Origin: a virus | Taxonomy: Duplodnaviria > Heunggongvirae > Uroviricota > Caudoviricetes | DNA length: 30,042 nucleotides | Reading direction: 5' to 3' (one strand) | IMG/VR virus record: IMGVR_UViG_2711768048_000007 | Part shown: positions 1-30,042 of the stretch, in pieces | Layout of the letters: each line of letters opens with the position of its first letter | How positions within the stretch are numbered: the stretch's first letter is position 1 | Position numbers and translations under genes: made by a program | The notes under the pieces: generated by a model | Database searches by the model: none | Seen by the model: only the letters and a program-made list of their open reading frames with translations | What the model was told of the DNA's origin: nothing

Positions 1-39
1 ATGGCGCTCATAAATCTGGTATACTTACCTTTACACATT

Positions 40-402
40 GGGGCTGATTCTGGATTCGACGGGATTTGCGAAACCCAAGGTGCATGCCGAGGGGCGGTTG
101 GCCTCGTAAAAAGCCGCAAAAAATAGTCGCAAACGACGAAAACTACGCTTTAGCAGCTTAATAACCTGCTTAGAGCCCTCTCTCCCTAGCCTCCGCTCTT
201 AGGACGGGGATCAAGAGAGGTCAAACCCAAAAGAGATCGCGTGGAAGCCCTGCCTGGGGTTGAAGCGTTAAAACTTAATCAGGCTAGTTTGTTAGTGGCG
301 TGTCCGTCCGCAGCTGGCAAGCGAATGTAAAGACTGACTAAGCATGTAGTACCGAGGATGTAGGAATTTCGGACGCGGGTTCAACTCCCGCCAGCTCCAC
401 CA
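40..402 (+). ncRNA. ssrA: tmRNA (SsrA), complete
   Basis: Begins GGGGCTGATTCTGGATTCGACGGG and ends with the tRNA-like arm GGTTCAACTCCCGCCAGCTCCACCA; 363 nt, as expected for enterobacterial tmRNA. A TATACT -10-like hexamer lies upstream at 20..25. Confidence 0.95.
358..395. repeat. attL core: 38-bp direct repeat inside the ssrA 3' end
   Basis: ATGTAGGAATTTCGGACGCGGGTTCAACTCCCGCCAGC is repeated exactly at 26630..26667; the sequences diverge immediately after (TCCACCA here, CCACCA at the right copy). Confidence 0.85.
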
Positions 403-412
403 AATAAATCAA

Positions 413-445
413 GGGGTTACGTGAAAGCGTAGCCCTTTTTTCTTT
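413..445 (+). terminator. rho-independent terminator immediately after ssrA
   Basis: Stem GGGTTACG / CGTAGCCC (one G-U pair), loop TGAAAG, followed by TTTTTTCTTT, 11 nt after the tmRNA CCA end. Confidence 0.6.
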
Positions 446-510
446 AGTAGTGGCGGCAAAATGGCGGCAGACATTCAGTCAAGCCCAGTTGCTACTACAT
501 GCGATCGCAA

Positions 511-1284
511 TTACAACTTAAAGAGTTTCGCTTGCCCTGGATTAACAGCTTCGACGTAGTTTTTGACCCCTATTCTGTGCGGCTCATAATTGCTTGAATA
601 GAAATCAATCAGGAAGTCACTCATTTTCTGAGATGTGACTTTCATAACTCCCTTACTCAAAGTTAAATTAAACACGCTAATCTTTGACGATGGTGCCTGA
701 GTTTTACTCATGTTGGCTTGATAACCAGATTTACGCATTGCCACTAGTGCTTCGTCGTAAGCCGCTTGTAATTGGGCCAAATCGTTTGACGAGATGATCA
801 CATCATCCATAAACACACTTAGCTTGAGATCATGATGTTTGTTCAATCGGCGTAGTAAGCTACCAAAATAACTTTTATCTAAGCAGAGGGTTGCAAGTAT
901 TGGAGATTGAACAAAACCAAAAGGGAGGACATGCTTATGTGGACTATGGGACAAGTTTCTTACAGTTGAAAATGTTGAGATTTCCCGCGCTTGAGAATAG
1001 GTGAAGTAGCTCTTTAGATCACGGGTGATACGACTACGGCTCGTTGACTGAAAAAATTGTTTAATATCAACAACGGCAAAAAAATCACTTTTTAAGTGTA
1101 ATCTGGCAGCTTTAAGATGCCCACCAGTTCTTAGATGGTAAAAATAGAGTGGCGGAATCCACTTGTTTCTGACAGCCTGAAGTATCTTCCCTCCGACTTT
1201 ACGTGCCTCAACGCTTGGGACATAAACCCAAACCCCGGGCTTAATCTCAAATTTATCTTCCCACCTTTGAACTTCTATTGTCAT
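511..1284 (-). CDS. compact reverse transcriptase (257 aa), family unassigned
   Basis: The translation carries RT palm motifs in the correct order: FFAVVDIKQFF (motif A with Asp), PFGFVQSPILATL (motif B-like) and SVFMDDVIIS (catalytic xxDD, FMDD variant). True ATG start, with a TAA two codons upstream in frame. Confidence 0.75.
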   Translation of the reverse strand: MTIEVQRWEDKFEIKPGVWVYVPSVEARKVGGKILQAVRNKWIPPLYFYHLRTGGHLKAARLHLKSDFFAVVDIKQFFQSTSRSRITRDLKSYFTYSQAREISTFSTVRNLSHSPHKHVLPFGFVQSPILATLCLDKSYFGSLLRRLNKHHDLKLSVFMDDVIISSNDLAQLQAAYDEALVAMRKSGYQANMSKTQAPSSKISVFNLTLSKGVMKVTSQKMSDFLIDFYSSNYEPHRIGVKNYVEAVNPGQAKLFKL

Positions 1285-1426
1285 GAGTTAAATTGTTGTA
1301 GTTGAAGGCCATGTTAAGAACGGCGTAAACCGCACCAACTAAGCCAACAAACGCGGTTGCGCATTTGAGCATAGCGGTGATCAGTTCAACACGCGCCTTA
1401 ACTAAGCCAAGTTCGTTTGTATCCAT
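1253..1426 (-). CDS. small membrane peptide (about 57 aa, one hydrophobic helix), upstream of and overlapping the RT gene
   Basis: GGAGG lies 8 nt upstream of the second ATG (MDTNELG...). Hydrophobic stretch LITAMLKCATAFVGLVGAVYAVL. The 3' end overlaps the RT start by 32 bp, suggesting translational coupling. The first in-frame ATG is at 1441. Confidence 0.5.
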   Translation of the reverse strand: MDTNELGLVKARVELITAMLKCATAFVGLVGAVYAVLNMAFNYNNLTHDNRSSKVGR

Positions 1427-1687
1427 AACTTGTTCCTCCATAGATACCTGACGTCTCTTAGCGCAAGCGCATGGCCCTAACTAAATAAAAAATAACAACC
1501 AGTTAGCCCAGAAAGCTTAACAAGTCGGCGTCCGATTACATGGCAATCAGGTAATCGGTCCGCAGTCGCAAAGCGACAAACTACATATCTACGGAGTGGG
1601 GATAAATCCCCGCTAACGTCAGGCATTGTTAATTTAACCTCAACTTATAGAAAAGTATAGTTTTAAATCATGTAGTTATGTCGCCAT

Positions 1688-1906
1688 TTAAATCGGCAAA
1701 CCCACCTGTTTAAATTTATGAGGATGCGGCTGAACCGGATTTGACTCTTTTGGCGTTGCAATCGAACGAACAAAAGTTTCATGGGTAACAAAAGTATGGC
1801 TGCAGTTAATGTTCTGGCACTGGTTGTAACGCTCTTTGGTCAATGAAGATACCTGAAAACTGCTGCGAGTATGGGCGGCACTTCCACACAGTGGGCAAAT
1901 CATCAT
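1688..1906 (-). CDS. ogr: Ogr-type late-gene transcription activator (zinc finger)
   Basis: MMICPLCGSAAHTRSS...YNQCQNINCSHTF gives the C-x2-C ... C-x4-C pattern of P2 Ogr. The start is chosen to give about 72 aa; the longest ORF begins at 1939. Confidence 0.85.
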   Translation of the reverse strand: MMICPLCGSAAHTRSSFQVSSLTKERYNQCQNINCSHTFVTHETFVRSIATPKESNPVQPHPHKFKQVGLPI

Positions 1907-1996
1907 TTTTCGAGTTCTCCCCATTTTTGCTAAATTCACAATAATGATATCGCATTATTCCATTTTTCAAACTTAAAAGTTCTCCATTGTGAAGAA

Positions 1997-3097
1997 TCAT
2001 TCCATTTCGAGATCATCAACCTTCACTTCAAGCTCAAGACTGGTCGTAAAACCATTATCCGGGCTGACGGTATGTGTCAGAGTCGTAATGGTCCATTCCG
2101 CATCATCTATCGGCTGTTTAAAGCCACTGACTTTCACTGGCATTTCCGTGTAGAGATCTGCCCGCCCTTCCGCCAGTTGTAGCGAGAATGACGCAACGCC
2201 GCGTTGCAGGCGTTCCCACTGCATTTTCGCTGCCCGTTCAGCGTTGCTCCGGTTGGCATAAGTGCGATTAAGTACCAGCACGTTTTCATCCGTACCCACC
2301 AGGTAATCGCCCTGCTTCGCTTCCAGCTCTTTCTTCTGCTTCTTAGTCCTGCGCTTACGCTTCACCGTGGTGCTTTCTTTCTTCGCGGGTTCGCGGGTAT
2401 GCAACCAGCTGGCAATTATGCCCGTATAGGCTCCGCGATCTGCCAGGGTAAAGCGGTGACTGTCGCCGTCCTTACGTGTGATAGTGATCACCGGCAGTGG
2501 TTTACCGCTGGCACTTTTGCCCTGTCCCTGCCGGATGAATAACAGATTGCCATTTTTCACCGACGCAATAGCACCGTACTGGCGCGCCAGCCGCATCAGA
2601 AAACTACCGTCACTCTCATTAGTCTGGTCTATATGCTCCACGAGCTTATCCGACAGGTCTTTACCCAGTACCATCTTCAGCTTGTGCCGCGCGGCTATCT
2701 CCTTCACCACTTCCCCAATGGTGGTCTTGTGCCACGATTTTTCACGGCGGGTATTCAGCGTTTCCCGAAAATCAGCACTTCGCGCCCGGATAGTCAGGCG
2801 GTCCGGTGCGCCAGTGTGTTCAATCTCGTCCACCGTGAATGCCCCTTTCGGGAAAAGCGGCTGCCCCTTCCAGCCCAGCGCCAGCGTAATGACCGCACCA
2901 CGGCGCGGCAGCACGATTTTCCCGTCGGCATCGTCCAGCTCCAGATCAAGCTGGTCTGCTTCAAAGCCCCGATTGTCCGTCAGAGTCAGACTCATCAGGC
3001 GGTTGTCCAGCACAGTGGTGATATCCCTGCCTGCAATACTGATGCTGAATGCGGGAGTTTTGTTGCCTTTGTTAAGCAGTTCAGAGCTGAAATTCAC
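1997..3097 (-). CDS. D: tail protein D (late control gene D family)
   Basis: 366 aa, lying between U and ogr as in P2. GTG start overlaps the U stop (GTGA). Confidence 0.85.
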   Translation of the reverse strand: MNFSSELLNKGNKTPAFSISIAGRDITTVLDNRLMSLTLTDNRGFEADQLDLELDDADGKIVLPRRGAVITLALGWKGQPLFPKGAFTVDEIEHTGAPDRLTIRARSADFRETLNTRREKSWHKTTIGEVVKEIAARHKLKMVLGKDLSDKLVEHIDQTNESDGSFLMRLARQYGAIASVKNGNLLFIRQGQGKSASGKPLPVITITRKDGDSHRFTLADRGAYTGIIASWLHTREPAKKESTTVKRKRRTKKQKKELEAKQGDYLVGTDENVLVLNRTYANRSNAERAAKMQWERLQRGVASFSLQLAEGRADLYTEMPVKVSGFKQPIDDAEWTITTLTHTVSPDNGFTTSLELEVKVDDLEME

Positions 3098-3579
3098 GAC
3101 AGCAGCCCTCCCACCGTTTTACTGATATCGCTTAAGGCAGACGTTGCCGTGCCCTGCAGATTATTCAGTTGCGCACTGAGATCACCGAACATATCGGACA
3201 GGGATTCATCCACCCGTTTGAGCGACAGGGTGAACTCAATCCGGCGCGGCATACCGTCGCGGAAAAACTCCGTTTTAGTCTGATTCAGTCCCTCAATCAC
3301 ATACATGCCATAAATCGTGCCGCTGCCTTCAATCAGTGGCCATGCTTTCCCCTGTTCTGCCATCTGCTCCAGTGCCAGCAACGACAGCCTGCCACCTGTT
3401 ATCTCCGGCATAAGAACACCGGAAAGCGTCAGCATGTCGTTGTCCGGTCCCAGAAACTGCGTGGACGGACGTCGGTTTACCCGGCTGTTTGCCGCATGTC
3501 GCCAGCTGCGTTGATACTGCAGTTCCTGATACGGAACGGTGCGCAGCATAAACACGTACAATCCCAGCACCATCATCAT
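3094..3579 (-). CDS. U: tail protein U
   Basis: 161 aa. ATG overlaps the T stop (ATGA). Sits at the P2 gpU position between T and D. Confidence 0.8.
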   Translation of the reverse strand: MMMVLGLYVFMLRTVPYQELQYQRSWRHAANSRVNRRPSTQFLGPDNDMLTLSGVLMPEITGGRLSLLALEQMAEQGKAWPLIEGSGTIYGMYVIEGLNQTKTEFFRDGMPRRIEFTLSLKRVDESLSDMFGDLSAQLNNLQGTATSALSDISKTVGGLLS

Positions 3580-6500
3580 GCGTCGTATCCCCCCTGATCG
3601 CTGTAGTTACTCCTGGCTTTTGCCTTCAGCCTGCGTTCACGTTCATCAAGCTGGCGGGCCACCTCCCGCGCAATATCCTGCGCACTTTGTCCTGGCTGCA
3701 TCTGAATGATGATCTGCGTCGGTGCCTCAATCCGGTGAACGGGCGGCACAGTGGCTGCACGACTCACCATCGCTTCGCCGCCTTTCGCGGGAAGTGCCAA
3801 AGGATGCAACGGTGGAAGCTCTGCAGGCGCGGCAGCAACGCCCATCATTCCGGCAACAACGGCAGCCAGTGCAGCTGTATTTCTCCGGCTGGTCACATTT
3901 GCCGGGCCGTTAACAATTTCCGGCCCGTTTTCACCGACGATGCCAAACTGCCCGCGCGGGATATAGCCGCCGCTGTCATACATCCCCGCAAAGCCATATC
4001 CCCATGATGGAAAACCACCCGATGGCATCATCACTTTACCGTCTGCATTCACCGTCGCAGGTTGCTGACGCGTCACGCTTTCCGGCAGTTTCGCCTTTGC
4101 AGCTTCTTTACTGACAATGCCGAGTTTATCCAGCAACCAGGAAACACCGGATTTCAGGGAGTCCAGCGGATGCATGACCATATTCAGCCCCTCCGCCAGA
4201 GCCTCCCCGAATCGTCGCCCCATTGCCGCTGCGCTCTGCAGTTCAGCAGAGGTCGACTTAACAGGCGTCAGCAGATCAGTAAACCAACCCCACAACGCCT
4301 GCACTTTGTCGCCAATCCACTGAAACACAGGCTTAAGTGGTTCGAATGCAGCACTGATGGGACCTGCCGACGCTTTGAATCCTTCCACCACGCCACCGAG
4401 AAATGCGGTGATGGGTTGCCAGTATTTCCAGACAACCAGCGCCACACCCGCCAGTGCAGTAACCACAAGACCTATCGGACTGAGCAGAGCACCTAACAGA
4501 CCAGATATGGCATACAGGGCAACGCGCAGCATCGCCAGCGGACCGGATGCCAGTACTCGCAGCACCGCGCCTGCGGCAGACAGTCCACCGCGTAGTGCTG
4601 CCAGTGGATTCATAAACATCACAGCAACAGCACGTAAACCGGATAATCCAGACCGCAACAGTGCAACCGGCACACCTGCTACAGTTTTCAGGACATTCCC
4701 CGTCAGTGATGCCGTGCGGCGCAAAGACGACAACGGCGCAGTAAGTAAACCTGCGGCGTTGCCCGATGAAGCAAGCCCGCGTCGCAGCAGTGCCAGTGGA
4801 GCGCCAGCTAACCAGGACAACGCGCTGCTGGTTCGTGTTACTGCTGCCGTAACGGAAGGTAACGTTTTGATACCCAGCACAGAGAATCCCAGACGGATGA
4901 CTGCCAGCGGCCCCAGCACTGCAGCCAGCGCCACCGCTAAGGTGCCGAGGCCTACGGTAACCGCAGCCACAACAGCCGCTACTTTCATCAGTGTGCCTGT
5001 CAGTTCCGGGTTAGCTTCCACCCAGCGGCGCAACGCTCCCGTGATGCTTTTCACCGTGTACAGAATATCCATCAGCGGCTGGCGCAGCGTTTCGCCCAGG
5101 CTGCTGAAGGTGTTCTGCGCTCCGGTTTTGACCAGCAACCACTGAGCAGAAAGTGAGTCTTTGTTGATGTCGGATTCTTTCTGCATGGAACCGAGCGCAT
5201 CATTGCCCGCTGTCAGTTTTAGCTGGCGCTGCAGTTCCGGAAGGTTGTTTGCCAGTTTCGCCGCGTCATCACCAAACTCTTTACCAAACAACATGGTCAT
5301 GGCAGACAGACGCTTGTCCTGCGGCAGTGCGTTCACCTTCTCCAGCACACGCTGGATAGTTCCCATCGCATCCTTCGTCATCTGCTTTTCAATCACTTCA
5401 GGATTGAGTTTCAGCAGATTCATCCCTTCAAAGAAACTCTTGCTTTGCATGGTGGCAATGGACAATTCACGCACCATCGCGTTTGCTGCACTGGCTGCAA
5501 CCTCCGGCGCAGCGCCCAGTGTCAGAAAGGTGGAACCCAGTGCCGCCGCTTTACGATAATCCAGACGGTCAGCCACACCGCCCAGACGTTGCATCACATC
5601 AATGATGTCCGCCCCTTTCGACATGGCGTTATCATCCAGATAGTTCAGCGCATCGCCGAGCTGTTCAATATTGCGGGTAGGTATTTTGTAGAGCTGGGCG
5701 ATTTTCCCCAGACTTTCTGACAGTTCATCCGCTGGCAGCTCAAAGGCTGTTGCCGCCTTTGCTGCCGTACTGGCGAAGGCCAGCAGGTCACGTTTCTGGT
5801 CTTCCCAGCTGTCGTCAGGGTTTGCGACGTTCATGCGCGCACCACCTTCAACCAGTGCAGCGAAGTCCACCGCACCGTTTTCCATCGGCAACTGTTCGCT
5901 GGCAGCCTTGATGGCATCCTGCATTTCATAAAAACGTGCAGTGCGGTTGCCATTATCGTCACGCAGACCATTGACCTGCTTTGCCACACCTTTCATGGCA
6001 TCTTCCATGCTGGTATAGCTTTTTACTGCCGCCATCACTGGCGCACCCATTGCCAGCCCTGCAGCCGTGGTGGTGGCTCCGGCACCTGCAATACGATCAC
6101 GCACCTCCAGCGAACGGGCATAACTGGCACGCGCTGCATTCATCCTGCGCTGAGCTTCCCCCAGTCGCTTCAGCCGCGCCTCCTGTTTCGAAAGTTCCTG
6201 GTTATAACGTGATGTTTCACGGGCTAAACGGGCAGTTGCTCCCGCATCGTCTTTCGCAGAAATTCCCGCCCGGTACAGTTCAGCACGCACAAGCGCCGTC
6301 TGCTGCTGCAGTTTTTTCTGGCGTTCTTCCAGGCGCTGAACAGCCAGCCGTTGACGGCCCAGAGCAACAACCTGACGTTGCGAAGGCGGCCCCATCGCTC
6401 CCAGTTCCTGACTGAGCAAATTTGCACGCTGGCGGGCATAGTTCAGCCTGTCGCCTAATTTCTGATTTTCTGCCTGCAGCTTTCGGAAGCTGTCCAGACT

Positions 6501-6653
6501 GCTCCCGGCCTGATCAAGCTGCTTTATTGCATCGCGGGATTTTTTGACAGCAGCAGCCAGTTCTCTTGAACTGGCCTGCGCAGATCGAAATGGGCGGGTG
6601 AGCTTGTCAACCGCATTAAGAATGACCTGCAGACGCAGGTTGTTATCACTCAT
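3576..6653 (-). CDS. T: tail tape measure protein
   Basis: 1025 aa, with an N-terminal coiled-coil region rich in Q/R/E/L/A and long Ala/Gly/Leu-rich hydrophobic repeats typical of tape measure proteins. Position matches P2 gpT. Confidence 0.9.
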   Translation of the reverse strand: MSDNNLRLQVILNAVDKLTRPFRSAQASSRELAAAVKKSRDAIKQLDQAGSSLDSFRKLQAENQKLGDRLNYARQRANLLSQELGAMGPPSQRQVVALGRQRLAVQRLEERQKKLQQQTALVRAELYRAGISAKDDAGATARLARETSRYNQELSKQEARLKRLGEAQRRMNAARASYARSLEVRDRIAGAGATTTAAGLAMGAPVMAAVKSYTSMEDAMKGVAKQVNGLRDDNGNRTARFYEMQDAIKAASEQLPMENGAVDFAALVEGGARMNVANPDDSWEDQKRDLLAFASTAAKAATAFELPADELSESLGKIAQLYKIPTRNIEQLGDALNYLDDNAMSKGADIIDVMQRLGGVADRLDYRKAAALGSTFLTLGAAPEVAASAANAMVRELSIATMQSKSFFEGMNLLKLNPEVIEKQMTKDAMGTIQRVLEKVNALPQDKRLSAMTMLFGKEFGDDAAKLANNLPELQRQLKLTAGNDALGSMQKESDINKDSLSAQWLLVKTGAQNTFSSLGETLRQPLMDILYTVKSITGALRRWVEANPELTGTLMKVAAVVAAVTVGLGTLAVALAAVLGPLAVIRLGFSVLGIKTLPSVTAAVTRTSSALSWLAGAPLALLRRGLASSGNAAGLLTAPLSSLRRTASLTGNVLKTVAGVPVALLRSGLSGLRAVAVMFMNPLAALRGGLSAAGAVLRVLASGPLAMLRVALYAISGLLGALLSPIGLVVTALAGVALVVWKYWQPITAFLGGVVEGFKASAGPISAAFEPLKPVFQWIGDKVQALWGWFTDLLTPVKSTSAELQSAAAMGRRFGEALAEGLNMVMHPLDSLKSGVSWLLDKLGIVSKEAAKAKLPESVTRQQPATVNADGKVMMPSGGFPSWGYGFAGMYDSGGYIPRGQFGIVGENGPEIVNGPANVTSRRNTAALAAVVAGMMGVAAAPAELPPLHPLALPAKGGEAMVSRAATVPPVHRIEAPTQIIIQMQPGQSAQDIAREVARQLDERERRLKAKARSNYSDQGGYDA

Positions 6654-6779
6654 CGTTGGCCCCGCTTCTCTGAATCGCTTTATACCGCCATTCCAGCACT
6701 TCGGTCAGCGGCATAACGTCAGTAACGGATGGCGGCCAGTGAAAAATGGTGGCGATATCTGCCACCAGATCGTCAACCG

Positions 6780-7082
6780 TCAGGCTGTCGGTAAACCGGC
6801 AAGCACCGACTTCTTCAACAAAAAAGTGACAACCTCAACCGACATGGCAGTGAGATCTGCCGGGTCCATCTCTGCAATTTCCTGTGCAGTCAGTGCCGGA
6901 CTGGAGATGCGGGGGATCACGGTCATCATCGCGTTTACATCCATATCCATAATGGCCTGCAGGCGTGTACCGCGCAGCGCACCGGACTGCGGTTTACGCA
7001 GCACAATTTCGGTGATTTCTGTTTTACCGCGCTTGATGGGGGTATCCAGTTGAATGGTCTTTTCAGTCTGCTTATCGCTCAT
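6780..7082 (-). CDS. E: tail assembly chaperone E; E+E' is made by a -1 frameshift
   Basis: 100-aa ORF directly upstream of T. It contains the slippery heptamer TTTTTTG (minus strand; plus-strand CAAAAAA at 6819..6825) 13 codons before its stop, as in P2 E/E'. Confidence 0.8.
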   Translation of the reverse strand: MSDKQTEKTIQLDTPIKRGKTEITEIVLRKPQSGALRGTRLQAIMDMDVNAMMTVIPRISSPALTAQEIAEMDPADLTAMSVEVVTFLLKKSVLAGLPTA

Positions 7083-7136
7083 TTTGCTGTCCTGTCAATT
7101 GGGTTCTGGCGCGGTATCCCGCGCCGTTCAGATATA

Positions 7137-7652
7137 TCAGAGGCCGAGGGCGTTGCGGTGCGCTTCCATCAGGTCCACACCGTCCACAATTTCCACCATG
7201 TTGATAAGGTCCACTTCATAGAGCACCTCACCATTGATGGTCAGCTTCGCGTAGCTGTTGGTACTGGTCACTTTGGTGGTGTTGCTTTCGCCCGTCTTCC
7301 ACTCGCCGGAATCCACTTCTTTGTGACGTCCACGCACGACAAGCTCCACGGCCTGCACTTCCCCGGTATCGTCACGCTGAATAGAGCCGGTAAAGCGCAG
7401 CTGGATGCCATCCACCGTGGCTTTACCCATCTGTTTAAACAGCAGCAATTCAGTACCACCAATGGAAAATTCTGTGTCCAGCGCACTGTCATCAAGCCCC
7501 AGATCCACATCCACCGCACCCGGCATTCCGCCGCCGCGATACTTCTCATATTTGCGGGTAAATTTCGGCAGCGTCAGCGACTCAACGATCCCCTGCCAGT
7601 TGTTCCCGTCGTTAAACAGGTTCAGGTGTTTTAATTTGCGTGGTAATGCCAT
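7137..7652 (-). CDS. FII: tail tube protein FII
   Basis: 171 aa, immediately downstream of the sheath gene, with an AGGGGA Shine-Dalgarno. Same size and position as P2 FII. Confidence 0.85.
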   Translation of the reverse strand: MALPRKLKHLNLFNDGNNWQGIVESLTLPKFTRKYEKYRGGGMPGAVDVDLGLDDSALDTEFSIGGTELLLFKQMGKATVDGIQLRFTGSIQRDDTGEVQAVELVVRGRHKEVDSGEWKTGESNTTKVTSTNSYAKLTINGEVLYEVDLINMVEIVDGVDLMEAHRNALGL

Positions 7653-7661
7653 GTTGTCCCC

Positions 7662-8765
7662 TTACGCGCTGACCTGGCTGGCGAAATTCACCAGGTACTG
7701 ATCGGTGATGCGCTGACGCAGCATCAGGTTTTCAAGTGGCGGCACTGGCGTGTAGTCGTAGTCGATGGTGAGTTTTCCGGCTTTCAGCGTGTCTTTGTCG
7801 TTCACCGACTCATCCAGCCAGCAATCACCACCAATGAGATAGCCCTGACTGACCAGGCTGCGCATTTTGGCGCGGATACCTTCGATAATGTCGCGGGCCA
7901 GCGACGGGTTAAGCGGTTTATCCACCGCCCACATGTGTGCTTCTGCCATCGTGTCCATCAGCACCTGCGCCGTGCGGGTGTAGTTTTCGAAGGCAAAGAG
8001 CGGGTCATCACTCAGGCAGCGGGAACCCCAGAAGCGGAAACCGTCTTTACGCACAAGCGTGGTGACGTCGTTCTGGTTCAGCAGACCTGCATCGGTTGCC
8101 GGGTCCTGCAGATCCCAGAACACATCTGCAGAAATTCCGGTGACACCGTTCACGCCCACGTTGGACAGGCTTTTGTGCCATCCGGTCTGCTCGTCAATTT
8201 TGGCGCGCAGACCAAGCGCACGGGCGGTGGCATATGCCGTTGCTTCGGCATTCAGCACCGTGTCCCAGCCAGTAAAGTCAGGCCAGATCAGCATCCCTTC
8301 GCGCTGGCTGAAGTTTTCACGGTAAGTGATCGCCTCCTGCACTGTCTTGCAGCCATACGCTGACAGGTAAGCAAATCCACGCAGGCTTTGCGCCACGCTC
8401 AGCAACTCAGTAGCTACCGCCTTGGTGTCGTGGCCTGGCACGCCGAGAATGCGCGGTTTAACGCCGAGCTGTGACTGGGCAGATAACAGGGCTTTCATAC
8501 CTGTTTTTTTACCTTCAGCAGTCACTGCGCCGATGATATTGGTCGTGGTTTCGTCTTCCGTTTCACCCTGCGGCACACGCACAACAATGGTCACGGGTTT
8601 TGCCTGGTCAGCGATGGCATCCAGCGAACGGGCCAGAGTACCTGACTCACCCGCTTTACCGCTGGCAGTCAGCACATCAGTGATCAGCACGGGTTTATTA
8701 AGAGGAAACATTTTTGCATCGGCATCATCGCCCGTGCAGACCATACCCACGATGGCGGTGCTCAT
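7662..8765 (-). CDS. FI: contractile tail sheath protein FI, lacking about 23 N-terminal codons
   Basis: 367 aa beginning [11 protein letters not shown], which corresponds to an internal segment of P2 FI (as I recall its sequence); in this window the upstream reading frame is closed by a stop within nine codons. Confidence 0.8.
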
Positions 8766-9702
8766 TCCCCAGTGCCGCCGCCAGTTCGTTCAGTGTATCC
8801 AGTGCAGCAGGTGCAGAACCCACCATTCCTGCAATCGCCGATTTCACAAAAGCCGTAGTGGCAATCTGTGTATTGTTGACCGACTGCGCCGCCGTGGGGG
8901 CTGTTGGCGTTCCGGTGAGTGCCGGACTCGACAACGGTGCTTTTAGTGCCAGCGCATTGTTAATGGTGGTACTGAAATTCGGATCATTGTTAATGGCTGC
9001 GGCTATTTCTTTCAGCGTGTCCAGCGTGGCTGGCGCACCATTAATAAGGGCCGTCAGTGCCGCCTGTACAAACGCAGTGGTCGCAACCTGCGTGGTATTA
9101 TTCCCCGCCGCTGGCGTTGGCGCTTTGGGGGTTCCGGTAAATGTCGGGCTGGCTTTTGGCGCGTACTGTGAATGCGGGTCCGGTGCGGCAAGATGTTTTG
9201 CCATCTGATCATCCGCGTAAACCTTCAGCTCCAGTGCCTTGTCATCCACATACTTGCGGGTTGCCAGCACTACAGCAGGGTCGATTTTCAGGGTGATATT
9301 GTCCGTGCTGCTGGTAATCAGCACCATGCGCACGGTCTGAGTGCGCCCGCTACCTTCAGCCAGTTGCGGCTTATAGCTTTCCGGGCAGTTGCCCACGGCA
9401 ATCAATGCCCCGGACTCATCAAACAAGCCCACTTCACGTATCCACCAACCGCCCTCGTTTTCAGGGATCACCTGTTCGGCAATAATCTGGCTGCTGTTCT
9501 GCGGGTCGATATAAAGCATATTCAGCGCAGCCCGGCGTTTCTCATTTACCAGTGCCGTCTGCTTTGCGTCCGGCGTTGGCAATACTCCACCGCCATCGCC
9601 CACCGCCATATGGGTAATTTTTAGCGGCACACCGAGCGCGGCGGCGCTGGCAAGTTTCGCCGCGCCAATATCCGTCAGCAGGGTATAAAATTTTGTGCTC
9701 AT
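8725..9702 (-). CDS. H: tail fibre protein H, N-terminal half only (truncated and fused to the FI 5' region)
   Basis: N-terminus [26 protein letters not shown]...MAVGDGGG and two TGTPxAPT...NNTQxATTAFV repeats are typical of P2-type fibre N-termini. The ORF stops after ...[20 protein letters not shown], and that tail is the FI start region read in another frame. No receptor-binding C-terminal domain. Confidence 0.7.
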
Positions 9703-9712
9703 GGATTCACTC

Positions 9713-10186
9713 TCATTGTGTCAATAACATGGACCGCCCCGCCTTCATGCGCGGTGCCACCCGGCTGATGGCCCAGCGGGCGTCACGCCACAAATCACCG
9801 CTTGCTTCCGCCAGTTCCTCGCCCCGCTTCACACCGGACGCCGTGGCGTCATAGTCCTGGTATCGTTCGTTGAGCATGGCGCGTGCCCAGCAGTAAACCG
9901 CGTTGAAATAGTGCTGAATGCGCTCACTTTTGCCGTCCAGCTGTTCCGCCGGAACTTCTGCCAGCGAGGCATACCCCAGCATCTGCTGGCGTCTGCGAAA
10001 CTCATACAGCTCTGCGTTGACCTCCGAAATTGCCGACAGCGCAACCTGCTTTAAACGCGGCTGCGTCACCGTGCCGTCAGTGCGCATCACGCTGCGAAAC
10101 TCCGACAGGTCCACATCAGGCCAGAACGGCGTATTCCTGATGATTTCCGCCTGTTCCGGTGCCTGTTCTGGCGCAACAAACTTCAT
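9713..10186 (-). CDS. L: head completion/stabilisation protein L
   Basis: NTPFWPDVDLSEFRSVMRTDG... has the gpL-like signature. Start set at the ATG with an AGGAGA Shine-Dalgarno (MKFVAPEQ...); the longest ORF begins with GTG at 10249. Confidence 0.75.
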   Translation of the reverse strand: MKFVAPEQAPEQAEIIRNTPFWPDVDLSEFRSVMRTDGTVTQPRLKQVALSAISEVNAELYEFRRRQQMLGYASLAEVPAEQLDGKSERIQHYFNAVYCWARAMLNERYQDYDATASGVKRGEELAEASGDLWRDARWAISRVAPRMKAGRSMLLTQ

Positions 10187-10281
10187 GCTGCTTTCTCCTG
10201 AAATAGAGGGCGGTGGACGGGGTTTTGATGTGGCAGTGCCTTTCGCCACCCCGTGCCGCCCGTGCGCGGGGGCACGTTCTG

Positions 10282-10932
10282 TCAGCGGCTGTCATTGCGC
10301 AGTCTGCGCTCCAGCTGCTGTTTGTCTTTTTTCACGCCACAGCGGGGATCGAGCTGTAACGCATGGTTGAGATGATTAAGGGCGGAAGCCGGGTTGTTTT
10401 CACTCAGGACAGCGCCAATCGCTTTATGCAGACGCGCCCGTGACTGGTCCGGCATATCCAGACCGTCTGTCAGCTCCAGCGTCTGCAGCAACAGATCGGC
10501 ATCAAAGCCGGTGGCGGCAAGCATTGCGCTCTGCGCCGCGTCTGCCATTTCCTCTGCCAGCACGGTCTGCACGTTGCGGTTACCCAGCGGCATCACCCAG
10601 CCATGACGCAGGGCATGACGCCCGATCTCCAGCGCCCCTGCATAATCTCCGGCATCAATGCGCCACAGCATCACGTACATCAGCACGTCATCCTGTTGAG
10701 CGCCTCCGGCAGCCAGAACGCCCTCCGCCCAGGCGGCATATTTCGGCAGCAGCTCCACCTTGATTTCCGCTTTTTTGACCGTGGACTGAACGCCCTTGAG
10801 ACGGCGGCGGTCTTCCGCCAGTTGCAGCAGCATCAGGTCATAGCCCGACGCGTGGCGAACACTGCCACCCTCGCGAGCGGCCTGTTCAGCCTGAACGCGC
10901 AGGCGATGCTGCCGTGCGGGACTCAGGCTCAT
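10282..10932 (-). CDS. M: terminase endonuclease (small) subunit M
   Basis: 216 aa, immediately downstream of the capsid gene, P2 gpM position. Confidence 0.8.
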   Translation of the reverse strand: MSLSPARQHRLRVQAEQAAREGGSVRHASGYDLMLLQLAEDRRRLKGVQSTVKKAEIKVELLPKYAAWAEGVLAAGGAQQDDVLMYVMLWRIDAGDYAGALEIGRHALRHGWVMPLGNRNVQTVLAEEMADAAQSAMLAATGFDADLLLQTLELTDGLDMPDQSRARLHKAIGAVLSENNPASALNHLNHALQLDPRCGVKKDKQQLERRLRNDSR

Positions 10933-10935
10933 GAA

Positions 10936-11994
10936 TTACGCTCCGGTTTCTGCTGCGGCGGCGCTGAAGTCACCAATCTGGATGTTTTCCACCAGTGCAG
11001 CGCAGCGATAGTCCTCAACCACATAGGCTTCGTTAACGGATTCAAAATTTTCAATCCGGTCACGTTTCGGGTTGTCGATAACTGAACGGCGGCGGGTATC
11101 TTCCTGCCAGTAGATGGACAGGTTATCCAGACGGGTGATCAGCAGCGCATTCGGCGGGAAGAACGGCGCACGCACCGCCTGCAGGCCACCCATGCGTTTC
11201 TGACTGATGATCATATCGGCAGCCAGTTTTTCACTGTTTTCCTGCTCTTTGTTGACCAGCGGGAAATACTTGTCAGACAGCAGTTCACGACCGCAAATCA
11301 CCACCAGATCGTCATCGTCCTGGTAGACCACATCGATAAGCTCATTGACGGCATCCATCACTACGGCGTCCAGGTTGGCATATTCGCCACCTTTCCCGAC
11401 TTTCACCGCGCCCGGTGTGGTTTCACCGCCCGTGGTGGTGCTGCCCATGACGTGATCCGGTGCATCCTCACGGATTTTCTGCAGCCAGCCTTTGTTCACA
11501 TCCTGCAGCAGCGGGTTTTCGCTACGGTTGGAGGTTTTCGCACGCTTCACGCCGTTAAAGCCGATCATGATGCGGTCCAGAGCCTGACGTTTCACGATGG
11601 CGTTACGGATACGCACCTGGAAATCCTGAAACTTCGCCCACAGGTCCAGCTTCGCGTAGGTCAGCACCGTGTCAAAGTTGGTCTGTTCGCATTTGTATTC
11701 CACATCGACCATCAGCGTCGGATCGACAGGTTCTCGCTCTTTCGCGGTGGTATCAGTGGTTCCGGCAATGGTGCTGCCAACACCCAGCCCCAGCAACTGA
11801 CCAGACTGCTCAGTCACTGGCGTGACGTTAATCAGCGTCAGGAAAGAGGCGGACTGCTGGATCTGGTCTTCCAGCGTCTGCTGCACGGACGGCTCTACGG
11901 TGAACTTGCTGGACAGTTCTTCAACTGCCACACCGTTCAGACGCGCCAGCTGCTGCAGGTAAGCGTTAAAAGCAAAGCGGGTATTCTTCTTCAT
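10936..11994 (-). CDS. N: major capsid protein N
   Basis: 352 aa, between the scaffold and terminase-small genes; size and position match P2 gpN. Confidence 0.9.
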   Translation of the reverse strand: MKKNTRFAFNAYLQQLARLNGVAVEELSSKFTVEPSVQQTLEDQIQQSASFLTLINVTPVTEQSGQLLGLGVGSTIAGTTDTTAKEREPVDPTLMVDVEYKCEQTNFDTVLTYAKLDLWAKFQDFQVRIRNAIVKRQALDRIMIGFNGVKRAKTSNRSENPLLQDVNKGWLQKIREDAPDHVMGSTTTGGETTPGAVKVGKGGEYANLDAVVMDAVNELIDVVYQDDDDLVVICGRELLSDKYFPLVNKEQENSEKLAADMIISQKRMGGLQAVRAPFFPPNALLITRLDNLSIYWQEDTRRRSVIDNPKRDRIENFESVNEAYVVEDYRCAALVENIQIGDFSAAAAETGA

Positions 11995-12010
11995 CGGGTT
12001 TTGTGCTCCA

Positions 12011-12844
12011 TCAGCAATTGGTCAGAGTGTCAGCGGGGGCGTTACCGCCTGTTGCACGCTGGCGGTAGTCCTGGCGGCTGTCTTCATGACTCAGCTTATT
12101 CACCAGTTCGTTAAAGGCGGTCTGCTGTGCCTGCAGGGCAGTCTCCAGCTCAGACAGACGTTCTTCCTGCTCAGACAGGGATTTTTCGGTGCGTGCGCTC
12201 AGGTTTTGCTGCTCAGTGGCGACCAGCTCCACGGCCTTATGCTCATCAGAGAACCGGGCATCGTCGGACTGCTCTTTTTTGGTAAACAGCGCCGTGACAC
12301 GGGCAAACAGGGACGGTTTGTCCTCCTGGATTTCTTCCAGTTCGATCACCGTTTCCTCTGCGGCGGTAAAGAGATTGGCGGGATTCTGCTTGCGGTTTGC
12401 CAGCGGGTTATGGGCTGCACTGGCGCTGAATGTCAGCATTTCCGTACCCAAACTGGCAGGGTCATCAGTGGCAGCCAGGCCGACCAGGTAGGCTTTGCCC
12501 GTATCAGCGAACTTCGGGCTGACTTCCATAGAGGTGAATAATTTCTGGCCTTTTTTCACCAGTTCCACCAGGGACTCCGTTGGCTCAACGTCGGCATACA
12601 GCGCCATCTTGCCTGCCAGCGGGCCTTCCGTGATTTCTTCAGCAAACAGCGCCGTCACCTTGCCGTAACGGTTAAAGGTGCTGTCCGGGAGATAAGACTT
12701 GATGTGCTCAAGGTTAATCAGCGCGGTATACACCGCCGGGTTGTAGCTGGCTGCCATCTGTTCCAGCCATTCACGCTGGATTTCGCGTCCGTCGGTGGTG
12801 GCACCTTCCACCCCGATGCGAAAACGCTTTGCTTTCACTGTCAT
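12011..12844 (-). CDS. O: capsid scaffolding protein O
   Basis: 277 aa, acidic and coiled-coil rich, first gene of the leftward late operon and divergent from P. Confidence 0.85.
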   Translation of the reverse strand: MTVKAKRFRIGVEGATTDGREIQREWLEQMAASYNPAVYTALINLEHIKSYLPDSTFNRYGKVTALFAEEITEGPLAGKMALYADVEPTESLVELVKKGQKLFTSMEVSPKFADTGKAYLVGLAATDDPASLGTEMLTFSASAAHNPLANRKQNPANLFTAAEETVIELEEIQEDKPSLFARVTALFTKKEQSDDARFSDEHKAVELVATEQQNLSARTEKSLSEQEERLSELETALQAQQTAFNELVNKLSHEDSRQDYRQRATGGNAPADTLTNC

Positions 12845-12986
12845 GAGCCGTGCTCCGTTAGAAATAACTTACTGGAGCCTTATGGTTGCGGTGATGGGGG
12901 CAGTGAAACAATGCGCGGTATTTGTACCGACAACCACACAAACCGCAGGCGGGGAAAGCCTTCATTCAAGGCTGTAGGTTTGTGCC
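12845..12986. promoter_or_regulatory. divergent late promoter region between O and P, with an Ogr-type TGT-N12-ACA site
   Basis: TGTaccgacaaccacACA at 12923..12940 fits the TGT-N12-ACA dyad of P2/P4 late promoters, centred about 87 bp upstream of the O start codon. Confidence 0.5.
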
Positions 12987-14753
12987 ATGAACACCACACT
13001 GACACCCGCAGATCTCGATCCCCGTCGGCAGGCCATGCTGCTGTACTTTCAGGGATACCGCGTAGCCCGCATTGCTGAAATGCTGGGCGAGAAAGTTGCA
13101 ACCGTTCACAGCTGGAAGAAACGCGACAAGTGGGGTGACTATGGGCCGCTGGATCAGATGCAGCTCACCACCGCCGCACGTTACTGCCAGCTCATTATGA
13201 AGGAGCACAAAGAAGGGAAAGATTTCAAAGAAATTGACCTGCTGGCGCGCCAGTCGGAGCGCCACGCGCGGATCGGCAAGTTTAACAATGGCGGCAACGA
13301 AGCCGACTTAAACCCTAACGTCGCCAACCGCAACAAAGGCCCGCGCCGTCAGCCGGAAAAGAATGTTTTCACCGATGAACAGATAGAGAAACTGGAAGAA
13401 ATCTTCCATTCCTCCATGTTCAACTACCAGCGCCACTGGTGGGAAGCCGGAAAAACCAACCGCATCCGCAACCTGCTGAAGTCACGCCAGATCGGCGCGA
13501 CCTTTTACTTTGCCCGTGAAGCCCTGATTGACGCCCTGCTTACCGGACGTAACCAGATTTTCCTTTCTGCCAGTAAGGCACAGGCTCACGTCTTTAAGCA
13601 GTACATCATCGACTTCGCCAAAGAAGTCGAGGTGGAGCTGAAAGGCGATCCGATGGTGCTTCCTAACGGGGCCACGCTTTACTTCCTCGGCACCAATGCC
13701 CGCACGGCGCAGAGTTACCACGGCAACCTGTATCTGGATGAATATTTCTGGATACCGAAATTCCAGGAGTTGCGCAAAGTGGCTTCCGGTATGGCTATTC
13801 ACAAGAAATGGCGACAAACCTATTTTTCCACGCCATCCAGCCTGACCCACAGTGCTTATCCGTTCTGGTCCGGTGCGCTGTTCAACCGTGGACGCAACAA
13901 AGCTGACAAGGTGGACATCGACCTGTCCCACAGCAATCTGGCCCCCGGCCTACTGTGCGCAGACGGGCAATACCGCCAGATAGTCACCGTGGAAGATGCG
14001 GTGCGCGGCGGCTGTAACCTGTTCGACCTCGACCAGCTGCGCATGGAGTACAGCCCGGACGAATACCAGAACCTGCTGATGTGCGAGTTCGTGGACGATC
14101 TCGCGTCCGTGTTCCCGCTCAGCGAACTGCAGGCGTGCATGGTGGACAGCTGGGAAGTCTGGACCGACTTTCATGCACTGGCCCTGCGCCCGTTTGGCTG
14201 GCGCGAAGTGTGGATCGGTTATGACCCGGCAAAAGGTACGCAGAACGGCGACAGTGCCGGATGCGTGGTGGTGGCTCCGCCAGCCGTGCCGGGCGGTAAG
14301 TTCCGCATTCTTGAGCGTCACCAGTGGCGCGGGATGGACTTCCGCGCCCAGGCTGACGCCATCAAAAAACTGACCGAACAGTATAACGTGACCTATATCG
14401 GTATCGACTCAACCGGCGTCGGTCACGGGGTTTACGAGAACGTGAAAGCGTTTTTTCCTGCCGTCAGGGAGTTTGTCTATAACCCCAACGTTAAAAACGC
14501 CCTGGTACTCAAGGCCTACGACATTATCAGCCACCGCCGTCTGGAGTTTGACGCCGGGCACACCGACATTGCGCAGTCATTTATGGCAATCCGTCGCGCT
14601 ACCACTGCCAGTGGCAACCGCCCGACCTATGAAGCCAGCCGCAGCGAAGAAGCCAGCCATGCCGATCTGGCCTGGGCAACAATGCACGCACTGTTTAACG
14701 AACCGCTGCAGGGCGAGTCCGCCAATACCAGCAATATTGTGGAGATTTTTTGA
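12987..14753 (+). CDS. P: terminase ATPase (large) subunit P
   Basis: 588 aa, divergent from O; its stop overlaps the Q start (TGATG). Matches P2 gpP in size and position. Confidence 0.9.
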   Translation: MNTTLTPADLDPRRQAMLLYFQGYRVARIAEMLGEKVATVHSWKKRDKWGDYGPLDQMQLTTAARYCQLIMKEHKEGKDFKEIDLLARQSERHARIGKFNNGGNEADLNPNVANRNKGPRRQPEKNVFTDEQIEKLEEIFHSSMFNYQRHWWEAGKTNRIRNLLKSRQIGATFYFAREALIDALLTGRNQIFLSASKAQAHVFKQYIIDFAKEVEVELKGDPMVLPNGATLYFLGTNARTAQSYHGNLYLDEYFWIPKFQELRKVASGMAIHKKWRQTYFSTPSSLTHSAYPFWSGALFNRGRNKADKVDIDLSHSNLAPGLLCADGQYRQIVTVEDAVRGGCNLFDLDQLRMEYSPDEYQNLLMCEFVDDLASVFPLSELQACMVDSWEVWTDFHALALRPFGWREVWIGYDPAKGTQNGDSAGCVVVAPPAVPGGKFRILERHQWRGMDFRAQADAIKKLTEQYNVTYIGIDSTGVGHGVYENVKAFFPAVREFVYNPNVKNALVLKAYDIISHRRLEFDAGHTDIAQSFMAIRRATTASGNRPTYEASRSEEASHADLAWATMHALFNEPLQGESANTSNIVEIF

Positions 14754-15787
14754 TGGGAAAGAGTAAGAAGAACCGCGCTGCGTCGACGAAACAGATCCAG
14801 CATAAAAGCCAGACTTCAGCCGAAGCATTCAGCTTCGGTGATCCCGTTCCTGTTCTGGACCGCCGCGAACTGCTGGACTATGTGGAATGCGTACAGATGG
14901 ATCGTTGGTACGAGCCGCCTGTGAGTTTCGACGGACTGGCGCGAACCTTCCGCGCCGCCGTGCATCACAGCTCACCGATTGCAGTGAAGTGCAACATTCT
15001 GACCAGCACCTACATCCCTCACCCGCTGCTCAGCCAGCAGGCTTTTTCGCGTTTTGTACAGGACTATCTGGTTTTTGGTAACGCCTACCTGGAGAAACGC
15101 ACGAACCGCTTCGGTGAAGTTATCGCCCTTGAGCCTGCACTGGCAAAATACACCCGACGCGGGTTAGACCTTGATACCTACTGGTTTGTGCAATACGGCA
15201 TGACTACGCAGCCGTATCAGTTCACGAAAGGCAACATTTTTCATCTGATGGAACCGGACATCAACCAGGAGATCTACGGCCTGCCTGGTTATCTTTCTGC
15301 CATTCCGTCAGCTCTGCTCAACGAGTCCGCCACGCTGTTCCGCCGCAAGTATTACATTAACGGCAGTCATGCAGGCTTCATCATGTACATGACCGATGCA
15401 GCGCAGAACCAGGAGGATGTGAACAACCTCCGCAATGCGATGAAAAGCGCCAAAGGTCCTGGTAACTTCCGTAACCTGTTTATGTACTCGCCTAACGGTA
15501 AAAAGGACGGGCTTCAGATTATCCCGTTGTCAGAAGTGGCGGCGAAGGATGAGTTCCTGAATATCAAGAACGTGAGCCGGGACGACATGATGGCGGCGCA
15601 TCGTGTGCCGCCACAAATGATGGGGATAATGCCTAATAATGTCGGGGGGTTTGGGGATGTGGAGAAGGCCAGTCGCGTATTTGTACGTAATGAATTAACG
15701 CCCTTGCAAAAAAGGCTACAAGAGCTGAACGACTGGCTGGGCGAAGAAGTGATTAAATTTACGCCCTATATTCTTTCAGAAGAATAA
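14753..15787 (+). CDS. Q: portal protein Q
   Basis: 344 aa from the ATG overlapping the P stop, the same length as P2 gpQ. Confidence 0.9.
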   Translation: MGKSKKNRAASTKQIQHKSQTSAEAFSFGDPVPVLDRRELLDYVECVQMDRWYEPPVSFDGLARTFRAAVHHSSPIAVKCNILTSTYIPHPLLSQQAFSRFVQDYLVFGNAYLEKRTNRFGEVIALEPALAKYTRRGLDLDTYWFVQYGMTTQPYQFTKGNIFHLMEPDINQEIYGLPGYLSAIPSALLNESATLFRRKYYINGSHAGFIMYMTDAAQNQEDVNNLRNAMKSAKGPGNFRNLFMYSPNGKKDGLQIIPLSEVAAKDEFLNIKNVSRDDMMAAHRVPPQMMGIMPNNVGGFGDVEKASRVFVRNELTPLQKRLQELNDWLGEEVIKFTPYILSEE

Positions 15788-15795
15788 TTCCGAAC

Positions 15796-16494
15796 TTATT
15801 TGTTTCTTCTTTGTTCACGCCTTGTCTTGGCTTCGATAAGGCGTTGAGGTTCAGTGTAAAGCCGTTCTAAAAAAAGATAGGTAAAATCTTCAAGATCCTC
15901 AGCAGCAGCTTTATCCAAAATACCTTCATGCGCTCCATCATTTCCGTCATCTTTAACGCATTCAGCTAGTTCCCTTAAAGCTTCAGGCAGTAGATGATTA
16001 TCAAATAACCACTCCATTCTTAACCCTAGGCTTCTCCTTATTTTTTGCGCAGGCCCTTGCTCCCCATCAGGAAGAAGTCCTTTTGTGGCATAATCAAGGC
16101 AAAGCCTAAACATGGTTGCTGCTGCATTATAACAACCTATAGCCAAACATTTCGCCCCTTCCTCATATGCACTATTGATATGCTCAGGTAAGAACTCTGG
16201 TGGCTCCTCTACTGCTAAGTCTGCCGGTGATATAGGCCTAACAACCTCTGCAACTTCCTTTAAGCCGAATATTCCACTTTCCCAATTATAGCCATCTAAA
16301 GTTTTATTTTTCGTTAAAGGTCTGCAAAGAAACATTGTCGTTTTATGACACTCTCGGCAAACACAATAGACCTCGTACTCGTATGTTTTACCCCCGCCCA
16401 ATGCATTGTAAACCCTAGTGCAATTCAGCCCATTAACATCAAACGCTATTTTTTGTGATCCACATCGTGGACAGTCATCCACTAACATAACCAT
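15796..16494 (-). CDS. hypothetical cargo protein: N-terminal zinc ribbon plus C-terminal helical domain
   Basis: 232 aa. Cys pattern CPRCG...C...CxCRECH; C-terminal motif KDDGNDGAHEG. Strong GGGAGGAG Shine-Dalgarno. Lower GC than the phage backbone. Lies between portal and cos, convergent with Q (8-bp gap). Confidence 0.65.
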   Translation of the reverse strand: MVMLVDDCPRCGSQKIAFDVNGLNCTRVYNALGGGKTYEYEVYCVCRECHKTTMFLCRPLTKNKTLDGYNWESGIFGLKEVAEVVRPISPADLAVEEPPEFLPEHINSAYEEGAKCLAIGCYNAAATMFRLCLDYATKGLLPDGEQGPAQKIRRSLGLRMEWLFDNHLLPEALRELAECVKDDGNDGAHEGILDKAAAEDLEDFTYLFLERLYTEPQRLIEAKTRREQRRNK

Positions 16495-16595
16495 GTCAAT
16501 TACTCCTCCCTATGAAAAAAATGAGTTGAAAAATTGAATATTCACGACTTAAAAAGCTAGCCTATTTAACACCATAATTTCATTAATTCAACCAT

Positions 16596-16630
16596 GAGCG
16601 CGCGCTCGTATCCCCGCCACGCCTGCCCGC
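16596..16630. other. cos-like cohesive-end site
   Basis: The minus strand reads GGCGTGGCGGGGATACGAG, matching the first 13 nt of the 186 cohesive end GGCGTGGCGGGGA... as I recall it. A perfect 12-bp palindrome GAGCGCGCGCTC adjoins it (16596..16607). Confidence 0.5.
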
Positions 16631-16665
16631 TTTATGTAGTGGTTTTCATGCGTCTGCATGACATA

Positions 16666-16692
16666 AGCAAAAGCCCGCCATTCCTAGCGGGC
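16666..16692 (-). terminator. rho-independent terminator downstream of the 203-aa gene
   Basis: Minus strand: GCCCGC-TAGGAATG-GCGGGC followed by TTTTG. Confidence 0.5.
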
Positions 16693-16783
16693 CTCAGCTA
16701 AAACGATCCTCAAACGATCATGCGGATTCATGCGGCATAGACATGCACAATCGCCAAAGCGGGCATCGAGACTTTTTGGAAAA

Positions 16784-17395
16784 CTACGTAACCACAGTTA
16801 ATGTGTGCATCCTGTCTCGAATTGCATCACACGTCTCATCAAAAAGCTTGGTGATGGTTGTACGATTCAACTCTGCCTCTTTCCAATAATTTTGCCAGTC
16901 AAATTCTGGATCGCCATGCTGAAACGATATTGACTCTGAAAAGCATTCCTTCCGGAAACGGTCCAAGATTATATAAACCTCTGGTGAGATGAACGGTTTG
17001 TTAGACTCAACACTTGTAACAAAAGTATTAAATGCATCGAAAAAAACTTTCAACCTTCTAAATTTTCTCTCTTCAAATGGTTCGTTGGGGTCAAAATGAT
17101 CCAGCGCAGGCCTCAGCTTAAGCACGCTTTCTCTGGTTTCAAACATCGAATTCCAAATGAGACTATATGCTGATAACTCCTTATCAAAATACGCTTTCGT
17201 TACATAAACAGAATTGTCTAACTTAGCCTTTATTCTTTCATTAGTTGCACTCAGTTGTGATTGAAATTCAGCAATATCTTTGTTTAGCCGCGACTTATAT
17301 CTTTCTAAATAAACTTTCCCGATCCAAACAAATATGCCAGATGCAACAAAAGACACCCCACCCAACGAAGCCAGAATTTTAAAGACTAAATCCAT
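16784..17395 (-). CDS. hypothetical cargo protein with an N-terminal transmembrane anchor
   Basis: 203 aa. Hydrophobic helix ILASLGGVSFVASGIFVWIG at the N-terminus, then a soluble domain. Own promoter-like elements (TTGATT, 15 bp, TATAAT at about 17425..17455), a Shine-Dalgarno, and a terminator. AT-rich. Confidence 0.65.
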   Translation of the reverse strand: MDLVFKILASLGGVSFVASGIFVWIGKVYLERYKSRLNKDIAEFQSQLSATNERIKAKLDNSVYVTKAYFDKELSAYSLIWNSMFETRESVLKLRPALDHFDPNEPFEERKFRRLKVFFDAFNTFVTSVESNKPFISPEVYIILDRFRKECFSESISFQHGDPEFDWQNYWKEAELNRTTITKLFDETCDAIRDRMHTLTVVT

Positions 17396-17443
17396 TGCGC
17401 CCCCACCTGCAAAAATAGTATTCCATTATAAGCTAATACATTT

Positions 17444-17704
17444 TTAATCAAACAGGGAATAATTCGCGTCAACCTCATCACTTCTCTGCTCTACCCTGGT
17501 GACTTCCATCAAAAACTCCAGGCCGTCATATAGCGAAACGGGGAATTCCAGCTCAAGCCAGAAGCAGTCTTCATAGGTGCGGCCCAACCAAAAACCTCCG
17601 CCACACTCCTTTGGGCGTTGAAAGAAGACCCAGCCGCCAGGGGTAAACCGTTCCAGCACCTGGCCCCGATAAATAATCTGGTGATTACTGTCTTTTTTAC
17701 CCAT
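17444..17704 (-). CDS. hypothetical protein, last gene of the SOS-controlled operon
   Basis: About 86 aa from the ATG with a GAGGCG Shine-Dalgarno (MGKKDSNHQ...); the longest ORF uses TTG at 17755. Confidence 0.45.
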   Translation of the reverse strand: MGKKDSNHQIIYRGQVLERFTPGGWVFFQRPKECGGGFWLGRTYEDCFWLELEFPVSLYDGLEFLMEVTRVEQRSDEVDANYSLFD

Positions 17705-17777
17705 GGCTAACGCCTCGCTACTCTCGTTGTTCAACCTTGCTGACGTCAGAATCAAGTTCTTACATCAGGAACGTTCC

Positions 17778-18011
17778 TTAGTGCAGCCAGCTGTCGTCTT
17801 CCCAAACCTGCTGCATAATTTCCATCACCCGCTTTTTGTCTTCATCAAGCTTTAAGCCACTCAGCTCAACGCCGTTTGCCGACCCTTTACGGATGCGGAT
17901 AGCTGTCTTGGGATAGATGGGTTGCAGGTTGCGGTAAAGCTCGGACTCCAGAGCGTCCAGGGTAGACTGGCTAATCTTCTGCTCTTTATCGATCATTATT
18001 TCAATGCGCAT
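17778..18011 (-). CDS. dinI: DinI-family protein
   Basis: MRIEIMIDKEQKISQSTLDALESELYRNLQPIYP...VWEDDSWLH resembles E. coli DinI (MRIEVTIAK...ALAGELSRRIQ...TWESADDW). GAGGTGA Shine-Dalgarno. Confidence 0.7.
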   Translation of the reverse strand: MRIEIMIDKEQKISQSTLDALESELYRNLQPIYPKTAIRIRKGSANGVELSGLKLDEDKKRVMEIMQQVWEDDSWLH

Positions 18012-18021
18012 AAAAGTCACC

Positions 18022-18210
18022 TCAGCTGATGACATCCATTGAGCGGTTGTATTCGTGGCTTCTGATTTTTGCCATGAGTTCATCAGTCAATTCAGAAACC
18101 CACTGCAGAGCCAGCCCCTTCTCTTCATCACTACACTCACTAGCCGCTACAAGCTTAAGAAAAAAATCAATGCGCTGGAGCTTCAAAGACTCCAAAAAAT
18201 AGTCCTGCAT
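18022..18210 (-). CDS. small hypothetical protein, first gene after the LexA-box promoter (possible Tum-like antirepressor)
   Basis: 62 aa from the ATG with an AGGAGG Shine-Dalgarno (MQDYFLESLK...). Its stop overlaps the dinI-like Shine-Dalgarno. Confidence 0.5.
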   Translation of the reverse strand: MQDYFLESLKLQRIDFFLKLVAASECSDEEKGLALQWVSELTDELMAKIRSHEYNRSMDVIS

Positions 18211-18238
18211 CTTTCCTCCTATGACACCACAAGCAATA

Positions 18239-18271
18239 CTGTATACATAAACACTGTTTATATTTACAGTA
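18239..18271 (-). promoter_or_regulatory. LexA (SOS) operator(s) overlapping a promoter
   Basis: aCTGTttatatttACAGta at 18253..18271 is a perfect CTGT-N8-ACAG box. An overlapping imperfect box CTGTatacataaACAC lies at 18239..18254. Both are 30-60 bp upstream of the 18210 start codon. Confidence 0.7.
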
Positions 18272-18363
18272 TATAATAATCCTACTGATGTAAAACGTTT
18301 TTTTACGTTCATCAGCCTGATATGCCTGGTATTATTAAGAGCACGAATTGTTAACCCGCGTAA

Positions 18364-20778
18364 TTAATACAGGTTCCGCCACTTATCATCTTCCTGCAAA
18401 CGCTGGTTCCGATAGAAGATACGCAGGCCTGCTCCTGACGGAATACTGCCACCGCGAAGGAGCAAATCGACCTCTTTCTCGCTGCCATCAAATCCTCTGG
18501 ACTTCAGTTCATAGACGAGCTGCTGACGCTGATGCTCTGTAATTCGCTGTTTGTAGTCTTTACGCCGTTTCGGTTTAACCAGGCGTAATCTTGCTGCCAG
18601 TTCCCGGCGCTCTTTTTTGCTCATATTGTGCAGGTAATCGTGCAATTCCTTGTCATCCATGCAGGTAATATCAGTTCTGGTATCCCCATCTGCTGATTTA
18701 TCTTTCTCCTGTTGGTTCAAATTTTCAGCAAGGGGACAGTTATTGCCACGAGTCCAAGGGGCGCAAGCGCCCTGGTCGGCTGCCGCCTCCTGAACGTCAA
18801 CGGCCTTACGAACCATTTTCCACTTCACTGCATGAGTGCAGATCTTGCCCTCTGCAATGGGTGACCAGATGCCATAAATACGAATGCCGTGATCGCCATA
18901 GGCGGTCGGCTCTTCGTTGATTTCATAAGCGGTTCTGATCAGGTGATATTTGCGGGGAACCAGTACGCCGCCCTGCTTCATGATGTAGGTGGCAAAACAA
19001 CCAGCATCAGCAGCAGCCAGGATTGCATCAAGGCGCGGGTTATCCAGTACCGGCGCACCTGCTTTTTTGTCCCCCTGTTGCCTTGCCGCCTGACCAGCCA
19101 GCAATCGCAGTTCACGGTAAGCCTGACGCCCCGGAATGCCAAAGAAGCGGAATTGCTGAACACGATGCAAAGACGCCCAGGCATTAACGTATTCAGCATT
19201 ATCACGCAGGGATTTCCCCGTTTCCTTGCTGATCTCGCCAGCCAGACCACGCCCGTCAATGTTCTTACTGATGTATTTCGCGATGTAGCTTGTTGGCGTA
19301 CCTTTGCGCGGGTTAATCAACTCAGACTTAAAGCGCGGCCCAGTGTTATTGCCCAGCTCCTCGCGGTCTTCACGGATGGCAAACTTACGCAGTAATGCAG
19401 TGATGGCGCGGCGGTCTTTTTTGCGCATAAAACACAACAGGTGCCAGTGAACTGTACCGTCATGATGCGGCTCAGCCACCCGCACGCCATACCAGCGCAA
19501 TCCGGCTTTGTGCATCGCCTTACGAAATGCAGCAAACATGCCGACCAGATAATCACTACTTTGTCTTACCGTCGCATTTGTCCAGGTTGGGTTGGGCCTG
19601 CCGTTATTTAGCGTGGAATGGAAACGTGACGGACAGGTGATGGTGTAGAAAACGGCGCAGTCACCGCGCATTTCCGCGATAAGCTCCAGACCTTTAACAC
19701 AGGCCATCATCTCATTGCGGCGATGCGCAGGGTTGCTGCTGCTGGCGTTTACCACATCCTCCATGTCCAGCGTGTCGCCGTCTTCGTTCACCAGTTCATG
19801 AGAACGGAAAAACTCCAGCGACTTACGGCGCTGCTCACGTTTATGCATCACGGCTTCATAGCTGACATAAGGAGATGCTTTTTTGCTAACCAGGCAGACA
19901 GCGCGCAACTGCTCTTCCCGCCATTCGCAACGCATCTTCCATAATTTCCGATACCACCAGTCGGCGCACAACATACGCGCCAGCGAACCCGGAATGAGTT
20001 CATAGGGCACGGGTTTACGGCGGTTTCTTTTCCGACGGAGTTGCTCAAACGCAGGCGGGATAACATCCAGACGCAGGGTTTCCGCTGCCACCTTTTCCCA
20101 TGTCTTGCGGATTTCTTCTGGCTTAACGTCATCGGTGGCATACAAATCACCACAAGCTGCATCAAGGCACATGCTCATATGCGCAGCGACAAGGGTAGAC
20201 AGGCGCTTCACCTGATCCTGACTCATTTCAGGCAGGATCAGCAGGCCGTCCAGCCCTTCATGGCTTGCCATAAAGCGAAAAGAAGCGGATAGCTGACTGT
20301 CGCGTACATGCTCCAGTCGTTCCAGACATGGCTTAATCGTCTCACGCAAATAGCGGGAATAAGCCTTTGGCCTGCCCAGGCTGCTGAAGTATTCAATACG
20401 TTGCATCAGCGGATTGCTGATATGGGAAGGCTGGGCGTTAACGTCCGCCAGTATGACCATGTCCGGATTAAAGCGCTGCTGCTCATGCGCCAGCTTTGCC
20501 CGGCTAATGAGCTTATCCTGCTCCATTTCGCGTTGGACAGGATCACGGGATTCATTAAAGAAATAACGCTCCCAGACCTGATCACTCAGTGCCTCGCGGC
20601 GCAGTTGTTCCTGCTCGTTATCGGCAGCGTACAGAGTGATCAGGTTTGAAAGCGCAGAAACCGGCGCAACTTCCGCCGGGTCCAGATAAGGGTTAATCGC
20701 CTTTTTCGGGCTGTTCCATGAGAATGCTGCGGCGGCCTCGTTAAAGCCGCTGCAGTTGTTCATATCAGCATGGCTCAT
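18364..20778 (-). CDS. A: replication initiation protein A (rolling-circle endonuclease)
   Basis: 804 aa, the largest early gene, at the P2/186 gpA position; its ATG overlaps the dam stop. Confidence 0.85.
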
Positions 20779-21632
20779 GCACGCACTCCGTACACGGCAG
20801 AACTATCCACGCCACGCGAAGGATCAATTCCCACCCAGCAGCGCGCCCCGGAAACAGCGATGATTTCTGTTGCAGATTTACTCTCACCAGCTGCTACGCC
20901 GATGCTGCGTTTTGCCTTGATGTAGTGGTGAGTAAAATTGCGATACAGCGAACGGATCAGGGATGTGTCACTGTTAGAAACAATGACCGGATGTCCTTCT
21001 GATGACCGATGTTCAAGAACGGATGCCAGGTGATACTGGTCATCTTCAGTGAAGCCGTCAGTGTGATAACCGGAAAACGTACCGTCATAAGGCGGATCGC
21101 AATACACCACATCCCCCACCTGCAGCATCGCCAGCGTTTCATCAAAGCTGGCGCAGATAAACGTTGCTCGCTGGGCTTTCTCTGCAAATGCGCGAATTTC
21201 TTTTTCAGGGAAATACGGATTTTTATAATTACCGTATGGAATGTTGAAATGCCCGCTCTTGTTATAACGACATAACCCACGGTAACCGTGACGATTGAGA
21301 TACAGGAAATATACCGCTTTCATGAAATCAGTAATTTCAGTTGAGTAATTAAACTCCTGCCTTATGTTGTAATAAGTCACCTCCCTGTTTGCGTCCTCAA
21401 ATAAAGCTCTGGCACGAGATATAAACGCCTCACAATCAGCAGCAACCTTTTTATAGAGGTTGATTAAATCAGGATTAATATCCGCAACAAGATAGCTGGG
21501 GTAATCCGTCTCCATCATCACTGCACAGGAACCCGCGAAAGGTTCAACCAGTCGCGGGCCAGCAGGAAGATGCTTTTTCAGTTCGGACATTATGGCGGTT
21601 TTATTTCCCGCCCATTTCAGGATGGTGCTCAT
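20775..21632 (-). CDS. dam: DNA adenine methyltransferase (Dam family)
   Basis: N-terminal [11 protein letters not shown] and a DPPY catalytic motif. GGAGGTG Shine-Dalgarno before the ATG at 21632; the longest ORF begins with TTG at 21692. Confidence 0.85.
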
Positions 21633-21856
21633 ACAGCACCTCCGTTGTAATGTTTGCCTTTCAGCTCTGCGATTTCCTGACAGGTAATGCAAAGCTGCAC
21701 ACCCGGTATGGCACGACGGCGTGCTGGCGGAATTGGCGCTTCACACTCAACGCAAAGCACGCGGGACACGCCCGGCGTTTTGGCACGGGCAGCACGGATA
21801 TGGCGCTGGCGTTCTTCTTCAACGCGCTGCTGTACGAGATCCATTGCATCAGCCAT
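21629..21856 (-). CDS. TraR/DksA-type C4 zinc-finger protein
   Basis: 75 aa with CVECEAPIP...CITCQ (Cx2C-N17-Cx2C); stop/start overlaps with both neighbouring genes. Confidence 0.7.
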   Translation of the reverse strand: MADAMDLVQQRVEEERQRHIRAARAKTPGVSRVLCVECEAPIPPARRRAIPGVQLCITCQEIAELKGKHYNGGAV

Positions 21857-22089
21857 TAGTGGATCTCCTGCGCTTCGTTCTGGATTGCTTCAGCAGTCAC
21901 ACGCAGCAGTTCTGCCGCTTCCACGTGGTTTAGCTGACGGGATGAGATATGACACGCCAGGCTATCAAGGCGAGCTGCCATTGCTTCAGCCCTTGCCCGG
22001 CGTTCTTCCAGACGAGCCTCTGTCAGTAAAATATTAAGCCCTGCGTCATCCGGTCCGGTTTTAGTCGTGAGGGTTTCAATATTACGCAT
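21856..22089 (-). CDS. hypothetical early protein
   Basis: About 77 aa from the ATG with an AGGAGA Shine-Dalgarno (MRNIETLTTK...); stop overlaps the downstream start. Confidence 0.5.
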   Translation of the reverse strand: MRNIETLTTKTGPDDAGLNILLTEARLEERRARAEAMAARLDSLACHISSRQLNHVEAAELLRVTAEAIQNEAQEIH

Positions 22090-22156
22090 AATCAATTCTC
22101 CTGAATTTAGATAAAGGGATGCCCGGCGGGTTTACGCCATTAATTTCATTAGTTGG

Positions 22157-22498
22157 TTAATTCGGCATGGTTAGCCGTCTGGGAAATAAGCTCACCACTG
22201 CACGAAAATGATTCATTGCTTTAATCAGCTCCCGCTTTTCGTCAGTGGTCAGCTCATTAATGCTGATGCTATGACGTTCAGCTGGAATTTTTGCCATAAA
22301 GAATATGGCAGCCAGTGCCCGTTTATTTTGTTCGCTATTAATATCGCGTGGATCACGCATATCTTTAATAAACCGCTCAAGCTCTGACTCAATATTCAGA
22401 CCAAAAACTTTTGCCCTTAACTCCGCAATGTGATTAAGTCCATTCAGGCGTTCACCGGGGCCTAATGGAACAGTCGCCGCAGCGCCATTAATTGCCAT
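22157..22498 (-). CDS. hypothetical early protein
   Basis: 113-aa ORF with an ATG start in the early operon between the cII side and A. Confidence 0.45.
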   Translation of the reverse strand: MAINGAAATVPLGPGERLNGLNHIAELRAKVFGLNIESELERFIKDMRDPRDINSEQNKRALAAIFFMAKIPAERHSISINELTTDEKRELIKAMNHFRAVVSLFPRRLTMPN

Positions 22499-22520
22499 AA
22501 TTCATATTCCCAAAACGCAA

Positions 22521-22745
22521 CTATCGTTCTTTGTTCTTACGGTAACGTTCAAGAGGAGATACATTTTTTCGTATCGTCTCTTTAACCTGCTCTCCCCGTA
22601 AAAACATCCCATCCCTTAGCGTGAAAAAGTAACTGCCATCGCCCGACAACGACGGATAACAACAGAGCAAATCATCTTCAGGTACTGAATAACTCTCCCC
22701 TCTGTAACGAAACTGATAAACCACTTCACTTTCCGCTGCATACAT
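22521..22745 (-). CDS. hypothetical early protein
   Basis: 74 aa; a GGAGAAAG Shine-Dalgarno precedes the ATG, and the upstream frame is closed by TGA ten codons before it. Confidence 0.45.
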   Translation of the reverse strand: MYAAESEVVYQFRYRGESYSVPEDDLLCCYPSLSGDGSYFFTLRDGMFLRGEQVKETIRKNVSPLERYRKNKER

Positions 22746-22912
22746 TTTGACTTTCTCCGTTTCCCCGTGGTCAATTCAGACAGCAATTCATCTTGTGAAC
22801 GGCACGGATGCCAGCGTTTACCATCCTCACCCATGATCCAGCCGTGACCGTAGTGCATTGCCGGACTTTGTTTTACCAGCAGCGATGCAAATGATGGTTC
22901 TTTCGTCAGCAT
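22616..22912 (-). CDS. hypothetical early protein immediately downstream of cII; 3' end doubtful
   Basis: AGGTG Shine-Dalgarno with an ATG 7 nt after the cII stop (MLTKEPSF...). The last about 40 codons overlap the next gene in another frame and look like low-complexity read-through. Confidence 0.35.
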   Translation of the reverse strand: MLTKEPSFASLLVKQSPAMHYGHGWIMGEDGKRWHPCRSQDELLSELTTGKRRKSKCMQRKVKWFISFVTEGRVIQYLKMICSVVIRRCRAMAVTFSR

Positions 22913-22919
22913 AAGCACC

Positions 22920-23429
22920 TCACAGCAATCCGAATGAAGCACCGAGGCCAGTTACGGTATCAACTGCACTTGCCATCGCAGGATTAGCCTGTAAACGGGC
23001 CTGCAATGAAACAGCAGCCAGCGCCATCAGTCGTGTAACAGAGTTAATGCTGCTGATCGCATCACGACGGCCTGCACTGGTTTTTACATCGCCAGAAACC
23101 GCACCAGCCGCGACACGCCCTATCTCTGCAGTTGCACTCATGACGTAATGCGGCAGTTTCTCTTTTGCCACCTCATTAATCGGAACACATGGCAGACAAT
23201 GAATCTGTGCCAGAAAACCATCTACCAGCGTTGAATCTTCAGTCAGATCGGTAAGTAGCCAGATATCTCGTGCAGTGAGCTGATGCGGTTGTTCCGGGTT
23301 CAGCTTGTTACGCAGCGTCTGGACGTTCATTCCCGCGAGTTCTGCTAGCTTCGCCATATTGTGACGTAGTGCAAAAGCTCTACAGGCTTCATCAAAATGC
23401 GGATGTTTGGAAATCTTGTAATCAAACAT
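22920..23429 (-). CDS. cII: CII-like lysogeny establishment regulator (phage 186 type)
   Basis: 169 aa. MFDYKISKHPHFDEACRAFALRHNMAKLAELAGMNVQTLRNKLNPEQPH...LAQIHCLPCVP closely resembles 186 CII as I recall it; HTH present. Confidence 0.85.
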   Translation of the reverse strand: MFDYKISKHPHFDEACRAFALRHNMAKLAELAGMNVQTLRNKLNPEQPHQLTARDIWLLTDLTEDSTLVDGFLAQIHCLPCVPINEVAKEKLPHYVMSATAEIGRVAAGAVSGDVKTSAGRRDAISSINSVTRLMALAAVSLQARLQANPAMASAVDTVTGLGASFGLL

Positions 23430-23461
23430 GGTGCTCCCTTAGAAAGTTCCCATAATTGAAA

Positions 23462-23704
23462 TTACTTACCAACAATGACGCGGAAGTTGGAATGACCGAG
23501 GGATTCACGGACCTGATCAGTTTTGTACATTAGATAACGCAGGCTTACGCGGCCTTTGTTTTTTTCTTTCTTGACCATGTACTTAGCGAGTTGACCATGG
23601 TGAATTTTTTGGTAAACAGACCCGCGGGAAATCCCTTCCCATTCAGCGAATTCAGCAGGCGTAGCCATCTCTTTTGGTACACGAATTGAAATATCTGTGC
23701 TCAT
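23462..23704 (-). CDS. apl: Apl/Cox-like excisionase and repressor
   Basis: 80-aa basic HTH protein, first gene of the lytic transcript and divergent from cI (the 186 Apl position). Confidence 0.7.
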   Translation of the reverse strand: MSTDISIRVPKEMATPAEFAEWEGISRGSVYQKIHHGQLAKYMVKKEKNKGRVSLRYLMYKTDQVRESLGHSNFRVIVGK

Positions 23705-23806
23705 AGTGCAGTATCTCTTGGTTTAAGCTCGTTTTATGATGTTTAACCCCAACTTCTAAACTCTCATATTAGAAGTTAAATACAAAAATACGATCTCGTT
23801 ATTGGA
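23705..23806. promoter_or_regulatory. cI/apl switch region with a candidate operator palindrome
   Basis: AT-rich divergent intergenic region; inverted repeat AACTTCTAA-N9-TTAGAAGTT at 23751..23777. Confidence 0.5.
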
Positions 23807-24457
23807 TTGTCAAATGGAGAGTTCATCTTGAAGATTAATACAGGTGCAAATACGGGAGGGAGAGAGACCATCAAAAGGCTGATGACAGCCTATGGTTTCA
23901 ACACTCAGATAGCGTTGGTTGAACACCTCGAAGCATCAAAAAGCACCATGGCAAACAGGATGTTACGTGATAGCTTCCCTGCTGACTGGGTTATTCAATG
24001 TGCCCTTGAAACAGGTATTTCTCTTCTTTGGCTGACAACGGGCCAAGGGGAAATGTATCCTCAAACAGAAGAAAAAAATAAGTTCAAAAACGAGAGTTCA
24101 CCTACAGTTCGCCCCCTTTCAAAGATAGTTATCCCATCAGTAAGGCAGGTAACCATTGAGAACGGAACTCTCGAAGAGATGGGGGATGTTTTCCTTGATC
24201 AGACTTTGATACCCGGAAAAGCCGAATATTGTTTGTACGTCAAAGCTAACGACGGCAATTACATTGTTGATACATCAACAAAACAGCTTAGTAACGGAAT
24301 TTGGCTCATAGACATCGACGGTATGAAAAACATCGTCAAAATTGCGCGCATACCTGGAAACAAAATAGTAGTTAACCAAGATGACACGTCATTTGAATGT
24401 TCTGTAGATGATGTGGAAGTCGTAGGACGTGCAGTCAAAGTAATCAAGAACCTCTAA
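23807..24457 (+). CDS. cI: CI-type immunity repressor (start uncertain)
   Basis: HTH region AYGFNTQIALVEHLEASKSTMANRM plus a C-terminal domain. The longest ORF starts with TTG at 23807; a TTG at 23828 has a GGAGAG Shine-Dalgarno and is a likely true start. Confidence 0.75.
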   Translation: MSNGEFILKINTGANTGGRETIKRLMTAYGFNTQIALVEHLEASKSTMANRMLRDSFPADWVIQCALETGISLLWLTTGQGEMYPQTEEKNKFKNESSPTVRPLSKIVIPSVRQVTIENGTLEEMGDVFLDQTLIPGKAEYCLYVKANDGNYIVDTSTKQLSNGIWLIDIDGMKNIVKIARIPGNKIVVNQDDTSFECSVDDVEVVGRAVKVIKNL

Positions 24458-24460
24458 CTT

Positions 24461-25477
24461 ATGACCATAAGAAAACAGCCGAACGGAAAATGGTTGTGTG
24501 AGTGCTATCCCAATGGACGCAATGGTAAGCGCGTGCGTAAGCAATTTGCTACCAAAGGCGAAGCCATTGCTTTTGAAAGCTTCACAATGGAAGAAGTGAA
24601 TAAAAAACCGTGGTTGGGTGAAAAGGATGATCGGCGACGCCTATCAGAATTAATTGAGCTTTGGTATTCCCTGTATGGTCAGACACTCGCAGACCCCAAG
24701 CGCCTCATGGCGAAACTTAGAATTATCTGTAATGGTCTAGGCGACCCCATCGCCTCAGAACTGACAGCCGGTGACTTTACGAAATACCGCGAAGCACGGT
24801 TAAAAGGTGACGTTCGTAACGAAGACGGCACACTAATGTCGCCAGTAAAACCACGCACGGTGAATCTTGAGCAACGTAACCTATCATCGGTTTTCGGCAC
24901 ATTGAAAAAACTAGGCCACTGGTCAGCACCAAATCCTCTCGCCGGGCTGCCAACATTTAAAATCGCTGAGGGGGAACTGGCGTTCCTGACCTCGGAAGAA
25001 ATTAAACGTCTGCTAGATGCCTGCGCTGATTCTCAAAACCCCAGTCTGCTTTTGATTGCAAAAATATGCCTGGCCACCGGCGCACGCTGGAGTGAAGCCG
25101 AAAACCTGCAGGGCCATCAGTTATCTAAATACCGCATCACTTATACCAAGACGAAGGGTAAGAAAAACCGCACCGTGCCGATATCTCAAGATCTGTATGA
25201 CGAACTCCCCAAGAACAGAGGGAAGCTATTCACCCCGTGCAGAAAAGCCTTTGAACGAGCAGTAAAGCGAGCTGGCATCGAGCTGCCAGAGGGCCAATGC
25301 ACTCACGTGCTACGTCATACATTCGCCAGCCATTTTATGATGAATGGCGGAAACATACTGGTTCTGCGCGATATTCTGGGCCATGCCGATATAAAAATGA
25401 CGATGATCTATTCTCATTTTTCACCAGAACACTTAGAAGATGCAGTAACTAAGAATCCTTTAAATTATATTGAGTGA
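24461..25477 (+). CDS. int: tyrosine integrase (P2 Int family)
   Basis: 338 aa; C-terminal catalytic region HVLRHTFASHFMMNGGNILVLRDILGHADIKMTMIYSHF with the catalytic Tyr. Lies next to attR. Confidence 0.9.
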   Translation: MTIRKQPNGKWLCECYPNGRNGKRVRKQFATKGEAIAFESFTMEEVNKKPWLGEKDDRRRLSELIELWYSLYGQTLADPKRLMAKLRIICNGLGDPIASELTAGDFTKYREARLKGDVRNEDGTLMSPVKPRTVNLEQRNLSSVFGTLKKLGHWSAPNPLAGLPTFKIAEGELAFLTSEEIKRLLDACADSQNPSLLLIAKICLATGARWSEAENLQGHQLSKYRITYTKTKGKKNRTVPISQDLYDELPKNRGKLFTPCRKAFERAVKRAGIELPEGQCTHVLRHTFASHFMMNGGNILVLRDILGHADIKMTMIYSHFSPEHLEDAVTKNPLNYIE

Positions 25478-25482
25478 AAATC

Positions 25483-26544
25483 ATGTTAAGTGATACTTGT
25501 TATACAGTGATTTATATTGCAGCAATCGTTTTATTAGTATTTATTACAATAGTAAAAAAATGGTACATGCTTGATAAAAGAAATTTATTTCGTCAGAAAT
25601 TATTTTGGATTTCAGTTTTAACACCTTTATTTTCCTTTATCTATTTTGGTTTTTTCACATGGTGGGGAAAAGAACCAGTACTCTCCGCACATGGCTATTC
25701 AAGATTTTACGAAATAAGCAAATTCCCTCTACTATTGCTAGCTAGTGCAGTTCCTTTGGCTTCGATCGTCAACAATATACATCGCACTATACAAACCGAA
25801 GCTCAGATCAACACCGCTGAAACGAAAAATGCAGTCGATAGATATTTAGCACATGAGAAAAACTTTATTGAGAAAACAAAGGAAATATTCGCCTACAATC
25901 TTCAAAGCGCGAGAGACTCAGATGGAAACCTCATTAAATTCAATGGCGAACCAAATATCACTTTGTTTACAGCAGATGAAATTAAAATTTCCAACCCATA
26001 TCTTTTATATACAAAAATATACAACAAATCAACTATAGAGACCACATCTAACTTCACCGCAAACCCTGATTTTTTAGTGCAATTAAAGGAGTACTTAAAC
26101 ACAATTAATAATACTCTGTCGGTTCAACACTCTATAGATGAATATAATCCATTAAGTTACATGATTCGACTTAACACTTTGTCATATAATACAGCCTCGT
26201 TATTAGACCTGATATGTACATCCCCCATATCTCATGTATACTGTTTGATAAAATATGATGGGTATCAATTAAAAACATTTACACTTGAAGAACAAGTATT
26301 CGCCGATATTTTAGAAATATCATATCTTCTATCAAGAAAACTAATTCGTTTGATATATAATGAAGATATACCACATTACGACAACATTTATAATTACTTA
26401 TATGTTGGTAAGTTGAGGTTTAAATTCAGAAAACACGCCAATTCTTTACAAGCATTTTCTTCGCAGGAATGGGCTGATTACGTTTCTGAAGCACTAACTC
26501 TAGTTCCTAACGAAGTTGGCGGCACTTTGGCGGCAGCGCATTAA
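25483..26544 (+). CDS. hypothetical polytopic membrane protein, very AT-rich cargo
   Basis: Three predicted helices (YTVIYIAAIVLLVFITIV, WISVLTPLFSFIYFGFFTWW, LLLLASAVPLASIVNNI) then an Asn/Tyr/Ile-rich domain of about 250 aa. GC content estimated by eye at about 30 percent, against roughly 50 percent for the backbone. Overlaps the int stop; a GTG at 25474 is an alternative start. Confidence 0.65.
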   Translation: MLSDTCYTVIYIAAIVLLVFITIVKKWYMLDKRNLFRQKLFWISVLTPLFSFIYFGFFTWWGKEPVLSAHGYSRFYEISKFPLLLLASAVPLASIVNNIHRTIQTEAQINTAETKNAVDRYLAHEKNFIEKTKEIFAYNLQSARDSDGNLIKFNGEPNITLFTADEIKISNPYLLYTKIYNKSTIETTSNFTANPDFLVQLKEYLNTINNTLSVQHSIDEYNPLSYMIRLNTLSYNTASLLDLICTSPISHVYCLIKYDGYQLKTFTLEEQVFADILEISYLLSRKLIRLIYNEDIPHYDNIYNYLYVGKLRFKFRKHANSLQAFSSQEWADYVSEALTLVPNEVGGTLAAAH

Positions 26545-26629
26545 AAATTAGTAAAATGGACAAACACTACATAACAATAACGCACTGTTTTTAAATGCAA
26601 ACTACTGTTTTTGCTATAGTAAAAATGGT

Positions 26630-26667
26630 ATGTAGGAATTTCGGACGCGGGTTCAACTCCCGCCAGC
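26630..26667. repeat. attR core: duplicated 3' fragment of ssrA
   Basis: Identical 38 bp to 358..395, followed by CCACCA; this is a displaced partial ssrA 3' end, not a gene. Confidence 0.85.
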
Positions 26668-26800
26668 CCACCAATCATGATTGGACGGTGTAAGGACAAC
26701 ACCAACAAAAACAGGAAGTTAGAAGTCTCAGCAAAACACCGACCAGACGGTGAGGAGACATAAAAGGATACGCAAAGGAGCCGCGGCTCCTGGTAACATG

Positions 26801-26825
26801 AAAGCCCACAGATGTGGGCTTTTTC
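26801..26825 (+). terminator. rho-independent terminator hairpin in the chromosomal flank
   Basis: GCCCACA-GAT-GTGGGC followed by TTTTT. The stem is palindromic and also lies just 3' of the minus-strand autotransporter gene, so it may act in both directions. Confidence 0.5.
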
Positions 26826-26833
26826 GTTGATGG

Positions 26834-29749
26834 TCAGAACGACCAGTTCACACCAGCTACCGCGTTCCACGGGGATTCCACACCGGCACTATGGCTATAC
26901 CCCACCCCAAGATGCCCGCTTAACGTACTGCTGAATGAGGCTTTAATACCTGCCTGGTATATTCCACGTCTGCCCGACAAATAATTGACGAAATTACCGT
27001 CACTATTCACTTTCACCCGGTTATCATCGACAAATTCTTTGCGCACAGCCGCCTTCAGCCACGGCTCAACTTCCATACCGTTCCCCAGACGCATGTTGTA
27101 ACTCAGCGTTGCGCCCAGTTCACGATATATACTGCGGGTATCGACTGATTTCGATTTCATGCCATTGGATAAATGATATTCGGGGTTATCAGCGGTGAAC
27201 CCCGTTAACGATGCATACGGCGTCAGGTTCCAGTTACCATCGGTAAATCGCATCCCGGTTTCAATGTGACCGCCCAGCCCGTTGCTGTGGTAACTGCCAT
27301 TGGCGGCTCCACCGCTGCTCATTTTACCTGCTACGTTACTTTTAAAACGGTTCAGCTTCACGACACCGTCCAGATAGAAACCACTTTCATGTTCCCAACT
27401 GGCATAGCCGCCCAGAGAATAACTGCCCACACTGCCATGTCCTCCGCGATCAAAACCGATATGTGAATGGGAATAGCCCATAAAAGCGCCTAGCGTGGTA
27501 ATTCCTTCAGGAATATCATTACGGCTGTCGATCCCCACTGTCATTCCGGTCAGCGTCTGCTCAAACCCGGCACCCGCATCGGTGGTGACATTATTACGGG
27601 TGTTATACGTCGCCCCCCAGACATTATTGTTGTGTGGACTCGCTTTCATTATGTTCAACCGCTCGCGAATACTGTTTAGCTCAGCATCAAATACCAACGG
27701 TAATGTTGCTGCCATATTGAGTACGGCTGCCGTAGAAGGCGTAATGCGTTTCTCCGGAACGGGTGTCGGCGTTGGATCGGGAGTAGGGTCTGGTTTTGGA
27801 TTTGGGTCTGGCTTTGGATCGGGTTTTGGGTCTGGCTTTGGATTTGGGATGGGGTCCGGGTTGGGTTTGACATCATTGGTCAGGTTCCAGTTGCTGTTGC
27901 CGTCACTTTTCAGGACATACTCATAGGTCCCAAGATCAACGAAACCGCCGGTATTGCCCAGCGTAAACGAAGCATCCCCTCCCCCTGTTTTCACCAGCGT
28001 CATCGCGTCGTCAGACTGTGGGCTGACGCCGGTATCCTGAACAAAGATTTTAAAATTACCAGTGGCGTTGTTGTTGACGACCAGTTGATCGCCCCGGGAG
28101 CCTGCAACGTTGGTATGCAGGTAGAAATTACCGCTACCGGAAAGTTCATTGGTTGTCAGCGTATTGTAGATACCGTTAGTTGTGGCAGGCGCTGCTGTTT
28201 GTGCTGACAAATAAACATCACCGTCGTTGAGTAGCAAACTGTTTACTCTATATTCGCAGTTGCTGGTACCTGCACAGGAATTATTGCTGTTAAGCCAGAC
28301 ACTGCCCCGGCTGGCAGCCGTCAGGTCGGCAAGCGTGGTATCGACGCCATTTCCCAGAGTCAATGTCGCGCTATCGGTAATCCGGACCGCCCCTTCGAGT
28401 TTAACTGGCGTAACATTATCCCGTGGCGTCATTAACGACAGGCTTCCTGTCGCGCCACTGACCGATGCATCCGCCAGCGTACCTGCGTAGACGATTGCCG
28501 TACCGCCAGCGACCTGGAGATCTTCTGCCCGGGCCAGAGCCTGAAACTCATCTTTTGACCGCCCAAGGGTATATTGCCCGCCAGAGTTAACCTTTGTGGC
28601 GGAGTCCTGACCCAGGTTTTGCATTGCCCCACCCTTGCCAACCGTGGAGTCGCGAGCTTCGGTACCTGCTAATACCAATAAATTACCGCCATTTTCCAGC
28701 AACATATTGGTCGCTAAATTGCCGGAAATGGAAAAAGTACCGTACTGGTGAGTACCGCTGATTTCAATACCGTTAGCCGTGCTCGTCTGGAGAGCGGCAC
28801 CGCTGTTCTGGACGATATCTGTCGCTTTGCCATTATCGTTGACTGTCAGCGTACCGCCTTCATTGATCTTTGTTTTTATTGCCTCTCCGTTAGCTGAAAC
28901 TGTTTGTATTCCGCCGTCGTTAATTGTTGTCTCATTCGCCACACCCTCGACAATTTGTTCACCGCCGGTGAGCGTCGTGCCTGTCGCAGTGGCTTTTGTT
29001 TTGACGATCTCCCGTCCGCCCATATTGACCTGTGTTTTGTCAGAAGAGGTGTCTGACTCCACGGTTAACACGCCGCCATTTGCCAGCAGGATATTGTTCG
29101 CCGCACCCTGCTCGATGCTGAACGCGACGCCATCCGCGCGTGTTCCTGTGACCCGCGTCGCCCTGGTGGTTGCAACCAAAGCGCCCTGGCTACTCTGCTG
29201 TATCCCCGTTGCGCTGCCTTTCTCCCGCACATCGAGTGTGCCGCCGTCATTAAGCACCGAGTTTTCAGCCAGACCGCCCTCATTAACTACCTGTGAACCC
29301 CCATTAATAATGGAACCTTCCGCTGTCCCGTTTGCCATAATTTGTTGTAGGCCAGAGACGATATCGGTATTGATTGCCTTACCATAATTCTGAACGGTTT
29401 GCGTGCCACCATTGATGTGTGTTTTCTCTGTTGACCCACCATCAACAATTTGTTCACCACTTTCGATATTTGCTTCAGTGGCTAAACCATATACCGTTTG
29501 CTTGCCACCTTTGATATTTGCTTTATCAGAAGTGGCACTGGCATATATTGTTTGGGTGCCAGCACTATTGAGTACAGTGCCAACATCTTTTCCATAAACA
29601 TCCATTTTGCCGTTGGCATTAATAATCGTGTCAACTGCGCGGGAACCAGTGACGACTGTTAATGAGCCAGCGTTTTCCAGCACTACATTTTTAGCTTCTG
29701 AATTCCTGATGTAGAAAGCATCACCATAACTGTTGGTTCCTTCGATAAG
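26834..29749 (-). CDS. autotransporter adhesin (YpjA-like), N-terminal part cut off by IS2 (probable pseudogene fragment)
   Basis: Repetitive Gly/Thr/Asn-rich passenger region, Pro-rich PNPDPIPNPKPDPKPDP linker, C-terminal beta-barrel ending ...AGVNWSF. No signal peptide; the 5' end runs into the IS2 terminal repeat. Confidence 0.75.
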   Translation of the reverse strand, partial: LIEGTNSYGDAFYIRNSEAKNVVLENAGSLTVVTGSRAVDTIINANGKMDVYGKDVGTVLNSAGTQTIYASATSDKANIKGGKQTVYGLATEANIESGEQIVDGGSTEKTHINGGTQTVQNYGKAINTDIVSGLQQIMANGTAEGSIINGGSQVVNEGGLAENSVLNDGGTLDVREKGSATGIQQSSQGALVATTRATRVTGTRADGVAFSIEQGAANNILLANGGVLTVESDTSSDKTQVNMGGREIVKTKATATGTTLTGGEQIVEGVANETTINDGGIQTVSANGEAIKTKINEGGTLTVNDNGKATDIVQNSGAALQTSTANGIEISGTHQYGTFSISGNLATNMLLENGGNLLVLAGTEARDSTVGKGGAMQNLGQDSATKVNSGGQYTLGRSKDEFQALARAEDLQVAGGTAIVYAGTLADASVSGATGSLSLMTPRDNVTPVKLEGAVRITDSATLTLGNGVDTTLADLTAASRGSVWLNSNNSCAGTSNCEYRVNSLLLNDGDVYLSAQTAAPATTNGIYNTLTTNELSGSGNFYLHTNVAGSRGDQLVVNNNATGNFKIFVQDTGVSPQSDDAMTLVKTGGGDASFTLGNTGGFVDLGTYEYVLKSDGNSNWNLTNDVKPNPDPIPNPKPDPKPDPKPDPNPKPDPTPDPTPTPVPEKRITPSTAAVLNMAATLPLVFDAELNSIRERLNIMKASPHNNNVWGATYNTRNNVTTDAGAGFEQTLTGMTVGIDSRNDIPEGITTLGAFMGYSHSHIGFDRGGHGSVGSYSLGGYASWEHESGFYLDGVVKLNRFKSNVAGKMSSGGAANGSYHSNGLGGHIETGMRFTDGNWNLTPYASLTGFTADNPEYHLSNGMKSKSVDTRSIYRELGATLSYNMRLGNGMEVEPWLKAAVRKEFVDDNRVKVNSDGNFVNYLSGRRGIYQAGIKASFSSTLSGHLGVGYSHSAGVESPWNAVAGVNWSF
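27757..27870. repeat. tandem short-unit repeats encoding the Pro-rich autotransporter linker
   Basis: Reiterated GGKTYTGGNTTTGGR units (for example GGGTCTGGCTTTGGATCGGGTTTTGGGTCTGGCTTTGGATTTGGG). Confidence 0.6.
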
Positions 29750-30042
29750 TGGATTTGCCCCTATATTTCCAGACACCTGTTATCACTTAACCCATTACTG
29801 GCCTGCTGCCGCAGATATTCCCGTGGCGAGCGATAACCCAGTGCACTATGCGGATGCCATTCGTTATAATGCTCGAACGCCTCTGCAAGGTTCTTTGCTG
29901 CCGTTAACCCGTCTGGTTTAGGCATGATACTGATGTAGTCACGCTTTATCGTTTTCACGAAGCTCTCTGCTATGCCGTTACTCTCCGGACTCCGCACCGC
30001 CGTGTTCTTCGGTTCAAGCCCCAACATCCGGGCAAACTGCCG
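29750..30042 (-). mobile_element. IS2 (IS3 family), right end, partial at the window edge
   Basis: Terminal sequence TGGATTTGCCCCTATATTTCCAGACACCTGTTATCACTTAA matches the IS2 right inverted repeat as I recall it, and the adjacent ORF is the InsD C-terminus. Confidence 0.8.
29761..30042 (-). CDS. insD: IS2 transposase InsD (OrfB), C-terminal part; continues beyond the window
   Basis: ...[36 protein letters not shown]...[32 protein letters not shown]. Confidence 0.8.

Follow-up and report, generated by a model that had tools for sequence, protein, structure and literature searches.

Accessory gene hotspots of P2-type prophages at GpA-GpQ and int-att have already been described (PMC13586616; PMC9122126). 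In the same studies they are seen as reservoirs of defence genes, and the possible domestication of defective elements is considered (PMC9122126; PMC13586616). Among anti-phage systems, the locus studied here is compared with the type VI retrons (bioRxiv 10.1101/2025.10.22.683967; 10.64898/2026.04.27.721009) and with RAZR/PD-T7-4; the biology of RAZR is given in PMC13017515. The arrangement of our locus is of this known kind, and a retron-like module is its sole unusual part.

The window, i.e. the whole stretch of 30,042 nucleotides that was analysed, contains at 396-26667 a P2/186-type, Cartapus-like Peduoviridae prophage, located in the 3' end of the E. coli ssrA gene. The integration target, the tmRNA gene, was found by ARAGORN and Rfam (RF00023, 295.8 bits) at 40..402 on the plus strand. 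Its 3' end is duplicated as a 38-bp perfect direct repeat (repeat search, family D3, 100% identity), bounding the prophage on both sides, with the attL core at 358..395 and the attR core at 26630..26667. These positions agree exactly with the prophage limits given in the first-pass annotation. The attP region of phage Cartapus matched window positions 358-475 at 95.8%. Within this attP-derived arm, downstream of the rebuilt ssrA 3' end, lies a phage-supplied intrinsic terminator (411..438, plus strand), a 12-bp stem followed by a T-run. Overall, Cartapus covered 92% of the element at 95.8% identity, and an intact E. coli prophage at ssrA, C2, covered its first 25 kb completely at 98.2%. We consider it very probable that the element is an ssrA-integrated Peduoviridae prophage with two crippling deletions and four phage-borne, exchangeable cargo modules, which predate the apparently recent deletions.

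Both deletions were located by blastn against the intact C2 prophage (L001). At the first junction (8762..8764), the L001 alignment breaks off at 14764 and resumes at 17428, the two parts overlapping by 3 bp, and 2,663 bp were lost, comprising the FI N-terminus, the invertase, the tail-fibre assembly genes and the H C-terminus. At the second (9758..9761), it breaks off at 18427 and resumes at 23582, here overlapping by 4 bp. The 5,154 bp lost here held most of I, the genes J, W, V, S, R, lysC, lysB, a lysA-like gene, K, Y and X, and the L C-terminus, their absence being verified by tblastn. In total, 15 genes present in C2 are missing: the invertase, three tail-fibre/assembly genes, J, W, V, S, R, lysC, lysB, the lysA-like gene, K, Y and X. 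Four more, FI, H, I and L, are truncated, as revealed by tblastn with the C2 proteins. The tail sheath FI' (7662..8765, minus strand, phrog_23) lacks its first 23 codons and aligns to C2 residues 24-390 only. The tail-fibre remnant H' (8761..9702, minus strand) keeps residues 1-314 of 500 and runs out of frame into FI, giving a 325-aa ORF. Only the last 20 aa of I remain, and the head-completion protein L' (9713..10186, minus strand) is a chimera of 157 aa, with native residues 1-143 of 154 followed by a 14-aa foreign tail. What was lost thus comprises the lysis cassette and the baseplate, the functions of tail completion, the C-terminus of the tail fibre and its assembly genes, and the invertase, which bears out the earlier claim that lysis and baseplate functions had been lost. 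With the two deletions, the element therefore has no means, by itself, to make infectious particles or to lyse the cell.

Each junction shows 3-4 bp of microhomology in the blastn comparison with C2, and no flanking repeats were found at either by repeat search and blastn; both deletions are the product of illegitimate recombination. An assembly artefact in a prophage that is really intact is extremely improbable. The H'-I' piece left between the junctions is very close to 1,000 bp in length, many genomes match it at 100% identity, and tail-fibre regions are rich in repeats and invertible, as an artefact would have it. However, several assemblies made independently (NCBI, Logan, ENA) contain the same chimeric ORFs, the contigs reaching 266 kb, and microhomology in place of flanking repeats also speaks for genuine deletions.

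Apart from the truncated genes, all those shared with the intact C2 prophage (31/31) are full length, including head, terminase and tail genes. The late-gene activator ogr (1688..1906, minus strand; Pfam Ogr_Delta, E 6.7e-22), at the edge of the phage backbone, encodes a protein 100% identical to its C2 counterpart. The tail genes D, U, T (tape measure), E', E and FII (1997..7652, minus strand) are intact, their proteins being 98.8-100% identical to those of C2, as are the head and packaging genes M, N, O (minus strand), P and Q (plus strand) at 10282..15787, with full-length C2 matches at 99.3-100%. The early and regulatory backbone (17444..24457) was likewise intact, as judged by Pfam and comparison with C2. 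It encodes an 86-aa hypothetical protein, DinI, a 62-aa hypothetical protein, replication protein A, Dam methylase, TraR/DksA, DUF2732, DUF5347, Fil, CII, Apl/Cox and CI; this set is common to Cartapus, C2, WEC and 2020N21-246, save that 2020N21-246 lacks the 86-aa hypothetical protein. The tyrosine integrase (24461..25477, plus strand) is intact too, with residues 1-337 of 339 aligning to C2 Int at 92%.

With int, Apl/Cox, replication protein A, cos, terminase and capsid retained, the element could excise, replicate and package its DNA, and a co-resident P2-like phage might supply tails and lysis, as for a satellite. Among E. coli genomes with a match to the tail-gene stretch, the median number of such places per genome is three, and the head/packaging module, cos, and the integration and replication genes are all intact. 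Nevertheless, we regard such a helper-dependent mobile element as improbable. The head-completion protein lacks its 11 C-terminal residues, the N-terminus of the sheath is missing, the DNA directly upstream of FI, where the late promoter PF is located in P2, was deleted, and carriers of the element are few.

The cargo consists of four independently exchangeable accessory modules at the three variable sites of the lineage: a reverse transcriptase (RT) module between ogr and attL, two genes flanking cos, and a membrane protein gene between int and attR. At least four modules at three sites had been proposed before, and four are confirmed, with independent reassortment among C2, 2020N21-246, WEC, Cartapus and AR_0017. 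Their atypical composition, also proposed, is borne out. The GC content is 0.42 for the RT module, 0.42 for the DUF4145 gene, 0.38 for the gene of a 203-aa protein and 0.33 for that of the 353-aa membrane protein, compared with 0.51 for the whole element and 0.555-0.56 for the late genes. However, low GC alone is no marker of cargo, because ogr (0.44) and CI (0.42), which belong to the backbone, have values just as low. The modules are scarce in complete E. coli genomes (28, 25 and 5 of 5,426, the attL arm being found in 771), but each of the four relatives compared (C2, 2020N21-246, WEC and Cartapus) carried the DUF4145 gene, which is therefore common in the sub-lineage. A promoter/terminator analysis of the window assigned a promoter to none of the four modules.

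Intact prophages, too, carry the RT module and both genes beside cos, the latter pair being found in the Cartapus phage record as well. These genes were therefore brought in by phage as morons and not picked up by the host. The cargo as a whole came with the phage and is older than the deletions. The suggestion of the first-pass annotation that the host keeps the prophage mainly for its cargo is not supported: the same cargo is found in intact prophages, and the deleted form is rare. Its further suggestion of a possible defence island stands insofar as two of the four modules resemble anti-phage systems, while host retention is unsupported. A domesticated island, in which the host keeps the crippled prophage for protective cargo and loss of lysis was selected because it spares the cost of induction, is unlikely. 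It would fit the precise loss of the lysis cassette, with CI immunity, int and all four cargo modules intact, and the defence-like character of two modules; the possibility has been raised for defective elements (PMC13586616). The identical deleted form is present on 7-12 draft contigs (the exact chimeric H' ORF on 7-10, the exact L' chimera on 12), so it has persisted for some time. On the other hand, neither junction was found in 5,426 complete E. coli genomes, in IMG/VR or in the JGI metagenomes. Head, terminase and tail genes useless to a host carry no frameshift or stop codon, and over the segments retained the identity to intact prophages, which share the cargo, is 97-100%. That all 31 other C2-shared genes are full length speaks for deletions of recent date and against a long period of domestication. 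The defect seems to be young and limited to a small clone.

The RT module resembles a minimal retron. The compact 257-aa retron-clade RT (511..1284, minus strand; Pfam RVT_1, E 2e-21) has the active-site motif FMDD, and its homologues are uniformly ~255 aa. In a comparison of its family profile with the PDB, the top 13 matches were all retron RTs, with Ec86 first at 7.5e-12. The best PADLOC model was RT_VI, a weak match (63 bits) with I-B, IX and II-A scoring nearly equal. All scores against the NCBIfam retron models were far under the cutoffs, Rfam recognised no retron RNA, and the retron 'VTG' position is VFN in this family. Next to the RT, a gene on the same strand (1253..1426; WP_000380485 in relatives) overlaps the RT start by 32 nt. 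It encodes a 57-aa small hydrophobic protein (SP), a putative toxic effector, with a hydrophobic segment at residues 15-41 and the C-terminal motif NMAFNY. An SP-type ORF abuts the RT in 57/80 loci, compared with 1/80, 0/64 and 0/67 in controls. No third conserved gene was found beside the RT among the RT loci.

A retron-like ncRNA is predicted at 1435..1626 on the minus strand (MFE -67.7 kcal/mol, z = -3.57). Reading 5' to 3' on this strand, it comprises a1 (1626-1616), TAGC (1615-1612), the stem-loop SL1 (1611-1598), b1 (1596-1585), SL2 (1577-1565), a variable stem (1562-1526), a GCGC hairpin (1470-1461), a2 (1454-1444) and b2 (1447-1436). In a 35-locus MAFFT alignment, 9/10 a1/a2 pairs covary; 90% of the alignment cells pair, compared with 27-48% with a slid partner, and the observed score was reached in 0/500 shuffles. 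TAG is invariant directly after a1, and the a1-TAG...a2 arrangement is present in 61/77 loci vs 11/77 and 7/67 in controls. For b1/b2, the score was 17.3 in native loci and 11.5 across loci, and was equalled in 0/2000 permutations. Since b2 overlaps the Shine-Dalgarno sequence GGAGG (1439-1435), this second covarying helix is predicted to bury the Shine-Dalgarno sequence of SP. Published type VI retrons follow the same logic (bioRxiv 10.1101/2025.10.22.683967; 10.64898/2026.04.27.721009), and the build, ncRNA-SP-RT, is theirs as well, except that their HTH gene is absent here. By analogy with the type VI retrons Vpa2 and Sen3, SP would be a toxin restrained by RNA structure. Upon infection, reverse transcription would remodel the RNA, SP would be translated and the infection would be aborted.

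Alternatively, the cassette might be no anti-phage retron at all, but a selfish addiction module of the toxin type by which the prophage is stabilised, or an RT of another class (Abi-P2, a DRT or the remnant of a group II intron, for example), which we judge unlikely. A small hydrophobic protein under tight translational control and lacking an HTH partner does recall type I toxin-antitoxin systems, and PADLOC and NCBIfam left the RT unclassified. However, in every profile comparison retron RTs scored above group II intron RTs and retron models above DRT models, and the covarying a1/TAG/a2 geometry is that of retron priming. The cassette is kept across Proteobacteria with the RT active site intact, and a simple type I toxin-antitoxin would need no RT. 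Within the element, this HTH-less family with retron features is the lead of interest; the literature yielded no paper describing it, as judged by descriptions and not by sequence search.

Left of cos lies the gene (15796..16494, minus strand) of a 232-aa protein with a Cys4 zinc ribbon and a HEPN-like DUF4145 domain (Pfam, 30.3 bits, cutoff 23.1). It is convergent with the portal gene Q, the two ending 8 nt apart. The protein matched the PADLOC model PD-T7-4 at 1.2e-6, and all 22 homologues tested matched PD-T7-4 only (best 3.6e-11); no sequence match was found in the PDB. Its domain layout is that of RAZR, although the match is distant and weak. C8, C11, C46, C49 and H189 are invariant in the family. 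The catalytic arginine of RAZR lies 8 residues before the histidine; here, by spacing and not by alignment, its place is taken by K181, invariant or nearly so. The protein resembles a RAZR-type RNase, as a distant relative of RAZR/PD-T7-4, and by analogy may be an RNase turned on by ring-shaped phage proteins.

The cos region (16594..16754) was located by the ends of the Cartapus record, which map to 16655/16656. The annotated 59-bp cos of Cartapus corresponds to window positions 16597-16655, and 1,279 E. coli genomes share the conserved 160-bp block 16594-16754. To its right, a 203-aa protein (16784..17395, minus strand; phrog_26391, function unknown) has one predicted N-terminal membrane helix (hydrophobic segment at residues 7-25) and is 99.5% identical to Cartapus gp47. 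Strain 2020N21-246 has an HNH endonuclease in its place. PHROG, profile and homologue searches returned no informative homology for this module or for the 353-aa one.

The 353-aa protein at int-attR (25483..26544, plus strand; phrog_17460, function unknown) has three predicted N-terminal membrane helices (hydrophobic segments at 9-27, 43-61 and 81-99) and a C-terminal region of ~250 aa. Its homologues were confined to Enterobacterales, and no Pfam domain was found in its close relatives. The gene starts 5 nt past the int stop codon and is therefore probably co-transcribed with cI-int in lysogens. Of 5,426 complete E. coli genomes, 5 have it at this position. The comparison of ssrA-integrated relatives that the first-pass annotation had proposed showed that their int-att slot holds named defence genes, encoding a dCTP deaminase, GAPS1 or a RES protein. 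Through guilt by association only, a role in defence or exclusion may be suggested for the 203-aa and 353-aa proteins.

The limits of the prophage were examined by a repeat search of the window. The ssrA (tmRNA) gene was located at 40–402 on the plus strand by both ARAGORN and Rfam, and the 38 bases at its tRNA-like end (358–395) are perfectly repeated at 26630–26667. This agrees exactly with the element bounds of 396–26667 proposed in the first-pass annotation. Directly past the 38-bp repeat, the two att copies differ (390–402 compared with 26662–26674). The attL side reads on as TCCACCA, which gives a functional ssrA end supplied by the phage, with a terminator at 411–438; the attR side reads on as CCACCAATC. 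Right of attR lies a gene for an AIDA/Ag43-type autotransporter adhesin (26834–30027), which a relative carries under the name ypjA/ehaD. A C-terminal piece of an IS3-family transposase (29761–30027) truncates this gene, so that the N-terminus and signal peptide of the adhesin are missing.

The gene set between the repeats is of the P2/186 type: ogr, D, U, T, E/E', FII, FI, a tail-fibre fragment, L, M, N, O, P, Q, A, Dam, CII, Apl/Cox, CI and int. The P2-type order is present as well, with Q and P divergent from O-N-M-L, then FI-FII-E-T-U-D-ogr, and cos beside Q. An intact int is present and the att repeats bound the element, as for Peduoviridae prophages. Among phage records, Escherichia phage Cartapus (NC_070909; Peduoviridae, Elveevirus) is nearest, with 92% coverage and 95.8% identity. 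The nearest chromosomal prophage, intact and likewise at ssrA, is that of E. coli C2 (NZ_CP010117; 100% coverage over the first 25 kb, 98.2% identity). Both relatives share with the window a 96–98% identical backbone, the same attP core (the Cartapus attP corresponds to window 358–475) and the genes for a DUF4145 protein and a 203-aa protein around cos; C2 also has an identical reverse transcriptase (RT) cassette. Unlike the window, both still have the lysis, baseplate and tail-fibre genes, 7.8 kb in all. Cartapus further differs in having a RES protein and a 160-aa gene around attP instead of a membrane protein and the RT cassette, and C2 in having two different genes after int. Another small variable patch, in the region from int to replication gene A, is found at 22499–22756, where 258 bp between DUF5347 and CII are without counterpart in Cartapus. 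This stretch extends Fil, which has 66 aa in Cartapus, to 98 aa, and an overlapping 74-aa ORF (22521–22745) matched no family.

Alignment of the window to the intact C2 prophage by blastn gave three colinear blocks separated by two gaps. The first deletion (junction 8762–8764, 3-bp overlap) removed 2,663 bp, and the second (junction 9758–9761, 4-bp overlap) removed 5,154 bp. A gene-level inventory was made by tblastn with all 50 annotated proteins of the C2 prophage, two of which are C2's own cargo after int; the window has the gene of a 353-aa protein in their place. Fifteen backbone proteins are missing: the invertase, three tail-fibre/assembly proteins, J, W, V, S, R, LysC, LysB, the LysA-like protein, the K lysozyme, the Y holin and X. 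Four more are truncated, with FI lacking 23 residues, H reduced to residues 1–314 of 500, I to its last 20 residues and L to 143 of 154. No truncation was found in the remaining 29 proteins (backbone and shared cargo), most of which are 98–100% identical to C2, with Dam, Fil, CII, CI and Int at 92–97%. The element thus lacks the complete virion and lysis gene set of a functional phage. The earlier claim that lysis and baseplate functions were lost is correct, as the blastn blocks and the tblastn inventory show, and can now be stated gene by gene. The piece between the two junctions, with the remains of H and I (8762–9761), is almost exactly 1,000 bp long and 100% identical to C2 and to many other genomes, whereas identity is 99.0% and 97.1% in the blocks on either side, a pattern suggestive of local mosaicism in the tail-fibre region.

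None of 5,426 complete E. coli genomes matched a query across both junctions in a single piece, and exact 32-mers over each junction were absent from IMG/VR and the JGI metagenomes. The chimeric ORFs created by the deletions were found in NCBI, Logan and ENA, on contigs of up to 266 kb: the 325-aa H' chimera on 7–10 contigs and the 157-aa L' chimera on 12. Since both chimeras occur on other contigs, the deletions are real and not an artefact of assembly. The same 7–12 contigs rule out that the deletions are private to one genome; they are limited to a small group of isolates.

It had also been proposed that the host keeps the prophage mainly for its cargo. For a long-domesticated remnant, one would look for inactivating lesions shared by a diversified host lineage, and for decay of phage genes useless to the host beside preserved cargo. 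Neither was found. The lesions occur in none of the 5,426 complete genomes and on 7–12 draft contigs, and the head, packaging, tail, replication and regulatory genes outside the deletions are full length. Undamaged head, terminase and tail genes, together with the few carriers, argue for a recent loss and against long domestication, and the proposal was not supported. More likely, on the available evidence, the deletion is recent and clone-restricted and arose in a phage whose cargo genes were there before it. The element is in this respect a dated snapshot of a phage freshly without lysis and tail genes and with its cargo intact, and such a snapshot is starting material for the question of domestication left open by recent work.

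Four cargo modules sit at three variable sites of the backbone, with one module on either side of cos. Between Q and cos, the DUF4145 gene is present in the window, in the prophages of E. coli C2, 2020N21-246 and WEC, and in phage Cartapus. The interval between cos and DinI holds the 203-aa gene in the window, C2, WEC and Cartapus, and an HNH endonuclease gene in 2020N21-246. At the junction of att and ogr, the RT cassette is found in the window, C2 and 2020N21-246, and a 160-aa gene in WEC and Cartapus. Between int and att, each element has its own occupant: the 353-aa membrane protein in the window, two hypothetical genes in C2, an anti-phage dCTP deaminase in 2020N21-246, GAPS1 in WEC and the RES protein in Cartapus. 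Occupants at att-ogr, cos-DinI and int-att thus differ between C2, 2020N21-246, WEC and Cartapus on near-identical backbones, and the four modules reassort independently. The modules are rare in the 5,426 complete E. coli genomes, with the RT cassette in 28, the cos pair in 25 and the membrane protein in 5; by contrast, the attL arm is common to 771 of these genomes. Dam methyltransferase (20775–21632; PADLOC oMTase, E 7.8e-112, orphan), DinI (17778–18011) and the cell-division inhibitor Fil (22619–22912) are accessory-type genes, but they were kept in all relatives examined and therefore belong to the lineage backbone and not to the swappable cargo.

The position of cos was taken from the Cartapus record and from conservation. 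By the Cartapus annotation it corresponds to 16597–16655, the linear Cartapus record ends at window 16655/16656, and a 160-bp block (16594–16754) is common to 1,279 E. coli genomes. A search with a P2 cos 19-mer gave no match. Because the Cartapus ends and cos map to these positions, the DUF4145 gene (15796–16494) and the 203-aa gene (16784–17395) lie left and right of cos, as had been read from the sequence alone. We also considered that the two could form a single system split by cos. This was rejected, as 2020N21-246 carries the DUF4145 gene with the HNH endonuclease instead of the 203-aa gene.

The cargo had also been called compositionally atypical. Its GC content is indeed low (0.33–0.42, compared with 0.555–0.56 in the late genes), but ogr (0.44) and CI (0.42) are equally low, so that composition alone does not identify cargo. 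The idea of defence-type cargo at moron sites is upheld by the relatives, whose int-att slots hold the dCTP deaminase, GAPS1 and RES. PADLOC gave RT_VI and PD-T7-4 matches for the occupants of the window, both weak, and no match for the 203-aa protein, the 353-aa protein or the small protein of the RT cassette. Promoter and terminator scans showed no excess over the shuffled expectation, and therefore no promoter was assigned to any module.

Defence hotspots of P2-like prophages in E. coli have been described in the A-Q region around cos and between int and att (Rousset et al. 2022, PMC9122126; Moura de Sousa et al. 2026, PMC13586616). The window resembles these hotspots in having accessory genes with fast turnover in both places, and its relatives do so in having known systems (dCTP deaminase, GAPS1, RES) in the slots. 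It differs in that the ogr-att junction is also used, a site not named in the available text of the two papers, in that lysis and tail genes are deleted, and in that its occupants are mostly missed by PADLOC and NCBIfam. The overall pattern of P2-family phages as swap-platforms for anti-phage genes is already known (PMC9122126, PMC13586616), and the window adds the ogr-att junction as a candidate further hotspot.

The DUF4145 protein scores above the Pfam cutoff for this domain. Its four cysteines (C8, C11, C46 and C49) and H189, in a DGNDGAH motif, are invariant in 22 homologues and also in a set of 38. All 22 homologues matched the PADLOC model PD-T7-4 and no other model, with partial coverage and E values from 1e-6 to 4e-11 (best 3.6e-11). 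PDB sequence and profile searches with the protein gave no meaningful match, and a single-sequence AlphaFold2 model reached a pLDDT of 39.5. PD-T7-4 is RAZR, a zinc-finger HEPN RNase that forms an assembly on rings of phage portal protein or Gp77; the RNA cleavage that follows aborts the infection (Nature 2026, PMC13017515). Like RAZR, the DUF4145 protein is encoded by a single gene of ~210–230 codons and combines an N-terminal Cys4 zinc ribbon with a C-terminal DUF4145/HEPN-like domain. Unlike RAZR, it has a lysine (Lys181) for the arginine eight residues before the catalytic histidine, judged by spacing only; the sequence match is distant, and the gene stands beside the phage's own portal gene. 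With moderate confidence, the DUF4145 protein is a probable relative of RAZR that would share its general mode of action. A RAZR-type sensor beside the portal gene poses the question of how the phage's own portal avoids triggering it during lytic growth. The gene ends 8 nt from the stop of Q, to which it is convergent (15787–15796).

Both the 203-aa and the 353-aa proteins have N-terminal hydrophobic helices. There is one such helix in the 203-aa protein, for which Cartapus gp47 and a PHROG family of uncharacterised proteins were the only matches. The 353-aa protein contains three, and its gene starts 5 nt past int; in strain AR_0017 it is likewise found after int. Its homologues are restricted to Enterobacterales, and none of its close relatives has a Pfam domain. 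The membrane domain (window 25501–25872) is 49% identical to the N-terminus of the 375-aa protein in the same slot of the intact C2 prophage (positions 39301–40428 of that locus), and the two proteins are otherwise unrelated. Many database homologues cover only the first 50–60% of the protein. The family looks like a conserved membrane anchor with swappable C-terminal domains. By association, a location downstream of cI-int, in a slot with known defence genes in relatives, suggests an exclusion or defence role expressed in the lysogen.

The RT cassette occupies the ogr-attL junction on the minus strand and consists of a non-coding RNA (ncRNA, 1435–1626), a small protein (SP, 1253–1426) and the RT (511–1284). 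The RT has 257 aa and matches Pfam RVT_1 (E 2e-21). It belongs to a family of ~255-aa proteins in Gamma-, Beta- and Alphaproteobacteria, for which 72 clusters and 80 species-level loci were obtained. A single-sequence PDB search with the RT found no match; with the family profile, the top 13 matches were all retron RTs, including Ec86, Eco8, Kva2, Ec78, Ec83 and Ec67. The retron RT chains matched in the PDB have 310–596 aa, and the family members, with ~255 aa, fall below all of them in length. All best PADLOC and NCBIfam matches of the family were retron RT models as well, those of NCBIfam all below cutoffs. The best PADLOC model was RT_VI, that of the type VI subclade (clade 3), but marginally so (best E 1.9e-24, compared with 3.7e-22 for I-B and 2.3e-21 for IX, with II-A also close). 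Based on these searches, the RT is placed in the retron clade. Abi-P2, DRT and group II intron RTs were considered as alternatives and ruled out by the model rankings of PADLOC, the PDB profile search and NCBIfam.

Retron RTs carry the signature motifs NAxxH and VTG. Invariant A59 and H63 were found in the family, H63 aligning with the NAxxH histidine of Ec86; the VTG position reads VFN, of which F205 and N206 are invariant. The active site (codons 158–161) is FMDD in the window RT and its closest allele, and YxDD in 20 of 22 aligned homologues (mostly YMDD, some YVDD). As the identical FMDD protein represents 198 member sequences, this variant is probably functional. In the phage collection, the RT matched only 13 Klebsiella prophage records, at 99.2–99.6% identity.

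The 190 nt upstream of the small ORF, on the coding strand, form a stable fold (z = −3.57), and an Rfam scan of the window returned no retron RNA family. The ncRNA begins with the arm a1 (ATGCCTGACGT), followed by TAGC and a GGGG...CCCC hairpin. Next come the arm b1, a GTCGC...GCGAC hairpin and a variable long stem, and then TTAGTTAGG and a GCGC...GCGC hairpin. It closes with the arms a2 (ACGTCAGGTAT) and b2, before the ATG of the small protein. Covariation of a1/a2 was assessed in a MAFFT alignment of 35 loci with both arms in register. Changes on both sides were found in nine of the ten pairs, 90% of cells pair compared with 27–48% for a slid partner, and none of 500 shuffles reached the score. 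Past a1, T13 is conserved to at least 90% in this alignment, and A14 and G15 show no variation at all; this A and G match the branching-G context of Ec86 (UUAGCG). The arrangement a1-TAG...a2 was found at 61 of 77 loci, against 11 of 77 and 7 of 67 in controls. The cassette therefore has the ncRNA expected upstream of a retron RT, with inverted repeats a1/a2 at its limits and a conserved G directly 3' of a1.

A second long-range helix joins b1 (1585–1596), just past the first hairpin, to b2 (1436–1447), the purine-rich Shine-Dalgarno region of the small ORF. Native loci scored 17.3 for this pairing and cross-locus pairs 11.5, and none of 2000 permutations scored as high as the native loci. Given the order a1, b1, a2, b2, the two helices cross, as alternative conformers or as a pseudoknot. 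One more long-range inverted repeat (minus strand, 1476–1484 and 1397–1411) has one arm in the 3' part of the ncRNA and the other in the 5' or middle part of the SP coding region, and it resembles the IR1-IR2 'hybrid RNA' of type VI retrons. Its ncRNA arm is TTAGTTAGG in the window and TGTTGGTT in other loci, and the repeat was also seen at seven homologous loci (L002, L007, L013, L014, L021, L045 and L051). In alphaproteobacterial loci, a hairpin of 83–85 nt extends over the coding sequence of SP as far as the start of the RT.

SP is a protein of 57 aa that combines a hydrophobic helix with an NMAFNY motif. An SP ORF stands beside the RT at 57 of the 80 loci, compared with at most one of 80 in controls. 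A spurious call of a 57–62-aa ORF over the ncRNA is countered by this conservation of ORF and NY motif, and also by the end of the ncRNA upstream of the SP Shine-Dalgarno. No third ORF, including any HTH gene, is conserved within ~2 kb of the RT across the 80 loci, which rules out a third gene elsewhere in the neighbourhood. The window has no room for one, because the SP and RT genes overlap at the start of the RT, and only 108 nt separate the RT stop from attL. Identical SP sequences occur on at least 1,000 Klebsiella and Escherichia contigs, and close variants on hundreds of Salmonella contigs; the cassette family is carried by P2-like prophages through these three genera. Only at two of the 80 species-level loci do ogr and D adjoin the cassette, which is therefore a self-contained mobile unit. 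The family was not recognised by PADLOC (2023), NCBIfam (2026) or Rfam 15.

Type VI retrons are ncRNA-SP-HTH-RT operons, as described in two recent preprints (bioRxiv 10.1101/2025.10.22.683967 and 10.64898/2026.04.27.721009). In Retron-Vpa2, the SP toxin is encoded on a 'hybrid RNA' with a buried ribosome-binding site, and msDNA made upon infection derepresses its translation (preprint). In Retron-Sen3, an HTH antitoxin restrains SP, and the trigger is RecBCD inhibition (preprint). Some type VI retrons make no RT-DNA until triggered (preprint). The cassette resembles type VI retrons (Vpa2, Eco12, Sen3) in the order of ncRNA, small hydrophobic or helical protein and RT, in an SP ribosome-binding site buried in the ncRNA, in the long-range repeat reaching into the SP coding region, and in its top PADLOC model, which is RT_VI marginally and at a low score. 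It differs from type VI (Mestre cluster 2_1) in having no Cro/C1 HTH gene, either in the window or at the 80 homologous loci, in its RT of ~255 aa, and in its SP of 40–65 aa with an NY motif, compared with 75–79 aa in the Mestre clusters. Its control would also differ in being purely RNA-based.

We infer that SP would act as a toxin under such control, with the RNA switch as its sole brake. The covarying b1/b2 helix hides the SP ribosome-binding site. Since b1/b2 and the priming helix a1/a2 cross or are alternatives to each other, reverse transcription itself would license translation of the putative toxin. By analogy, the cassette would work like a type VI retron, most plausibly with a translational switch of the Vpa2 type. 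It was not filed as a type VI member, since the HTH gene is absent and the RT is only marginally nearest to the type VI model. An HTH gene is also missing from about 22% of the type VI entries in the catalogue (preprint), and the cassette may therefore be a type VI sub-lineage. The assignment that we put forward, tentatively and at a little under even chances, is an unclassified family of two-gene, HTH-less retrons made up of ncRNA, SP and RT. This HTH-less, retron-like family is the part of the element worth follow-up. If it is a working retron without HTH antitoxin, it would provide a minimal natural test of reverse transcription alone gating toxin translation, and also a very compact pair of RT and ncRNA for retron-based genome editing.

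RT morons on P2/P4-family elements, as the cassette is, are also represented by phiR73 (Ec73), Orf570 of P2-EC30 (Abi-P2) and gp44 of Burkholderia phage KS5, and these RTs have been linked to phage exclusion. Unlike the window RT, they are larger, belong to other classes and are located at Z/fun or between A and Q. In the P2-like phage KS5, genes 44-45 encode a 339-aa retron-type RT and an overlapping 107-aa transcriptional regulator just past the portal gene Q (PMC3091744). By its make-up, this pair resembles a type VI-style retron with an HTH gene, located in the A-Q hotspot of a different P2 lineage.

What the first reader, a model, noticed from the sequence alone, without database searches (positions are those of the whole stretch)
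511..1441. Compact reverse transcriptase with an overlapping upstream 57-aa membrane peptide, inserted between ogr and attL
The 257-aa ORF has an RT palm in the right order (VVDIKQFF, PFGFVQSPILATL, FMDD). It is far smaller than the retron, Abi or group II intron RTs I can recall, has FMDD rather than YADD, and lacks the retron VTG motif. Directly upstream, overlapping by 32 bp, is a small ORF with a strong GGAGG ribosome-binding site and a single hydrophobic helix. The pair sits at a classic moron position between the last late gene and the attachment site. An RT plus a small membrane effector is the layout of several anti-phage systems, but this exact pair does not match one I can name, so it is my top candidate for an undescribed defence or abortive-infection module.
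Basis: partly seen in the sequence, partly recalled or inferred. Interest (0 to 1): 0.8.

Follow-up and report, generated by a model that had tools for sequence, protein, structure and literature searches.

The report
Compact two-gene retron in a P2-like prophage

Summary
A 257-aa RT (511-1284, -) overlaps a 57-aa ORF (1253-1426, -) by 32 nt. Both lie between ogr and ssrA/attL of a 186/P2-like prophage, in a low-GC stretch (about 40% against 55-59%).

It has retron-style terminal inverted repeats that covary: 6 of 7 pairs carry compensatory changes, and 0 of 500 shuffles match. It also has a 'UUA-G-CG' branch-site-like context and a helix that sequesters the peptide's Shine-Dalgarno sequence.

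The trio RNA + small protein (SP) + RT recurs across Gamma-, Beta-, Alpha- and Zetaproteobacteria. At least 158 clusters at 50% identity were found, and all RTs are about 250-260 aa. No other gene is conserved next to it. SP is under purifying selection and ends in a near-invariant N-Y motif. The RT start has no ribosome-binding site, so its translation is probably coupled to SP.

The RT's closest relatives are retron RTs, but distant ones: 63 bits on the Type VI model against 259 bits for a genuine Type VI RT. The layout resembles Type VI retrons (ncRNA-SP-HTH-RT), but there is no HTH, no SP_VI match, and the RT is absent from the published Type VI tree.

Verdict: a new, minimal variant of a retron. 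Defence function and msDNA synthesis are inferred, not shown.

The parts
511..1284 (-). Compact retron-like reverse transcriptase, 257 aa (WP_000151541.1; reported 99% similar to S. Typhi STY2879). Catalytic D73 and D160/D161 (FMDD), a QSP motif, AAxxH in place of the retron NAxxH, and V-F-N in place of the retron VTG.
   Evidence: ORF. RVT_1 2e-21. Best PADLOC hits are retron RT models, RT_VI 63 bits. Best PDB matches are retron Ec86, Eco8 and Kva2 RTs. Invariant residues in A1 and A3. Family size and constant length.
1253..1426 (-). Small protein SP, 57 aa: a basic or polar N-terminus, a hydrophobic helix (C22-F41) and the family motif L-N-M-A-F-N-Y (N42, Y43 near-invariant). It is the candidate toxin/effector. 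Its 3' end overlaps the RT start by 32 nt.
   Evidence: ORF and RefSeq CDS. Homologous small ORFs in 69 loci. dN/dS 0.13-0.67. Strong SD in 91% of loci. Hydropathy. No hit in Pfam, PADLOC, NCBIfam or PHROGs.
1424..1629 (-). Retron-type non-coding leader RNA (msr-msd-like), running up to and including the SP start codon.
   Evidence: Covariance model R1: 73.5 bits, E = 1e-15, the only hit in the window. MFE -67.7 kcal/mol, z = -3.9, 0 of 200 shuffles fold as well. RNAalifold consensus.
1615..1626 (-). 5' inverted-repeat arm (a2-like), AUGCCUGACGUU. It is followed by 'UUA-G-CG', with G1613 as the candidate branching/priming G.
   Evidence: Pairs with 1444-1455 in the MFE fold. Core columns 11-17/212-218 of A2: 6 of 7 pairs have changes on both sides, 97% paired against 26-38% when slid, 0 of 500 shuffles reach it. 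The A and G of 'UAG' are invariant in A2. The match to the Ec86 'CCCUUAGCG' branch context rests on my own knowledge.
1444..1455 (-). 3' inverted-repeat arm (a1-like), GACGUCAGGUAU.
1598..1611 (-). First stem-loop after the branch-site context (GGGG-AUUUAU-CCCC), msr-like.
   Evidence: A hairpin at the same position but of variable sequence is seen in other loci.
1585..1596 (-). Segment X (CUCCGUAGAUAU), an anti-Shine-Dalgarno strand.
   Evidence: A 12-bp complement to 1436-1447.
1436..1447 (-). Segment X' (GUAUCUAUGGAG). It contains most of the SP Shine-Dalgarno (GGAGG, 1435-1439) and abuts or overlaps the a1 arm.
   Evidence: The X:X' helix is found in 41 distinct loci. Mean contiguous length is 8.7 bp for cognate pairs, 6.1 for non-cognate and 5.9 for shuffled; the SD core lies inside the helix in about 30 of the 41. 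Duplex energy is -16.2 (cognate) against -13.3 kcal/mol.
1565..1577 (-). Conserved hairpin GUCGC-UUU-GCGAC (GUCAC-NNN-GUGAY in most relatives).
   Evidence: The A-U to G-C double change occurs in the window lineage.
1461..1470 (-). Conserved GCGC-UU-GCGC hairpin within the motif CAUGCGC..GCGCUA(A/G)G, next to the a1 arm.
   Evidence: Invariant in 28 sequences. The equivalent hairpin in alphaproteobacterial loci has a different, self-complementary sequence.
40..402 (+). ssrA (tmRNA), the integration target; attL side of the prophage. Context only.
1688..1939 (-). ogr, the last prophage core gene before the module. Context only.

Best explanation
This is a minimal retron-like element with three parts: a structured leader ncRNA (about 1424-1629, -), a 57-aa hydrophobic small protein SP (1253-1426, -) and a compact 257-aa retron-lineage RT (511-1284, -). 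It is carried as a moron at the ogr-attL end of a 186/P2-like prophage. Shown here: the three parts co-occur and co-evolve across Proteobacteria. The RNA has covarying terminal inverted repeats in the retron a2/a1 arrangement. The SP Shine-Dalgarno sequence pairs with a segment just 3' of the first stem-loop. SP is a protein under purifying selection. The RT keeps all catalytic residues and has no ribosome-binding site of its own. No HTH or other partner gene is conserved. Inferred mechanism: the RT uses the leader as primer and template, priming from the conserved G next to the a2/a1 stem, to make msDNA. SP is the toxic effector. In uninfected cells the leader fold keeps SP translation low, and with it the coupled RT translation. 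A phage-dependent change in msDNA synthesis, stability or state remodels or severs the leader: cDNA-RNA pairing at or near segment X, or RNase H cutting of the template, would free the ribosome-binding site. SP would then be produced and arrest or kill the cell (abortive infection), as reported for the Type VI retron Vpa2. Because RT and SP appear to be co-translated, derepression could be self-reinforcing.
For: Retron affinity of the RT: the best PADLOC hits for all 33 family members are retron RT models. NCBIfam's best hit is the retron St85 RT. The best PDB matches are retron Ec86, Eco8, Kva2 and Ec78 RTs. The alignment to Ec86 covers residues 64-260 and aligns NATPH with AARLH and VTG with VFN. 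ncRNA: fold z = -3.9. The a2/a1 stem was detected in about 50 of 58 loci with many different sequences. Covariation statistics. An independent RNAalifold run finds the same stems. The CM hits once per locus, always just upstream of SP-RT, in 44 loci, with nothing else in 628 kb. SD sequestration. SP is coding. Coupling: the RT start lacks an SD (mean -2.0 against -8.4 kcal/mol for SP) and the overlap is 4-95 nt. No other conserved neighbour. Moron and mobile context: low GC; the full locus is in 28 of 771 E. coli genomes that match part of the region; it is carried in Klebsiella phage records; integrases are nearby in 8 loci. Precedent: Type VI retrons have ncRNA-SP-(HTH)-RT, a toxic SP, a sequestered SP ribosome-binding site and, in Vpa2, msDNA-dependent translational derepression.
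Against: No msDNA, toxicity or phage phenotype is known for any member. The RT is far from every catalogued retron type: at most 63 bits, whereas a genuine Type VI RT scores 100-259 bits on many retron models. It lacks the VTG motif and about 50 N-terminal residues of Ec86 RT. The a2/a1 and X:X' helices cross (a pseudoknot) and overlap by 2-4 nt in the window, so they may be alternative folds and not simultaneous. The X:X' signal is weaker than the a2/a1 signal and unclear in alphaproteobacterial loci. In some alphaproteobacterial loci the 'UAG' context is 'UAA', so the branch-G assignment is tentative. SP shows no detectable similarity to Type VI SPs. Coupling RT translation to toxin translation is awkward for a pure 'msDNA derepresses SP' model. 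No promoter was found by consensus scan on the - strand. Structure prediction failed.
Confidence: 0.6

Rival explanations
1. Same three-part retron, but controlled post-translationally as in canonical retron toxin-antitoxin systems and Retron-Sen3. SP and RT are made together all the time, the RT-msDNA complex (taking the place of the missing HTH) binds and neutralises SP, and phage factors that damage or titrate msDNA release the toxin.
For: RT and SP look translationally coupled, which suggests stoichiometric co-production. Sen3 SP is made constitutively and restrained by a protein partner that also binds the RT. No HTH is available here.
Against: The conserved, covarying SD-sequestering helix argues for control at translation. 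No interaction data exist.
Confidence: 0.25
2. An RT-ncRNA system that is not a retron in mechanism, for example DRT2-like templated synthesis of a new product from the ncRNA, or an Abi-type RT, with SP as an accessory.
For: The RT is very divergent from all retron types and lacks VTG. Type VI-like systems already depart from canonical msDNA behaviour.
Against: UG/DRT/Abi models match far worse than retron models: RT_UG33 33 bits, Drt3a 17.6 bits against a cut-off of 200. The RNA has the retron a2/a1 layout with a UAG context.
Confidence: 0.1
3. Not a defence system: a prophage or island addiction or regulatory module, in which a small toxin plus RT stabilises the element or tunes lysogeny.
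For: It sits at the very end of a prophage next to att and downstream of the late activator ogr, in the same orientation. It is found on plasmids and near integrases.
Against: Every tested retron type, including the architecturally closest one, defends against phages. Moron positions in P2-like phages are known reservoirs of defence genes.
Confidence: 0.1
4. The small ORF is not translated; the region is only part of the structured RNA.
For: SP synonymous divergence is much lower than that of the RT (for example 0.35 against 1.12), which points to nucleotide-level constraint.
Against: Start codon plus strong SD in 91% of loci, a frame conserved over 39-93 aa, a near-invariant N-Y, and dN/dS below 1 in 19 of 19 pairs.
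Confidence: 0.04
5. The RT is a decayed fragment of a larger known RT.
For: It is about 60 aa shorter than typical retron RTs.
Against: Length and all catalytic residues are conserved in at least 158 clusters at 50% identity across four proteobacterial classes.
Confidence: 0.01

Closest known systems
Type VI retrons (Retron-Vpa2, -Eco12, -Sen3; Mestre et al. 2020, PMC7736814; Zhang et al. 2025, bioRxiv 10.1101/2025.10.22.683967; Garcia-Rodriguez et al. 2026, bioRxiv 10.64898/2026.04.27.721009)
   Same: Gene order ncRNA - small protein - RT on one strand. The ncRNA lies within about 200-280 nt upstream of SP and has terminal inverted repeats. The SP ribosome-binding site is sequestered in the RNA. 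SP is a small hydrophobic/helical protein of about 55-80 aa. The SP coding region appears to be under extra nucleotide constraint.
   Different: No Cro/C1 HTH gene in any of about 78 loci. The RT is 257 aa against 319 aa, and scores 63 against 259 bits on RT_VI, with no RT_IV or RT_V among its top 25 matches. The RT accession and other family accessions are absent from the published Type IV/V/VI tree. SP has no SP_VI hit and no hhalign similarity. The ncRNA model R1 does not match a genuine Type VI locus. SP overlaps the RT, and the RT has no SD of its own.
Canonical retrons such as Ec86/Eco1 (Type II-A)
   Same: The RT aligns over Ec86 residues 64-296, covering the NAxxH region and RT motifs 1-7. 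The ncRNA is upstream of the RT, with an a2/a1 stem and a 'UUAGCG'-type context after the 5' arm.
   Different: It lacks the N-terminal ~60 and C-terminal ~25 residues of Ec86 RT. VTG is replaced by VFN, and YADD by F/YMDD or YVDD. The effector is a 57-aa peptide placed between the ncRNA and the RT, not a large enzyme.
Type IV retrons (Ec48/Eco6, with a 2-TM effector)
   Same: A retron with a hydrophobic, presumably membrane-acting effector.
   Different: The Type IV effector is a larger 2-TM protein downstream of the RT. The RT_IV model is not among the window RT's top 25 hits.
Abi-P2 and UG/DRT reverse transcriptases of P2-like prophages
   Same: An RT carried as a variable cargo gene in P2-like prophages.
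   Different: A different RT class (weak or no matches), a different prophage position (ogr-att, not the tin/old or Z/fun hotspots), a much smaller protein, and an ncRNA with retron-type repeats.

Membership tests
Retron (general) | RT belongs to the retron RT lineage (closest homologues are retron RTs; NAxxH motif upstream of RT1) | tested here: met
   The top PADLOC, NCBIfam and PDB matches are all retron RTs. AARLH aligns with NATPH of Ec86 and NASLH of a Type VI RT, and H63 is invariant. Caveat: the scores are low (at most 63 bits) compared with scores between established types (100-190 bits).
Retron (general) | Conserved VTG motif in RT7 | tested here: not met
   Ec86 V-T-G aligns with V-F-N; F205 and N206 are invariant in the family.
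Retron (general) | Adjacent ncRNA with terminal inverted repeats (a2/a1) enclosing stem-loops, and a conserved G after the 5' arm | tested here: met
   The A and G of 'UAG' are invariant in 28 Gamma/Beta sequences. The exact branch G is not established, and some alphaproteobacterial loci have UAA.
Retron (general) | Production of msDNA (branched RNA-DNA) by the RT | not testable with these tools
   Needs an experiment. Several Type VI retrons give no detectable msDNA without a trigger.
Retron (general) | A co-evolving effector gene | tested here: met
   An SP ORF is present in 69 of about 78 loci, always between the ncRNA and the RT. It is the only conserved neighbour.
Type VI retron | RT in the Type VI clade (clade 3) | tested here: not met
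   RT_VI scores 63 bits here against 258.9 bits for the genuine Type VI RT of L083. RT_V and RT_IV score 190 and 168 bits for L083 but are not in the top 25 here. Family accessions are absent from the published tree. No full phylogeny could be run.
Type VI retron | Cro/C1-type HTH protein (cluster 2_1) upstream of or overlapping the RT (present in about 78% of members) | tested here: not met
   No ORF lies between SP and the RT, and no conserved HTH lies within +/-3 kb. The control locus L083 has an HTH_VI hit of 95.5 bits.
Type VI retron | SP from the SP_VI clusters (cl2075, cl2760, cl3272, cl3897, or the Vpa2-like fold) | tested here: not met
   No PADLOC SP_VI hit at E <= 1, whereas the control scores 128 bits. 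hhalign against the Vpa2 and Sen3 SPs gives probability below 0.1%. Fold-level similarity could not be tested.
Type VI retron | ncRNA upstream of SP with the SP ribosome-binding site sequestered in the RNA | tested here: met
   compared with the descriptions. The sequence model is not shared with cl2075.
UG/Abi/DRT reverse transcriptases (including Abi-P2) | RT matches UG/Abi/DRT profiles | tested here: not met
   The best hit is RT_UG33 at 33 bits. Drt3a scores 17.6 bits against a cut-off of 200.
Group II intron RT/maturase | Match to the group II RT-maturase model, with X/maturase domain | tested here: not met
   TIGR04416 scores 23 bits against a cut-off of 300. There is no room for a maturase domain in 257 aa.

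The most novel reading that the evidence does not exclude
This is an undescribed retron type, in effect a 14th. It would be the smallest known retron: a ~250-aa RT, a ~50-aa toxin and a ~200-nt RNA in about 1.2 kb. It has no protein antitoxin or HTH. Its leader RNA both templates cDNA and holds the toxin's ribosome-binding site in a pseudoknot-like helix. Its RT is translated only together with the toxin, which would give a self-amplifying suicide switch once reverse transcription opens the leader. It is widespread in Proteobacteria, including S. Typhi, K. pneumoniae and E. coli prophages, and is invisible to the defence-system finders tested here.
Probability: 0.4. Interest if true: 0.8.

Novelty: new variant of a known kind. 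Interest (0 to 1): 0.68.

Why it matters
If confirmed, it adds a large, unannotated lineage (at least 158 clusters at 50% identity) to the retron family and to the cargo of P2-like prophages in major pathogens.

It would show that a retron can work with only an RNA, a ~50-aa toxin and a ~250-aa RT. That sharpens the open question of how Type VI-like retrons couple reverse transcription to toxin release, because no HTH partner complicates the picture here.

A retron RT about 20% smaller than those now used, with a defined ~200-nt ncRNA, would also interest retron-based genome editing, where cargo size matters.

A practical point: the RT gene is the S. Typhi diagnostic target STY2879. The near-identical protein occurs in E. 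coli and Klebsiella prophages.

Tried and rejected
Contexts came from the search for related loci instead.

2. Structure: AlphaFold2 on the single sequence gave pLDDT 32 and is unusable. No fold search was run.

3. Rfam: nothing but tmRNA in 1-2000 at E <= 1.

4. Consensus promoter scan: no sigma-70-like site on the - strand upstream of the ncRNA.

5. I suspected SP was homologous to the Vpa2 SP, because of the same L/I-x3-F-N-Y/F spacing around residues needed for Vpa2 toxicity. hhalign found no similarity to the Vpa2 or Sen3 SPs, so this stays an anecdotal resemblance.

6. I considered that the element might be Retron-Eco12 or a Type VI member without HTH. I rejected this on RT scores, on its absence from the published tree, and on the failure of R1 to match a genuine Type VI locus. 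The Eco12 sequence itself was not available.

7. Literature searches for the accession, STY2879, 'type XIV', compact or minimal retrons, and P2-like/ssrA/Klebsiella RT found no description of this family. Only diagnostic papers that use STY2879 turned up. The Mestre 2020 supplements are not held.

8. The single-sequence exhaustive search returned only in-family hits in its top 150, so it did not reveal the nearest outgroup.

9. A fixed-column test of X:X' was not possible because the register shifts between sequences. I used per-sequence cognate against non-cognate tests instead.
Full report
**Context**

The window starts in the tmRNA gene ssrA (40-402, +). On the minus strand there follow the RT ORF (511-1284), a small ORF (1253-1426/1441), ogr (1688-1939) and gpD (1997-3097).

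In E. coli strain C2 the identical DNA is annotated as 'reverse transcriptase domain-containing protein' (WP_000151541.1), 'hypothetical protein' (57 aa, WP_000380485.1) and 'ogr/Delta-like zinc finger family protein'. It lies at the end of a 186/P2-like prophage with CI, CII, Fil, Dam and the replication endonuclease, integrated at ssrA.

The module has about 40-43% GC, against 55-59% in the adjacent tail genes. Parts of the 1.3-kb stretch match 771 of 5,426 complete E. coli genomes, but only 28 carry the whole of it. It also ends 13 Klebsiella phage records. It therefore behaves as a moron.

**Observation**

**The RT is an intact member of a large compact family**

Pfam RVT_1 matches at 2e-21. 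A word-indexed search found 72 clusters at 90% identity, nearly all of 250-260 aa. An exhaustive search of 1.84 billion representatives found 158 clusters at E <= 1e-30, and the best 150 are mostly about 250-260 aa, apart from some shorter, partial entries. A scan of one genome per species gave 80 loci in Gamma-, Beta-, Alpha- and Zetaproteobacteria and a few MAGs. All the RT ORFs there are about 245-275 aa.

D73, D160, D161, the QSP motif, H56, H63, F205, N206 and Y243 are invariant or nearly so. The 'decayed fragment' reading is refuted.

**What kind of RT is it?**

- All 33 aligned members hit retron RT models best in PADLOC: RT_VI, then I-B, IX and II-A.
- NCBIfam's best hit is the retron St85 RT, at 49.5 bits against a cut-off of 235. 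Group II and Drt3a models are far lower.
- The best solved structures are the retron Ec86, Eco8, Kva2, Ec78 and Ec67 RTs.
- The pairwise alignment with Ec86 RT covers Ec86 residues 64-260. It aligns KAARLH with NNATPH (the retron NAxxH motif), FMDD with YADD, and V-F-N with the retron V-T-G.

So the RT belongs to the retron lineage, lacks the N-terminal ~60 residues of Ec86 RT, and has a family-specific replacement of VTG.

To calibrate the scores I fetched a genuine Type VI retron, on a Pseudomonas plasmid, using the published Sen3 SP sequence. Its RT (319 aa) scores 258.9 bits on RT_VI, 190 on RT_V, 168 on RT_IV and above 100 on most other retron types. Its HTH and SP hit HTH_VI and SP_VI.

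The window RT reaches only 63 bits on RT_VI and does not list RT_IV or RT_V in its top 25. Profile-profile comparison with the Type VI RT gives 96.5% probability but only 23% identity over 160 columns. WP_000151541 and the other family accessions I could recover are absent from the published tree of all Type IV, V and VI RTs.

The family therefore lies outside Type VI. Judged by scores, it lies further from all catalogued retron types than those types lie from each other.

**The small protein is real and is the only conserved partner**

In 69 of about 78 loci a 39-93-aa ORF (median 52) with its own start codon ends inside the first 4-95 nt of the RT gene. The proteins align, with a basic N-terminus, a hydrophobic or amphipathic helix, and a near-invariant C-terminal N-Y, for example LNMAFNY or SKVVNY.

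- dN/dS is 0.13-0.67 in all 19 pairs tested.
- SP synonymous divergence is much lower than that of the RT, which suggests additional RNA-level constraint.
- SP has a strong Shine-Dalgarno sequence in 91% of loci. RT starts almost never do: mean -2.0 against -8.4 kcal/mol. RT translation is therefore probably coupled to SP.
- SPs are hydrophobic (median KD19 of 1.79), but 99% have at least one charged residue in the most hydrophobic window. Membrane insertion is plausible for the window's SP (C22-F41 is uncharged) but is not a demonstrated family trait.
- No library recognises SP.

Clustering all ORFs within +/-3 kb of the RT shows no other conserved gene. Only SPs recur, plus integrases in 8 loci. 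There is no HTH.

**The missed component: a retron-type ncRNA**

The 245 nt between ogr and SP are not a mere promoter region. On the minus strand, AUGCCUGACGUU (1626-1615) is complementary to GACGUCAGGUAU (1455-1444). The first arm is followed by UUA-G-CG and a GGGG-AUUUAU-CCCC hairpin. To my knowledge this is the same context as the Ec86 branch site, CCCUUAGCG. The 193-nt region folds with z = -3.9, and 0 of 200 shuffles fold as well.

The same layout recurs upstream of SP in other loci, with different sequences in the terminal stem: CCGGC/GCCGG, CUUGGC/GCCAAG, CUCUGGC/GCCAGAG, ACUUUAGCAA/UUGCUGAAGU, CCCUAGCA/UGCUAGGG and others.

On a structure-blind MAFFT alignment of 28 Gamma/Beta sequences:

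- The 7-bp core stem is 97% paired, against 26-38% when the partner columns are slid.
- 6 of 7 pairs show changes on both sides.
- 0 of 500 shuffles reach the observed covariation.
- RNAalifold independently predicts this stem plus two conserved hairpins, GUCAC-NNN-GUGAY and GCGC-loop-GCGC.

A covariance model built from this alignment hits exactly once per locus, always immediately upstream of SP-RT on the same strand. It does so in 44 loci (E from 1e-30 to 9e-5), including many that were not in the seed. In the window it hits 1424-1629 (73.5 bits, E = 1e-15). It finds nothing else in 628 kb. It does not match the genuine Type VI locus.

**Ribosome-binding-site sequestration**

A segment just 3' of the first hairpin (window CUCCGUAGAUAU, 1596-1585) is complementary to the SP Shine-Dalgarno region (GUAUCUAUGGAG, 1447-1436). 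Other loci keep the pairing with different flanking sequence: UCCUCAUCAG/UUGAUGAGGA, CCUUAUCAAGGU/AUUUUGAUAAGG, CCUCUAUUCGU/AUGAAUAGAGG and CUCUACUCGGUC/GAUUGAGUGGAG.

| Measure | Cognate | Non-cognate | Shuffled |
|---|---|---|---|
| Mean contiguous helix length | 8.7 bp | 6.1 bp (sd 1.6) | 5.9 bp |
| Duplex energy | -16.2 kcal/mol | -13.3 kcal/mol | - |

Control region pairs show no cognate advantage. The signal is weaker than for a2/a1 and is unclear in the alphaproteobacterial group.

The order is a2 < X < a1 < X', so the two helices cross. They form either a pseudoknot or alternative folds, and in the window they overlap by 2-4 nt.

**Comparison with what is known**

Type VI retrons are described as ncRNA - SP - HTH - RT. 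SP is the toxin and its ribosome-binding site is sequestered in the ncRNA. Control of SP is either by msDNA-dependent translational derepression (Vpa2) or by a post-translational HTH antitoxin (Sen3).

The present element has the same logic and gene order. It fails the Type VI membership tests on RT clade, HTH and SP cluster, and its ncRNA is not detected by, nor detects, the cl2075 type. It is best filed as a new, minimal variant within the retron kind.

I found no paper that describes it. The accession appears only in diagnostic work, where S. Typhi STY2879, reported 99% similar at the protein level, is used as a LAMP target. The library does not cover all journals, so prior description cannot be excluded.

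**Mechanism**

Shown:
- the anatomy of the three parts;
- their co-evolution;
- RNA covariation;
- SD pairing;
- purifying selection on SP;
- the absence of an SD at the RT start.

Inferred from retron biology and the Type VI papers:
- the RT primes on the conserved G next to a2/a1 and copies the msd-like segment;
- SP is a toxin whose translation is held down by the leader;
- a phage-induced change in msDNA level or state opens or severs the leader and lets SP (and the coupled RT) be made, giving abortive infection.

The main rival within the same frame is post-translational neutralisation of SP by RT-msDNA.

My confidence that this is a retron-type RNA/RT/SP unit is about 0.8. My confidence in the full defence mechanism as stated is about 0.6.

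Noticed in passing
window 1253-1426 compared with 511-1284, and related loci: Synonymous divergence of the SP gene is consistently much lower than that of the adjacent RT gene (for example 0.35 against 1.12 for the window against L002; RT dS is saturated in most pairs). This suggests the SP coding sequence is also constrained as RNA, as reported for Type VI 'hybrid RNA'.
   Followed up: partly
window 511-1284: The paper on the S. Typhi LAMP target STY2879 reports it as 99% similar at the protein level to this E. coli RT. The same 90%-identity cluster holds Klebsiella sequences seen on about 1,000 contigs, and 28 complete E. coli genomes carry the locus. This may matter for the assumed species specificity of that assay. 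Nucleotide-level specificity was not checked.
   Followed up: no
window about 23620-25219: Between the replication gene and the portal gene (the known P2 variable hotspot), the matching RefSeq record annotates a DUF4145 domain protein and a 203-aa hypothetical protein, with DinI and small hypotheticals nearby. This is possible further defence cargo.
   Followed up: no
window about 8977-10511: A recombinase-family gene sits next to oppositely oriented tail-fibre-assembly genes and a hypothetical gene. This is the layout of an invertible host-range (tail fibre) switch.
   Followed up: no
window 411-438: A 12-bp stem-loop followed by a T-run lies directly after ssrA (the tmRNA terminator, attL side). 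Read on the other strand it lies about 70 nt past the RT stop codon and could also end the retron transcript.
   Followed up: no
L045-L072 (alphaproteobacterial loci), RT start: In many alphaproteobacterial members the RT start codon overlaps the conserved N-Y codons of SP (..GUC AAC UAU G..). Part of the N-Y conservation there could reflect the RT start. In the window lineage the N-Y codons lie 14 nt upstream of the RT ATG, so the motif is conserved independently there.
   Followed up: partly
L083 (Pseudomonas plasmid pBYT5-1) 2501-4024: A complete Type VI (cl2075) retron, SP-HTH-RT, with an SP 94% identical to my reconstruction of the Salmonella Retron-Sen3 SP sequence, sits on a conjugative Pseudomonas plasmid. 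It is followed by a DUF2513 gene and radC.
   Followed up: partly

What the first reader, a model, noticed from the sequence alone, without database searches (positions are those of the whole stretch)
1442..1687. Densely structured non-coding stretch upstream of the RT module, a candidate ncRNA
The 246 bp between the ogr stop and the small ORF hold several perfect short hairpins: GTCGC-AAA-GCGAC (1565..1577), GGGGA-TAAA-TCCCC (1597..1610) and CCGATTAC-N11-GTAATCGG (1532..1558). A 12-13 bp inverted repeat, GACAAACTACAT (1575..1586) against ATGTAGTTATGTC (1670..1682), brackets about 85 nt. In retrons the RT uses an adjacent structured RNA flanked by inverted repeats; an RT-associated ncRNA here is plausible but unproven. 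It could equally be the ogr terminator or attP arm structure.
Basis: seen in the sequence. Interest (0 to 1): 0.45.

Follow-up and report, generated by a model that had tools for sequence, protein, structure and literature searches.

The report
Retron-like RNA gating a small protein
The flagged stretch is a real, conserved, folded RNA that belongs to a very compact reverse-transcriptase cassette carried by a P2-like prophage, and one of its helices hides the ribosome-binding site of a small hydrophobic protein encoded just downstream.

Summary
On the minus strand, window 1624..1436 is a ~190-nt structured RNA. It lies directly upstream of a 57-aa small protein (SP, 1426..1253) and an overlapping 257-aa reverse transcriptase (RT, 1284..511).

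- **Conservation:** a covariance model finds the element in 63 of 80 sources (62 RT loci plus the window), always in this position.
- **Terminal helix P1:** 1623..1616 pairs with 1454..1447. It starts at the likely transcription start, and all 8 pairs covary.
- **Crossing helix P2:** 1596..1586 pairs with 1446..1436 and covers the SP Shine-Dalgarno in every member.
1575-1586/1670-1682 is not conserved. One arm lies upstream of the promoter.

The RT is retron-like but fits no named type. There is no third conserved gene and no Rfam family.

The closest known systems are Type VI retrons. Their hybrid RNA combines an msr-msd template with a translationally repressed small toxin. This cassette lacks their HTH protein and has a different SP.

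Reverse transcription and toxicity are inferred, not shown. I rate it a new variant of a known kind.

The parts
1410..1627 (-). Whole conserved RNA element as matched by the covariance model (leader of the SP-RT operon, running into the first SP codons)
   Evidence: Model R1 gives 82.6 bits, E = 8e-16, and this is the only hit in the window. The same element is found in 63 of 80 sources.
1631..1636 (-). -10-like hexamer TAAATT. It places the transcript start at about 1624, at the foot of P1. A weak -35-like TATACT lies at 1659..1654.
   Evidence: A TAnnnT hexamer ends 6-7 nt before the first P1 base in 33 of 45 family members. Coordinates. The block is conserved in near relatives. The consensus scan did not call it, so this is an inference.
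1616..1623 (-). P1a, 5' arm of the terminal long-range helix (CCUGACGU), a1-like
   Evidence: Inverted repeat I2. Recovered by RNAalifold on a sequence-only alignment. 7 of 8 pairs and 8 of 8 pairs show changes on both sides.
1613..1615 (-). UAG immediately 3' of P1a, with A and G invariant: candidate branching-G context
   Evidence: A14 and G15 are invariant and T13 is at least 90% conserved in 46 sequences. A priming role is an inference.
1598..1611 (-).
   Evidence: Helix 2 has 4-5 of 7 pairs with double changes. It is also present in the single-sequence fold.
1586..1596 (-). P2a, anti-Shine-Dalgarno strand (CUCCGUAGAUA)
   Evidence: Inverted repeat I1. Duplex energy -14.2 kcal/mol. Cognate against non-cognate tests.
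1565..1577 (-). It is GUCAC nnn GUGAY in most members.
   Evidence: Helix 3 is nearly invariant, with AU-to-GC compensation at one pair.
1496..1558 (-). Candidate msd or template stem.
   Evidence: The sequence is unrelated between lineages but folds better than shuffles: mean z = -2.0, and 35 of 46 members have z < -1. The 1532-1558 stem covaries in near relatives (ATTAC/GTAAT against ATGCC/GGCAT).
1457..1485 (-). Most conserved block: UUUAGUU (UUGGUU in most members), then CAU-GCGC-uu-GCGC-UAAG (hairpin C at 1470..1461)
   Evidence: Invariant and near-invariant columns. Helix 4 is 99% paired.
1447..1454 (-). P1b, 3' arm of the terminal helix (ACGUCAGG), a2-like
   Evidence: Same evidence as P1a. 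Duplex energy -12.1 kcal/mol.
1435..1446 (-). P2b (UAUCUAUGGAG, 1446..1436), overlapping the SP Shine-Dalgarno GGAGG (1439..1435)
   Evidence: The complementary run includes the purine-rich SD-like stretch in 45 of the 46 members listed.
1253..1426 (-). Small protein SP, 57 aa: basic N-terminus, long hydrophobic or amphipathic helix, invariant Asn-Tyr (LNMAFNY)
   Evidence: Conserved ORF upstream of and overlapping the RT start. dN/dS is 0.17-0.20. The NY codons vary synonymously. All database homologues are 'hypothetical protein'.
511..1284 (-). Compact reverse transcriptase, 257 aa, with catalytic Asp residues intact (D73, D160, D161 invariant)
   Evidence: Pfam RVT_1 at 77 bits. Best PADLOC, NCBIfam and PDB matches are all retron RTs, but weak. 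Family alignment.

Best explanation
Window 1624..1436, read on the minus strand, is the cognate non-coding RNA of a self-contained three-part cassette: ncRNA, small protein SP, compact retron-like RT. The cassette sits as cargo between ogr and the ssrA attachment site of a P2-like prophage.

Shown by sequence comparison:
- The RNA most likely starts at a promoter whose -10 box ends about 6 nt before the first helix.
- Its 5' end pairs with a segment about 160 nt downstream (P1, like retron a1/a2), followed by an invariant UAG.
- It carries three conserved hairpins (A, B, C).
- Its central hairpin region is free to vary in sequence and length, like a retron msd stem.
- The strand just after hairpin A (P2a) pairs with the Shine-Dalgarno region of SP (P2b). 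P2 crosses P1, so the two helices form either a pseudoknot or two alternative states.

Inferred:
- The RT binds this RNA and copies the segment between P1b and the 5' domain into cDNA, starting next to P1 as retron RTs do.
- While P2 is formed, translation of SP is held low. So is translation of the RT, which overlaps the SP ORF and has no Shine-Dalgarno of its own in this window.
- When cDNA accumulates, or when synthesis runs through the anti-SD strand, P2 opens and SP is made. SP would be a membrane-active or otherwise toxic effector that stops growth of the infected cell.

This is the logic reported for the Type VI Retron-Vpa2. Here it is realised with a different SP, a smaller RT and no HTH partner.
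For: Element and association:
- The covariance model hits 63 of 80 sources (62 RT loci plus the window), always just upstream of SP and RT on the same strand, and hits the window once.
- Starting instead from an RNA motif, 9 of 9 model-positive viral contigs have a family RT 125-180 nt downstream.
- No other gene family recurs in more than 4 loci.

P1:
- Found by RNAalifold on a MAFFT-only alignment.
- 7 of 8 pairs have double changes, and 0 of 500 shuffles reach the observed score.
- On 61 distinct sequences, 8 of 8 pairs have double changes and 93% of cells are paired.

P2:
- Cognate duplexes average -14.7 kcal/mol against -9.7 for non-cognate pairs, with 0 of 5000 permutations as good.
- The median ungapped run is 9 bp, with 38 distinct helices. 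All but one of the 46 include the SD-like stretch.
- P2 is the top-ranked inverted repeat in the window region.

Other RNA features:
- The variable hairpin has mean z = -2.0.
- A -10-like box sits at a fixed distance from P1.

Proteins:
- RT: every best match is a retron RT. Ec86 aligns over residues 13-249 (E = 2.5e-12), and RT_VI is the top PADLOC model for all 31 members tested. The catalytic Asp residues are invariant.
- SP is under purifying selection.

Precedent:
- Type VI retron hybrid RNA with a translationally repressed SP toxin that msDNA derepresses (bioRxiv 10.1101/2025.10.22.683967).
Against: - There are no expression, cDNA or phenotype data for this family. Reverse transcription of this RNA, SP toxicity and anti-phage function are all inferred.
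- The RT lacks the retron signature motifs. VTG is VFN, and only the His of NAxxH is kept. It scores far below every curated retron cut-off, for example 49.5 bits against 235.
- P1 and P2 cross, which is not a feature of described retron RNAs. With 0-3 nt between P1b and P2b in this window, it is uncertain whether both can form at once.
- RT translation appears coupled to SP translation: the ORFs overlap by 4 to more than 100 nt. It is unclear how RT would be present before SP is released.
- In Retron-Sen3, a Type VI retron, SP is made constitutively and controlled after translation. A sequestered ribosome-binding site therefore does not guarantee a translational switch.
Confidence: 0.65

Rival explanations
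1. The RNA is only a cis-acting translational leader. It would be a folded 5' UTR that throttles a small hydrophobic toxin, as in type I toxin mRNAs such as hok or tisB, and perhaps an operator for RT autoregulation. In this reading it is never used as a template, and the RT works on something else or without a template.
For: SD sequestration is the one function that can be read directly from the sequence. SP and RT are translationally linked. Nothing here shows cDNA. The RT lacks the retron hallmark motifs.
Against: A simple leader needs neither three near-invariant hairpins nor a terminal helix that starts at the transcript's 5' end with an invariant UAG. It also does not need a length-variable central hairpin, which is the typical layout of retron msr-msd RNAs. 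The RT's nearest relatives all use an adjacent RNA as template.
Confidence: 0.2
2. A DRT2-like system. P1 would bring the two ends of a template together, the RT would copy it round and round, and the concatemeric cDNA would encode a new open reading frame.
For: P1 juxtaposes the ends of the RNA, and short UAGG motifs lie next to both P1 arms. DRT2 RNA is also pseudoknotted (abstract of PMC12039810).
Against: Unit lengths between the two UAG(G) motifs fall evenly in all three classes modulo 3 (17/15/14). Only 9 of 46 members have any stop-free frame over three concatenated units. The central region is not conserved in sequence. The RT does not group with UG2; its best matches to the UG/DRT models are weak.
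Confidence: 0.03
3. Phage housekeeping or chance: an ogr terminator, attP arm structure, or hairpins with no function.
For: The position is just downstream of ogr and near a prophage end.
Against: No terminator-like site is found. The att site is beyond the RT. The element is conserved with covariation in loci lacking ogr and outside prophages, across Gamma-, Beta- and Alphaproteobacteria.
Confidence: 0.01

Closest known systems
Type VI retrons (Retron-Vpa2, Retron-Eco12, Retron-Sen3): hybrid RNA of msr-msd plus SP toxin
   Same: - Gene order: ncRNA, then small protein, then RT, on one strand.
- The ncRNA has terminal inverted repeats, conserved stem-loops and a variable central stem.
- The SP ribosome-binding site is paired within the ncRNA.
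- RT_VI is the best-scoring defence-system RT model for every family member.
- Short RT.
- Literature read.
   Different: - No HTH gene and no third conserved gene.
- SP is 40-60 aa with an invariant C-terminal Asn-Tyr, not the 75-79 aa three-helix proteins described. It matches nothing in PADLOC, Pfam or PDB.
- The RT scores only 63 bits on RT_VI, barely above RT_I-B and RT_IX, and is about 255 aa long.
- The SD is held by a separate helix that crosses the terminal helix, rather than lying in the basal stem itself.
- SP overlaps the RT directly.
Canonical retrons (for example Retron-Eco1/Ec86, type II-A)
   Same: - An upstream msr-msd-like RNA with an a1/a2-like helix and a conserved G-containing triplet next to it.
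- A hairpin-rich 5' part and a variable stem in the 3' part.
- The RT aligns with Ec86 RT over almost its whole length.
   Different: - The RT lacks about 50 N-terminal residues of Ec86 RT, and the VTG and NAxxH motifs.
- The effector is a tiny protein, not an enzyme.
- There is an additional SD-pairing helix.
- msDNA has not been shown.
Type I toxin-antitoxin mRNAs (hok, tisB and similar)
   Same: A small hydrophobic protein whose Shine-Dalgarno is locked in a long-range 5' UTR fold. This comparison rests on my own knowledge of those systems.
   Different: No antisense RNA is evident. The partner is a reverse transcriptase, and the leader has retron-like architecture.
DRT2 (UG2 RT with pseudoknotted ncRNA)
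   Same: A single RT plus a structured, pseudoknotted upstream ncRNA, with no enzymatic effector gene.
   Different: The RT lineage differs. There is no constraint for an in-frame repeat unit. A separate SP gene is present.

Membership tests
Retron (general) | RT belongs to the retron RT lineage | tested here: inconclusive
   All top PADLOC, NCBIfam and PDB matches are retron RTs. Scores are far below curated cut-offs (49.5 bits against 235 for retron_St85_RT). No tree was built.
Retron (general) | Adjacent ncRNA on the RT strand, closed by inverted repeats a1/a2 | tested here: met
   P1 is 1623..1616 with 1454..1447. 8 of 8 pairs show compensatory changes, and 0 of 500 shuffles reach the observed score.
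Retron (general) | Conserved priming G at the inner end of a1 | tested here: inconclusive
   An invariant A-G within UAG lies directly 3' of P1a. A 2'-5' branch cannot be tested here.
Retron (general) | msd region forming a stable stem-loop of variable sequence | tested here: met
   The variable region folds as a hairpin in nearly all members: mean z = -2.0, length 34-101 nt.
Retron (general) | RT signature motifs NAxxH and VTG (recalled from the retron literature) | tested here: not met
   Alignment to Ec86 RT: VTG aligns with VFN (F205 and N206 invariant), and only the His of NAxxH is conserved.
Retron (general) | Production of msDNA (RT-dependent ssDNA from the ncRNA) | not testable with these tools
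   Needs wet-lab detection. Type VI retrons show that basal levels can be undetectable.
Type VI retron | Cro/C1-type HTH protein encoded between SP and RT (about 78% of Type VI entries) | tested here: not met
   SP overlaps the RT directly in this window and in the family. No neighbouring gene family is shared by more than 4 loci.
Type VI retron | SP from the described clusters (cl2075, cl2760, cl3272, cl3897; 75-79 aa three-helix bundle) | tested here: inconclusive
   SP here is 40-60 aa with an invariant NY and has no named homologue.
Type VI retron | SP ribosome-binding site sequestered by the ncRNA | tested here: met
   P2 includes the SD-like stretch in 45 of the 46 sequences listed. It covaries.
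Type VI retron | RT within the monophyletic Type VI clade | tested here: inconclusive
   RT_VI is the top model for 31 of 31 members, but only marginally: best E = 1.9e-24 against 3.7e-22 for RT_I-B.
DRT2 | Template whose concatenation yields a continuous ORF | tested here: not met
   Unit length modulo 3 is evenly spread. 37 of 46 members have no stop-free frame.
Any Rfam family | Match at the gathering score | tested here: not met
   Only tmRNA is found in the window. In 1380-1720 the best E-values are 1.3 and 3.5, to unrelated families.

The most novel reading that the evidence does not exclude
The small protein is not merely a toxin but an obligate partner of the RT. It would be a detached N-terminal module whose invariant tyrosine primes or anchors DNA synthesis. 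In that case this lineage would couple a retron-type RNA with protein-linked cDNA, and the SD-hiding helix would set the stoichiometry of primer protein and polymerase.

Observations that leave this open:
- The conserved part of SP ends in an invariant Asn-Tyr within about 0-30 nt of the RT start codon.
- SP and RT are fused in frame in two loci.
- The RT lacks the N-terminal extension of Ec86 RT.
- SP and RT appear translationally coupled.
Probability: 0.07. Interest if true: 0.85.

Novelty: new variant of a known kind. Interest (0 to 1): 0.62.

Why it matters
If the inference holds, this is a minimal retron-type immune module of about 1.1 kb: one promoter, one RNA, a roughly 50-aa effector and a roughly 255-aa RT. 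It is widespread in Proteobacteria and rides on P2-like and other phages, yet I found it absent from Rfam, Pfam, PADLOC and NCBIfam naming, and I found no paper describing it.

It offers a stripped-down system, without the HTH partner, for one open question: how reverse transcription is converted into translation of a toxin. The anti-SD/SD helix gives a directly testable switch through compensatory mutants.

The compact RT with a defined cognate RNA could also interest those who engineer retrons.

For annotation, the covariance model and the SP profile would let these cassettes be recognised. At present they are labelled 'reverse transcriptase domain-containing protein' plus 'hypothetical protein'.

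Tried and rejected
- **Rfam:** searched at gathering score and at a permissive E-value; no relevant family.
- **SP databases:** PADLOC, Pfam, NCBIfam and PHROGs gave nothing for SP. A PDB profile search gave nothing significant.
- **DRT2-like rolling-circle gene assembly:** rejected.
- **DGR-like template/variable repeat pair:** no second copy of the element in the window.
- **Programmed frameshift joining SP to RT:** unlikely, because the RT frame relative to SP is mixed, 35/11/1.
- **Third conserved gene, for example HTH:** none found.
not conserved.
- **ORF 1477..1626 (49 aa) overlapping the RNA:** its ATG is absent in all nine near relatives aligned, which read ACC or GCC there, so I treat it as spurious.
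- **Look-ups of the closest RT homologues by exact protein:** I worked round this with viral contigs and SP homologues.
- **Per-column covariation count for P2:** not possible, because neither the MAFFT nor the model alignment keeps P2 in register. I used alignment-free cognate against non-cognate tests instead.
- **Literature:** searches by accession and by keywords found no description of this family. The supplement of the retron classification paper is not held. The family could therefore be listed there as an unassigned or HTH-less entry.

Full report
**Context.** The window starts with the tmRNA gene ssrA (40-402, 295.8 bits), followed by a P2-like prophage read on the minus strand. In order, the genes are tail gene D (3097..1997), ogr (1939..1688, Pfam Ogr_Delta), the flagged non-coding stretch, a small ORF (1441 or 1426..1253) and a 257-aa reverse transcriptase (1284..511, Pfam RVT_1) that abuts the attachment site. 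The same arrangement is annotated in complete E. coli genomes as 'reverse transcriptase domain-containing protein' plus 'hypothetical protein'. The cassette is rare. It occurs in 33 of 5,426 complete E. coli genomes, always as a single chromosomal copy. It is nearly identical in a set of Klebsiella phage records.

**Checking the observation.** The interval and the three short hairpins are as described, one of them shifted by a single base. In an unbiased scan it ranks seventh. The two best inverted repeats were not noticed: 1436-1446 with 1586-1596, and 1444-1454 with 1616-1626. The minus-strand RNA folds better than all 200 shuffles (z = -2.67).

**The RT family and its small partner.** The RT belongs to a coherent family of about 250-260-aa proteins. 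72 clusters were found by sequence search. In one genome per species, 130 stretches encode a relative and 79 loci were kept. They are mostly Gamma-, Beta- and Alphaproteobacteria, with a few MAGs labelled as other phyla. The catalytic aspartates are invariant.

In most of the loci scanned, a 40-60-aa ORF ends inside the first codons of the RT. Its product starts with a basic N-terminus (often MKK), continues as a long hydrophobic or amphipathic helix and ends in an invariant Asn-Tyr, typically LNMAFNY. It is a real gene:
- dN/dS is 0.17-0.20 against relatives whose RT is about 80% identical.
- The Asn-Tyr codons vary at synonymous positions.

It has no match in PADLOC, Pfam, NCBIfam or PDB. 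Every database homologue is called 'hypothetical protein'. No other gene is shared by more than four loci, so the unit is RNA plus SP plus RT.

**The RNA.** Upstream of SP, 46 non-identical sequences share one architecture. In window coordinates, read on the minus strand, it is:
- a -10-like box at 1636..1631;
- P1a at 1623..1616;
- a UAG at 1615..1613, with A and G invariant;
- hairpin A at 1611..1598;
- P2a at 1596..1586;
- hairpin B at 1577..1565;
- a variable region with two hairpins at 1558..1496;
- the conserved block UUUAGUU...CAU-GCGCuuGCGC-UAAG at 1485..1457;
- P1b at 1454..1447;
- P2b at 1446..1436, overlapping the Shine-Dalgarno GGAGG at 1439..1435;
- the SP start codon at 1426.

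RNAalifold on a sequence-only alignment recovers P1 and hairpins B and C. On that alignment 7 of 8 P1 pairs show changes on both sides. No shuffle in 500 reaches the observed covariation, and sliding the partner by 1-3 columns drops pairing from 88% to 28-41%.

A covariance model built from it hits 63 of 80 sources (62 RT loci plus the window), always at the same place and strand, and hits the window only once. On the 61 distinct aligned sequences all 8 P1 pairs covary. The variable region has unrelated sequence and lengths of 34-101 nt, but folds into a hairpin more stable than shuffles (mean z = -2.0).

A TAnnnT hexamer ends 6-7 nt before P1 in 33 of 45 members, so the transcript probably begins at the foot of P1.

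The association also holds in the reverse direction. I scanned viral contigs for the hairpin-C motif and filtered the hits with the model. This gave nine elements, and all nine have a family RT 125-180 nt downstream.

**The helix that covers the ribosome-binding site.** The strand after hairpin A is complementary to the Shine-Dalgarno region of SP in every member. The helix sequence differs between lineages, for example CCUCAUCAA/UUGAUGAGG, CCUUUGACAUA/UAUGUCAAAGG and CUCCGUAGAUA/UAUCUAUGGAG. The median ungapped run is 9 bp, and there are 38 distinct helices. Cognate partners pair much better than partners swapped between genomes: -14.7 against -9.7 kcal/mol, with 0 of 5000 permutations as good.

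P2 crosses P1, so the RNA is either pseudoknotted or switches between states. I could not obtain a per-column count for P2 because neither alignment keeps it in register.

**What it most likely is.** Every best match of the RT is a retron RT. Ec86 aligns over residues 13-249, and the Type VI model is the top PADLOC hit for all 31 members tested. The scores are low, however, and the retron motifs VTG and NAxxH are not kept.

The RNA has the retron layout: a terminal inverted repeat at the 5' end, a conserved G-containing triplet beside it, hairpins in the 5' part and a variable stem in the 3' part.

The closest described systems are Type VI retrons, whose operon is ncRNA-SP-HTH-RT. [quoted passage not shown] The present family shares this logic. 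It differs in having no HTH, a different and shorter SP, a smaller RT that overlaps SP, and a dedicated crossing helix for the SD.

I therefore propose that the RNA is both the RT's template and scaffold and a riboregulator. cDNA synthesis would open P2 and release SP, either by running through the anti-SD strand or through the accumulating product. These last steps are inference.

**Rivals.**
- A purely regulatory leader is possible (about 0.2). It does not explain the retron-like architecture.
- A DRT2-like concatemer gene is not supported. Unit lengths show no triplet constraint, and most members have no open frame.
- Terminator, att-arm or chance explanations are excluded by the comparative data and by position.

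**Limits.** There are no experimental data. The supplement of the retron classification paper is not held, so I cannot exclude that members are listed there without a type.

Noticed in passing
window ~1610 (inside hairpin A); locus L001 4209-5600: In some E. coli genomes (for example WP4-S18-ESBL-08, EC6563, FDN-24, FDN-9) the match to the cassette stops at window 1610. In L001 an IS421 transposase gene is annotated there. This splits the promoter, P1a and UAG from the rest of the RNA and from SP and RT, so it could be an inactivation of the cassette.
   Followed up: partly
window 40-402: Complete tmRNA gene (ssrA). The P2-like prophage is integrated at its 3' end, and the RT cassette is the last cargo before the junction.
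   Followed up: partly
L035 2766-3762; L054 1311-2148: In two metagenome-assembled genomes the SP reading frame runs straight into the RT with no stop codon, giving an SP-RT fusion. The L054 RT frame is cut short, so assembly error is possible.
   Followed up: no
L093-L098 (SP at 1501 in each): The same RNA-SP-RT cassette sits in different contexts in other Enterobacterales: after ogr in P2-like prophages, next to phage portal and terminase genes, beside a P4-like primase plus a RelB/ParE pair, and in a non-phage setting. In five of the six loci it lies next to an Asp-Al_Ex transporter gene rather than ssrA.
   Followed up: partly
window ~1500-1520; alignment A7 columns 183-200: The variable region of near relatives carries one to three copies of a 9-nt unit (TTACTGGGY). 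This copy-number variation lies inside the putative template stem.
   Followed up: no
window 1639-1663 (minus strand); alignment A7 columns 27-55: A block AAAACTA...ATTAG upstream of the -10-like box is conserved among near relatives, and beyond what a -35 element would need. It may be a regulator binding site. Any link to Ogr or late-promoter control was not examined.
   Followed up: no
Klebsiella phage records OK490395 and 12 others (hits H26-H38): Thirteen Klebsiella pneumoniae phage records carry ogr plus the cassette at 99.3-99.5% identity to this E. coli window, at the very end of the record. This indicates recent spread across genera on P2-like phages.
   Followed up: no
window 1417-1446 (minus strand): In the nested minimum-free-energy fold, P2b (UAUCUAUG) pairs instead with the SP start region (UAUGGAUA). 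This local hairpin would leave the SD in a loop but bury the start codon. I did not check whether this alternative is conserved.
   Followed up: no
NZ_CP010160.1 (hit H58): E. coli strain H1 matches only the first 547 nt of the 1,117-nt cassette query (window 511-1057, all inside the RT gene). It appears to hold a truncated copy.
   Followed up: no

Follow-up and report, generated by a model that had tools for sequence, protein, structure and literature searches.

Phages P2 and 186 are complete, plaque-forming phages, and the element described here was compared with them by gene content. Its 186-type features are CI (Phage_CI_repr and CI_C domains), CII (CP76), Fil, a Dam-like methylase and the A replication endonuclease, and it also has, like 186, an Ogr/B-type late activator and TGT-N12-ACA late promoter elements. 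A LexA box followed by a DinI-like gene lies where 186 carries tum. At the nucleotide level, the late modules of two Peduoviridae, Escherichia phage 500465-1 (Wadgaonvirus, NC_049342) and Klebsiella phage 4LV2017 (Elveevirus, NC_047818), are 95-99.8% identical to those of the window, by which we mean the whole stretch of 30,042 nt that was analysed. The genes of both phages are arranged as in P2 (Q P O N M L X Y K lysABC R S V W J I H G FI FII E T U D ogr), but unlike the window they are complete genomes with other immunity and integrase regions and other cargo. The prophage of E. coli C2 (NZ_CP010117.1, 4746-4779 kb) shares with the window the ssrA site, the gene order, 97-100% identity over every retained segment, and a cargo consisting of a DinI-like gene, a DUF4145 gene and an RT with a small ORF. 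In contrast to the window, it keeps a 5.16-kb L-to-I segment and a 2.67-kb H-to-FI segment with an invertible fibre region, and its int-to-att cargo genes are different.

Two other E. coli prophages of the same family, those of IAI39 and ECCNB20-2, resemble the window element in having been inactivated by deletion or insertion with most genes intact. The P2-like prophage of IAI39 has IS26 insertions in the terminase gene as well as in the H/G region, a lesion that differs from that of the window. The ECCNB20-2 prophage, located at ssrA, has a dam-to-lysB deletion in which head and replication genes were lost and tails were kept, approximately the reverse of the window element. More generally, 'grounded' or cryptic prophages form a described class (PMC6379469, PMC7744054), and genes for lytic functions are preferentially lost from incomplete prophages (PMC7744054).

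In the window, the 3' end of ssrA is the insertion point of a 26.3-kb P2/186-family prophage in an E. coli chromosome. The two att core copies (358-395 and 26630-26667) form a 38-nt exact direct repeat with ~26.3 kb between them. The late genes of the prophage lie on the minus strand, and Pfam assignment of the called genes recovered the core genes of the P2 type, arranged as in P2 (Q, P / O, N, M, L ... FI, FII, E, E', T, U, D, ogr). The boundaries and retained modules are as follows.

40-402: ssrA (tmRNA gene), by ARAGORN and Rfam
358-395, plus strand: att core copy 1, inside the ssrA 3' end; one prophage boundary
1688-7652, minus strand: rest of the former FI operon, intact by gene calls and Pfam; 99.0% identical to C2, no gaps
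1688-1906, minus strand: ogr
1997-3097, minus strand: D
3094-3579, minus strand: U
3576-6653, minus strand: T
6646-6765, minus strand: E'
6780-7082, minus strand: E
7137-7652, minus strand: FII
10282-15787, M, N and O on the minus strand, P and Q on the plus strand: head and packaging module, intact
10282-10932, minus strand: M
10936-11994, minus strand: N
12011-12844, minus strand: O
12845-12986, no strand assigned: divergent P/O intergenic region; no late-promoter upstream boxes are left except the two here (TGT-N12-ACA, 12923 and 12981)
12987-14753, plus strand: P
14750-15787, plus strand: Q
17778-25477, no strand assigned: 186-type early/replication/immunity region, intact, which also holds a 62-aa gene and the DinI-like gene
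18254-18269: LexA box
18364-20778: A
20775-21692: dam
22920-23429: CII
23462-23704: apl-like
23807-24457: CI
24461-25477: int
26630-26667, plus strand: att core copy 2, the other prophage boundary, adjoined by int

Colinearity with classified Peduoviridae genomes at 95-100% identity places the element in this family, and the att repeats, together with a tyrosine integrase gene (24461-25477) beside the immunity repressor gene (CI, 23807-24457), identify its integrated form. Apart from the tmRNA, an Rfam scan of the window found nothing. Comparison with the intact relatives bore out the first-pass annotation in that head, terminase, portal, tube, tape-measure, regulatory and replication genes are all kept. 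The sheath gene had been listed among them, but its N-terminal 23 residues are missing. As a separate observation, a P2 cos 19-mer had no match in the window at ≤3 mismatches, and a candidate cos-like GGCGTGGCGGGGA motif was found by eye in a conserved non-coding block at ~16611-16623.

In an alignment with the intact prophage that C2 also carries at ssrA, the window shows exactly two gaps and is otherwise colinear, and the flanks are 97.1%, 100% and 99.0% identical. Both gaps recur in alignments to phages 500465-1 and 4LV2017. The same locus is intact in a related strain, and two deletions set the window apart, as the earlier reading of missing modules implied. The features at these deletions are the following.

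9713-10186, minus strand: L' (head-completion gene L), the first 143 of the 154 L codons followed by 14 codons of the gene I 3' end in another frame; 157 aa
9759-9761, minus strand: junction 1, L codon 143 joined to the last 60 nt of gene I; ~5,158 bp missing
9702-9761, minus strand: relic of baseplate gene I (last 20 codons), I residues 182-201, 100% identity
8725-9702, minus strand: H' (tail-fibre gene H), codons 1-313 of ~500 plus 12 wrong-frame FI codons; 325 aa
8762-8764, minus strand: junction 2, H codon 313/314 joined to FI codon 24; 3-bp (TGA) microhomology
7662-8765, minus strand: FI' (sheath gene), FI residues 24-390 without codons 1-23; 367 aa instead of 390

Deletion 1 (~5.16 kb) removed the last 11 L codons, X, the holin and lysozyme genes, lysA/B/C, R, S, V, W, J and all of I except 60 nt. 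The microhomology at junction 1 is 3 bp (GGT), or 4 bp when compared with the C2 parent. L' covers positions 1-131 of the 139 in Pfam Phage_GPL, and the native ribosome-binding region of H is still present within the gene I relic. The stop of the L-type ORF at 9713 and the H ATG 10 bp further on at 9702 were correctly located by the first-pass annotation. However, L is not intact: L' continues after codon 143 into gene I in another frame. The annotation had also described X through I as absent; the queried proteins from X to J indeed have no tblastn match in the window, but gene I is not wholly absent because its last 60 nt remain, read out of frame by L'.

Deletion 2 (~2.67 kb) removed the H codons beyond 313, the two genes for tail-fibre assembly, the invertible segment together with the invertase gene, the FI promoter and FI codons 1-23. 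The DNA missing at this junction amounts to ~2,666 bp against C2, 2,789 bp against phage 500465-1 and 1,177 bp against phage 4LV2017. Codons 1-313/314 of H' match H of the intact relatives, the H' region is identical to the C2 prophage at 1000 of 1000 nt, and H' carries the Phage_tail_fib N-terminal domain (Pfam). These data confirm that the H ORF runs for about 313 H codons and then through 12 codons of FI 5' DNA in another frame, and that the element lacks G, the C-terminus of H and, ahead of FI, both the variable region and the promoter. FI had been proposed to start at an internal position. FI' does correspond to FI residues 24-390, but its ATG is not a native internal start; it was created by the junction, where AATGA of H is joined to GCACC of FI. 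No well-spaced Shine-Dalgarno sequence was found at this start. The pyocin sheath PA0622 aligns with FI from end to end, and the residues missing from FI' align with its N-terminal arm, suggesting that the FI' sheath would lack the arm needed for the inter-subunit mesh.

With proteins of an intact relative as tblastn queries, X, holin, lysozyme, lysA, lysB, R, S, V, W, J, G, the invertase and the inverted fibre genes had no match anywhere in the window, in agreement with the earlier impression from its ORFs that the missing module does not lie elsewhere in the element. What tblastn leaves of the damaged genes is L 1-143, I 182-201, H 1-314 and FI 24-390. Because the virion and lysis gene set is incomplete, the element is a defective P2-like prophage. 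In addition, of the four Ogr-dependent late promoters with TGT-N12-ACA boxes (P_P, P_O, P_V and P_F), only the predicted P/O boxes remain, and the boxes before V (P_V) and before FI (P_F) in intact relatives map to deleted DNA. The remainder of the former FI operon is now without its own promoter, and a terminator scan between L' and FII gave nothing above background. The remaining tail genes would then be transcribed only by read-through from P_O.

Other classes of element were considered. A phage satellite (P4-like or capsid-forming PICI-like) was rejected, as all retained segments are 97-100% identical to and colinear with a full phage, and the tail genes (tube, tape-measure, U and D) are kept, unlike in satellites without tail genes. 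Moreover, Pfam, PADLOC and PHROGs scans of the non-core ORFs revealed no satellite-type families such as Sid/Psu/Delta, an own primase or an own small-capsid module. A tailocin (R-type pyocin-like) would show the opposite pattern, whereas here heads and packaging are kept and baseplate, fibre and lysis genes are lost.

Both junctions are direct joins of non-homologous sites with a 3-bp overlap, and the chance of an overlap of ≥3 bp at both is ~0.0026. We consider it very likely that two microhomology-mediated deletions, by illegitimate recombination or replication slippage, occurred in the ssrA prophage of one E. coli lineage, and that the element is a recently grounded prophage carried clonally, its architecture neither designed nor selected. 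In this mechanism, the first deletion would have joined L codon 143 in the wrong frame to what is left of I (60 nt), at the cost of X, the whole lysis cassette, R and S (tail completion), V, W, J and I (baseplate) and the late promoter P_V. The second would have joined H codon 313 to FI codon 24, again out of frame, at the cost of the fibre's receptor-binding end, its assembly chaperones, the late promoter P_F and the invertible fibre segment along with the invertase.

The deletions might instead have been produced by a site-specific or transpositional enzyme, either by action of the fibre-region invertase on its crossover site or by an IS causing adjacent deletions. The Cin/Gin-type invertase and the invertible H/tfa segment of the intact siblings lie exactly in the region lost by deletion 2, and in the IAI39 relative the 3' end of H and G were lost through IS26. 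However, the crossover repeats of an intact relative (L001, 19684-19710 and 21514-21540) lie 96 bp beyond the left breakpoint (19588), for which reason invertase-mediated deletion was rejected; the right breakpoint is also far off, inside FI. IS-mediated deletion was likewise rejected because neither junction contains IS sequence or an IS end, each being a direct phage-to-phage join; the IAI39 lesion is a different one. An enzymatic origin is very improbable.

The junctions were also found in public assemblies. The L', H' and FI' proteins are encoded on at least 24, at least 10 and at least 18 contigs, respectively (NCBI, Logan and ENA assemblies), and the junction-carrying contigs match the window at 99.3-100% identity; the longer of them show 0-1 differences per 7-20 kb. 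These data bear on whether the junctions are misjoins or collapsed repeats of a draft assembly, the true prophage being intact. The exact match to the window is indeed a draft contig (L004), and several P2-like prophages per E. coli genome are common (median 2-3 matching places) and can confuse assemblers. Against this, identical junctions occur in at least 18-24 contigs from independent pipelines and sources (NCBI isolates, Logan, ENA metagenomes), contigs of up to 267 kb cross them, and the overlaps are 3 bp with no long repeats. We exclude misassembly as extremely unlikely, because identical junctions are present in at least 18 near-identical public contigs. Although both flanks are present in more than 1,000 of the 5,426 complete E. 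coli genomes, searches with the 1.95-kb region and two 141-bp junction probes found neither junction in any of them, and exact 34-mers of both junctions were absent from GTDB species-representative genomes and JGI metagenome contigs. Among the contigs encoding L' or FI', no single-deletion intermediate was seen, and every contig long enough carries both junctions; it is possible that the two deletions were one single complex event. A short metagenome scaffold (L009) has junction 1 with 5 nearby synonymous differences, which hints that the deleted form may not be strictly clonal.

The first-pass annotation had regarded the junctions as unusually tidy for random decay. This is not supported, as each of the four endpoints falls within a coding sequence, neither gene fusion is in frame, L has lost its C-terminus and FI its N-terminal 23 residues, and the related prophages of IAI39 and ECCNB20-2 show quite different lesions. 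Junction 1 does lie near gene ends, as had been claimed for both junctions, but at junction 2 the left end has no gene boundary closer than 568 nt. Three of the four endpoints are ≤70 nt from a gene boundary, for which the chance is ~0.07, not significant even with a threshold picked post hoc. Nor is the continuous late operon a sign of tidiness, since any internal deletion in a block of same-direction genes leaves one. Nothing indicates anything other than normal prophage decay.

Selection might nevertheless have kept the doubly deleted element, as a non-lytic island of superinfection immunity and anti-phage cargo or as a helper-dependent head-maker borrowing tails and lysis from a co-resident P2-like phage. 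The remaining genes, among them CI, int, A and the whole head module, are all intact, and the cos-like site is kept as well; the element is present in many isolates; its cargo (the RT pair, the DUF4145 gene and the int-adjacent ORF) sits in known P2 accessory/defence hotspots (10.64898/2026.02.27.708500); and without lysis genes the cost of induction is gone. Interactions with other prophages can mobilise defective ones (PMC2669165), and the preferential loss of lytic functions (PMC7744054) points the same way. However, because the carriers are nearly identical, the intact genes reflect recency and not demonstrable purifying selection. Moreover, both fusions are out of frame and the damaged head-tail connector gene L speaks against a working head-donor design, satellite-type hijacking genes are lacking, the content being a mere subset of a phage, and the form is missing from the 5,426 complete genomes. 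Maintenance by selection is very unlikely. Equally doubtful is the more specific proposal that the deletions gave a stably kept, non-killing element, retained for immunity and its accessory genes, perhaps still excising, replicating and filling heads, and movable by a co-resident P2-like phage that supplies tails and lysis, like a capsid-forming satellite in the making.

Under the preferred reading of recent microhomology deletion, the element is predicted still to repress and would probably still excise and replicate, and heads would probably be made and filled from P_O and P_P. There is no baseplate and therefore no tails would be expected; there is no holin, endolysin or spanin and therefore no particles would be released. 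This agrees with the earlier prediction that the element would neither build a baseplate nor lyse. A defective prophage of this sort is an already known kind, and the locus is properly annotated as a P2/186-family prophage that is defective and contains three pseudogenes (L', H' and FI'). It should be treated neither as an inducible phage nor as a new architecture, and its importance beyond annotation is small. It offers a clean, datable example of early decay, with two microhomology deletions and the other genes intact, for which an intact same-site sibling permits exact reconstruction. It may also serve as a natural control for studies of prophage 'grounding' or of the stabilisation of P2-type accessory/defence cargo in defective elements.

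As for the positions of the cargo, the RT and its small ORF lie beside ogr, the ORF beside int is 356 aa long, and the DUF4145 gene lies between A and the portal gene.

The element is a P2/186-type prophage with two deletions, recent and clonally carried, and is of a kind that is already known. It occupies 26.3 kb between a 38-nt piece of the ssrA 3' end (358-395) and an exact second copy of this piece (26630-26667). The features are as follows:

40-402, plus strand, ssrA (tmRNA)
1688-1906, minus strand, late gene ogr
1997-3097, minus strand, late gene D
3094-3579, minus strand, late gene U
3576-6653, minus strand, late gene T
6646-6765, minus strand, late gene E'
6780-7082, minus strand, late gene E
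7137-7652, minus strand, late gene FII
7662-8765, minus strand, FI-type ORF (FI')
8725-9702, minus strand, H-type ORF (H')
9713-10186, minus strand, L-type ORF (L')
10282-10932, minus strand, late gene M
10936-11994, minus strand, late gene N
12011-12844, minus strand, late gene O
12987-14753, plus strand, P
14750-15787, plus strand, Q
15796-18312, accessory genes and cos-like motif, followed by the 186-type early region
18364-20778, A, early region
20775-21692, Dam-type methylase, early region
between the methylase and CII, DUF2732 and DUF5347 genes, early region
22920-23429, CII, early region
23462-23704, apl-like gene, early region
23807-24457, CI, early region
24461-25477, integrase, early region

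When proteins from an intact relative were compared with the window by tblastn, the only matches were to L (residues 1-143 of 154), I (182-201), H (1-314 of 502) and FI (24-390); X, holin, lysozyme, lysA, lysB, R, S, V, W, J, G, the invertase and the inverted fibre genes had no match anywhere in the window. The missing module is thus not located elsewhere in the element. Breakpoints were mapped by alignment to three intact relatives, Escherichia phage 500465-1, Klebsiella phage 4LV2017 and the prophage of E. coli C2, the last of which was the most informative and shares the ssrA site with the prophage in the window. Except for two gaps, the window was colinear with all three, and the retained blocks were 97.1%, 100% (the H fragment, 1000/1000 nt) and 99.0% identical to the C2 prophage. 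At junction 1 (9759-9761), L codon 143 is fused to the final 60 nt of gene I with the loss of about 5,158 bp, after which the L frame continues for 14 codons out of frame relative to I and then stops, yielding an L' of 157 aa versus 154 aa for normal L. At junction 2 (8762-8764), H codon 313/314 is fused to FI codon 24, with a loss of ~2,666 bp relative to the C2 prophage, 2,789 bp relative to 500465-1 and 1,177 bp relative to 4LV2017. Base-level alignment revealed a 3-bp overlap at each junction, GGT at junction 1 and TGA at junction 2. Upstream of H', the native sequence is retained, since the 3' end of gene I was spared. The ATG of FI' is a product of junction 2, where AATGA of H meets GCACC of FI and FI Val24 becomes Met; upstream of it is just GGGG, one base away and probably too near for normal Shine-Dalgarno spacing. 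Together, the alignments and the tblastn search bear out the structure proposed in the first-pass annotation, which had reported the lysis, tail-completion and baseplate genes as missing and the fibre gene as truncated, placed the L end at 9713 and the H start at 9702, and read the final 12 codons of the H frame as FI DNA in a different frame; the H frame has 325 codons.

In the intact relatives, TGT-N12-ACA late-promoter elements precede V and FI, and both lie within the deleted DNA, so the FI promoter is indeed gone, as had been suggested; in the window such elements survive only in the divergent P/O region. With the V- and FI-side elements lost, H', FI', FII, E, T, U and D would be transcribable only by read-through from P_O, and a terminator scan detected no terminator-like site above background between L' and FII. 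Since the baseplate (V, W, J, I) and tail-completion (R, S) genes are gone, tube and sheath polymerisation would be unable to start; likewise, with holin, endolysin and spanin all lost, the element would be incapable of lysing its host cell. FI and the R-pyocin sheath protein PA0622 are homologous over their entire length (E = 1e-68). Deletion of the N-terminal strand abolishes function in the T6SS sheath, a homologous structure (PMC5924787), and FI' lacks exactly that N-terminal arm. Of the fibre, H' retains just the baseplate-attachment domain plus a portion of the shaft, and L' is missing the C-terminal 11 residues of the normal head-completion protein. The genes for immunity, integration, replication and head packaging look intact in length and in identity to the C2 prophage, which makes repression, excision, replication and head filling plausible on sequence grounds.

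The chance of at least 3 bp of microhomology is ~0.05 at a random join and ~0.0026 at both junctions, which supports an origin of the deletions by microhomology-mediated illegitimate recombination or by slippage during replication. The fibre-region invertase would be the obvious suspect for deletion 2, but its 27-nt crossover repeats (19684-19710 and 21514-21540 in phage 500465-1) lie 96 bp beyond the left breakpoint, and the right one is within FI. Base-level inspection found no IS sequence at either junction.

Across NCBI isolate assemblies, Logan assemblies and ENA metagenome assemblies, L' (157 aa) was present in at least 24 public contigs, FI' (367 aa) in 18 and H' (325 aa) in 10, and carriers of the junction-specific proteins are labelled E. 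coli in NCBI. The fetched carrier loci were 99.3-100% identical to the window, with 0-1 differences in those of at least 7 kb. Misassembly was ruled out for practical purposes, as identical junctions occur in independent assemblies at non-repetitive 3-bp overlaps. Among 5,426 complete E. coli genomes, none contains a sequence crossing either junction, and over 1,000 of them have both flanks in the normal arrangement; exact 34-mers of both junctions were not found in GTDB species representatives or JGI metagenomes. Therefore, the intact order, and not the deleted one, is the norm of this lineage. Carriers of the deleted form are a small, nearly clonal set of isolates.

One carrier contig (GCA_016987915.1, DADGPD010000085.1) lacks 1 nt of a GGG run at the equivalent of window position 8733, 30 nt past junction 2, which brings H' in frame with FI', and gene callers give an H-FI fusion product; the loss is either a later mutation or an error in sequencing. 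A 760-bp metagenome scaffold (ENA ERZ28601511 scaffold_12295), corresponding to 9459-10218, has junction 1 and encodes an identical L' protein, with five synonymous differences near the junction. It may represent either a carrier of this deletion that has diverged slightly or a chimera of metagenome assembly.

The earlier hint that the junctions are "unusually tidy for random decay" found no support. All four deletion endpoints lie within genes (37, 59, 568 and 70 nt from the nearest boundary), and both fusions are out of frame. Positions within 70 nt of a gene boundary make up 29% of this compact region, giving p ~0.07 for three of four endpoints so placed, with a threshold picked post hoc. 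Moreover, because the late genes are co-oriented, any internal deletion would leave them "in one operon". In a relative in E. coli IAI39, both the H/G region and the terminase gene contain IS26, a lesion unrelated to that in the window. A prophage at ssrA of E. coli ECCNB20-2 (NZ_CP034787.1, 1142-1162 kb) is 99.8% identical in its int/CI/early region; it has lost replication, cos and all head genes through a deletion from inside dam to inside lysB, but still has a complete, more divergent tail and baseplate module, and is roughly a mirror image of the element in the window. The lesion pattern in this prophage and its relatives has the appearance of unselected decay.

Taxonomically, the element belongs to the P2-like phages (Peduoviridae) as a defective member, with Wadgaonvirus and Elveevirus phages and the C2 prophage as its closest relatives and a regulatory region of the 186 type. 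A satellite was rejected, as the content of the element is strictly a subset of a phage and no distinct hijacking genes are present, and so was a tailocin, for which the retention pattern is the reverse. The literature amply documents defective P2-like prophages and preferential loss of lytic functions (PMC7744054, PMC6379469). A recent survey described P2-like elements that are defective and carry conserved defence cargo in the hotspots that also hold cargo here (10.64898/2026.02.27.708500). The least ordinary reading, in which the grounded element would be kept for immunity and cargo or be movable by a helper phage, is very improbable, and we found no positive evidence for it here.

The accessory block (15796-18312, minus strand) lies between gene A and the portal gene, a known P2 defence hotspot near cos. 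Its first feature is a single LexA-box-like palindrome (18254-18269), closely followed by a 62-aa gene and a DinI-like gene; then come an 86-103-aa ORF and a 203-aa ORF (phrog_26391, function not assigned). The position of the 62-aa and DinI-like genes corresponds to that of tum in phage 186. A conserved non-coding block has a cos-like GGCGTGGCGGGGA motif at ~16611-16623, and the accessory block ends with a 232-aa DUF4145 protein weakly matching PD-T7-4 (E = 1e-6). Between ogr and the ssrA att site (511-1441, minus strand), a 257-aa short reverse transcriptase (Pfam RVT_1; best PADLOC match retron-type RT_VI, E = 6.6e-18) comes after a 57-62-aa ORF that overlaps it, a pair also present in the C2 sibling; no known retron RNA was detected in an Rfam scan. 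A 356-aa ORF (25474-26544, plus strand) occupies the space between int and the att site and overlaps the integrase stop codon; it had no Pfam or PADLOC match and matched solely phrog_17460 (unknown function). The C2 sibling has other genes here, indicating a variable cargo slot. Beyond the prophage (26834-30042, minus strand) is a 980-aa AIDA/Ag43-type autotransporter ORF with AIDA repeats, pertactin and beta-barrel domains. It begins directly in the repeats without a signal-peptide region, and the sequence immediately preceding it encodes the C-terminus of an IS transposase (rve-type sequence); an IS insertion thus seems to have removed the 5' end of this adhesin gene.

Follow-up and report, generated by a model that had tools for sequence, protein, structure and literature searches.

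The cargo gene and its genomic context

The window analysed here, a 30,042-nucleotide stretch of viral DNA, carries on its minus strand at 15796..16494 an ATG-started open reading frame of 232 amino acids (hereafter referred to as the cargo gene), as given in the ORF list and supported by a 100% TBLASTN match to the Escherichia coli phage Cartapus (strain LF82), by the RefSeq annotation in LF82 and by transcription in LF82. The encoded protein is identical to gp01 of Cartapus (WP_000245245), annotated 'DUF4145 domain-containing protein'; the gene carries an annotation in RefSeq as well as in the Cartapus record. The gene converges on the portal gene Q (14753..15787, plus strand), the two stop codons lying 8 bp apart, and it is preceded by a strong Shine-Dalgarno sequence, GGGAGGAG, read from the sequence at 16503-16510 on the minus strand, 8 nt upstream of the ATG. 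Its GC content of 0.418 (GC3 0.318) is lower than that of Q (0.518, GC3 0.627) and that of the late gene P (0.565).

Comparison of the P2 cos junction with the window using BLASTN identified a cos core, GGCGTGGCGGGGATACGAG, a 19-nt homologue of the P2 cohesive end, at 16605-16623 on the minus strand, which places the cargo gene between Q and cos. The Cartapus record has cos at its positions 1-59, and the replication gene A is found at 18364-20778 (minus strand) of the window. In the P2 reference, cosL occupies positions 1-19, the terminator tQ positions 160-181 and the Q stop codon lies at 187, so that no gene is accommodated in the Q-cos interval of P2. The initial annotation of this locus, which described a 232-aa gene convergent with Q, equipped with a strong ribosome-binding site, lower in GC than the phage backbone and inserted where P2 has essentially no coding space, is thus borne out in each of these respects.

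In the interval between cos and the gene, a candidate promoter (TTGAAT, a 16-nt spacer and TTAAAT; 16564..16591, minus strand) was recognised by eye only, and a consensus scan reported no minus-strand promoter upstream of the cargo gene. The promoter/terminator scan found no terminator between Q and the cargo gene. An inverted repeat without a T tract is present at 15817-15844, within the 3' end of the cargo gene.

The cargo gene is a real gene, and a chance open reading frame is ruled out by its homologues (603 in a 90%-identity protein collection and 927 counted as 50%-identity cluster representatives), by low dN/dS values, by the LF82 RNA-seq data, by an invariant Cys4 set and by a near-invariant DGNDGAH motif, all of which are discussed below.

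Domain organisation and conserved residues

The N-terminal region (residues 1-57; 16324..16494, minus strand) is a Cys4 zinc ribbon, presumed to be the sensor domain. Its cysteines C8, C11, C46 and C49 are invariant in the alignment of the close family (A1) and present in 107-117 of the 121 cluster representatives, and in a profile comparison the two conserved CxxC knuckles that they form weakly resemble the TFIIS-type zinc ribbon of RPA12. Residues 21-40 constitute the most variable block of the ribbon. It is followed by a variable linker (residues 58-95; 16210..16323, minus strand), the least conserved part of the protein, with a top-residue frequency of 0.36 in A1 and 0.25 among the representatives.

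DUF4145 is a family of HEPN RNases. A domain of this family occupies residues 96-215 (15850..16209, minus strand), as indicated by matches to Pfam PF13643, to the PADLOC model PD-T7-4 and to PDB entry 9Y9C. The Pfam match scores 30.3 bits against a gathering cut-off of 23.1 (E 4.5e-7) and relates residues 114-203 to profile positions 4-82 of 88. DUF4145 domains are known to occur fused to zinc ribbons (PMC3710099). The protein ends in a basic tail rich in Arg and Lys (residues 216-232; 15799..15849, minus strand), in which R225, R226 and R229 are conserved in A1 and which may serve in RNA binding or in oligomer contacts. A single-sequence AF2 model proved unusable (pLDDT 39.5, pTM 0.26); only its C-terminal half is helical, a feature of a low-confidence model that is consistent with the HEPN fold and does not amount to evidence for it.

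The most strongly conserved feature of the domain is the predicted catalytic motif K181-D-D-G-N-D-G-A-H189 (15928..15954, minus strand), aligned to chain OA of 9Y9C. DGNDGAH is nearly invariant across the family, with D183, G184 and N185 showing few replacements and H189 kept in 130 out of 130 unique copies. Position 181 is Lys in all 43 portal-linked copies and Arg, Lys, Gln or His elsewhere; in the wider family, Arg is found in 67, Lys in 43 and Gln in 5 of the 121 representatives. An Rx4-6H-type motif has been described as 'mostly conserved (80%)' in DUF4145 (Anantharaman 2013).

The two halves of the protein differ markedly in conservation. The entropy is 2.22 bits over residues 1-95 vs 0.96 bits in the HEPN part, and dN/dS, obtained from only 30 sequence pairs with unsaturated dS, is 0.18 in the N-terminal part vs 0.05 (0.054) in the HEPN part. 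Positive selection on the sensor is unsupported at the domain level by the value of 0.18. A second metal site formed by C116, C121, C132 and C179, invariant in the close family, was also considered and rejected after a wider comparison, since among the 121 representatives these cysteines are replaced independently by Ala, Ser, Thr or Val (patterns such as CCAC, CCCS and CCCA), in the manner of buried packing residues.

A zinc ribbon could also belong to a DNA-binding regulator, and the protein does match phrog_1305 (E 9.5e-53), which is labelled 'DNA binding protein'. This label is an annotation only, whereas no DNA-binding Pfam family matches the protein and its best conserved element is the HEPN motif, the zinc ribbon being less conserved; a regulatory role is therefore considered highly improbable.

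Relationship to RAZR (PD-T7-4)

RAZR (PD-T7-4) of E. coli UMB1727 (PDB 9Y9C and 9Y6U; Zhang et al., Nature 2026, PMC13017515; Vassallo et al. 2022, PMC9519451) combines a zinc ribbon with an HEPN RNase domain; it assembles round ring-shaped phage proteins, portals for example, cleaves ssRNA without specificity and aborts infection (PMC13017515). PD-T7-4 was the sole PADLOC match for the cargo protein and a weak one (26.1 bits, E 1.2e-6); the same model is matched by 44 of the 45 family members (best E 3.6e-11), and for some of them the alignment covers both domains (residues 7-214 vs profile positions 15-182). Searches of the PDB sequences with the single protein or with the close-family profile A1 returned nothing relevant, and only the broader family profile (A4) reached 9Y9C, finding the RAZR chain 9y9c_OA with an E-value of 4.3e-6. 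In the A4 alignment, H189 pairs with the catalytic H154 of RAZR and K181 with R146 at an identical x7 spacing, and the pairing was reproduced by hhalign, which aligned the HEPN domains over 104 columns at 25% identity with a probability of 35%. The alignment of the zinc ribbons extends over 12 columns only and is not significant, the CxxC knuckles of the cargo protein aligning weakly with C16/C19 and C49/C52 of RAZR. Judged by these comparisons, the cargo protein would be classed as a distant relative of RAZR/PD-T7-4 and not as an orthologue.

From the letters of the sequence, the initial annotation had proposed an N-terminal Cys4 zinc ribbon and, as a guess to be pursued by profile searches, a DUF4145-type domain with an N-x-x-A-H-like motif. 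The searches returned Pfam DUF4145, PADLOC PD-T7-4 and PDB 9Y9C. The domain guess holds, PF13643 being matched above its curated cut-off; the ribbon is confirmed by the two conserved CxxC knuckles and the weak RPA12 match; and the motif is real, nearly invariant and, by alignment to R146...H154 of RAZR, equivalent to the HEPN catalytic motif.

The resemblance to RAZR extends to the overall plan. Both are single-gene products of about 220-230 aa in which a Cys4 zinc ribbon precedes a DUF4145/HEPN domain; in both, the N-terminal domain, which determines specificity in RAZR, is the most variable and the gene is associated with mobile elements; and the catalytic His is aligned (H189/H154), at the same x7 distance from a basic residue. 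They differ in several features. RAZR defence requires R146 and H154, and R146A abolishes it (PMC13017515), whereas the cargo protein carries Lys181 at the former position, so that the pair is only half kept. The linker is about 20 residues longer than that of RAZR, which comprises residues 66-79 (PMC13017515), and the knuckles are 34 residues apart vs 29. The RAZR gene overlaps an integrase gene, unlike the cargo gene, which lies in the Q-cos slot of P2-like phages.

Other defence systems show partial likeness. DS-38, reported in the DefensePredictor preprint (10.1101/2025.01.08.631726), is a validated E. coli defence that, like the cargo protein, combines HEPN with a zinc finger; the former can be aligned with PD-T7-4 while the latter is distinct, which is the pattern of the cargo protein as far as the two were compared, by description only. 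The strain set of that preprint is mostly ECOR (10.1101/2025.01.08.631726), and WP_000245245 occurs in an ECOR assembly. BxaP, Ishtar1 and the DUF4145 domains fused to restriction-modification components likewise present a DUF4145/HEPN effector in a defence context, but their partners are HEAT-like, a beta-rich C-terminal domain and a restriction endonuclease/helicase, and a zinc-ribbon N-terminus is absent.

Since the zinc-ribbon part is not significantly alignable with that of RAZR, the trigger and the mode of assembly may differ. The protein could accordingly be an HEPN RNase of defence that is activated, by way of its divergent zinc ribbon and extended linker, by a nucleic acid, a non-ring protein or the state of the host, and that forms no 24-mer ring. 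The knuckle spacing of 34 vs 29 residues and an N-terminal part longer by about 20 residues point in this direction, as does the similar conclusion of the DefensePredictor authors for DS-38 vs PD-T7-4. The architecture, the size and the single-gene nature are nevertheless those of RAZR, some PADLOC alignments run through both domains, and RAZR homologues themselves differ most in the zinc-finger domain (PMC13017515), so that activation of a different kind is regarded as unlikely.

Genomic distribution and expression

The Q-cos slot falls within the gpA-gpQ defence hotspot already described (Rousset 2022, PMC9122126), and the exact gene arrangement is given in Table S5A of that study (PMC9122126); WP_000245245 had no match in the main texts of the literature, its accession being found only in this supplementary table. 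In other E. coli P2-like prophages the slot is occupied by a SieB-family gene, a 97-aa ORF, an Old-like nuclease or a KAP-type NTPase; Old-like, SieB and PDC-S49 genes are all represented among the occupants in other prophages. The context comparison across P2-like prophages thus reveals a slot of varying content, in agreement with the cos-proximal variable hotspot anticipated in the initial annotation. The old and tin genes of P2 and other gpA-gpQ cargo (Rousset et al. 2022, PMC9122126; Odegrip et al. 2006) are cos-proximal, low-GC accessory genes expressed in the lysogen, as is the cargo gene; old and tin encode unrelated proteins on the gpA side of cos, whereas the cargo gene is on the Q side, where P2 has only a terminator.

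Among 50 P2-like viral contigs carrying the family, the cargo gene adjoins the portal gene on the opposite strand in 48, and this adjacency holds down to 49% identity of the cargo protein and 62% identity of the portal. The divergence of the cargo protein tracks that of the backbone (rho 0.74-0.78), yet prophages with portals at least 95% identical can carry cargo alleles only 51% identical. The region is found at a coverage of at least 80% in 42 E. coli genomes out of 1271 that match any part of it, which indicates that the cargo gene is absent from most P2-like prophages. Of 80 species-level loci harbouring the family, 74 are located outside phages.

Excepting the P2 backbone, no neighbour family recurs in more than 3 of these 80 loci; the neighbours seen include integrases, a resolvase, transposases, a PIN domain protein, an AAA_21 protein and another DUF4145 protein. 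The cargo gene is a stand-alone, single-gene system without a conserved partner. This bears on the alternative of a toxin or an addiction module keeping the prophage stable, or of a catalytically weakened HEPN protein acting as binder or decoy, for example against RAZR-like systems of the host. HEPN domains are common as toxins of toxin-antitoxin pairs, and Lys in place of the catalytic Arg would suit a weakened protein. A toxin-antitoxin reading was nonetheless rejected for want of a conserved neighbour, neither an antitoxin nor an MNT gene being conserved next to the gene in the 80 loci, and RAZR by itself is not toxic (PMC13017515). The near invariance of D183, G184, N185 and H189, together with the interchange of Arg and Lys within the family, argues for a retained active site. 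The toxin or decoy alternative as a whole is thus very improbable.

In RNA-seq data from LF82, log2(fpkm+5) for the identical gene is 4.7 in LB and reaches 9.2-9.6 in macrophages, as compared to 2.3-3.1 for the portal, the terminase and gpA. The cargo gene is transcribed in the LF82 lysogen while the lytic genes are silent, and its transcription is autonomous. The transcript level in LB (25.6 vs 34.4) falls under the 5-fold moron cut-off applied in the LF82 study. The cargo gene is antisense to the late P-Q operon.

The position and expression of the gene also allow it to be weighed as a factor of the phage's own cycle, in which an RNase or RNA binder would serve Cartapus itself, for instance by shutting off the host, by processing transcripts or, next to cos and the portal gene, in a capacity linked to packaging. 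The fixed place beside the portal in the 48 contigs, maintained over wide divergence, and the correlation with the backbone favour such a role. It is made improbable by the small share of genomes with the region and the lack of the gene in P2, by the 74 loci outside phages, by transcription in the lysogen with the late genes silent and in antisense to their operon, by a GC3 (0.32 vs 0.63) that marks the gene as foreign, and by the 51% identical alleles next to nearly identical portals.

Probable function

On balance, it is somewhat more probable than not that the cargo gene acts alone as an anti-phage defence which is carried by the prophage and belongs to the RAZR/PD-T7-4 type. The protein would be produced in the lysogen from a promoter of its own and kept inactive until the zinc-ribbon sensor is bound by a protein from a superinfecting phage; by analogy with RAZR, this trigger may be a large ring, for example a portal or a recombinase. 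Such binding would shift the HEPN dimers or oligomers into an active arrangement, and the active RNase would then cut RNA non-specifically, bringing translation to a halt and aborting the infection. The kind of trigger, the oligomeric state, RNase activity in a protein with Lys in place of Arg and the defence phenotype itself are inferred.

The RAZR-type reading is supported by the domains present, the homology to the RAZR HEPN domain including the catalytic His, the lack of a partner, the combination of a variable sensor with a conserved effector, the location in a hotspot and the expression in the lysogen. DS-38, the validated HEPN plus zinc-finger defence of E. coli that is distinct from PD-T7-4, is counted in its favour on a match by description. 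Counted against it are K181 in all portal-linked copies, given that R146A abolishes RAZR defence, the weak similarity (a score of 26 bits with the PADLOC model and 25% identity across the HEPN domain) and the LB transcript level below the 5-fold moron cut-off. A search of the literature found no phenotype for the cargo protein or its close family.

A more specific proposal, which we hold to be a long shot, is that the sensor, like that of RAZR, is tuned to portal rings and that linkage to a non-triggering 'self' portal makes the locus one of self/non-self portal discrimination. The unusually stable stop-to-stop linkage in 48 of 50 contigs would then reflect selection for keeping the RNase together with a 'self' portal allele, and the locus would act in contests among related P2-like phages or against satellites of the P4 type. 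During the phage's own lytic cycle, the cargo gene would in addition be silenced by late transcription running convergently through Q, and the Lys-for-Arg site, fixed in the portal-linked copies, would belong to this variant.

Biological significance

The domain architecture and the solved mechanism of RAZR are already published, the gene is already annotated and its arrangement already listed. As the hotspot, the domain family and the mechanism of the relative are thus on record, the gain in knowledge is incremental unless the idea of portal linkage holds. If active, the cargo protein would represent a second, deeply divergent branch of zinc-ribbon/HEPN immune proteins of the RAZR type. Its different sensor domain and the Lys at the position of the catalytic Arg would make it a natural comparison for the study of trigger specificity, and would also inform how much variation the HEPN site tolerates. 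Within the known hotspot of P2-like phages, the Q side of cos emerges as a separate cargo slot, in which a single family has been kept across wide divergence of the phage backbone. LF82 is a Crohn's-associated strain, and a gene expressed in its lysogen, strongly so in macrophages, could affect susceptibility to phages, a matter of relevance for phage therapy against adherent-invasive E. coli.

Organisation of the locus

The window holds a P2-like prophage in the host chromosome, with the scaffold, terminase and portal genes O, P and Q (12011-15787), the replication gene A (18364-20778), the CI repressor and integrase genes (23807-25477) and, beyond these, the host autotransporter gene ypjA (26834-29776). 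A 232-aa ORF on the minus strand at 15796-16494, hereafter the cargo gene, is convergent with Q, the two stop codons being 8 bp apart. Alignment of the P2 cos junction to the window placed the 19-nt cos core at 16605-16623, and the cargo gene therefore lies between Q and cos, an interval that is gene-free in the P2 reference (cosL 1-19, terminator tQ 160-181, Q stop at 187). The ribosome-binding site of the cargo gene (GGGAGGAG) is strong, and its GC content is 0.418 (GC3 0.318) versus 0.518 (GC3 0.627) for Q. The initial annotation, which described a low-GC gene with a strong ribosome-binding site, convergent with Q and inserted before cos where P2 has essentially no coding space, was confirmed in each of these respects. 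Around the cargo gene the window is 99.9% identical to Cartapus (Peduoviridae, genus Elveevirus), a P2-like prophage of E. coli LF82, and likewise to ~40 other E. coli chromosomes. The cargo protein is identical to Cartapus gp01 (WP_000245245), annotated as "DUF4145 domain-containing protein".

Domain architecture and relation to RAZR

Pfam searches gave a single match, DUF4145 at residues 114-203 (30.3 bits against a curated cut-off of 23.1), which bears out the earlier guess of such a domain; phrog_1305 spans the full protein (E 9.5e-53), and a search of NCBIfam gave no match. DUF4145 has been placed in the HEPN RNase superfamily, with zinc-ribbon fusions listed (Anantharaman et al. 2013, PMC3710099). 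The N-terminal Cys4 ribbon also noted earlier is evident as C8, C11, C46 and C49, invariant among 45 close relatives together with the stretch G184-N-D-G-A-H189. The sole PADLOC match of the cargo protein is PD-T7-4 (E 1.2e-6), also the only PADLOC family matched by members of its family (44/45).

PD-T7-4, a "Zn finger-HEPN" single-gene defence obtained by functional selection (Vassallo 2022, PMC9519451), has been renamed RAZR. Its N-terminal Cys4 zinc ribbon binds large rings of phage proteins, namely the T7, T3 and SECphi18 portals and an Erf-like recombinase; assembly of a 24-mer around the ring switches on the DUF4145/HEPN RNase (catalytic residues R146 and H154), leading to non-specific RNA cleavage and abortive infection (PMC13017515). 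PDB searches with the single cargo protein and with the close-family profile gave no match, and a broader family profile of 88 sequences (A4) matched 9y9c_OA (E 4.3e-6), one of 24 chains of a 219-aa "DUF4145 domain-containing protein". This chain was identified as RAZR because AGN 68-70, R29, Y31, R35, T41, E43 and D179-D180 match the published numbering. In the A4 alignment, the family motif C-[IV]-[RK]-x-D-G-N-D-G-A-H pairs with I-C-R146-I-V-G-N-Q-A-V-H154 of RAZR; H189 thus corresponds to H154 and K181 to R146. Identical pairing was obtained with hhalign between the close family and the RAZR HEPN segment (25% identity over 104 columns, E 4e-4). Judged from these alignments, the effector domain makes the cargo protein a distant homologue of RAZR.

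The two proteins share their architecture; however, the sensor of the cargo protein is very divergent, its linker exceeds that of RAZR by ~20 residues and Lys stands where RAZR has the catalytic Arg. Alignment of the zinc ribbons is confined to the knuckles (a 3-bit stretch with the A4 profile, 12 columns in the segment alignment), and the A4 profile also weakly matches the RPA12 zinc ribbon (E 0.92). The main rival to a RAZR-like system is a HEPN effector as in RAZR with a different mode of activation. A DNA-binding regulator is less likely.

Conserved residues and distribution of the family

A total of 603 homologues (E<=1e-3) were identified in a collection clustered at 90% identity, and 927 related representatives, 137 of them at E<=1e-30, in a library at 50% identity; nearly all are covered over their full length of ~230 aa. 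Of 121 more distant representatives, 117 retain H189, 113 N185 and 120 R130, and position 181 is occupied by R (67), K (43) or Q (5). The R-x7-H form occurs in more distant phage homologues, namely Shigella POCJ13 gp20, Burkholderia phi644-2 and Gordonia Meyran gp1. Two of these occupy accessory positions in unrelated temperate phages: Meyran gene 1 (94-783 of locus L005) is the first gene, by the cohesive ends and terminase genes of this actinophage, and POCJ13 gp20 (4040-4714 of locus L003) has a Ren-like exclusion gene and a RelE toxin gene as neighbours in a Stx-type lambdoid phage.

Within the close family, variability is far higher in the first 95 residues (entropy 2.22 bits) than in the HEPN domain (0.96 bits). 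Pairwise dN/dS values of 0.18 and 0.054, respectively, indicate purifying selection on both parts, weaker on the N-terminal one, a pattern that parallels the published variability of the RAZR zinc-finger domain.

A scan of one genome per species yielded 80 loci in many bacterial phyla and classes, including Enterobacterales, Pseudomonas, Burkholderiales, Vibrio and Alphaproteobacteria as well as Nitrospirae, Omnitrophota, Verrucomicrobiota, Planctomycetes and Campylobacterota; P2 marker genes accompany only 6 of them. An addiction or decoy function is a less likely alternative; clustering of all ORFs within 3 kb of the gene in the 80 loci found no partner gene, the commonest neighbour families outside the P2 backbone recurring in only 3. 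The neighbours sampled comprise an integrase, a resolvase, transposases, a PIN_12 protein, an AAA_21 ATPase and a second DUF4145 protein.

The Q-cos interval and adjacency to the portal gene

The suggestion that the cos-proximal interval is an anti-phage hotspot agrees with published work, the gpA-gpQ interval of P2-like phages being a known defence hotspot (Rousset 2022, PMC9122126; Vassallo 2022, PMC9519451; a 2026 survey). Table S5A of Rousset 2022 contains the exact arrangement of the window, e.g. in an ECOR assembly (WP_001154434, DinI WP_001217566, WP_000516592, WP_000366628 and DUF4145 WP_000245245), catalogued outside the set of systems tested there. Using the end of Q joined to the cos flank as query, 1289 E. 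coli genomes were matched. In the sampled prophages the cos core lies beyond a Q-convergent cargo gene, which may be a SieB-family gene, a 97-aa ORF, an Old-like ATP-dependent nuclease (PADLOC Old, 71.7 bits) or a KAP-type NTPase (PDC-S49). Since the tenants differ across prophages, the Q-cos interval is a variable cargo slot in its own right. The cargo gene itself is found in ~42 of 5426 complete E. coli genomes.

In E. coli SCEC020026 (locus L011), the PDC-S49 gene (1043-2887) adjoins the portal gene, and its annotated 5' end and the cos core (locus position 2768) overlap; the annotation may place the start codon too far upstream, or else cos is contained in the first part of the gene. In a P2-like prophage of E. 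coli SW070919 (NZ_CM129861.1; locus L008, 3965-4705), a different zinc-ribbon/DUF4145 protein of 246 aa, WP_032331032, is encoded on the gpA side of cos, with a SieB-family gene in the Q-cos slot, and has Lys seven residues before His (K-F-L-G-N-A-G-S-H). Several zinc-ribbon/HEPN subfamilies therefore circulate in the gpA-gpQ hotspot.

Relatives of the cargo protein are encoded by 71 IMG/VR viral contigs. A P2-type portal gene is present in 50 of them, and 48 of the 50 have the cargo gene and Q on opposite strands, separated by no more than 200 bp (usually 15-48 bp). This adjacency persists down to 49% cargo and 62% portal identity. Pairwise identities of the cargo protein follow those of the phage backbone (Spearman 0.74 for cargo-Q and 0.78 for cargo-P, versus 0.87 for Q-P), but the cargo protein diverges faster, and alleles are sometimes swapped, since cargo identity falls to 51% in some pairs of prophages whose portals share at least 95%. 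K181 and H189 occur in each of the 43 unique portal-linked copies; position 181 in copies from other contexts is K (52), R (27), Q (6) or H (2). A conserved position among homologues with a core phage function had been named as evidence against cargo; the position beside Q is indeed conserved within this sub-lineage, yet the function is not core: the gene is missing from P2 and from most P2-like prophages, and the majority of species-level copies are not in phages. These proportions are only indicative, as DGNDGAH and TMFRLCLD served as seed motifs for the locus searches and enterobacterial prophages are abundant in IMG/VR. A role in the phage's own cycle is a less likely reading.

Expression in the lysogen

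In the LF82 transcriptome (PMC9928086, S1 Table; values as log2(fpkm+5)), the cargo gene (LF82_788, CARTA_1) reaches 4.65-4.71 in overnight LB, 7.0-7.6 in B1/B6 and 9.2-9.6 in macrophages at 1 h and 6 h, against 2.3-3.1 for the portal, terminase and gpA genes in all conditions and 5.0-9.3 for the CI repressor across conditions. Transcription of the cargo gene in the lysogen thus does not depend on the lytic genes, which is the behaviour expected of a gene for lysogenic conversion or defence. In LB its level is under the 5-fold moron cut-off of that study (25.6 versus 34.4 normalised counts). LF82_789, across cos, has a similar expression pattern and was called a moron (PMC9928086).

Other accessory genes of the prophage

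LF82_789 corresponds to a 203-aa ORF at 16784-17395 (minus strand), just across cos on the gpA side (GC 0.38), with an N-terminal hydrophobic helix; its expression rises to log2 10.5 in macrophages (PMC9928086). It has no Pfam or PADLOC family, matches phrog_26391 over its full length and is mis-annotated as 'valyl-tRNA synthetase' in some genomes. As viral contigs that are otherwise identical carry the DUF4145 gene either with or without this ORF, it is independent cargo, possibly a second defence or exclusion gene. Small hotspot genes between this ORF and gene A (17444-18312, minus strand) encode a phrog_2100 protein, a DinI homologue (Pfam DinI, E 3.8e-24) and a phrog_698 protein; their LF82 counterparts (CARTA_44-46) are strongly raised in macrophages, to at most log2 ~11, with gpA at background.

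A 356-aa ORF at 25474-26544 (plus strand; very low GC of about 0.31-0.34) in the int-att slot, between the integrase gene and ypjA, had no match in a Pfam search and is a candidate cargo or defence gene; in related E. coli prophages this slot contains a gene annotated 'anti-phage dCTP deaminase'. The tail-fibre region at 501-2000, where GC drops to 0.40-0.43, maps to a Cartapus segment annotated with opposed tail-fibre/assembly genes and a Gin-like DNA invertase, and by this mapping is probably an invertible host-range segment.

Functional implications

The cargo gene is best read as a prophage-encoded abortive-infection system resembling RAZR, in which one gene would supply both a zinc-ribbon sensor and a HEPN RNase effector. 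The architecture, the effector-domain homology with its conserved catalytic His, the absence of a partner gene, the variable sensor with a conserved effector, residence in a defence hotspot and expression in the lysogen are all observed. In such a system the protein would respond to a trigger, activation may be oligomeric, catalysis would proceed with Lys181 and a defence phenotype would result. DS-38, a validated E. coli "HEPN + zinc finger" defence (DefensePredictor preprint) whose zinc finger is distinct from that of PD-T7-4, fits the cargo protein when compared by description.

Published work already covers the domain family, the hotspot and how the closest relative acts, and the gene itself has been annotated and catalogued. 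A more novel but improbable reading is that its place beside the phage's own portal gene stems from linkage of a portal-sensing RNase with a non-triggering "self" portal. What the present analysis adds is the explicit tie of this subfamily to RAZR with residue-level correspondence and with Lys fixed where RAZR has Arg; it also shows that cargo occupies the Q-cos side as a slot and that the gene persistently adjoins the portal gene.

What the first reader, a model, noticed from the sequence alone, without database searches (positions are those of the whole stretch)
17444..18271. SOS-controlled operon: LexA boxes, a small protein, a DinI homologue and a third small gene
A perfect LexA box (CTGT-N8-ACAG, 18254..18269) overlaps a second imperfect one (18239..18254), both over the promoter of a three-gene minus-strand operon with stop codons overlapping the next ribosome-binding sites. 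In phage 186 the SOS-induced antirepressor Tum is expressed from a LexA-repressed promoter in the equivalent region. The first gene here (62 aa) may be a short antirepressor, and the DinI-like protein could modulate RecA.
Basis: partly seen in the sequence, partly recalled or inferred. Interest (0 to 1): 0.5.

Follow-up and report, generated by a model that had tools for sequence, protein, structure and literature searches.

The report
SOS-triggered prophage antirepressor operon (tum–dinI)
This is the known DNA-damage switch of 186/Fels-2-type P2-like prophages: a LexA-repressed promoter drives a 62-residue antirepressor (Tum) and a DinI-like protein; a protein identical to this Tum has already been shown to be required for prophage induction, so the finding is correct but ordinary.

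Summary
Two LexA boxes lie exactly 15 bp apart (20-mers 18252-18271 and 18237-18256). They score 23.9 and 17.2 bits; the next best site in the window scores 10.0. Box 1 overlaps the -10 of a promoter built like phage 186 p95. Downstream on the minus strand are a 62-aa gene, a DinI-family gene and an 86-aa gene.

The window is a 186/Fels-2-type P2-like prophage, about 97% identical to phage Cartapus. Its CI repressor is 186-type, with no self-cleavage domain found.

The 62-aa protein is 100% identical to the tum gene of E. coli HS prophage DuoHS. Deleting that gene, or making lexA non-inducible, abolishes mitomycin C induction (Nat Microbiol 2025). It is 97% identical to Fels-2 STM2728. Profile searches link it to the 186 Tum N-terminal half and PSP3 TumA. 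The split tumA/tumB layout is already published.

Two corrections. Only the gene 1/gene 2 junction is tightly coupled. The third gene is variable cargo of unknown function, not a conserved operon member.

Minor extras:
- Fels-2-type promoters carry a colicin-type double SOS operator.
- Tum stays nearly invariant while CI diverges.
- This prophage copy lacks lysis and baseplate genes.

Verdict: already known; low interest.

The parts
18289..18294 (-). -35 hexamer TTTACA of the tum promoter (p95 equivalent)
   Evidence: Read directly from the sequence. Conserved as TTTACA in all 10 Fels-2-type phages. Same architecture as the annotated 186 p95, TTCACA-18-TACTGT. Assigned by analogy; the consensus scan did not call it.
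18266..18271 (-). -10 hexamer TACTGT, 17 nt downstream of the -35; identical to the 186 p95 -10 and forming the left arm of LexA box 1
18252..18271 (.). LexA box 1, TACTGTAAATATAAACAGTG on the minus strand; perfect CTGT-N8-ACAG core at 18254-18269
   Evidence: Matrix score 23.9 bits, reached by none of 200 random windows. Conserved in every relative examined.
18237..18256 (.). LexA box 2, CAGTGTTTATGTATACAGTA on the minus strand; core GTGT-N8-ACAG at 18239-18254. It shares one base with box 1, so the centres are 15 bp apart (colicin-type double operator).
   Evidence: Matrix score 17.2 bits, reached in 1% of random windows. A second box at exactly 15 bp is present in all 10 Fels-2-type promoters and absent from 186, PSP3 and the two ESSI-2-type phages examined. 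A cloacin-like bacteriocin promoter has the same geometry.
18022..18210 (-). tum (tumA-type) gene: a 62-aa antirepressor, predicted to be a two-helix hairpin; Shine-Dalgarno AGGAGG at 18220-18215
   Evidence: 100% identical to the DuoHS tum product ECHS_RS04495. 97% identical to Fels-2 STM2728. Belongs to phrog_698; the 186 Tum N-terminal half hits phrog_698 at E = 5.9e-6, and the window protein hits the PSP3 TumA family phrog_1993 at E = 0.002. AlphaFold2 model pLDDT 90.
17778..18011 (-). dinI-like (tumB-type) gene, 77 aa; its Shine-Dalgarno sequence GAGGTGA (18023-18017) overlaps the tum stop codon
   Evidence: Pfam DinI PF06183, E = 2e-24. 43% identical to residues 71-145 of 186 Tum. The NCBIfam DinI equivalog score of 53.7 is below the cut-off of 111.
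17444..17704 (-). Third gene, 86 aa, phrog_2100, function unknown. Variable cargo, probably transcribed by read-through from the tum promoter.
   Evidence: No Pfam, NCBIfam or PADLOC match. Lies 73 nt after dinI, with no convincing terminator between. Absent at this position in most relatives. Family members sit in the ea region of P22-like phages and in SSU5-type phage-plasmids. AlphaFold2 model pLDDT 82.6, with no significant structural neighbour.
23825..24457 (+). 186-type CI repressor, the presumed target of Tum
   Evidence: Pfam PF07022 (HTH domain) and PF16452 (CI C-terminal domain); no other Pfam match, so no S24 peptidase domain. 32% identical to 186 CI.

Best explanation
This is the SOS operon of a 186/Fels-2-type P2-like prophage, in the split tumA/tumB form.

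Proposed mechanism:
1. In an undamaged lysogen, two LexA dimers occupy two overlapping boxes. These cover the -10 and the start region of a promoter just downstream of replication gene A, and keep it shut.
2. DNA damage activates RecA, LexA cleaves itself, and the promoter fires.
3. The first product is a 62-residue helical-hairpin protein, Tum. It binds the 186-type CI repressor, which cannot cleave itself, and stops it binding its operators. The early lytic promoter is thereby derepressed.
4. The second product is a DinI-like protein whose translation is coupled to Tum. It probably modulates RecA filaments and so tunes the SOS signal.
5. The 86-aa third gene is accessory cargo of unknown function. 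It occupies the position that orf97 holds in 186 and is probably expressed by read-through.

Basis of each step. Shown here: the sequence features, their conservation, and the homology and identity relationships. Taken from the literature for an identical or homologous protein: Tum is required for induction, and 186 Tum sequesters CI. Inferred: LexA occupancy of both boxes, direct Tum-CI contact in this phage, the role of the DinI-like protein, and co-transcription of gene 3.
For: - LexA boxes: they score 23.9 and 17.2 bits against 10.0 for the next best site, and are rarely or never matched in random windows. The double box at 15-bp spacing, with TTTACA-17-TACTGT, is conserved in all 10 Fels-2-type phages despite divergent flanks.
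- Position and promoter: the architecture and location match the annotated 186 p95/LexA/tum.
- Tum: the protein is 100% identical to the DuoHS tum product. Its deletion, and lexA(Ind-), block mitomycin C induction (PMC12055606).
- Published precedent: the split tum is reported for Fels-2 and PSP3, with antirepressor activity in the upstream PSP3 gene (PMC3121763). The PSP3 record annotates tumA and tumB.
- Homology: profile searches link the window protein, PSP3 TumA and the 186 Tum N-terminal half.
- DinI: Pfam E = 2e-24, and 43% identity to the 186 Tum C-terminal half.
- Repressor: CI is 186-type with no cleavage domain found.
- 186 mechanism: Tum sequesters CI after UV (PMC7708051).
- DNA-damage response: the predicted Fels-2 operon STM2726-2728 is listed among operons with at least one gene changed by the mutagen MX (PMC2225428).
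- Distribution: the module is present in 1126 of 5426 complete E. coli genomes.
Against: - No experiment exists on this exact locus.
- Pairwise BLASTP finds no similarity between the 62-aa protein and 186 Tum or PSP3 TumA. Homology rests on profile matches of E = 5.9e-6 and 0.002.
- The DuoHS deletion of tum could also affect the translationally coupled dinI gene. The lexA(Ind-) phenotype does not prove direct LexA binding.
- The window's CI is only 38% identical to DuoHS CI by BLASTP (42% in my local alignment), although Tum is identical. Transferring the Tum-CI interaction to this phage is therefore an inference.
- The generic promoter scan did not call the minus-strand promoter.
- This prophage copy lacks lysis, tail-completion and baseplate genes, so derepression here could not yield virions.
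Confidence: 0.9

Rival explanations
1. The DinI-like protein is the effector of induction, or both proteins are jointly required. On this view the 62-aa protein is only a helper or a leader peptide.
For: The two genes are translationally coupled, so the DuoHS tum deletion could lower DinI expression. In 186 the two halves form one polypeptide.
Against: No self-cleavage domain was found in CI, so modulating RecA cannot inactivate it directly. In PSP3 the antirepressor activity is reported to lie in the upstream gene. ESSI-2-type phages carry the tumA-like gene behind a LexA box with no dinI at all. Non-polar dinI deletions had no effect on induction of Gifsy prophages.
Confidence: 0.06
2. The LexA-like palindromes are chance AT-rich sequences, and the operon is transcribed constitutively or by read-through from gene A.
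For: The minimal 8-base core is expected 0.33 times per window by chance. The promoter scanner did not call a minus-strand promoter. Only a weak hairpin separates gene A from the operon.
Against: The full 20-mer scores lie far above background. Two boxes at exactly 15 bp are conserved across divergent phages. lexA(Ind-) blocks induction of the prophage that carries the identical tum gene and box 1.
Confidence: 0.02
3. In this particular element the operon no longer serves phage induction. The prophage is defective, and the module persists as a domesticated SOS-responsive unit. It might modulate RecA, express cargo genes, or trans-induce other P2-like prophages.
For: Relative to Cartapus, the window lacks about 5.3 kb (genes X to I: lysis, tail completion, baseplate) and about 2.5 kb (tail-fibre C-terminus, fibre assembly, invertase). 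Tum is 97-100% identical across phages whose CI proteins are only 37-62% identical.
Against: The operon, CI, Apl, CII, integrase and gene A are all intact, and the shared genome is about 97% identical to a sequenced phage. The deletions may therefore be recent, and nothing suggests a changed function. This describes a change of context, not a different mechanism.
Confidence: 0.1

Closest known systems
tum of E. coli HS prophage DuoHS (ECHS_RS04495) with its DinI-like neighbour; Phollow study, Nat Microbiol 2025 (PMC12055606)
   Same: The 62-aa protein is 100% identical. Box 1, the -35/-10 elements and the gene order A - tum - dinI are the same. Deleting tum, or lexA(Ind-), abolishes mitomycin C induction.
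   Different: The DinI-like protein is 86% identical. CI is only 38% identical by BLASTP (42% in my local alignment), and Apl is about 22% identical. Box 2 reads GTGG in DuoHS and GTGT here. The third gene differs: 225 aa in DuoHS, 86 aa here.
Salmonella phage Fels-2 STM2728 / STM2726.1 (numbered STM2727 in the LT2 genome) and phage PSP3 tumA / tumB: the split form of tum
   Same: A stop codon separates the antirepressor half from the DinI half. Fels-2 STM2728 is 97% identical to the window protein. The PSP3 record annotates tumA ('UV induction of prophage') and tumB (DinI-like). The split arrangement is described in PMC3121763.
   Different: PSP3 TumA is related only at profile level, and its promoter has a single LexA box. 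Fels-2 has an orf97-like 243-aa gene at the third position.
Coliphage 186 SOS operon (p95 - tum - orf97)
   Same: It lies immediately after gene A. The LexA box overlaps the TACTGT -10. The N-terminal antirepressor module and the C-terminal DinI module are both present. CI is of the same type.
   Different: In 186 the two modules are fused in one 146-aa protein, with internal starts that give DinI-like products. It has a single LexA box, and the third gene is orf97.
Colicin/cloacin-type double SOS operator
   Same: Two LexA boxes share one base, with centres 15 bp apart. The operator of a cloacin-like bacteriocin plasmid, TACTGTATATAAAACCAGTGGTTATATGTACAGTA, is identical to the window operator at 29 of 35 positions and to the Fels-2 operator at 32 of 35. 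Two overlapping boxes binding two LexA dimers are described as characteristic of colicin genes (PMC2994835).
   Different: In the bacteriocin promoter the boxes lie downstream of the -10. Here box 1 contains the -10. The gene under control is an antirepressor, not a toxin.
Gifsy-prophage LexA-controlled dinI - antirepressor (gfoA/gftA) - irsA operons
   Same: A LexA-repressed operon combines a small antirepressor with a DinI homologue. The repressor is not cleaved during induction.
   Different: The gene order is reversed (dinI first). The phages are lambdoid, and the repressor and antirepressor families are different.

Membership tests
186-type SOS (tum) operon | LexA operator overlapping the promoter, located just downstream of replication gene A | tested here: met
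   Boxes score 23.9 and 17.2 bits and cover the -10 and the start region. Gene A (PF05840) ends at 18364. The layout matches the annotated 186 p95.
186-type SOS (tum) operon | First gene product homologous to the antirepressor (N-terminal) part of Tum | tested here: met
   Met at profile level only. The 186 Tum residues 1-70 hit the window family phrog_698 at E = 5.9e-6, co-linearly (positions 6-44). Both proteins hit phrog_8554 (E = 3.4e-12 and 1.1e-8). The window protein hits the PSP3 TumA family phrog_1993 at E = 0.002. Pairwise BLASTP is negative.
186-type SOS (tum) operon | DinI-like module following the antirepressor module | tested here: met
   PF06183, E = 2e-24. 43% identity to 186 Tum residues 71-145.
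186-type SOS (tum) operon | Cognate repressor of the 186 CI type, without a RecA-stimulated self-cleavage domain | tested here: met
   PF07022 and PF16452, with no other Pfam match. 32% identity to 186 CI over the full length.
186-type SOS (tum) operon | Transcription induced by DNA damage through LexA; the product inactivates CI by binding it | not testable with these tools
   Literature only. For the identical protein in DuoHS, deleting tum or lexA(Ind-) blocks induction. For 186, Tum sequesters CI.
Split TumA/TumB arrangement (Fels-2, PSP3) | Stop codon between the antirepressor and DinI halves, giving two translationally coupled ORFs | tested here: met
   TGA at 18024-18022 lies inside the Shine-Dalgarno sequence GAGGTGA, and the ATG is at 18011. 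The organisation is the same in Fels-2 and PSP3.
Colicin-type double SOS operator | Two LexA boxes overlapping by one base (15 bp centre to centre) | tested here: met
   The same geometry and 29 of 35 identical bases are found in a cloacin-like bacteriocin operator.
Colicin-type double SOS operator | Binding of two LexA dimers, giving very tight repression and late induction | not testable with these tools
   Known for colicin operators (PMC2994835). Not measured for any tum promoter in the papers I could read.
DinI (chromosomal equivalog) | Score above the NCBIfam equivalog cut-off for DNA damage-inducible protein I | tested here: not met
   NF007893 scores 53.7 bits against a cut-off of 111. 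The protein is a member of the DinI family (Pfam) but not an equivalog of host DinI.
Tad2 / DUF2829 anti-Thoeris sponge (considered for gene 3) | Pfam DUF2829 match or a Tad2-like fold | tested here: not met

The most novel reading that the evidence does not exclude
One nearly invariant Tum allele may act as a master key for several divergent CI repressors. Tum is 97-100% identical in the window, Cartapus, DuoHS, Fels-2 and Klebsiella phage 4LV2017, while their CI proteins are only 37-62% identical to the window's. The N-terminal DNA-binding domain of CI is 58-71% identical and the C-terminal oligomerisation domain 26-61%. This would fit Tum recognising a conserved block of the N-terminal domain rather than the variable C-terminal domain. 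If so, even a defective prophage like this one, which lacks lysis and baseplate genes, could trans-induce co-resident P2-like prophages of other immunity types. The colicin-type double LexA operator would then set a higher SOS threshold for that decision than the single box of 186 and PSP3.
Probability: 0.3. Interest if true: 0.4.

Novelty: already known. Interest (0 to 1): 0.15.

Why it matters
The finding matters little as a discovery. The module is the textbook alternative to lambda-type repressor cleavage. It occurs in about a fifth of complete E. coli genomes (1126 of 5426). A protein identical to this Tum has been tested genetically.

Its practical value is for annotation. In every record I inspected, the 62-aa gene is labelled 'hypothetical protein', 'unknown' or 'levan regulatory domain protein', or is not annotated at all. 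It should be called tum/tumA.

Two side observations would be cheap to test:
- The double, colicin-like operator is specific to the Fels-2-type branch.
- Tum is conserved while CI diverges.

Both bear on how polylysogens coordinate or stagger prophage induction.

Tried and rejected
- Pairwise BLASTP of the 62-aa protein against 186 Tum and PSP3 TumA gave no alignment. Homology appeared only with PHROG profiles.
- Pfam, NCBIfam and PADLOC gave nothing for the 62-aa protein or for gene 3.
- An exhaustive phmmer search of the 62-aa protein against 1.84 billion cluster representatives found a small family (67 hits). Almost all are stand-alone proteins of about 55-75 aa, and none is an evident fusion to DinI. 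Longer entries are N-terminal over-extensions.
- The structure model of Tum is a two-helix hairpin. The search against viral predicted structures (BFVD) was uninformative, with all E-values above 0.4.
- For gene 3, the Tad2/DUF2829 lead taken from one source name was rejected. Its function remains unknown.
- The generic promoter scan missed the minus-strand promoter. It reported instead a plus-strand look-alike at 18248-18277, which is a by-product of the AT-rich palindrome.
- The terminator scan and RNA folding found no convincing terminator between genes 2 and 3 or after gene 3.
- The primary paper on the Fels-2 tum gene (Bunny et al. 2002, PMC151935) is not held in the library. I rely on the way Lemire et al. 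2011 cite it.

Full report
**What the window is.** The stretch 17300-18400 is 98.9% identical to Escherichia phage Cartapus, a P2-like phage (Peduoviridae, Elveevirus). Whole-window BLAST against Cartapus shows about 97% identity over most of the shared genome. The finding lies just downstream of replication gene A (804 aa, PF05840). It is about 1.4 kb from the cos junction at window 16655/16656.

The lysis-lysogeny switch is of the phage 186 type. It comprises a CI repressor with Pfam domains PF07022 and PF16452, an Apl/Cox-like protein and a CII (CP76) activator. No S24 self-cleavage domain was found in CI. A repressor of this kind needs an antirepressor to respond to DNA damage.

**Check of the observation.** The perfect CTGT-N8-ACAG at 18254-18269 and the one-mismatch box at 18239-18254 are both there, and they share one base. 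The 8-base core alone is not significant: 0.33 matches are expected per window.

I therefore scored 20-mers with a matrix built from 25 E. coli LexA sites. I recalled these sites from memory, so the numbers are approximate.
- Box 1 scores 23.9 bits.
- Box 2 scores 17.2 bits.
- Real sites in the training set score 13.1-27.3 bits.
- The next best site in the window scores 10.0 bits.
- Of 200 random windows, none reached box 1 and 1% reached box 2.

The generic promoter scan did not call a minus-strand promoter. The annotated 186 p95 is TTCACA-18-TACTGT, with the LexA box starting at the -10. The window has TTTACA (18294-18289), a 17-nt spacer and TACTGT (18271-18266), which is the same design.

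The three genes are:
- a 62-aa ORF at 18210-18022, preceded by AGGAGG;
- a 77-aa DinI-family gene at 18011-17778 (PF06183, E = 2e-24);
- an 86-aa gene at 17704-17444.

The stop codon of gene 1 lies inside the ribosome-binding site of gene 2 (TGAGGTGA). Genes 2 and 3 are 73 nt apart. No convincing terminator lies between them.

**Conservation.** I extracted the 120 nt upstream of the homologous gene from 13 other phages and prophages.

The 10 Fels-2-type elements, counting the window, are: the window, Cartapus, DuoHS, Fels-2, SEN8, SopEphi, 500465-1, two Klebsiella phages and a Yersinia phage. All keep TTTACA, a spacer of 16-18 nt and TACTGT. All carry two LexA boxes exactly 15 bp apart. Box 2 scores 10.4-19.5 bits across them, although the flanking sequence diverges.

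Phage 186, PSP3 and the two ESSI-2-type phages examined have a single, stronger box of 23-29 bits.

**Identity of the first gene.**
- The 62-aa protein has no Pfam or NCBIfam family. It belongs to phrog_698, 'unknown function'.
- It is 97% identical to Fels-2 STM2728.
- It is 100% identical to ECHS_RS04495 of E. coli HS.
- The supplement of the Phollow paper names ECHS_RS04495 as the tum gene of prophage DuoHS. A markerless deletion of it, or a lexA(Ind-) allele, abolishes mitomycin C-induced lysis and virion assembly (PMC12055606).
- Lemire et al. [quoted passage not shown] - The PSP3 record annotates these genes as tumA and tumB.

Pairwise BLASTP does not connect the window protein with PSP3 TumA or with the 186 Tum N-terminal half. 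Profiles do:
- 186 Tum residues 1-70 hit phrog_698 at E = 5.9e-6, over the same positions (6-44);
- both proteins hit phrog_8554;
- the window protein hits the PSP3 TumA family at E = 0.002.

The three are therefore remote homologues.

The family is small and essentially always stand-alone. AlphaFold2 predicts a two-helix hairpin with pLDDT 90.

**Second gene.** It is 43% identical to the C-terminal half of 186 Tum. It is a DinI-family member but not an equivalog of host DinI. Its role is inferred. The 186 record describes the equivalent internal-start products as modulating SOS induction. In Gifsy prophages, dinI deletions had no measurable effect on induction.

**Third gene.** It is not a conserved member of the operon.
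- Relatives carry other genes at this position: an orf97-like gene in Fels-2 and 186, a 225-aa gene in DuoHS, and a TIR-domain gene in phage 500465-1. Phage 4LV2017 carries a retron St85 system in the same variable region between the tum module and the portal gene.
- Its family, phrog_2100, also sits in the ea region of P22-like phages and in SSU5-type phage-plasmids.
- The AlphaFold2 model (pLDDT 82.6) is a four-stranded sheet with a C-terminal helix and has no significant structural neighbour.

My best guess is an accessory early gene expressed by read-through. I hold this with low confidence.

**Mechanism.**
1. LexA represses the promoter through the double operator.
2. DNA damage relieves the repression.
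3. Tum binds CI and removes it from its operators, as shown biochemically and kinetically for 186.
4. The coupled DinI-like protein probably tunes RecA activity.

Shown here: the sequence anatomy, its conservation, and identity to a genetically tested tum. Inferred: LexA occupancy of both boxes, direct Tum-CI contact in this phage, the DinI role, and co-transcription of gene 3.

**Two side observations.**

First, the double operator is the colicin type.
- A 42-nt query built on the Fels-2 operator matched about 1,200 plasmids, mostly small mobilizable ones.
- In the one I inspected, the match lies just upstream of a colicin-like tRNase bacteriocin gene. That gene is followed by a cloacin immunity gene and a colicin release lysis gene.
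- The operator there is TACTGTATATAAAACCAGTGGTTATATGTACAGTA. It is identical to the Fels-2 operator at 32 of 35 positions and to the window operator at 29 of 35.
- That fits a gene whose expression commits the cell to lysis.

Second, Tum is 97-100% identical among the window, Cartapus, DuoHS, Fels-2 and Klebsiella phage 4LV2017. Their CI proteins are only 37-62% identical to the window's. The CI N-terminal domain is 58-71% identical and the C-terminal domain 26-61%. This suggests Tum contacts a conserved part of CI, and it allows cross-induction between co-resident prophages. I could not test this.

**State of this copy.** Relative to Cartapus, the window lacks two segments:
- Cartapus 6898-12246, which holds tail gene X, the lysis genes (holin, endolysin, spanin), the tail-completion genes (gpR, gpS) and the baseplate genes (V, W, J, I);
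- Cartapus 13245-15732, which holds the tail-fibre C-terminus, the fibre assembly genes and the invertase.

A 325-aa remnant of the fibre N-terminus remains. The element is therefore probably a defective prophage with an intact regulatory and replication half.

**Verdict.** However, it describes an already published system, for which an identical Tum protein has been tested. Novelty: already known. Interest: 0.15.

Noticed in passing
window 8762-8764 and 9758-9761 (deletion junctions); remnant ORF 8725-9702: Relative to phage Cartapus, the element lacks about 5.3 kb (tail gene X, holin, endolysin, spanin, tail-completion genes, baseplate genes V/W/J/I) and about 2.5 kb (tail-fibre C-terminus, fibre assembly genes, invertase). 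Only a 325-aa N-terminal fibre fragment is left (PF12571). It is probably a defective prophage.
   Followed up: partly
window 15796-16494 (minus strand): A 232-aa DUF4145 protein lies next to the cos site and portal gene. It matches the PADLOC model for the single-gene defence system PD-T7-4 (E = 1.2e-6) and phrog_1305. It is a candidate anti-phage defence gene in the variable region of P2-like phages.
   Followed up: partly
window 16784-17395 (minus strand); TATAAT at 17430-17425: A 203-aa protein with a hydrophobic N-terminus (phrog_26391; no Pfam match above threshold and no PADLOC match) follows gene 3. A perfect TATAAT lies about 30 nt upstream of its start codon, so it may be a separately transcribed cargo gene.
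   Followed up: no
window 23825-24457 compared with L003 (Cartapus) 25817-26449: The CI repressor is mosaic. It is only 57% identical to Cartapus CI, and there is no DNA similarity across window 24031-24346. Yet the adjacent Apl is 100% identical and CII is 95% identical. This looks like an exchange of the immunity module within an otherwise about 97% identical genome.
   Followed up: partly
window, L003, L019, L020, L021, L022: Tum is 97-100% identical across phages whose CI proteins are 37-62% identical to the window's. The CI N-terminal block SKST.A.R..RD.FPA.W is comparatively well conserved (with substitutions in 4LV2017), while the C-terminal domain is not.
   Followed up: partly
L022 2903-3844 (Klebsiella phage 4LV2017): The CI of this relative is 313 aa long and appears to contain two tandem copies of the N-terminal HTH domain.
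   Followed up: no
L014 and L015 (the two ESSI-2-type phages examined): In ESSI2_ev015 a tumA-like gene sits behind a single LexA box with no dinI gene; a divergently oriented regulator gene and the portal gene follow directly. In Cronobacter phage ESSI-2 the tumA-like ORF is not annotated at all.
   Followed up: no
window 18248-18277 (plus strand): A promoter-like site (TAAACA-18-TATAAT, 10 of 12 matches) lies on the opposite strand across the LexA boxes. It would point antisense into the 3' end of gene A. It is probably a by-product of the AT-rich palindrome.
   Followed up: no
window 17778-17767, 17765-17760 and 17749-17740 (minus strand): The 73-nt gap between dinI and gene 3 holds a perfect 12-bp palindrome (AGGAACGTTCCT), an ATG-TAA start-stop pair and a perfect 10-bp palindrome (CTGACGTCAG). 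Their significance is unknown.
   Followed up: no
window 511-1284, 26834-29776 and 29761-30027: Sequences flanking the prophage core differ from Cartapus. A reverse-transcriptase (RVT_1) ORF lies beside ogr, which may be a retron. Beyond the integrase lie an AIDA/pertactin-type autotransporter (980 aa) and an IS integrase-core fragment.
   Followed up: no
L023 1500-1538 (Klebsiella aerogenes plasmid NZ_CP024884) and about 1,200 other plasmids: The phage tum operator is nearly the same sequence as the double SOS operator upstream of colicin/cloacin-type bacteriocin genes on small ColE1-like plasmids.
   Followed up: partly

What the first reader, a model, noticed from the sequence alone, without database searches (positions are those of the whole stretch)
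25483..26544. Very AT-rich polytopic membrane protein between int and attR
By eye the GC content drops to roughly 30 percent for this 353-aa ORF, against about 50 percent for the backbone, which points to recent acquisition. The protein has three N-terminal transmembrane helices and an Asn/Tyr/Ile-rich C-terminal domain with no obvious catalytic motif. It overlaps the int stop and occupies the int-proximal side of attP, a position where lysogenic-conversion or exclusion genes sit in other tRNA-integrating phages.
Basis: partly seen in the sequence, partly recalled or inferred. Interest (0 to 1): 0.6.

Follow-up and report, generated by a model that had tools for sequence, protein, structure and literature searches.

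The report
Uncharacterised membrane cargo gene beside prophage integrase
An AT-rich gene wedged between the integrase and the attachment site of a defective Fels-2/186-like prophage encodes a three-helix inner-membrane protein of a large, never-studied family with no known fold relative; its placement and variability suggest, without proving, a role in excluding other phages.

Summary
ORF 25483-26544 (353 aa; 356 from GTG 25474) is 32.9% GC against 51.7% for the rest of the prophage, the lowest value in the window. It has three N-terminal hydrophobic helices (predicted N-out, C-in) and a ~255-aa cytoplasmic part. It is the last gene of the cI-int lysogeny operon of a Fels-2/186-like prophage integrated in ssrA.

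The cassette fills exactly the gap between the int stop and the integrase arm-binding repeats of attP (TGGCGGCA x2). The ORF reads through those repeats, which explains its oddly conserved C-terminal tail (GG-TLAA-H).

The family is large (1,040 clusters at 50% identity). Every member is annotated "hypothetical", and none matches a Pfam, NCBIfam or PADLOC model. No solved or viral structure resembles confident AlphaFold models. In 18 of 20 sampled loci the gene sits beside int or an int remnant, 13 times in an intact cI-int operon, and with one exception it is the only cargo gene.

TM2-TM3 and a polar juxtamembrane helix (N-x-H-R-T-x-Q-T-x-x-Q...K-N-x-x-D-x4-H-x-K) are conserved. The cytoplasmic domain is hypervariable and is exchanged between otherwise near-identical prophages.

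Best reading: a lysogen-expressed membrane phage-exclusion or abortive-infection protein of a new family. This is circumstantial and untested. A HEPN RNase reading was tested and rejected.

The parts
23807..24457 (+). cI repressor, first gene of the lysogeny operon
   Evidence: Pfam Phage_CI_repr 1.5e-28 and Phage_CI_C 1.3e-30
24461..25477 (+). Fels-2/186-type tyrosine integrase
   Evidence: Pfam Int_N 1.8e-29 and Phage_integrase 1.6e-24. 92% identical to Fels-2 Int and 91% to SopEPhi Int.
25483..26544 (+). The ORF under study: 353 aa from ATG 25483, or 356 aa from the alternative GTG at 25474 that overlaps the int stop.
   Evidence: PHROG 17460 (unknown function) at 6e-45. No terminator-like site between cI, int and the ORF.
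25498..25554 (+). TM1 (aa 6-24), poorly conserved
   Evidence: Kyte-Doolittle peak 2.73. Region 1-30 has mean pairwise identity 0.22-0.25.
25600..25770 (+). TM2 (aa 40-58), short periplasmic loop, TM3 (aa 78-96): the conserved membrane module
   Evidence: Hydropathy peaks 1.84 and 1.85. Mean pairwise identity 0.41-0.59. Near-invariant Q38, F41, P48, W60, G71, F75, P82, L86. Loop 1 has 5 K/R, which implies N-out, C-in.
25771..25872 (+). Conserved polar juxtamembrane helix (aa 97-130): NNIHRTIQTEAQI...KNAVDRYLAHEKN
   Evidence: H100 and Q104 are invariant. R101, T105, Q108, K115, N116, D119, H124 and K126 are in at least 90% of 85 distant representatives. Mean pairwise identity 0.51-0.61, conserved on all helical faces (moment 0.15-0.20). 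Modelled as part of one long helix, aa 69-135.
25873..26505 (+). Hypervariable cytoplasmic alpha/beta domain (aa 131-341)
26516..26535 (+). P-arm integrase arm-binding direct repeats TTGGCGGCA-ct-TTGGCGGCA, which encode the ORF's tail VGGTLAAAH
   Evidence: They match the reverse complement of the 186-type arm-site consensus tgccGCCActt (PMC3448106). Backbone homology to all related prophages resumes here.
26630..26667 (+). attR core (copy of the ssrA 3' end)
   Evidence: Exact 38-nt direct repeat of 358-395
358..395 (+). attL core, inside the tmRNA gene (40-402)
450..469 (+). P'-arm integrase arm-binding direct repeats GTGGCGGCA-aa-ATGGCGGCA
   Evidence: Same 11-bp period and orientation as the P-arm pair.

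Best explanation
The gene is a mobile cargo cassette at the 3' end of the cI-int lysogeny operon of a 186/Fels-2-like prophage. It encodes an inner-membrane protein expressed in the lysogen.

Most likely function: it protects the lysogen, and hence the prophage, against other phages. The conserved module (TM2, TM3 and the polar juxtamembrane helix) would be the membrane-acting part. I infer that it oligomerises into a lesion or channel, as holins and other membrane abortive-infection effectors do. The hypervariable cytoplasmic domain would be the specificity or sensor part that holds the effector in check until it meets a phage product.

Shown here: the anatomy, operon placement, cassette boundaries, family size, conservation pattern and lack of known relatives.

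Inferred: expression from the lysogenic promoter, topology, anti-phage role and mechanism.
For: 1. Placement. In 13 of 20 sampled loci, from nine genera, the gene lies in an intact cI-int operon, -4 to +5 nt from the int stop wherever the junction was read. In 12 the order is cI-int-gene: E. coli, Klebsiella, Citrobacter, Lelliottia, Salmonella, Morganella and Providencia. In Serratia it is cI-gene-int. In five further loci it sits beside int or an int remnant. No terminator-like site lies between cI, int and the ORF.

2. The slot is a cargo hotspot. It is empty in Fels-2 (32 bp, against 1,058 bp here) and holds unrelated genes in SopEPhi, RE-2010 and Cartapus. The literature lists int-att of P2-like prophages as a minor defence hotspot (PMC13586616).

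3. Conserved membrane core with a hypervariable cytoplasmic domain: 0.41-0.61 against 0.13-0.25 mean pairwise identity. Prophages with 92-96% identical Int carry alleles only 29-49% identical. Recombination breakpoints fall just after the conserved core.

4. Rare and patchy: 5 of 5,426 complete E. coli genomes carry this allele and at least 15 carry the family. Yet the family has 1,040 clusters at 50% identity.

5. AT-rich in every host, as is the other cargo of this slot.

6. The same prophage carries defence-like cargo at the other P2 hotspots: a retron-type RT, and a DUF4145 protein resembling PD-T7-4.

7. Predicted topology is N-out, C-in with three TM helices. This is the topology of class I holins, a point from general knowledge rather than a test here.

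8. PdpSau and AbiP show that a single membrane-anchored protein with a cytoplasmic domain can confer abortive infection with membrane depolarisation (PMC10127798).
Against: - There is no experimental evidence of any kind.
- No PADLOC model matches, and no homology or fold similarity to any characterised defence or exclusion protein was found.
- Hotspot position is only a prior. The same 2026 survey finds just 3% of P2-borne defence systems there.
- Hypervariability could also reflect relaxed constraint on a non-essential domain.
- The conserved helix is conserved on all faces, which does not specifically indicate a pore lining.
- Topology rests on hydropathy and the positive-inside rule only.
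Confidence: 0.4

Rival explanations
1. Superinfection exclusion at the inner membrane. The protein blocks genome entry of incoming phages, as P22 SieA, T4 Imm or HK97 gp15 do, rather than killing the infected cell.
For: It is a prophage-encoded predicted inner-membrane protein in the lysogeny operon. The periplasmic loop and TM2-TM3 are the conserved parts, which could contact a conserved host or phage entry component. Its near-exclusive association with 186-like prophages would suit exclusion of relatives.
Against: At ~350 aa it is much larger than classical Sie proteins. The variable, apparently specificity-determining domain is predicted to be cytoplasmic, away from the entry machinery. No hit to any annotated Sie family in Pfam or PHROGs.
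Confidence: 0.2
2. A non-defence accessory function: a lysogenic-conversion membrane protein that alters host physiology or envelope, or an addiction or toxin-like element that stabilises the prophage.
For: The position next to int-att is also where O-antigen-modifying and other conversion genes sit in other temperate phages (general knowledge). The gene survives intact in a prophage that has lost its baseplate and lysis genes. This is compatible with host-beneficial or addictive functions.
Against: No similarity to Gtr or Oac families or to any transporter or enzyme family; there are only sub-threshold TM noise hits. No partner antitoxin-like gene, because the gene is solitary in nearly all loci. 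Extreme diversification of a cytoplasmic domain is not expected for an envelope-modifying enzyme.
Confidence: 0.25
3. A membrane-tethered HEPN ribonuclease. The cytoplasmic helical bundle is a divergent HEPN domain that cleaves RNA on activation.
Confidence: 0.05
4. Not a functional gene: a chance ORF in AT-rich junk, or a decaying pseudogene.
For: Low GC, no annotation, and residence in a defective prophage.
Against: 1,040 homologous clusters at E <= 0.001 with the same length and architecture, and invariant residues across them. Confident AlphaFold models, pLDDT 86-88. 99.6-100% nucleotide identity across five E. coli genomes.
Confidence: 0.02

Closest known systems
PHROG 17460 (phage protein family of unknown function)
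   Same: Direct profile match, E 6e-45, covering aa 10-294 of the protein and profile positions 6-291 of 343. This is the same family.
   Different: The PHROG carries no functional annotation, so it names the family without explaining it.
Membrane-anchored single-gene abortive-infection proteins: S. aureus prophage PdpSau and lactococcal AbiP
   Same: One gene whose product has an N-terminal membrane anchor and a cytoplasmic domain. PdpSau is prophage-encoded; AbiP is lactococcal. For PdpSau, infection leads to loss of membrane potential and aborted phage replication (PMC10127798). This is the closest functional analogue.
   Different: PdpSau and AbiP have one TM helix and an OB-fold-like, positively charged nucleic-acid-binding domain. 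This protein has three TM helices, a conserved polar juxtamembrane helix and a helical-bundle/beta domain with no OB fold. PdpSau sits in the lysis module, not next to int. There is no sequence relationship.
Cargo of P2-like prophage hotspots (old, tin, fun; systems of Rousset et al. 2022; int-att minor hotspot of PMC13586616)
   Same: An AT-rich, patchily distributed, swappable gene flanked by conserved phage backbone in a P2-like prophage. The int-att interval is a recorded minor defence hotspot.
   Different: No match to any PADLOC model, which includes the Rousset and Vassallo systems. The classical hotspots are gpA-gpQ and the tail region, not int-att. Here the cassette ends inside the integrase arm-binding sites.
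Superinfection-exclusion inner-membrane proteins (P22 SieA, T4 Imm, HK97 gp15)
   Same: Phage-encoded inner-membrane proteins, expressed in the lysogen in the temperate cases, that protect against incoming phages (general knowledge).
   Different: Those proteins are much smaller and lack a large variable cytoplasmic domain. No annotated Sie family was hit in Pfam or PHROGs. They were not compared pairwise.
Class I holins (lambda S105)
   Same: Three TM helices with predicted N-out, C-in topology (the holin topology is from general knowledge).
   Different: Holins are ~100 aa with a short charged tail and sit in lysis cassettes. This protein has a 255-aa cytoplasmic domain and sits in the lysogeny operon. 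The resemblance is topological only.
HEPN superfamily (RiboL-PSP-HEPN, PF18735)
   Same: A helical-bundle cytoplasmic domain. One family member gives a sub-threshold Pfam match and has R-N-x3-H.
   Different: The defining R-x4-6-H motif is absent from this protein and from 84 of 85 representatives. No Pfam hit for this protein.

Membership tests
PHROG 17460 | Significant match to the family profile over most of its length | tested here: met
   E 6e-45, 155 bits, protein 10-294 against profile 6-291 of 343
Cargo of the int-attP slot of 186/Fels-2-like prophages | Lies between the int stop and the attP arm-binding repeats, flanked by conserved backbone | tested here: met
   Backbone homology ends at 25458-25470 and resumes at 26512-26517 in eight related loci. 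Fels-2 has 32 bp there.
Cargo of the int-attP slot of 186/Fels-2-like prophages | Content of the slot varies among closely related phages | tested here: met
   Empty in Fels-2. orfY in SopEPhi, a 401-aa hypothetical in RE-2010, a 'RES-like' gene in Cartapus, and two cassettes in Klebsiella L009-12.
Known anti-phage defence systems (PADLOC-DB v2.0.0) | Match to any defence-protein model | tested here: not met
   0 families at E <= 10. A Proteus homolog also gave 0.
HEPN superfamily / RiboL-PSP-HEPN (PF18735) | R-x4-6-H catalytic motif | tested here: not met
   Absent from the window's protein. The aligned position is a hypervariable loop in 84 of 85 representatives, and only P0093 has RNAIAH.
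HEPN superfamily / RiboL-PSP-HEPN (PF18735) | Pfam model match above the gathering score | tested here: not met
   No hit for the window's protein. P0093 scores 25.1 bits against a cut-off of 28.4.
HEPN superfamily / RiboL-PSP-HEPN (PF18735) | HEPN four-helix-bundle fold | tested here: inconclusive
Membrane-anchored Abi proteins (AbiP / PdpSau type) | N-terminal membrane anchor with a cytoplasmic C-terminal domain | tested here: met
   Three hydrophobic helices. Positive-inside rule gives C-in: loop 1 has 5 K/R here, and family means are 2.6-3.1 for loop 1 against 1.5 for loop 2. This is prediction only.
Membrane-anchored Abi proteins (AbiP / PdpSau type) | OB-fold-like nucleic-acid-binding domain | tested here: not met
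Membrane-anchored Abi proteins (AbiP / PdpSau type) | Infection-triggered membrane depolarisation and aborted phage replication | not testable with these tools
   Needs infection assays.
Superinfection-exclusion membrane proteins | Blocks phage DNA entry without killing the cell | not testable with these tools
   Needs injection, adsorption and survival assays. No annotated Sie family hit in Pfam or PHROGs.
O-antigen-modifying conversion genes next to int-att (Gtr, Oac) | Match to glucosyltransferase, flippase or acyltransferase families; 9-11 TM helices | tested here: not met
   No such Pfam hit for this protein. Two of 85 relatives give sub-threshold Acyl_transf_3 noise. Only three TM helices.

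The most novel reading that the evidence does not exclude
This is the founding example of a new, widespread family of single-protein membrane immune effectors with a previously unseen fold. It is carried almost exclusively in the lysogeny operon of 186-like prophages. A conserved three-TM and polar-helix module kills or seals the membrane when a hypervariable cytoplasmic sensor domain recognises a phage product. The sensor domain is exchanged between prophages by recombination between the conserved 5' half of the gene and the integrase arm-binding sites that form its last codons. The attP architecture itself would then serve as the anchor for diversifying an immunity gene.
Probability: 0.3. 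Interest if true: 0.7.

Novelty: new variant of a known kind. Interest (0 to 1): 0.5.

Why it matters
If the gene is an anti-phage or exclusion function, it adds a large family (over 1,000 clusters at 50% identity, mainly Enterobacterales) that current defence-finding tools miss completely. It is absent from Pfam, NCBIfam and PADLOC, and it has a fold with no solved relative. It would also give a clean natural system for studying how a conserved membrane effector is coupled to an exchangeable sensor domain.

Whatever its function, the locus shows how a cargo slot is built into attP. Cassettes are inserted exactly between the int stop and the 186-type Int arm-binding repeats, and this family uses those repeats as its last nine codons and its stop. 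That explains a protein-level "conserved tail" as a DNA-level constraint, and it is a caution for anyone reading motif conservation at the ends of prophage cargo genes.

The practical value is modest. The gene is rare in E. coli (at least 15 of 5,426 complete genomes).

Tried and rejected
- **HEPN RNase.** Followed up because one relative (P0093) hits PF18735. Rejected as a family feature. The R-x4-6-H motif is unique to P0093, the score is below cut-off, and there is no sequence signal to solved HEPN proteins.
- **DUF3810 (Pfam).** 17.9 bits against a cut-off of 28, in 1 of 44 members, over the TM region. Treated as TM noise. The same applies to DctQ, Acyl_transf_3 and ABC2_membrane hits in a few relatives.
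- **C-terminal tail as a protein signal.** I considered an ssrA-like degron, a GG processing site or a ubiquitin-like end for 'GG-TLAA-H'. Rejected in favour of a DNA-level explanation. The tail is encoded by the Int arm-site repeats, which are present at the same place in Fels-2 with no ORF and on the other att arm.
- **A partner gene or two-gene system.** Rejected. The gene is solitary in nearly all loci. The 397-aa gene that follows it in Klebsiella L009-12 is a separate cassette with its own copy of the arm-site element.
- **Profile search against PDB sequences.** Only designed helical proteins at E >= 0.019.
- **Literature.** No paper mentions WP_051594477. Nothing matching appears in Rousset 2022 or DefensePredictor 2026.
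- **Rfam scan of the window.** Only the tmRNA.

Full report
**Observation.** It runs 25483-26544 on the + strand (353 aa from ATG), with an alternative GTG at 25474 giving 356 aa. RefSeq annotates the identical gene in E. coli AR_0017 as a hypothetical protein, WP_051594477.1.

The computed GC is 0.329 (GC3 0.291). The rest of the prophage is 0.517 and int is 0.475. This is the lowest-GC 1062-nt stretch of the whole window, z about -3. Hydropathy gives three membrane segments at aa 6-24, 40-58 and 78-96. The first loop has five K/R residues, so the predicted topology is N-out, C-in with about 255 residues in the cytoplasm. The family-wide K/R counts agree.

With the ATG start the ORF begins 5 nt after the int stop (TGA 25475-25477) and does not overlap it. 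A conserved polar motif does exist. Low GC does not indicate recent arrival, as explained below.

**Setting.** The window opens with the tmRNA gene (40-402). A 38-nt exact repeat of its 3' end (358-395 and 26630-26667) delimits a 26.3-kb prophage. The prophage has a 186-type lysogeny module: cI at 23807-24457 and int at 24461-25477. Its Int is 92% identical to Fels-2 Int and 91% to SopEPhi Int, and both of those phages integrate in ssrA (PMC3448106). The ORF is the last gene of the cI-int transcription unit, and no terminator-like site separates the three genes.

**Cassette boundaries and the conserved tail.** The last nine codons, VGGTLAAAH, are GC-rich (0.56 over the last 36 nt) inside an AT-rich gene. 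They are encoded by a tandem direct repeat, TTGGCGGCA-ct-TTGGCGGCA, at 26516-26535. A matching pair, GTGGCGGCA-aa-ATGGCGGCA, lies at 450-469 just inside attL, with the same 11-bp period and orientation.

Nilsson and Haggård-Ljungquist report that 186-type integrases recognise arm-site direct repeats, at least two on each side of the core, with consensus tgccGCCActt (PMC3448106). Its reverse complement, aagTGGCggca, is this repeat. So the ORF reads through the P-arm Int-binding sites and uses the backbone's TAA as its stop.

The same element ends homologous ORFs that are only 29-49% identical as proteins, in Citrobacter, Lelliottia and Klebsiella. In Fels-2, which has no cargo gene, the element sits directly after int. 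In SopEPhi, RE-2010 and Cartapus it sits directly after their unrelated cargo genes.

Blastn against eight related loci shows backbone homology stopping at 25458-25470 and resuming at 26512-26517. In Fels-2 those points are 32 bp apart, against 1,058 bp here. About half of the close full-length relatives (48 of 98) end in the arm-site-encoded motif. Among sampled internal 25-residue windows the rate was 0.000. The "conserved C-terminal tail" is therefore a DNA-level constraint, not a protein signal.

**The family.** A first search found 103 clusters at 90% identity, all in Enterobacterales and all annotated "hypothetical". A profile search of 1.84 billion representatives found 1,040 clusters at 50% identity with E <= 0.001, and 211 with E <= 1e-30. 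A second annotated search with the wider profile again returned only hypothetical proteins with no domain fusions.

Pfam, NCBIfam and PADLOC have no model for the family. Only PHROG 17460 (unknown function) matches, at 6e-45.

Conservation is sharply regional:

| Region | Mean pairwise identity |
|---|---|
| TM2, loop, TM3 and the following helix (aa 31-130) | 0.41-0.61 |
| N-terminus and TM1 | 0.22-0.25 |
| aa 131-340 | 0.13-0.25 |

Across 85 distant representatives H100 and Q104 are invariant. R101, T105, Q108, K115, N116, D119, H124, K126 and Y176 are present in at least 90%. The motif reads N-x-H-R-T-x-Q-T-x-x-Q...K-N-x-x-D-x4-H-x-K. It is conserved on all helical faces (moment 0.15-0.20), so it is not simply a docking stripe.

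**Structure.** AlphaFold models are confident. The full-length model has pLDDT 85.9 and pTM 0.71, and the cytoplasmic part (aa 92-353) has pLDDT 87.8 and pTM 0.83. TM3 continues into one long helix (aa 69-135) that carries the conserved motif. Together with three further helices and a small sheet it forms the cytoplasmic domain.

| Search | Best result |
|---|---|
| Foldseek vs viral structures (BFVD) | E = 3 |
| Profile and single-sequence searches of PDB sequences | nothing useful |

AFDB50 was not available. On present evidence the fold has no characterised relative.

**Context across genomes.** I sampled 20 distinct loci.

- In 13 of them, from nine genera, the gene lies in an intact cI-int operon.
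- In 12 of those the order is cI-int-gene. The hosts are E. coli, Klebsiella, Citrobacter, Lelliottia, Salmonella, Morganella and Providencia, and the integration sites differ.
- Where I read the junction, the gene starts between -4 and +5 nt from the int stop.
- In Serratia rubidaea the order is cI-gene-int.
- In five further loci the gene sits next to an int gene or an int remnant. These are three Proteus loci and Kosakonia (remnants), and Xenorhabdus (a different integrase type).
- The two remaining loci show no integrase nearby. The gene lies beside umuC in Pseudomonas, and between a glycine-transporter gene and yicC in the contig labelled Vagococcus.
- The gene is the only cargo gene everywhere except in Klebsiella P0095 loci. 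There a 397-aa gene follows, with its own copy of the arm-site element, so it is a second independent cassette.

Prophages whose Int proteins are 92-96% identical carry alleles only 29-49% identical. In two loci nucleotide homology continues from int into the conserved 5' half of the gene and breaks at 25799 or 25887, just after the conserved core. The cytoplasmic domain is therefore exchanged as a sub-module.

The gene is rare in E. coli. Five of 5,426 complete genomes carry this allele and at least 15 carry the family. Only 2 of 50,697 phage records carry it.

Family members are 0.25-0.38 GC in all 17 loci examined, 8-21 points below their flanks. The unrelated cargo of the same slot is 0.33-0.35 GC. 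Low GC therefore marks a mobile cargo pool and says little about when this strain acquired the gene.

**Interpretation.** Shown here:
- a swappable cassette inserted precisely between int and the attP arm sites;
- a probable position in the lysogenic transcript;
- a predicted inner-membrane protein with a conserved membrane and juxtamembrane module and a hypervariable cytoplasmic domain;
- a large family with no known relative.

Inferred: it is expressed in lysogens and acts against other phages. Three things support that inference. The int-att interval of P2-like prophages is a recorded minor defence hotspot (3% of P2-borne systems; PMC13586616). The conserved-effector and variable-sensor pattern is typical of single-protein immune sensors. 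And PdpSau and AbiP show that a membrane-anchored single protein can cause abortive infection with depolarisation (PMC10127798).

I favour an abortive-infection-type sensor-effector (confidence 0.4) over exclusion at DNA entry (0.2), because the variable domain is predicted to be cytoplasmic. A non-defence accessory role remains quite possible (0.25). None of this has been tested experimentally.

**Verdict.** The gene is a new, uncharacterised family in a known kind of place. It is of moderate interest as a candidate defence gene invisible to current tools. The unexpected structural detail is that its 3' end is made of integrase arm-binding sites.

Noticed in passing
window 26516-26535 and 450-469: 186-type integrase arm-binding direct repeats (TGGCGGCA x2, 11-bp period) lie on both arms of attP. 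The P-arm pair is translated in two frames as the last codons (GG...LAA) of the ORF. This creates a spurious 'conserved protein tail' across otherwise unrelated C-terminal domains.
   Followed up: yes
window 511-1441 (- strand): Between ogr (1688-1939) and attL lie a 257-aa reverse transcriptase and an overlapping 62-aa ORF with one hydrophobic helix (1253-1441). The RT hits Pfam RVT_1 at 1.9e-21, and its best PADLOC hit is retron-type RT_VI at 6.7e-18. This looks like a second cargo locus on the other side of attP. Rfam found no retron ncRNA at gathering threshold.
   Followed up: partly
window 15796-17395 (- strand): The classical gpA-gpQ hotspot holds a 231-aa DUF4145 protein (Pfam 4.5e-07; weak PADLOC match to PD-T7-4 at 1.2e-06) and a 202-aa ORF with no match. 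Both are at about 0.38-0.42 GC.
   Followed up: partly
window 7662-10249: The prophage is defective. Head-completion gene L (9713-10249) is followed directly by a 324-aa tail-fibre fragment with only the N-terminal collar domain (8725-9702), and then by the tail sheath gene (7662-8765). The baseplate, tail-fibre assembly and lysis genes expected between them are missing. The prophage is 26.3 kb, against 33.7 kb for Fels-2.
   Followed up: partly
window 26834-30027: Immediately right of attR lies ypjA/ehaD, an adhesin-like autotransporter. It appears cut short at its 5' end (980-aa ORF) by an IS2/IS3-family transposase fragment at 29761-30027. Labels come from the annotation of matching E. coli records.
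   Followed up: partly
L009-L012 (Klebsiella), 5001-7540: Two cargo cassettes sit in tandem after int: the membrane-protein family member, then an unrelated 397-aa gene. Each ends with its own copy of the arm-site repeat element, which suggests that cassettes accumulate by recombination at that element.
   Followed up: partly
L029 (Serratia rubidaea), 4396-7097: Here the family member lies between cI and int rather than after int. It is still inside the lysogeny operon.
   Followed up: no
P0093 (metagenomic relative), aa 92-241: This is the only family member with a canonical HEPN R-N-x3-H motif (RNAIAH) and a near-threshold HEPN_RiboL-PSP match. It could be a chance resemblance, or a lineage whose variable domain really is a HEPN nuclease.
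   Followed up: partly
L021, L022, L023 (RE-2010 gp01, SopEPhi orfY, Cartapus gp33): The alternative occupants of the same int-attP slot are ~400-aa proteins at about 0.35 GC. They have no Pfam or PADLOC match, despite a 'RES-like' label in the Cartapus record. They form a second uncharacterised cargo family of this slot.
   Followed up: partly
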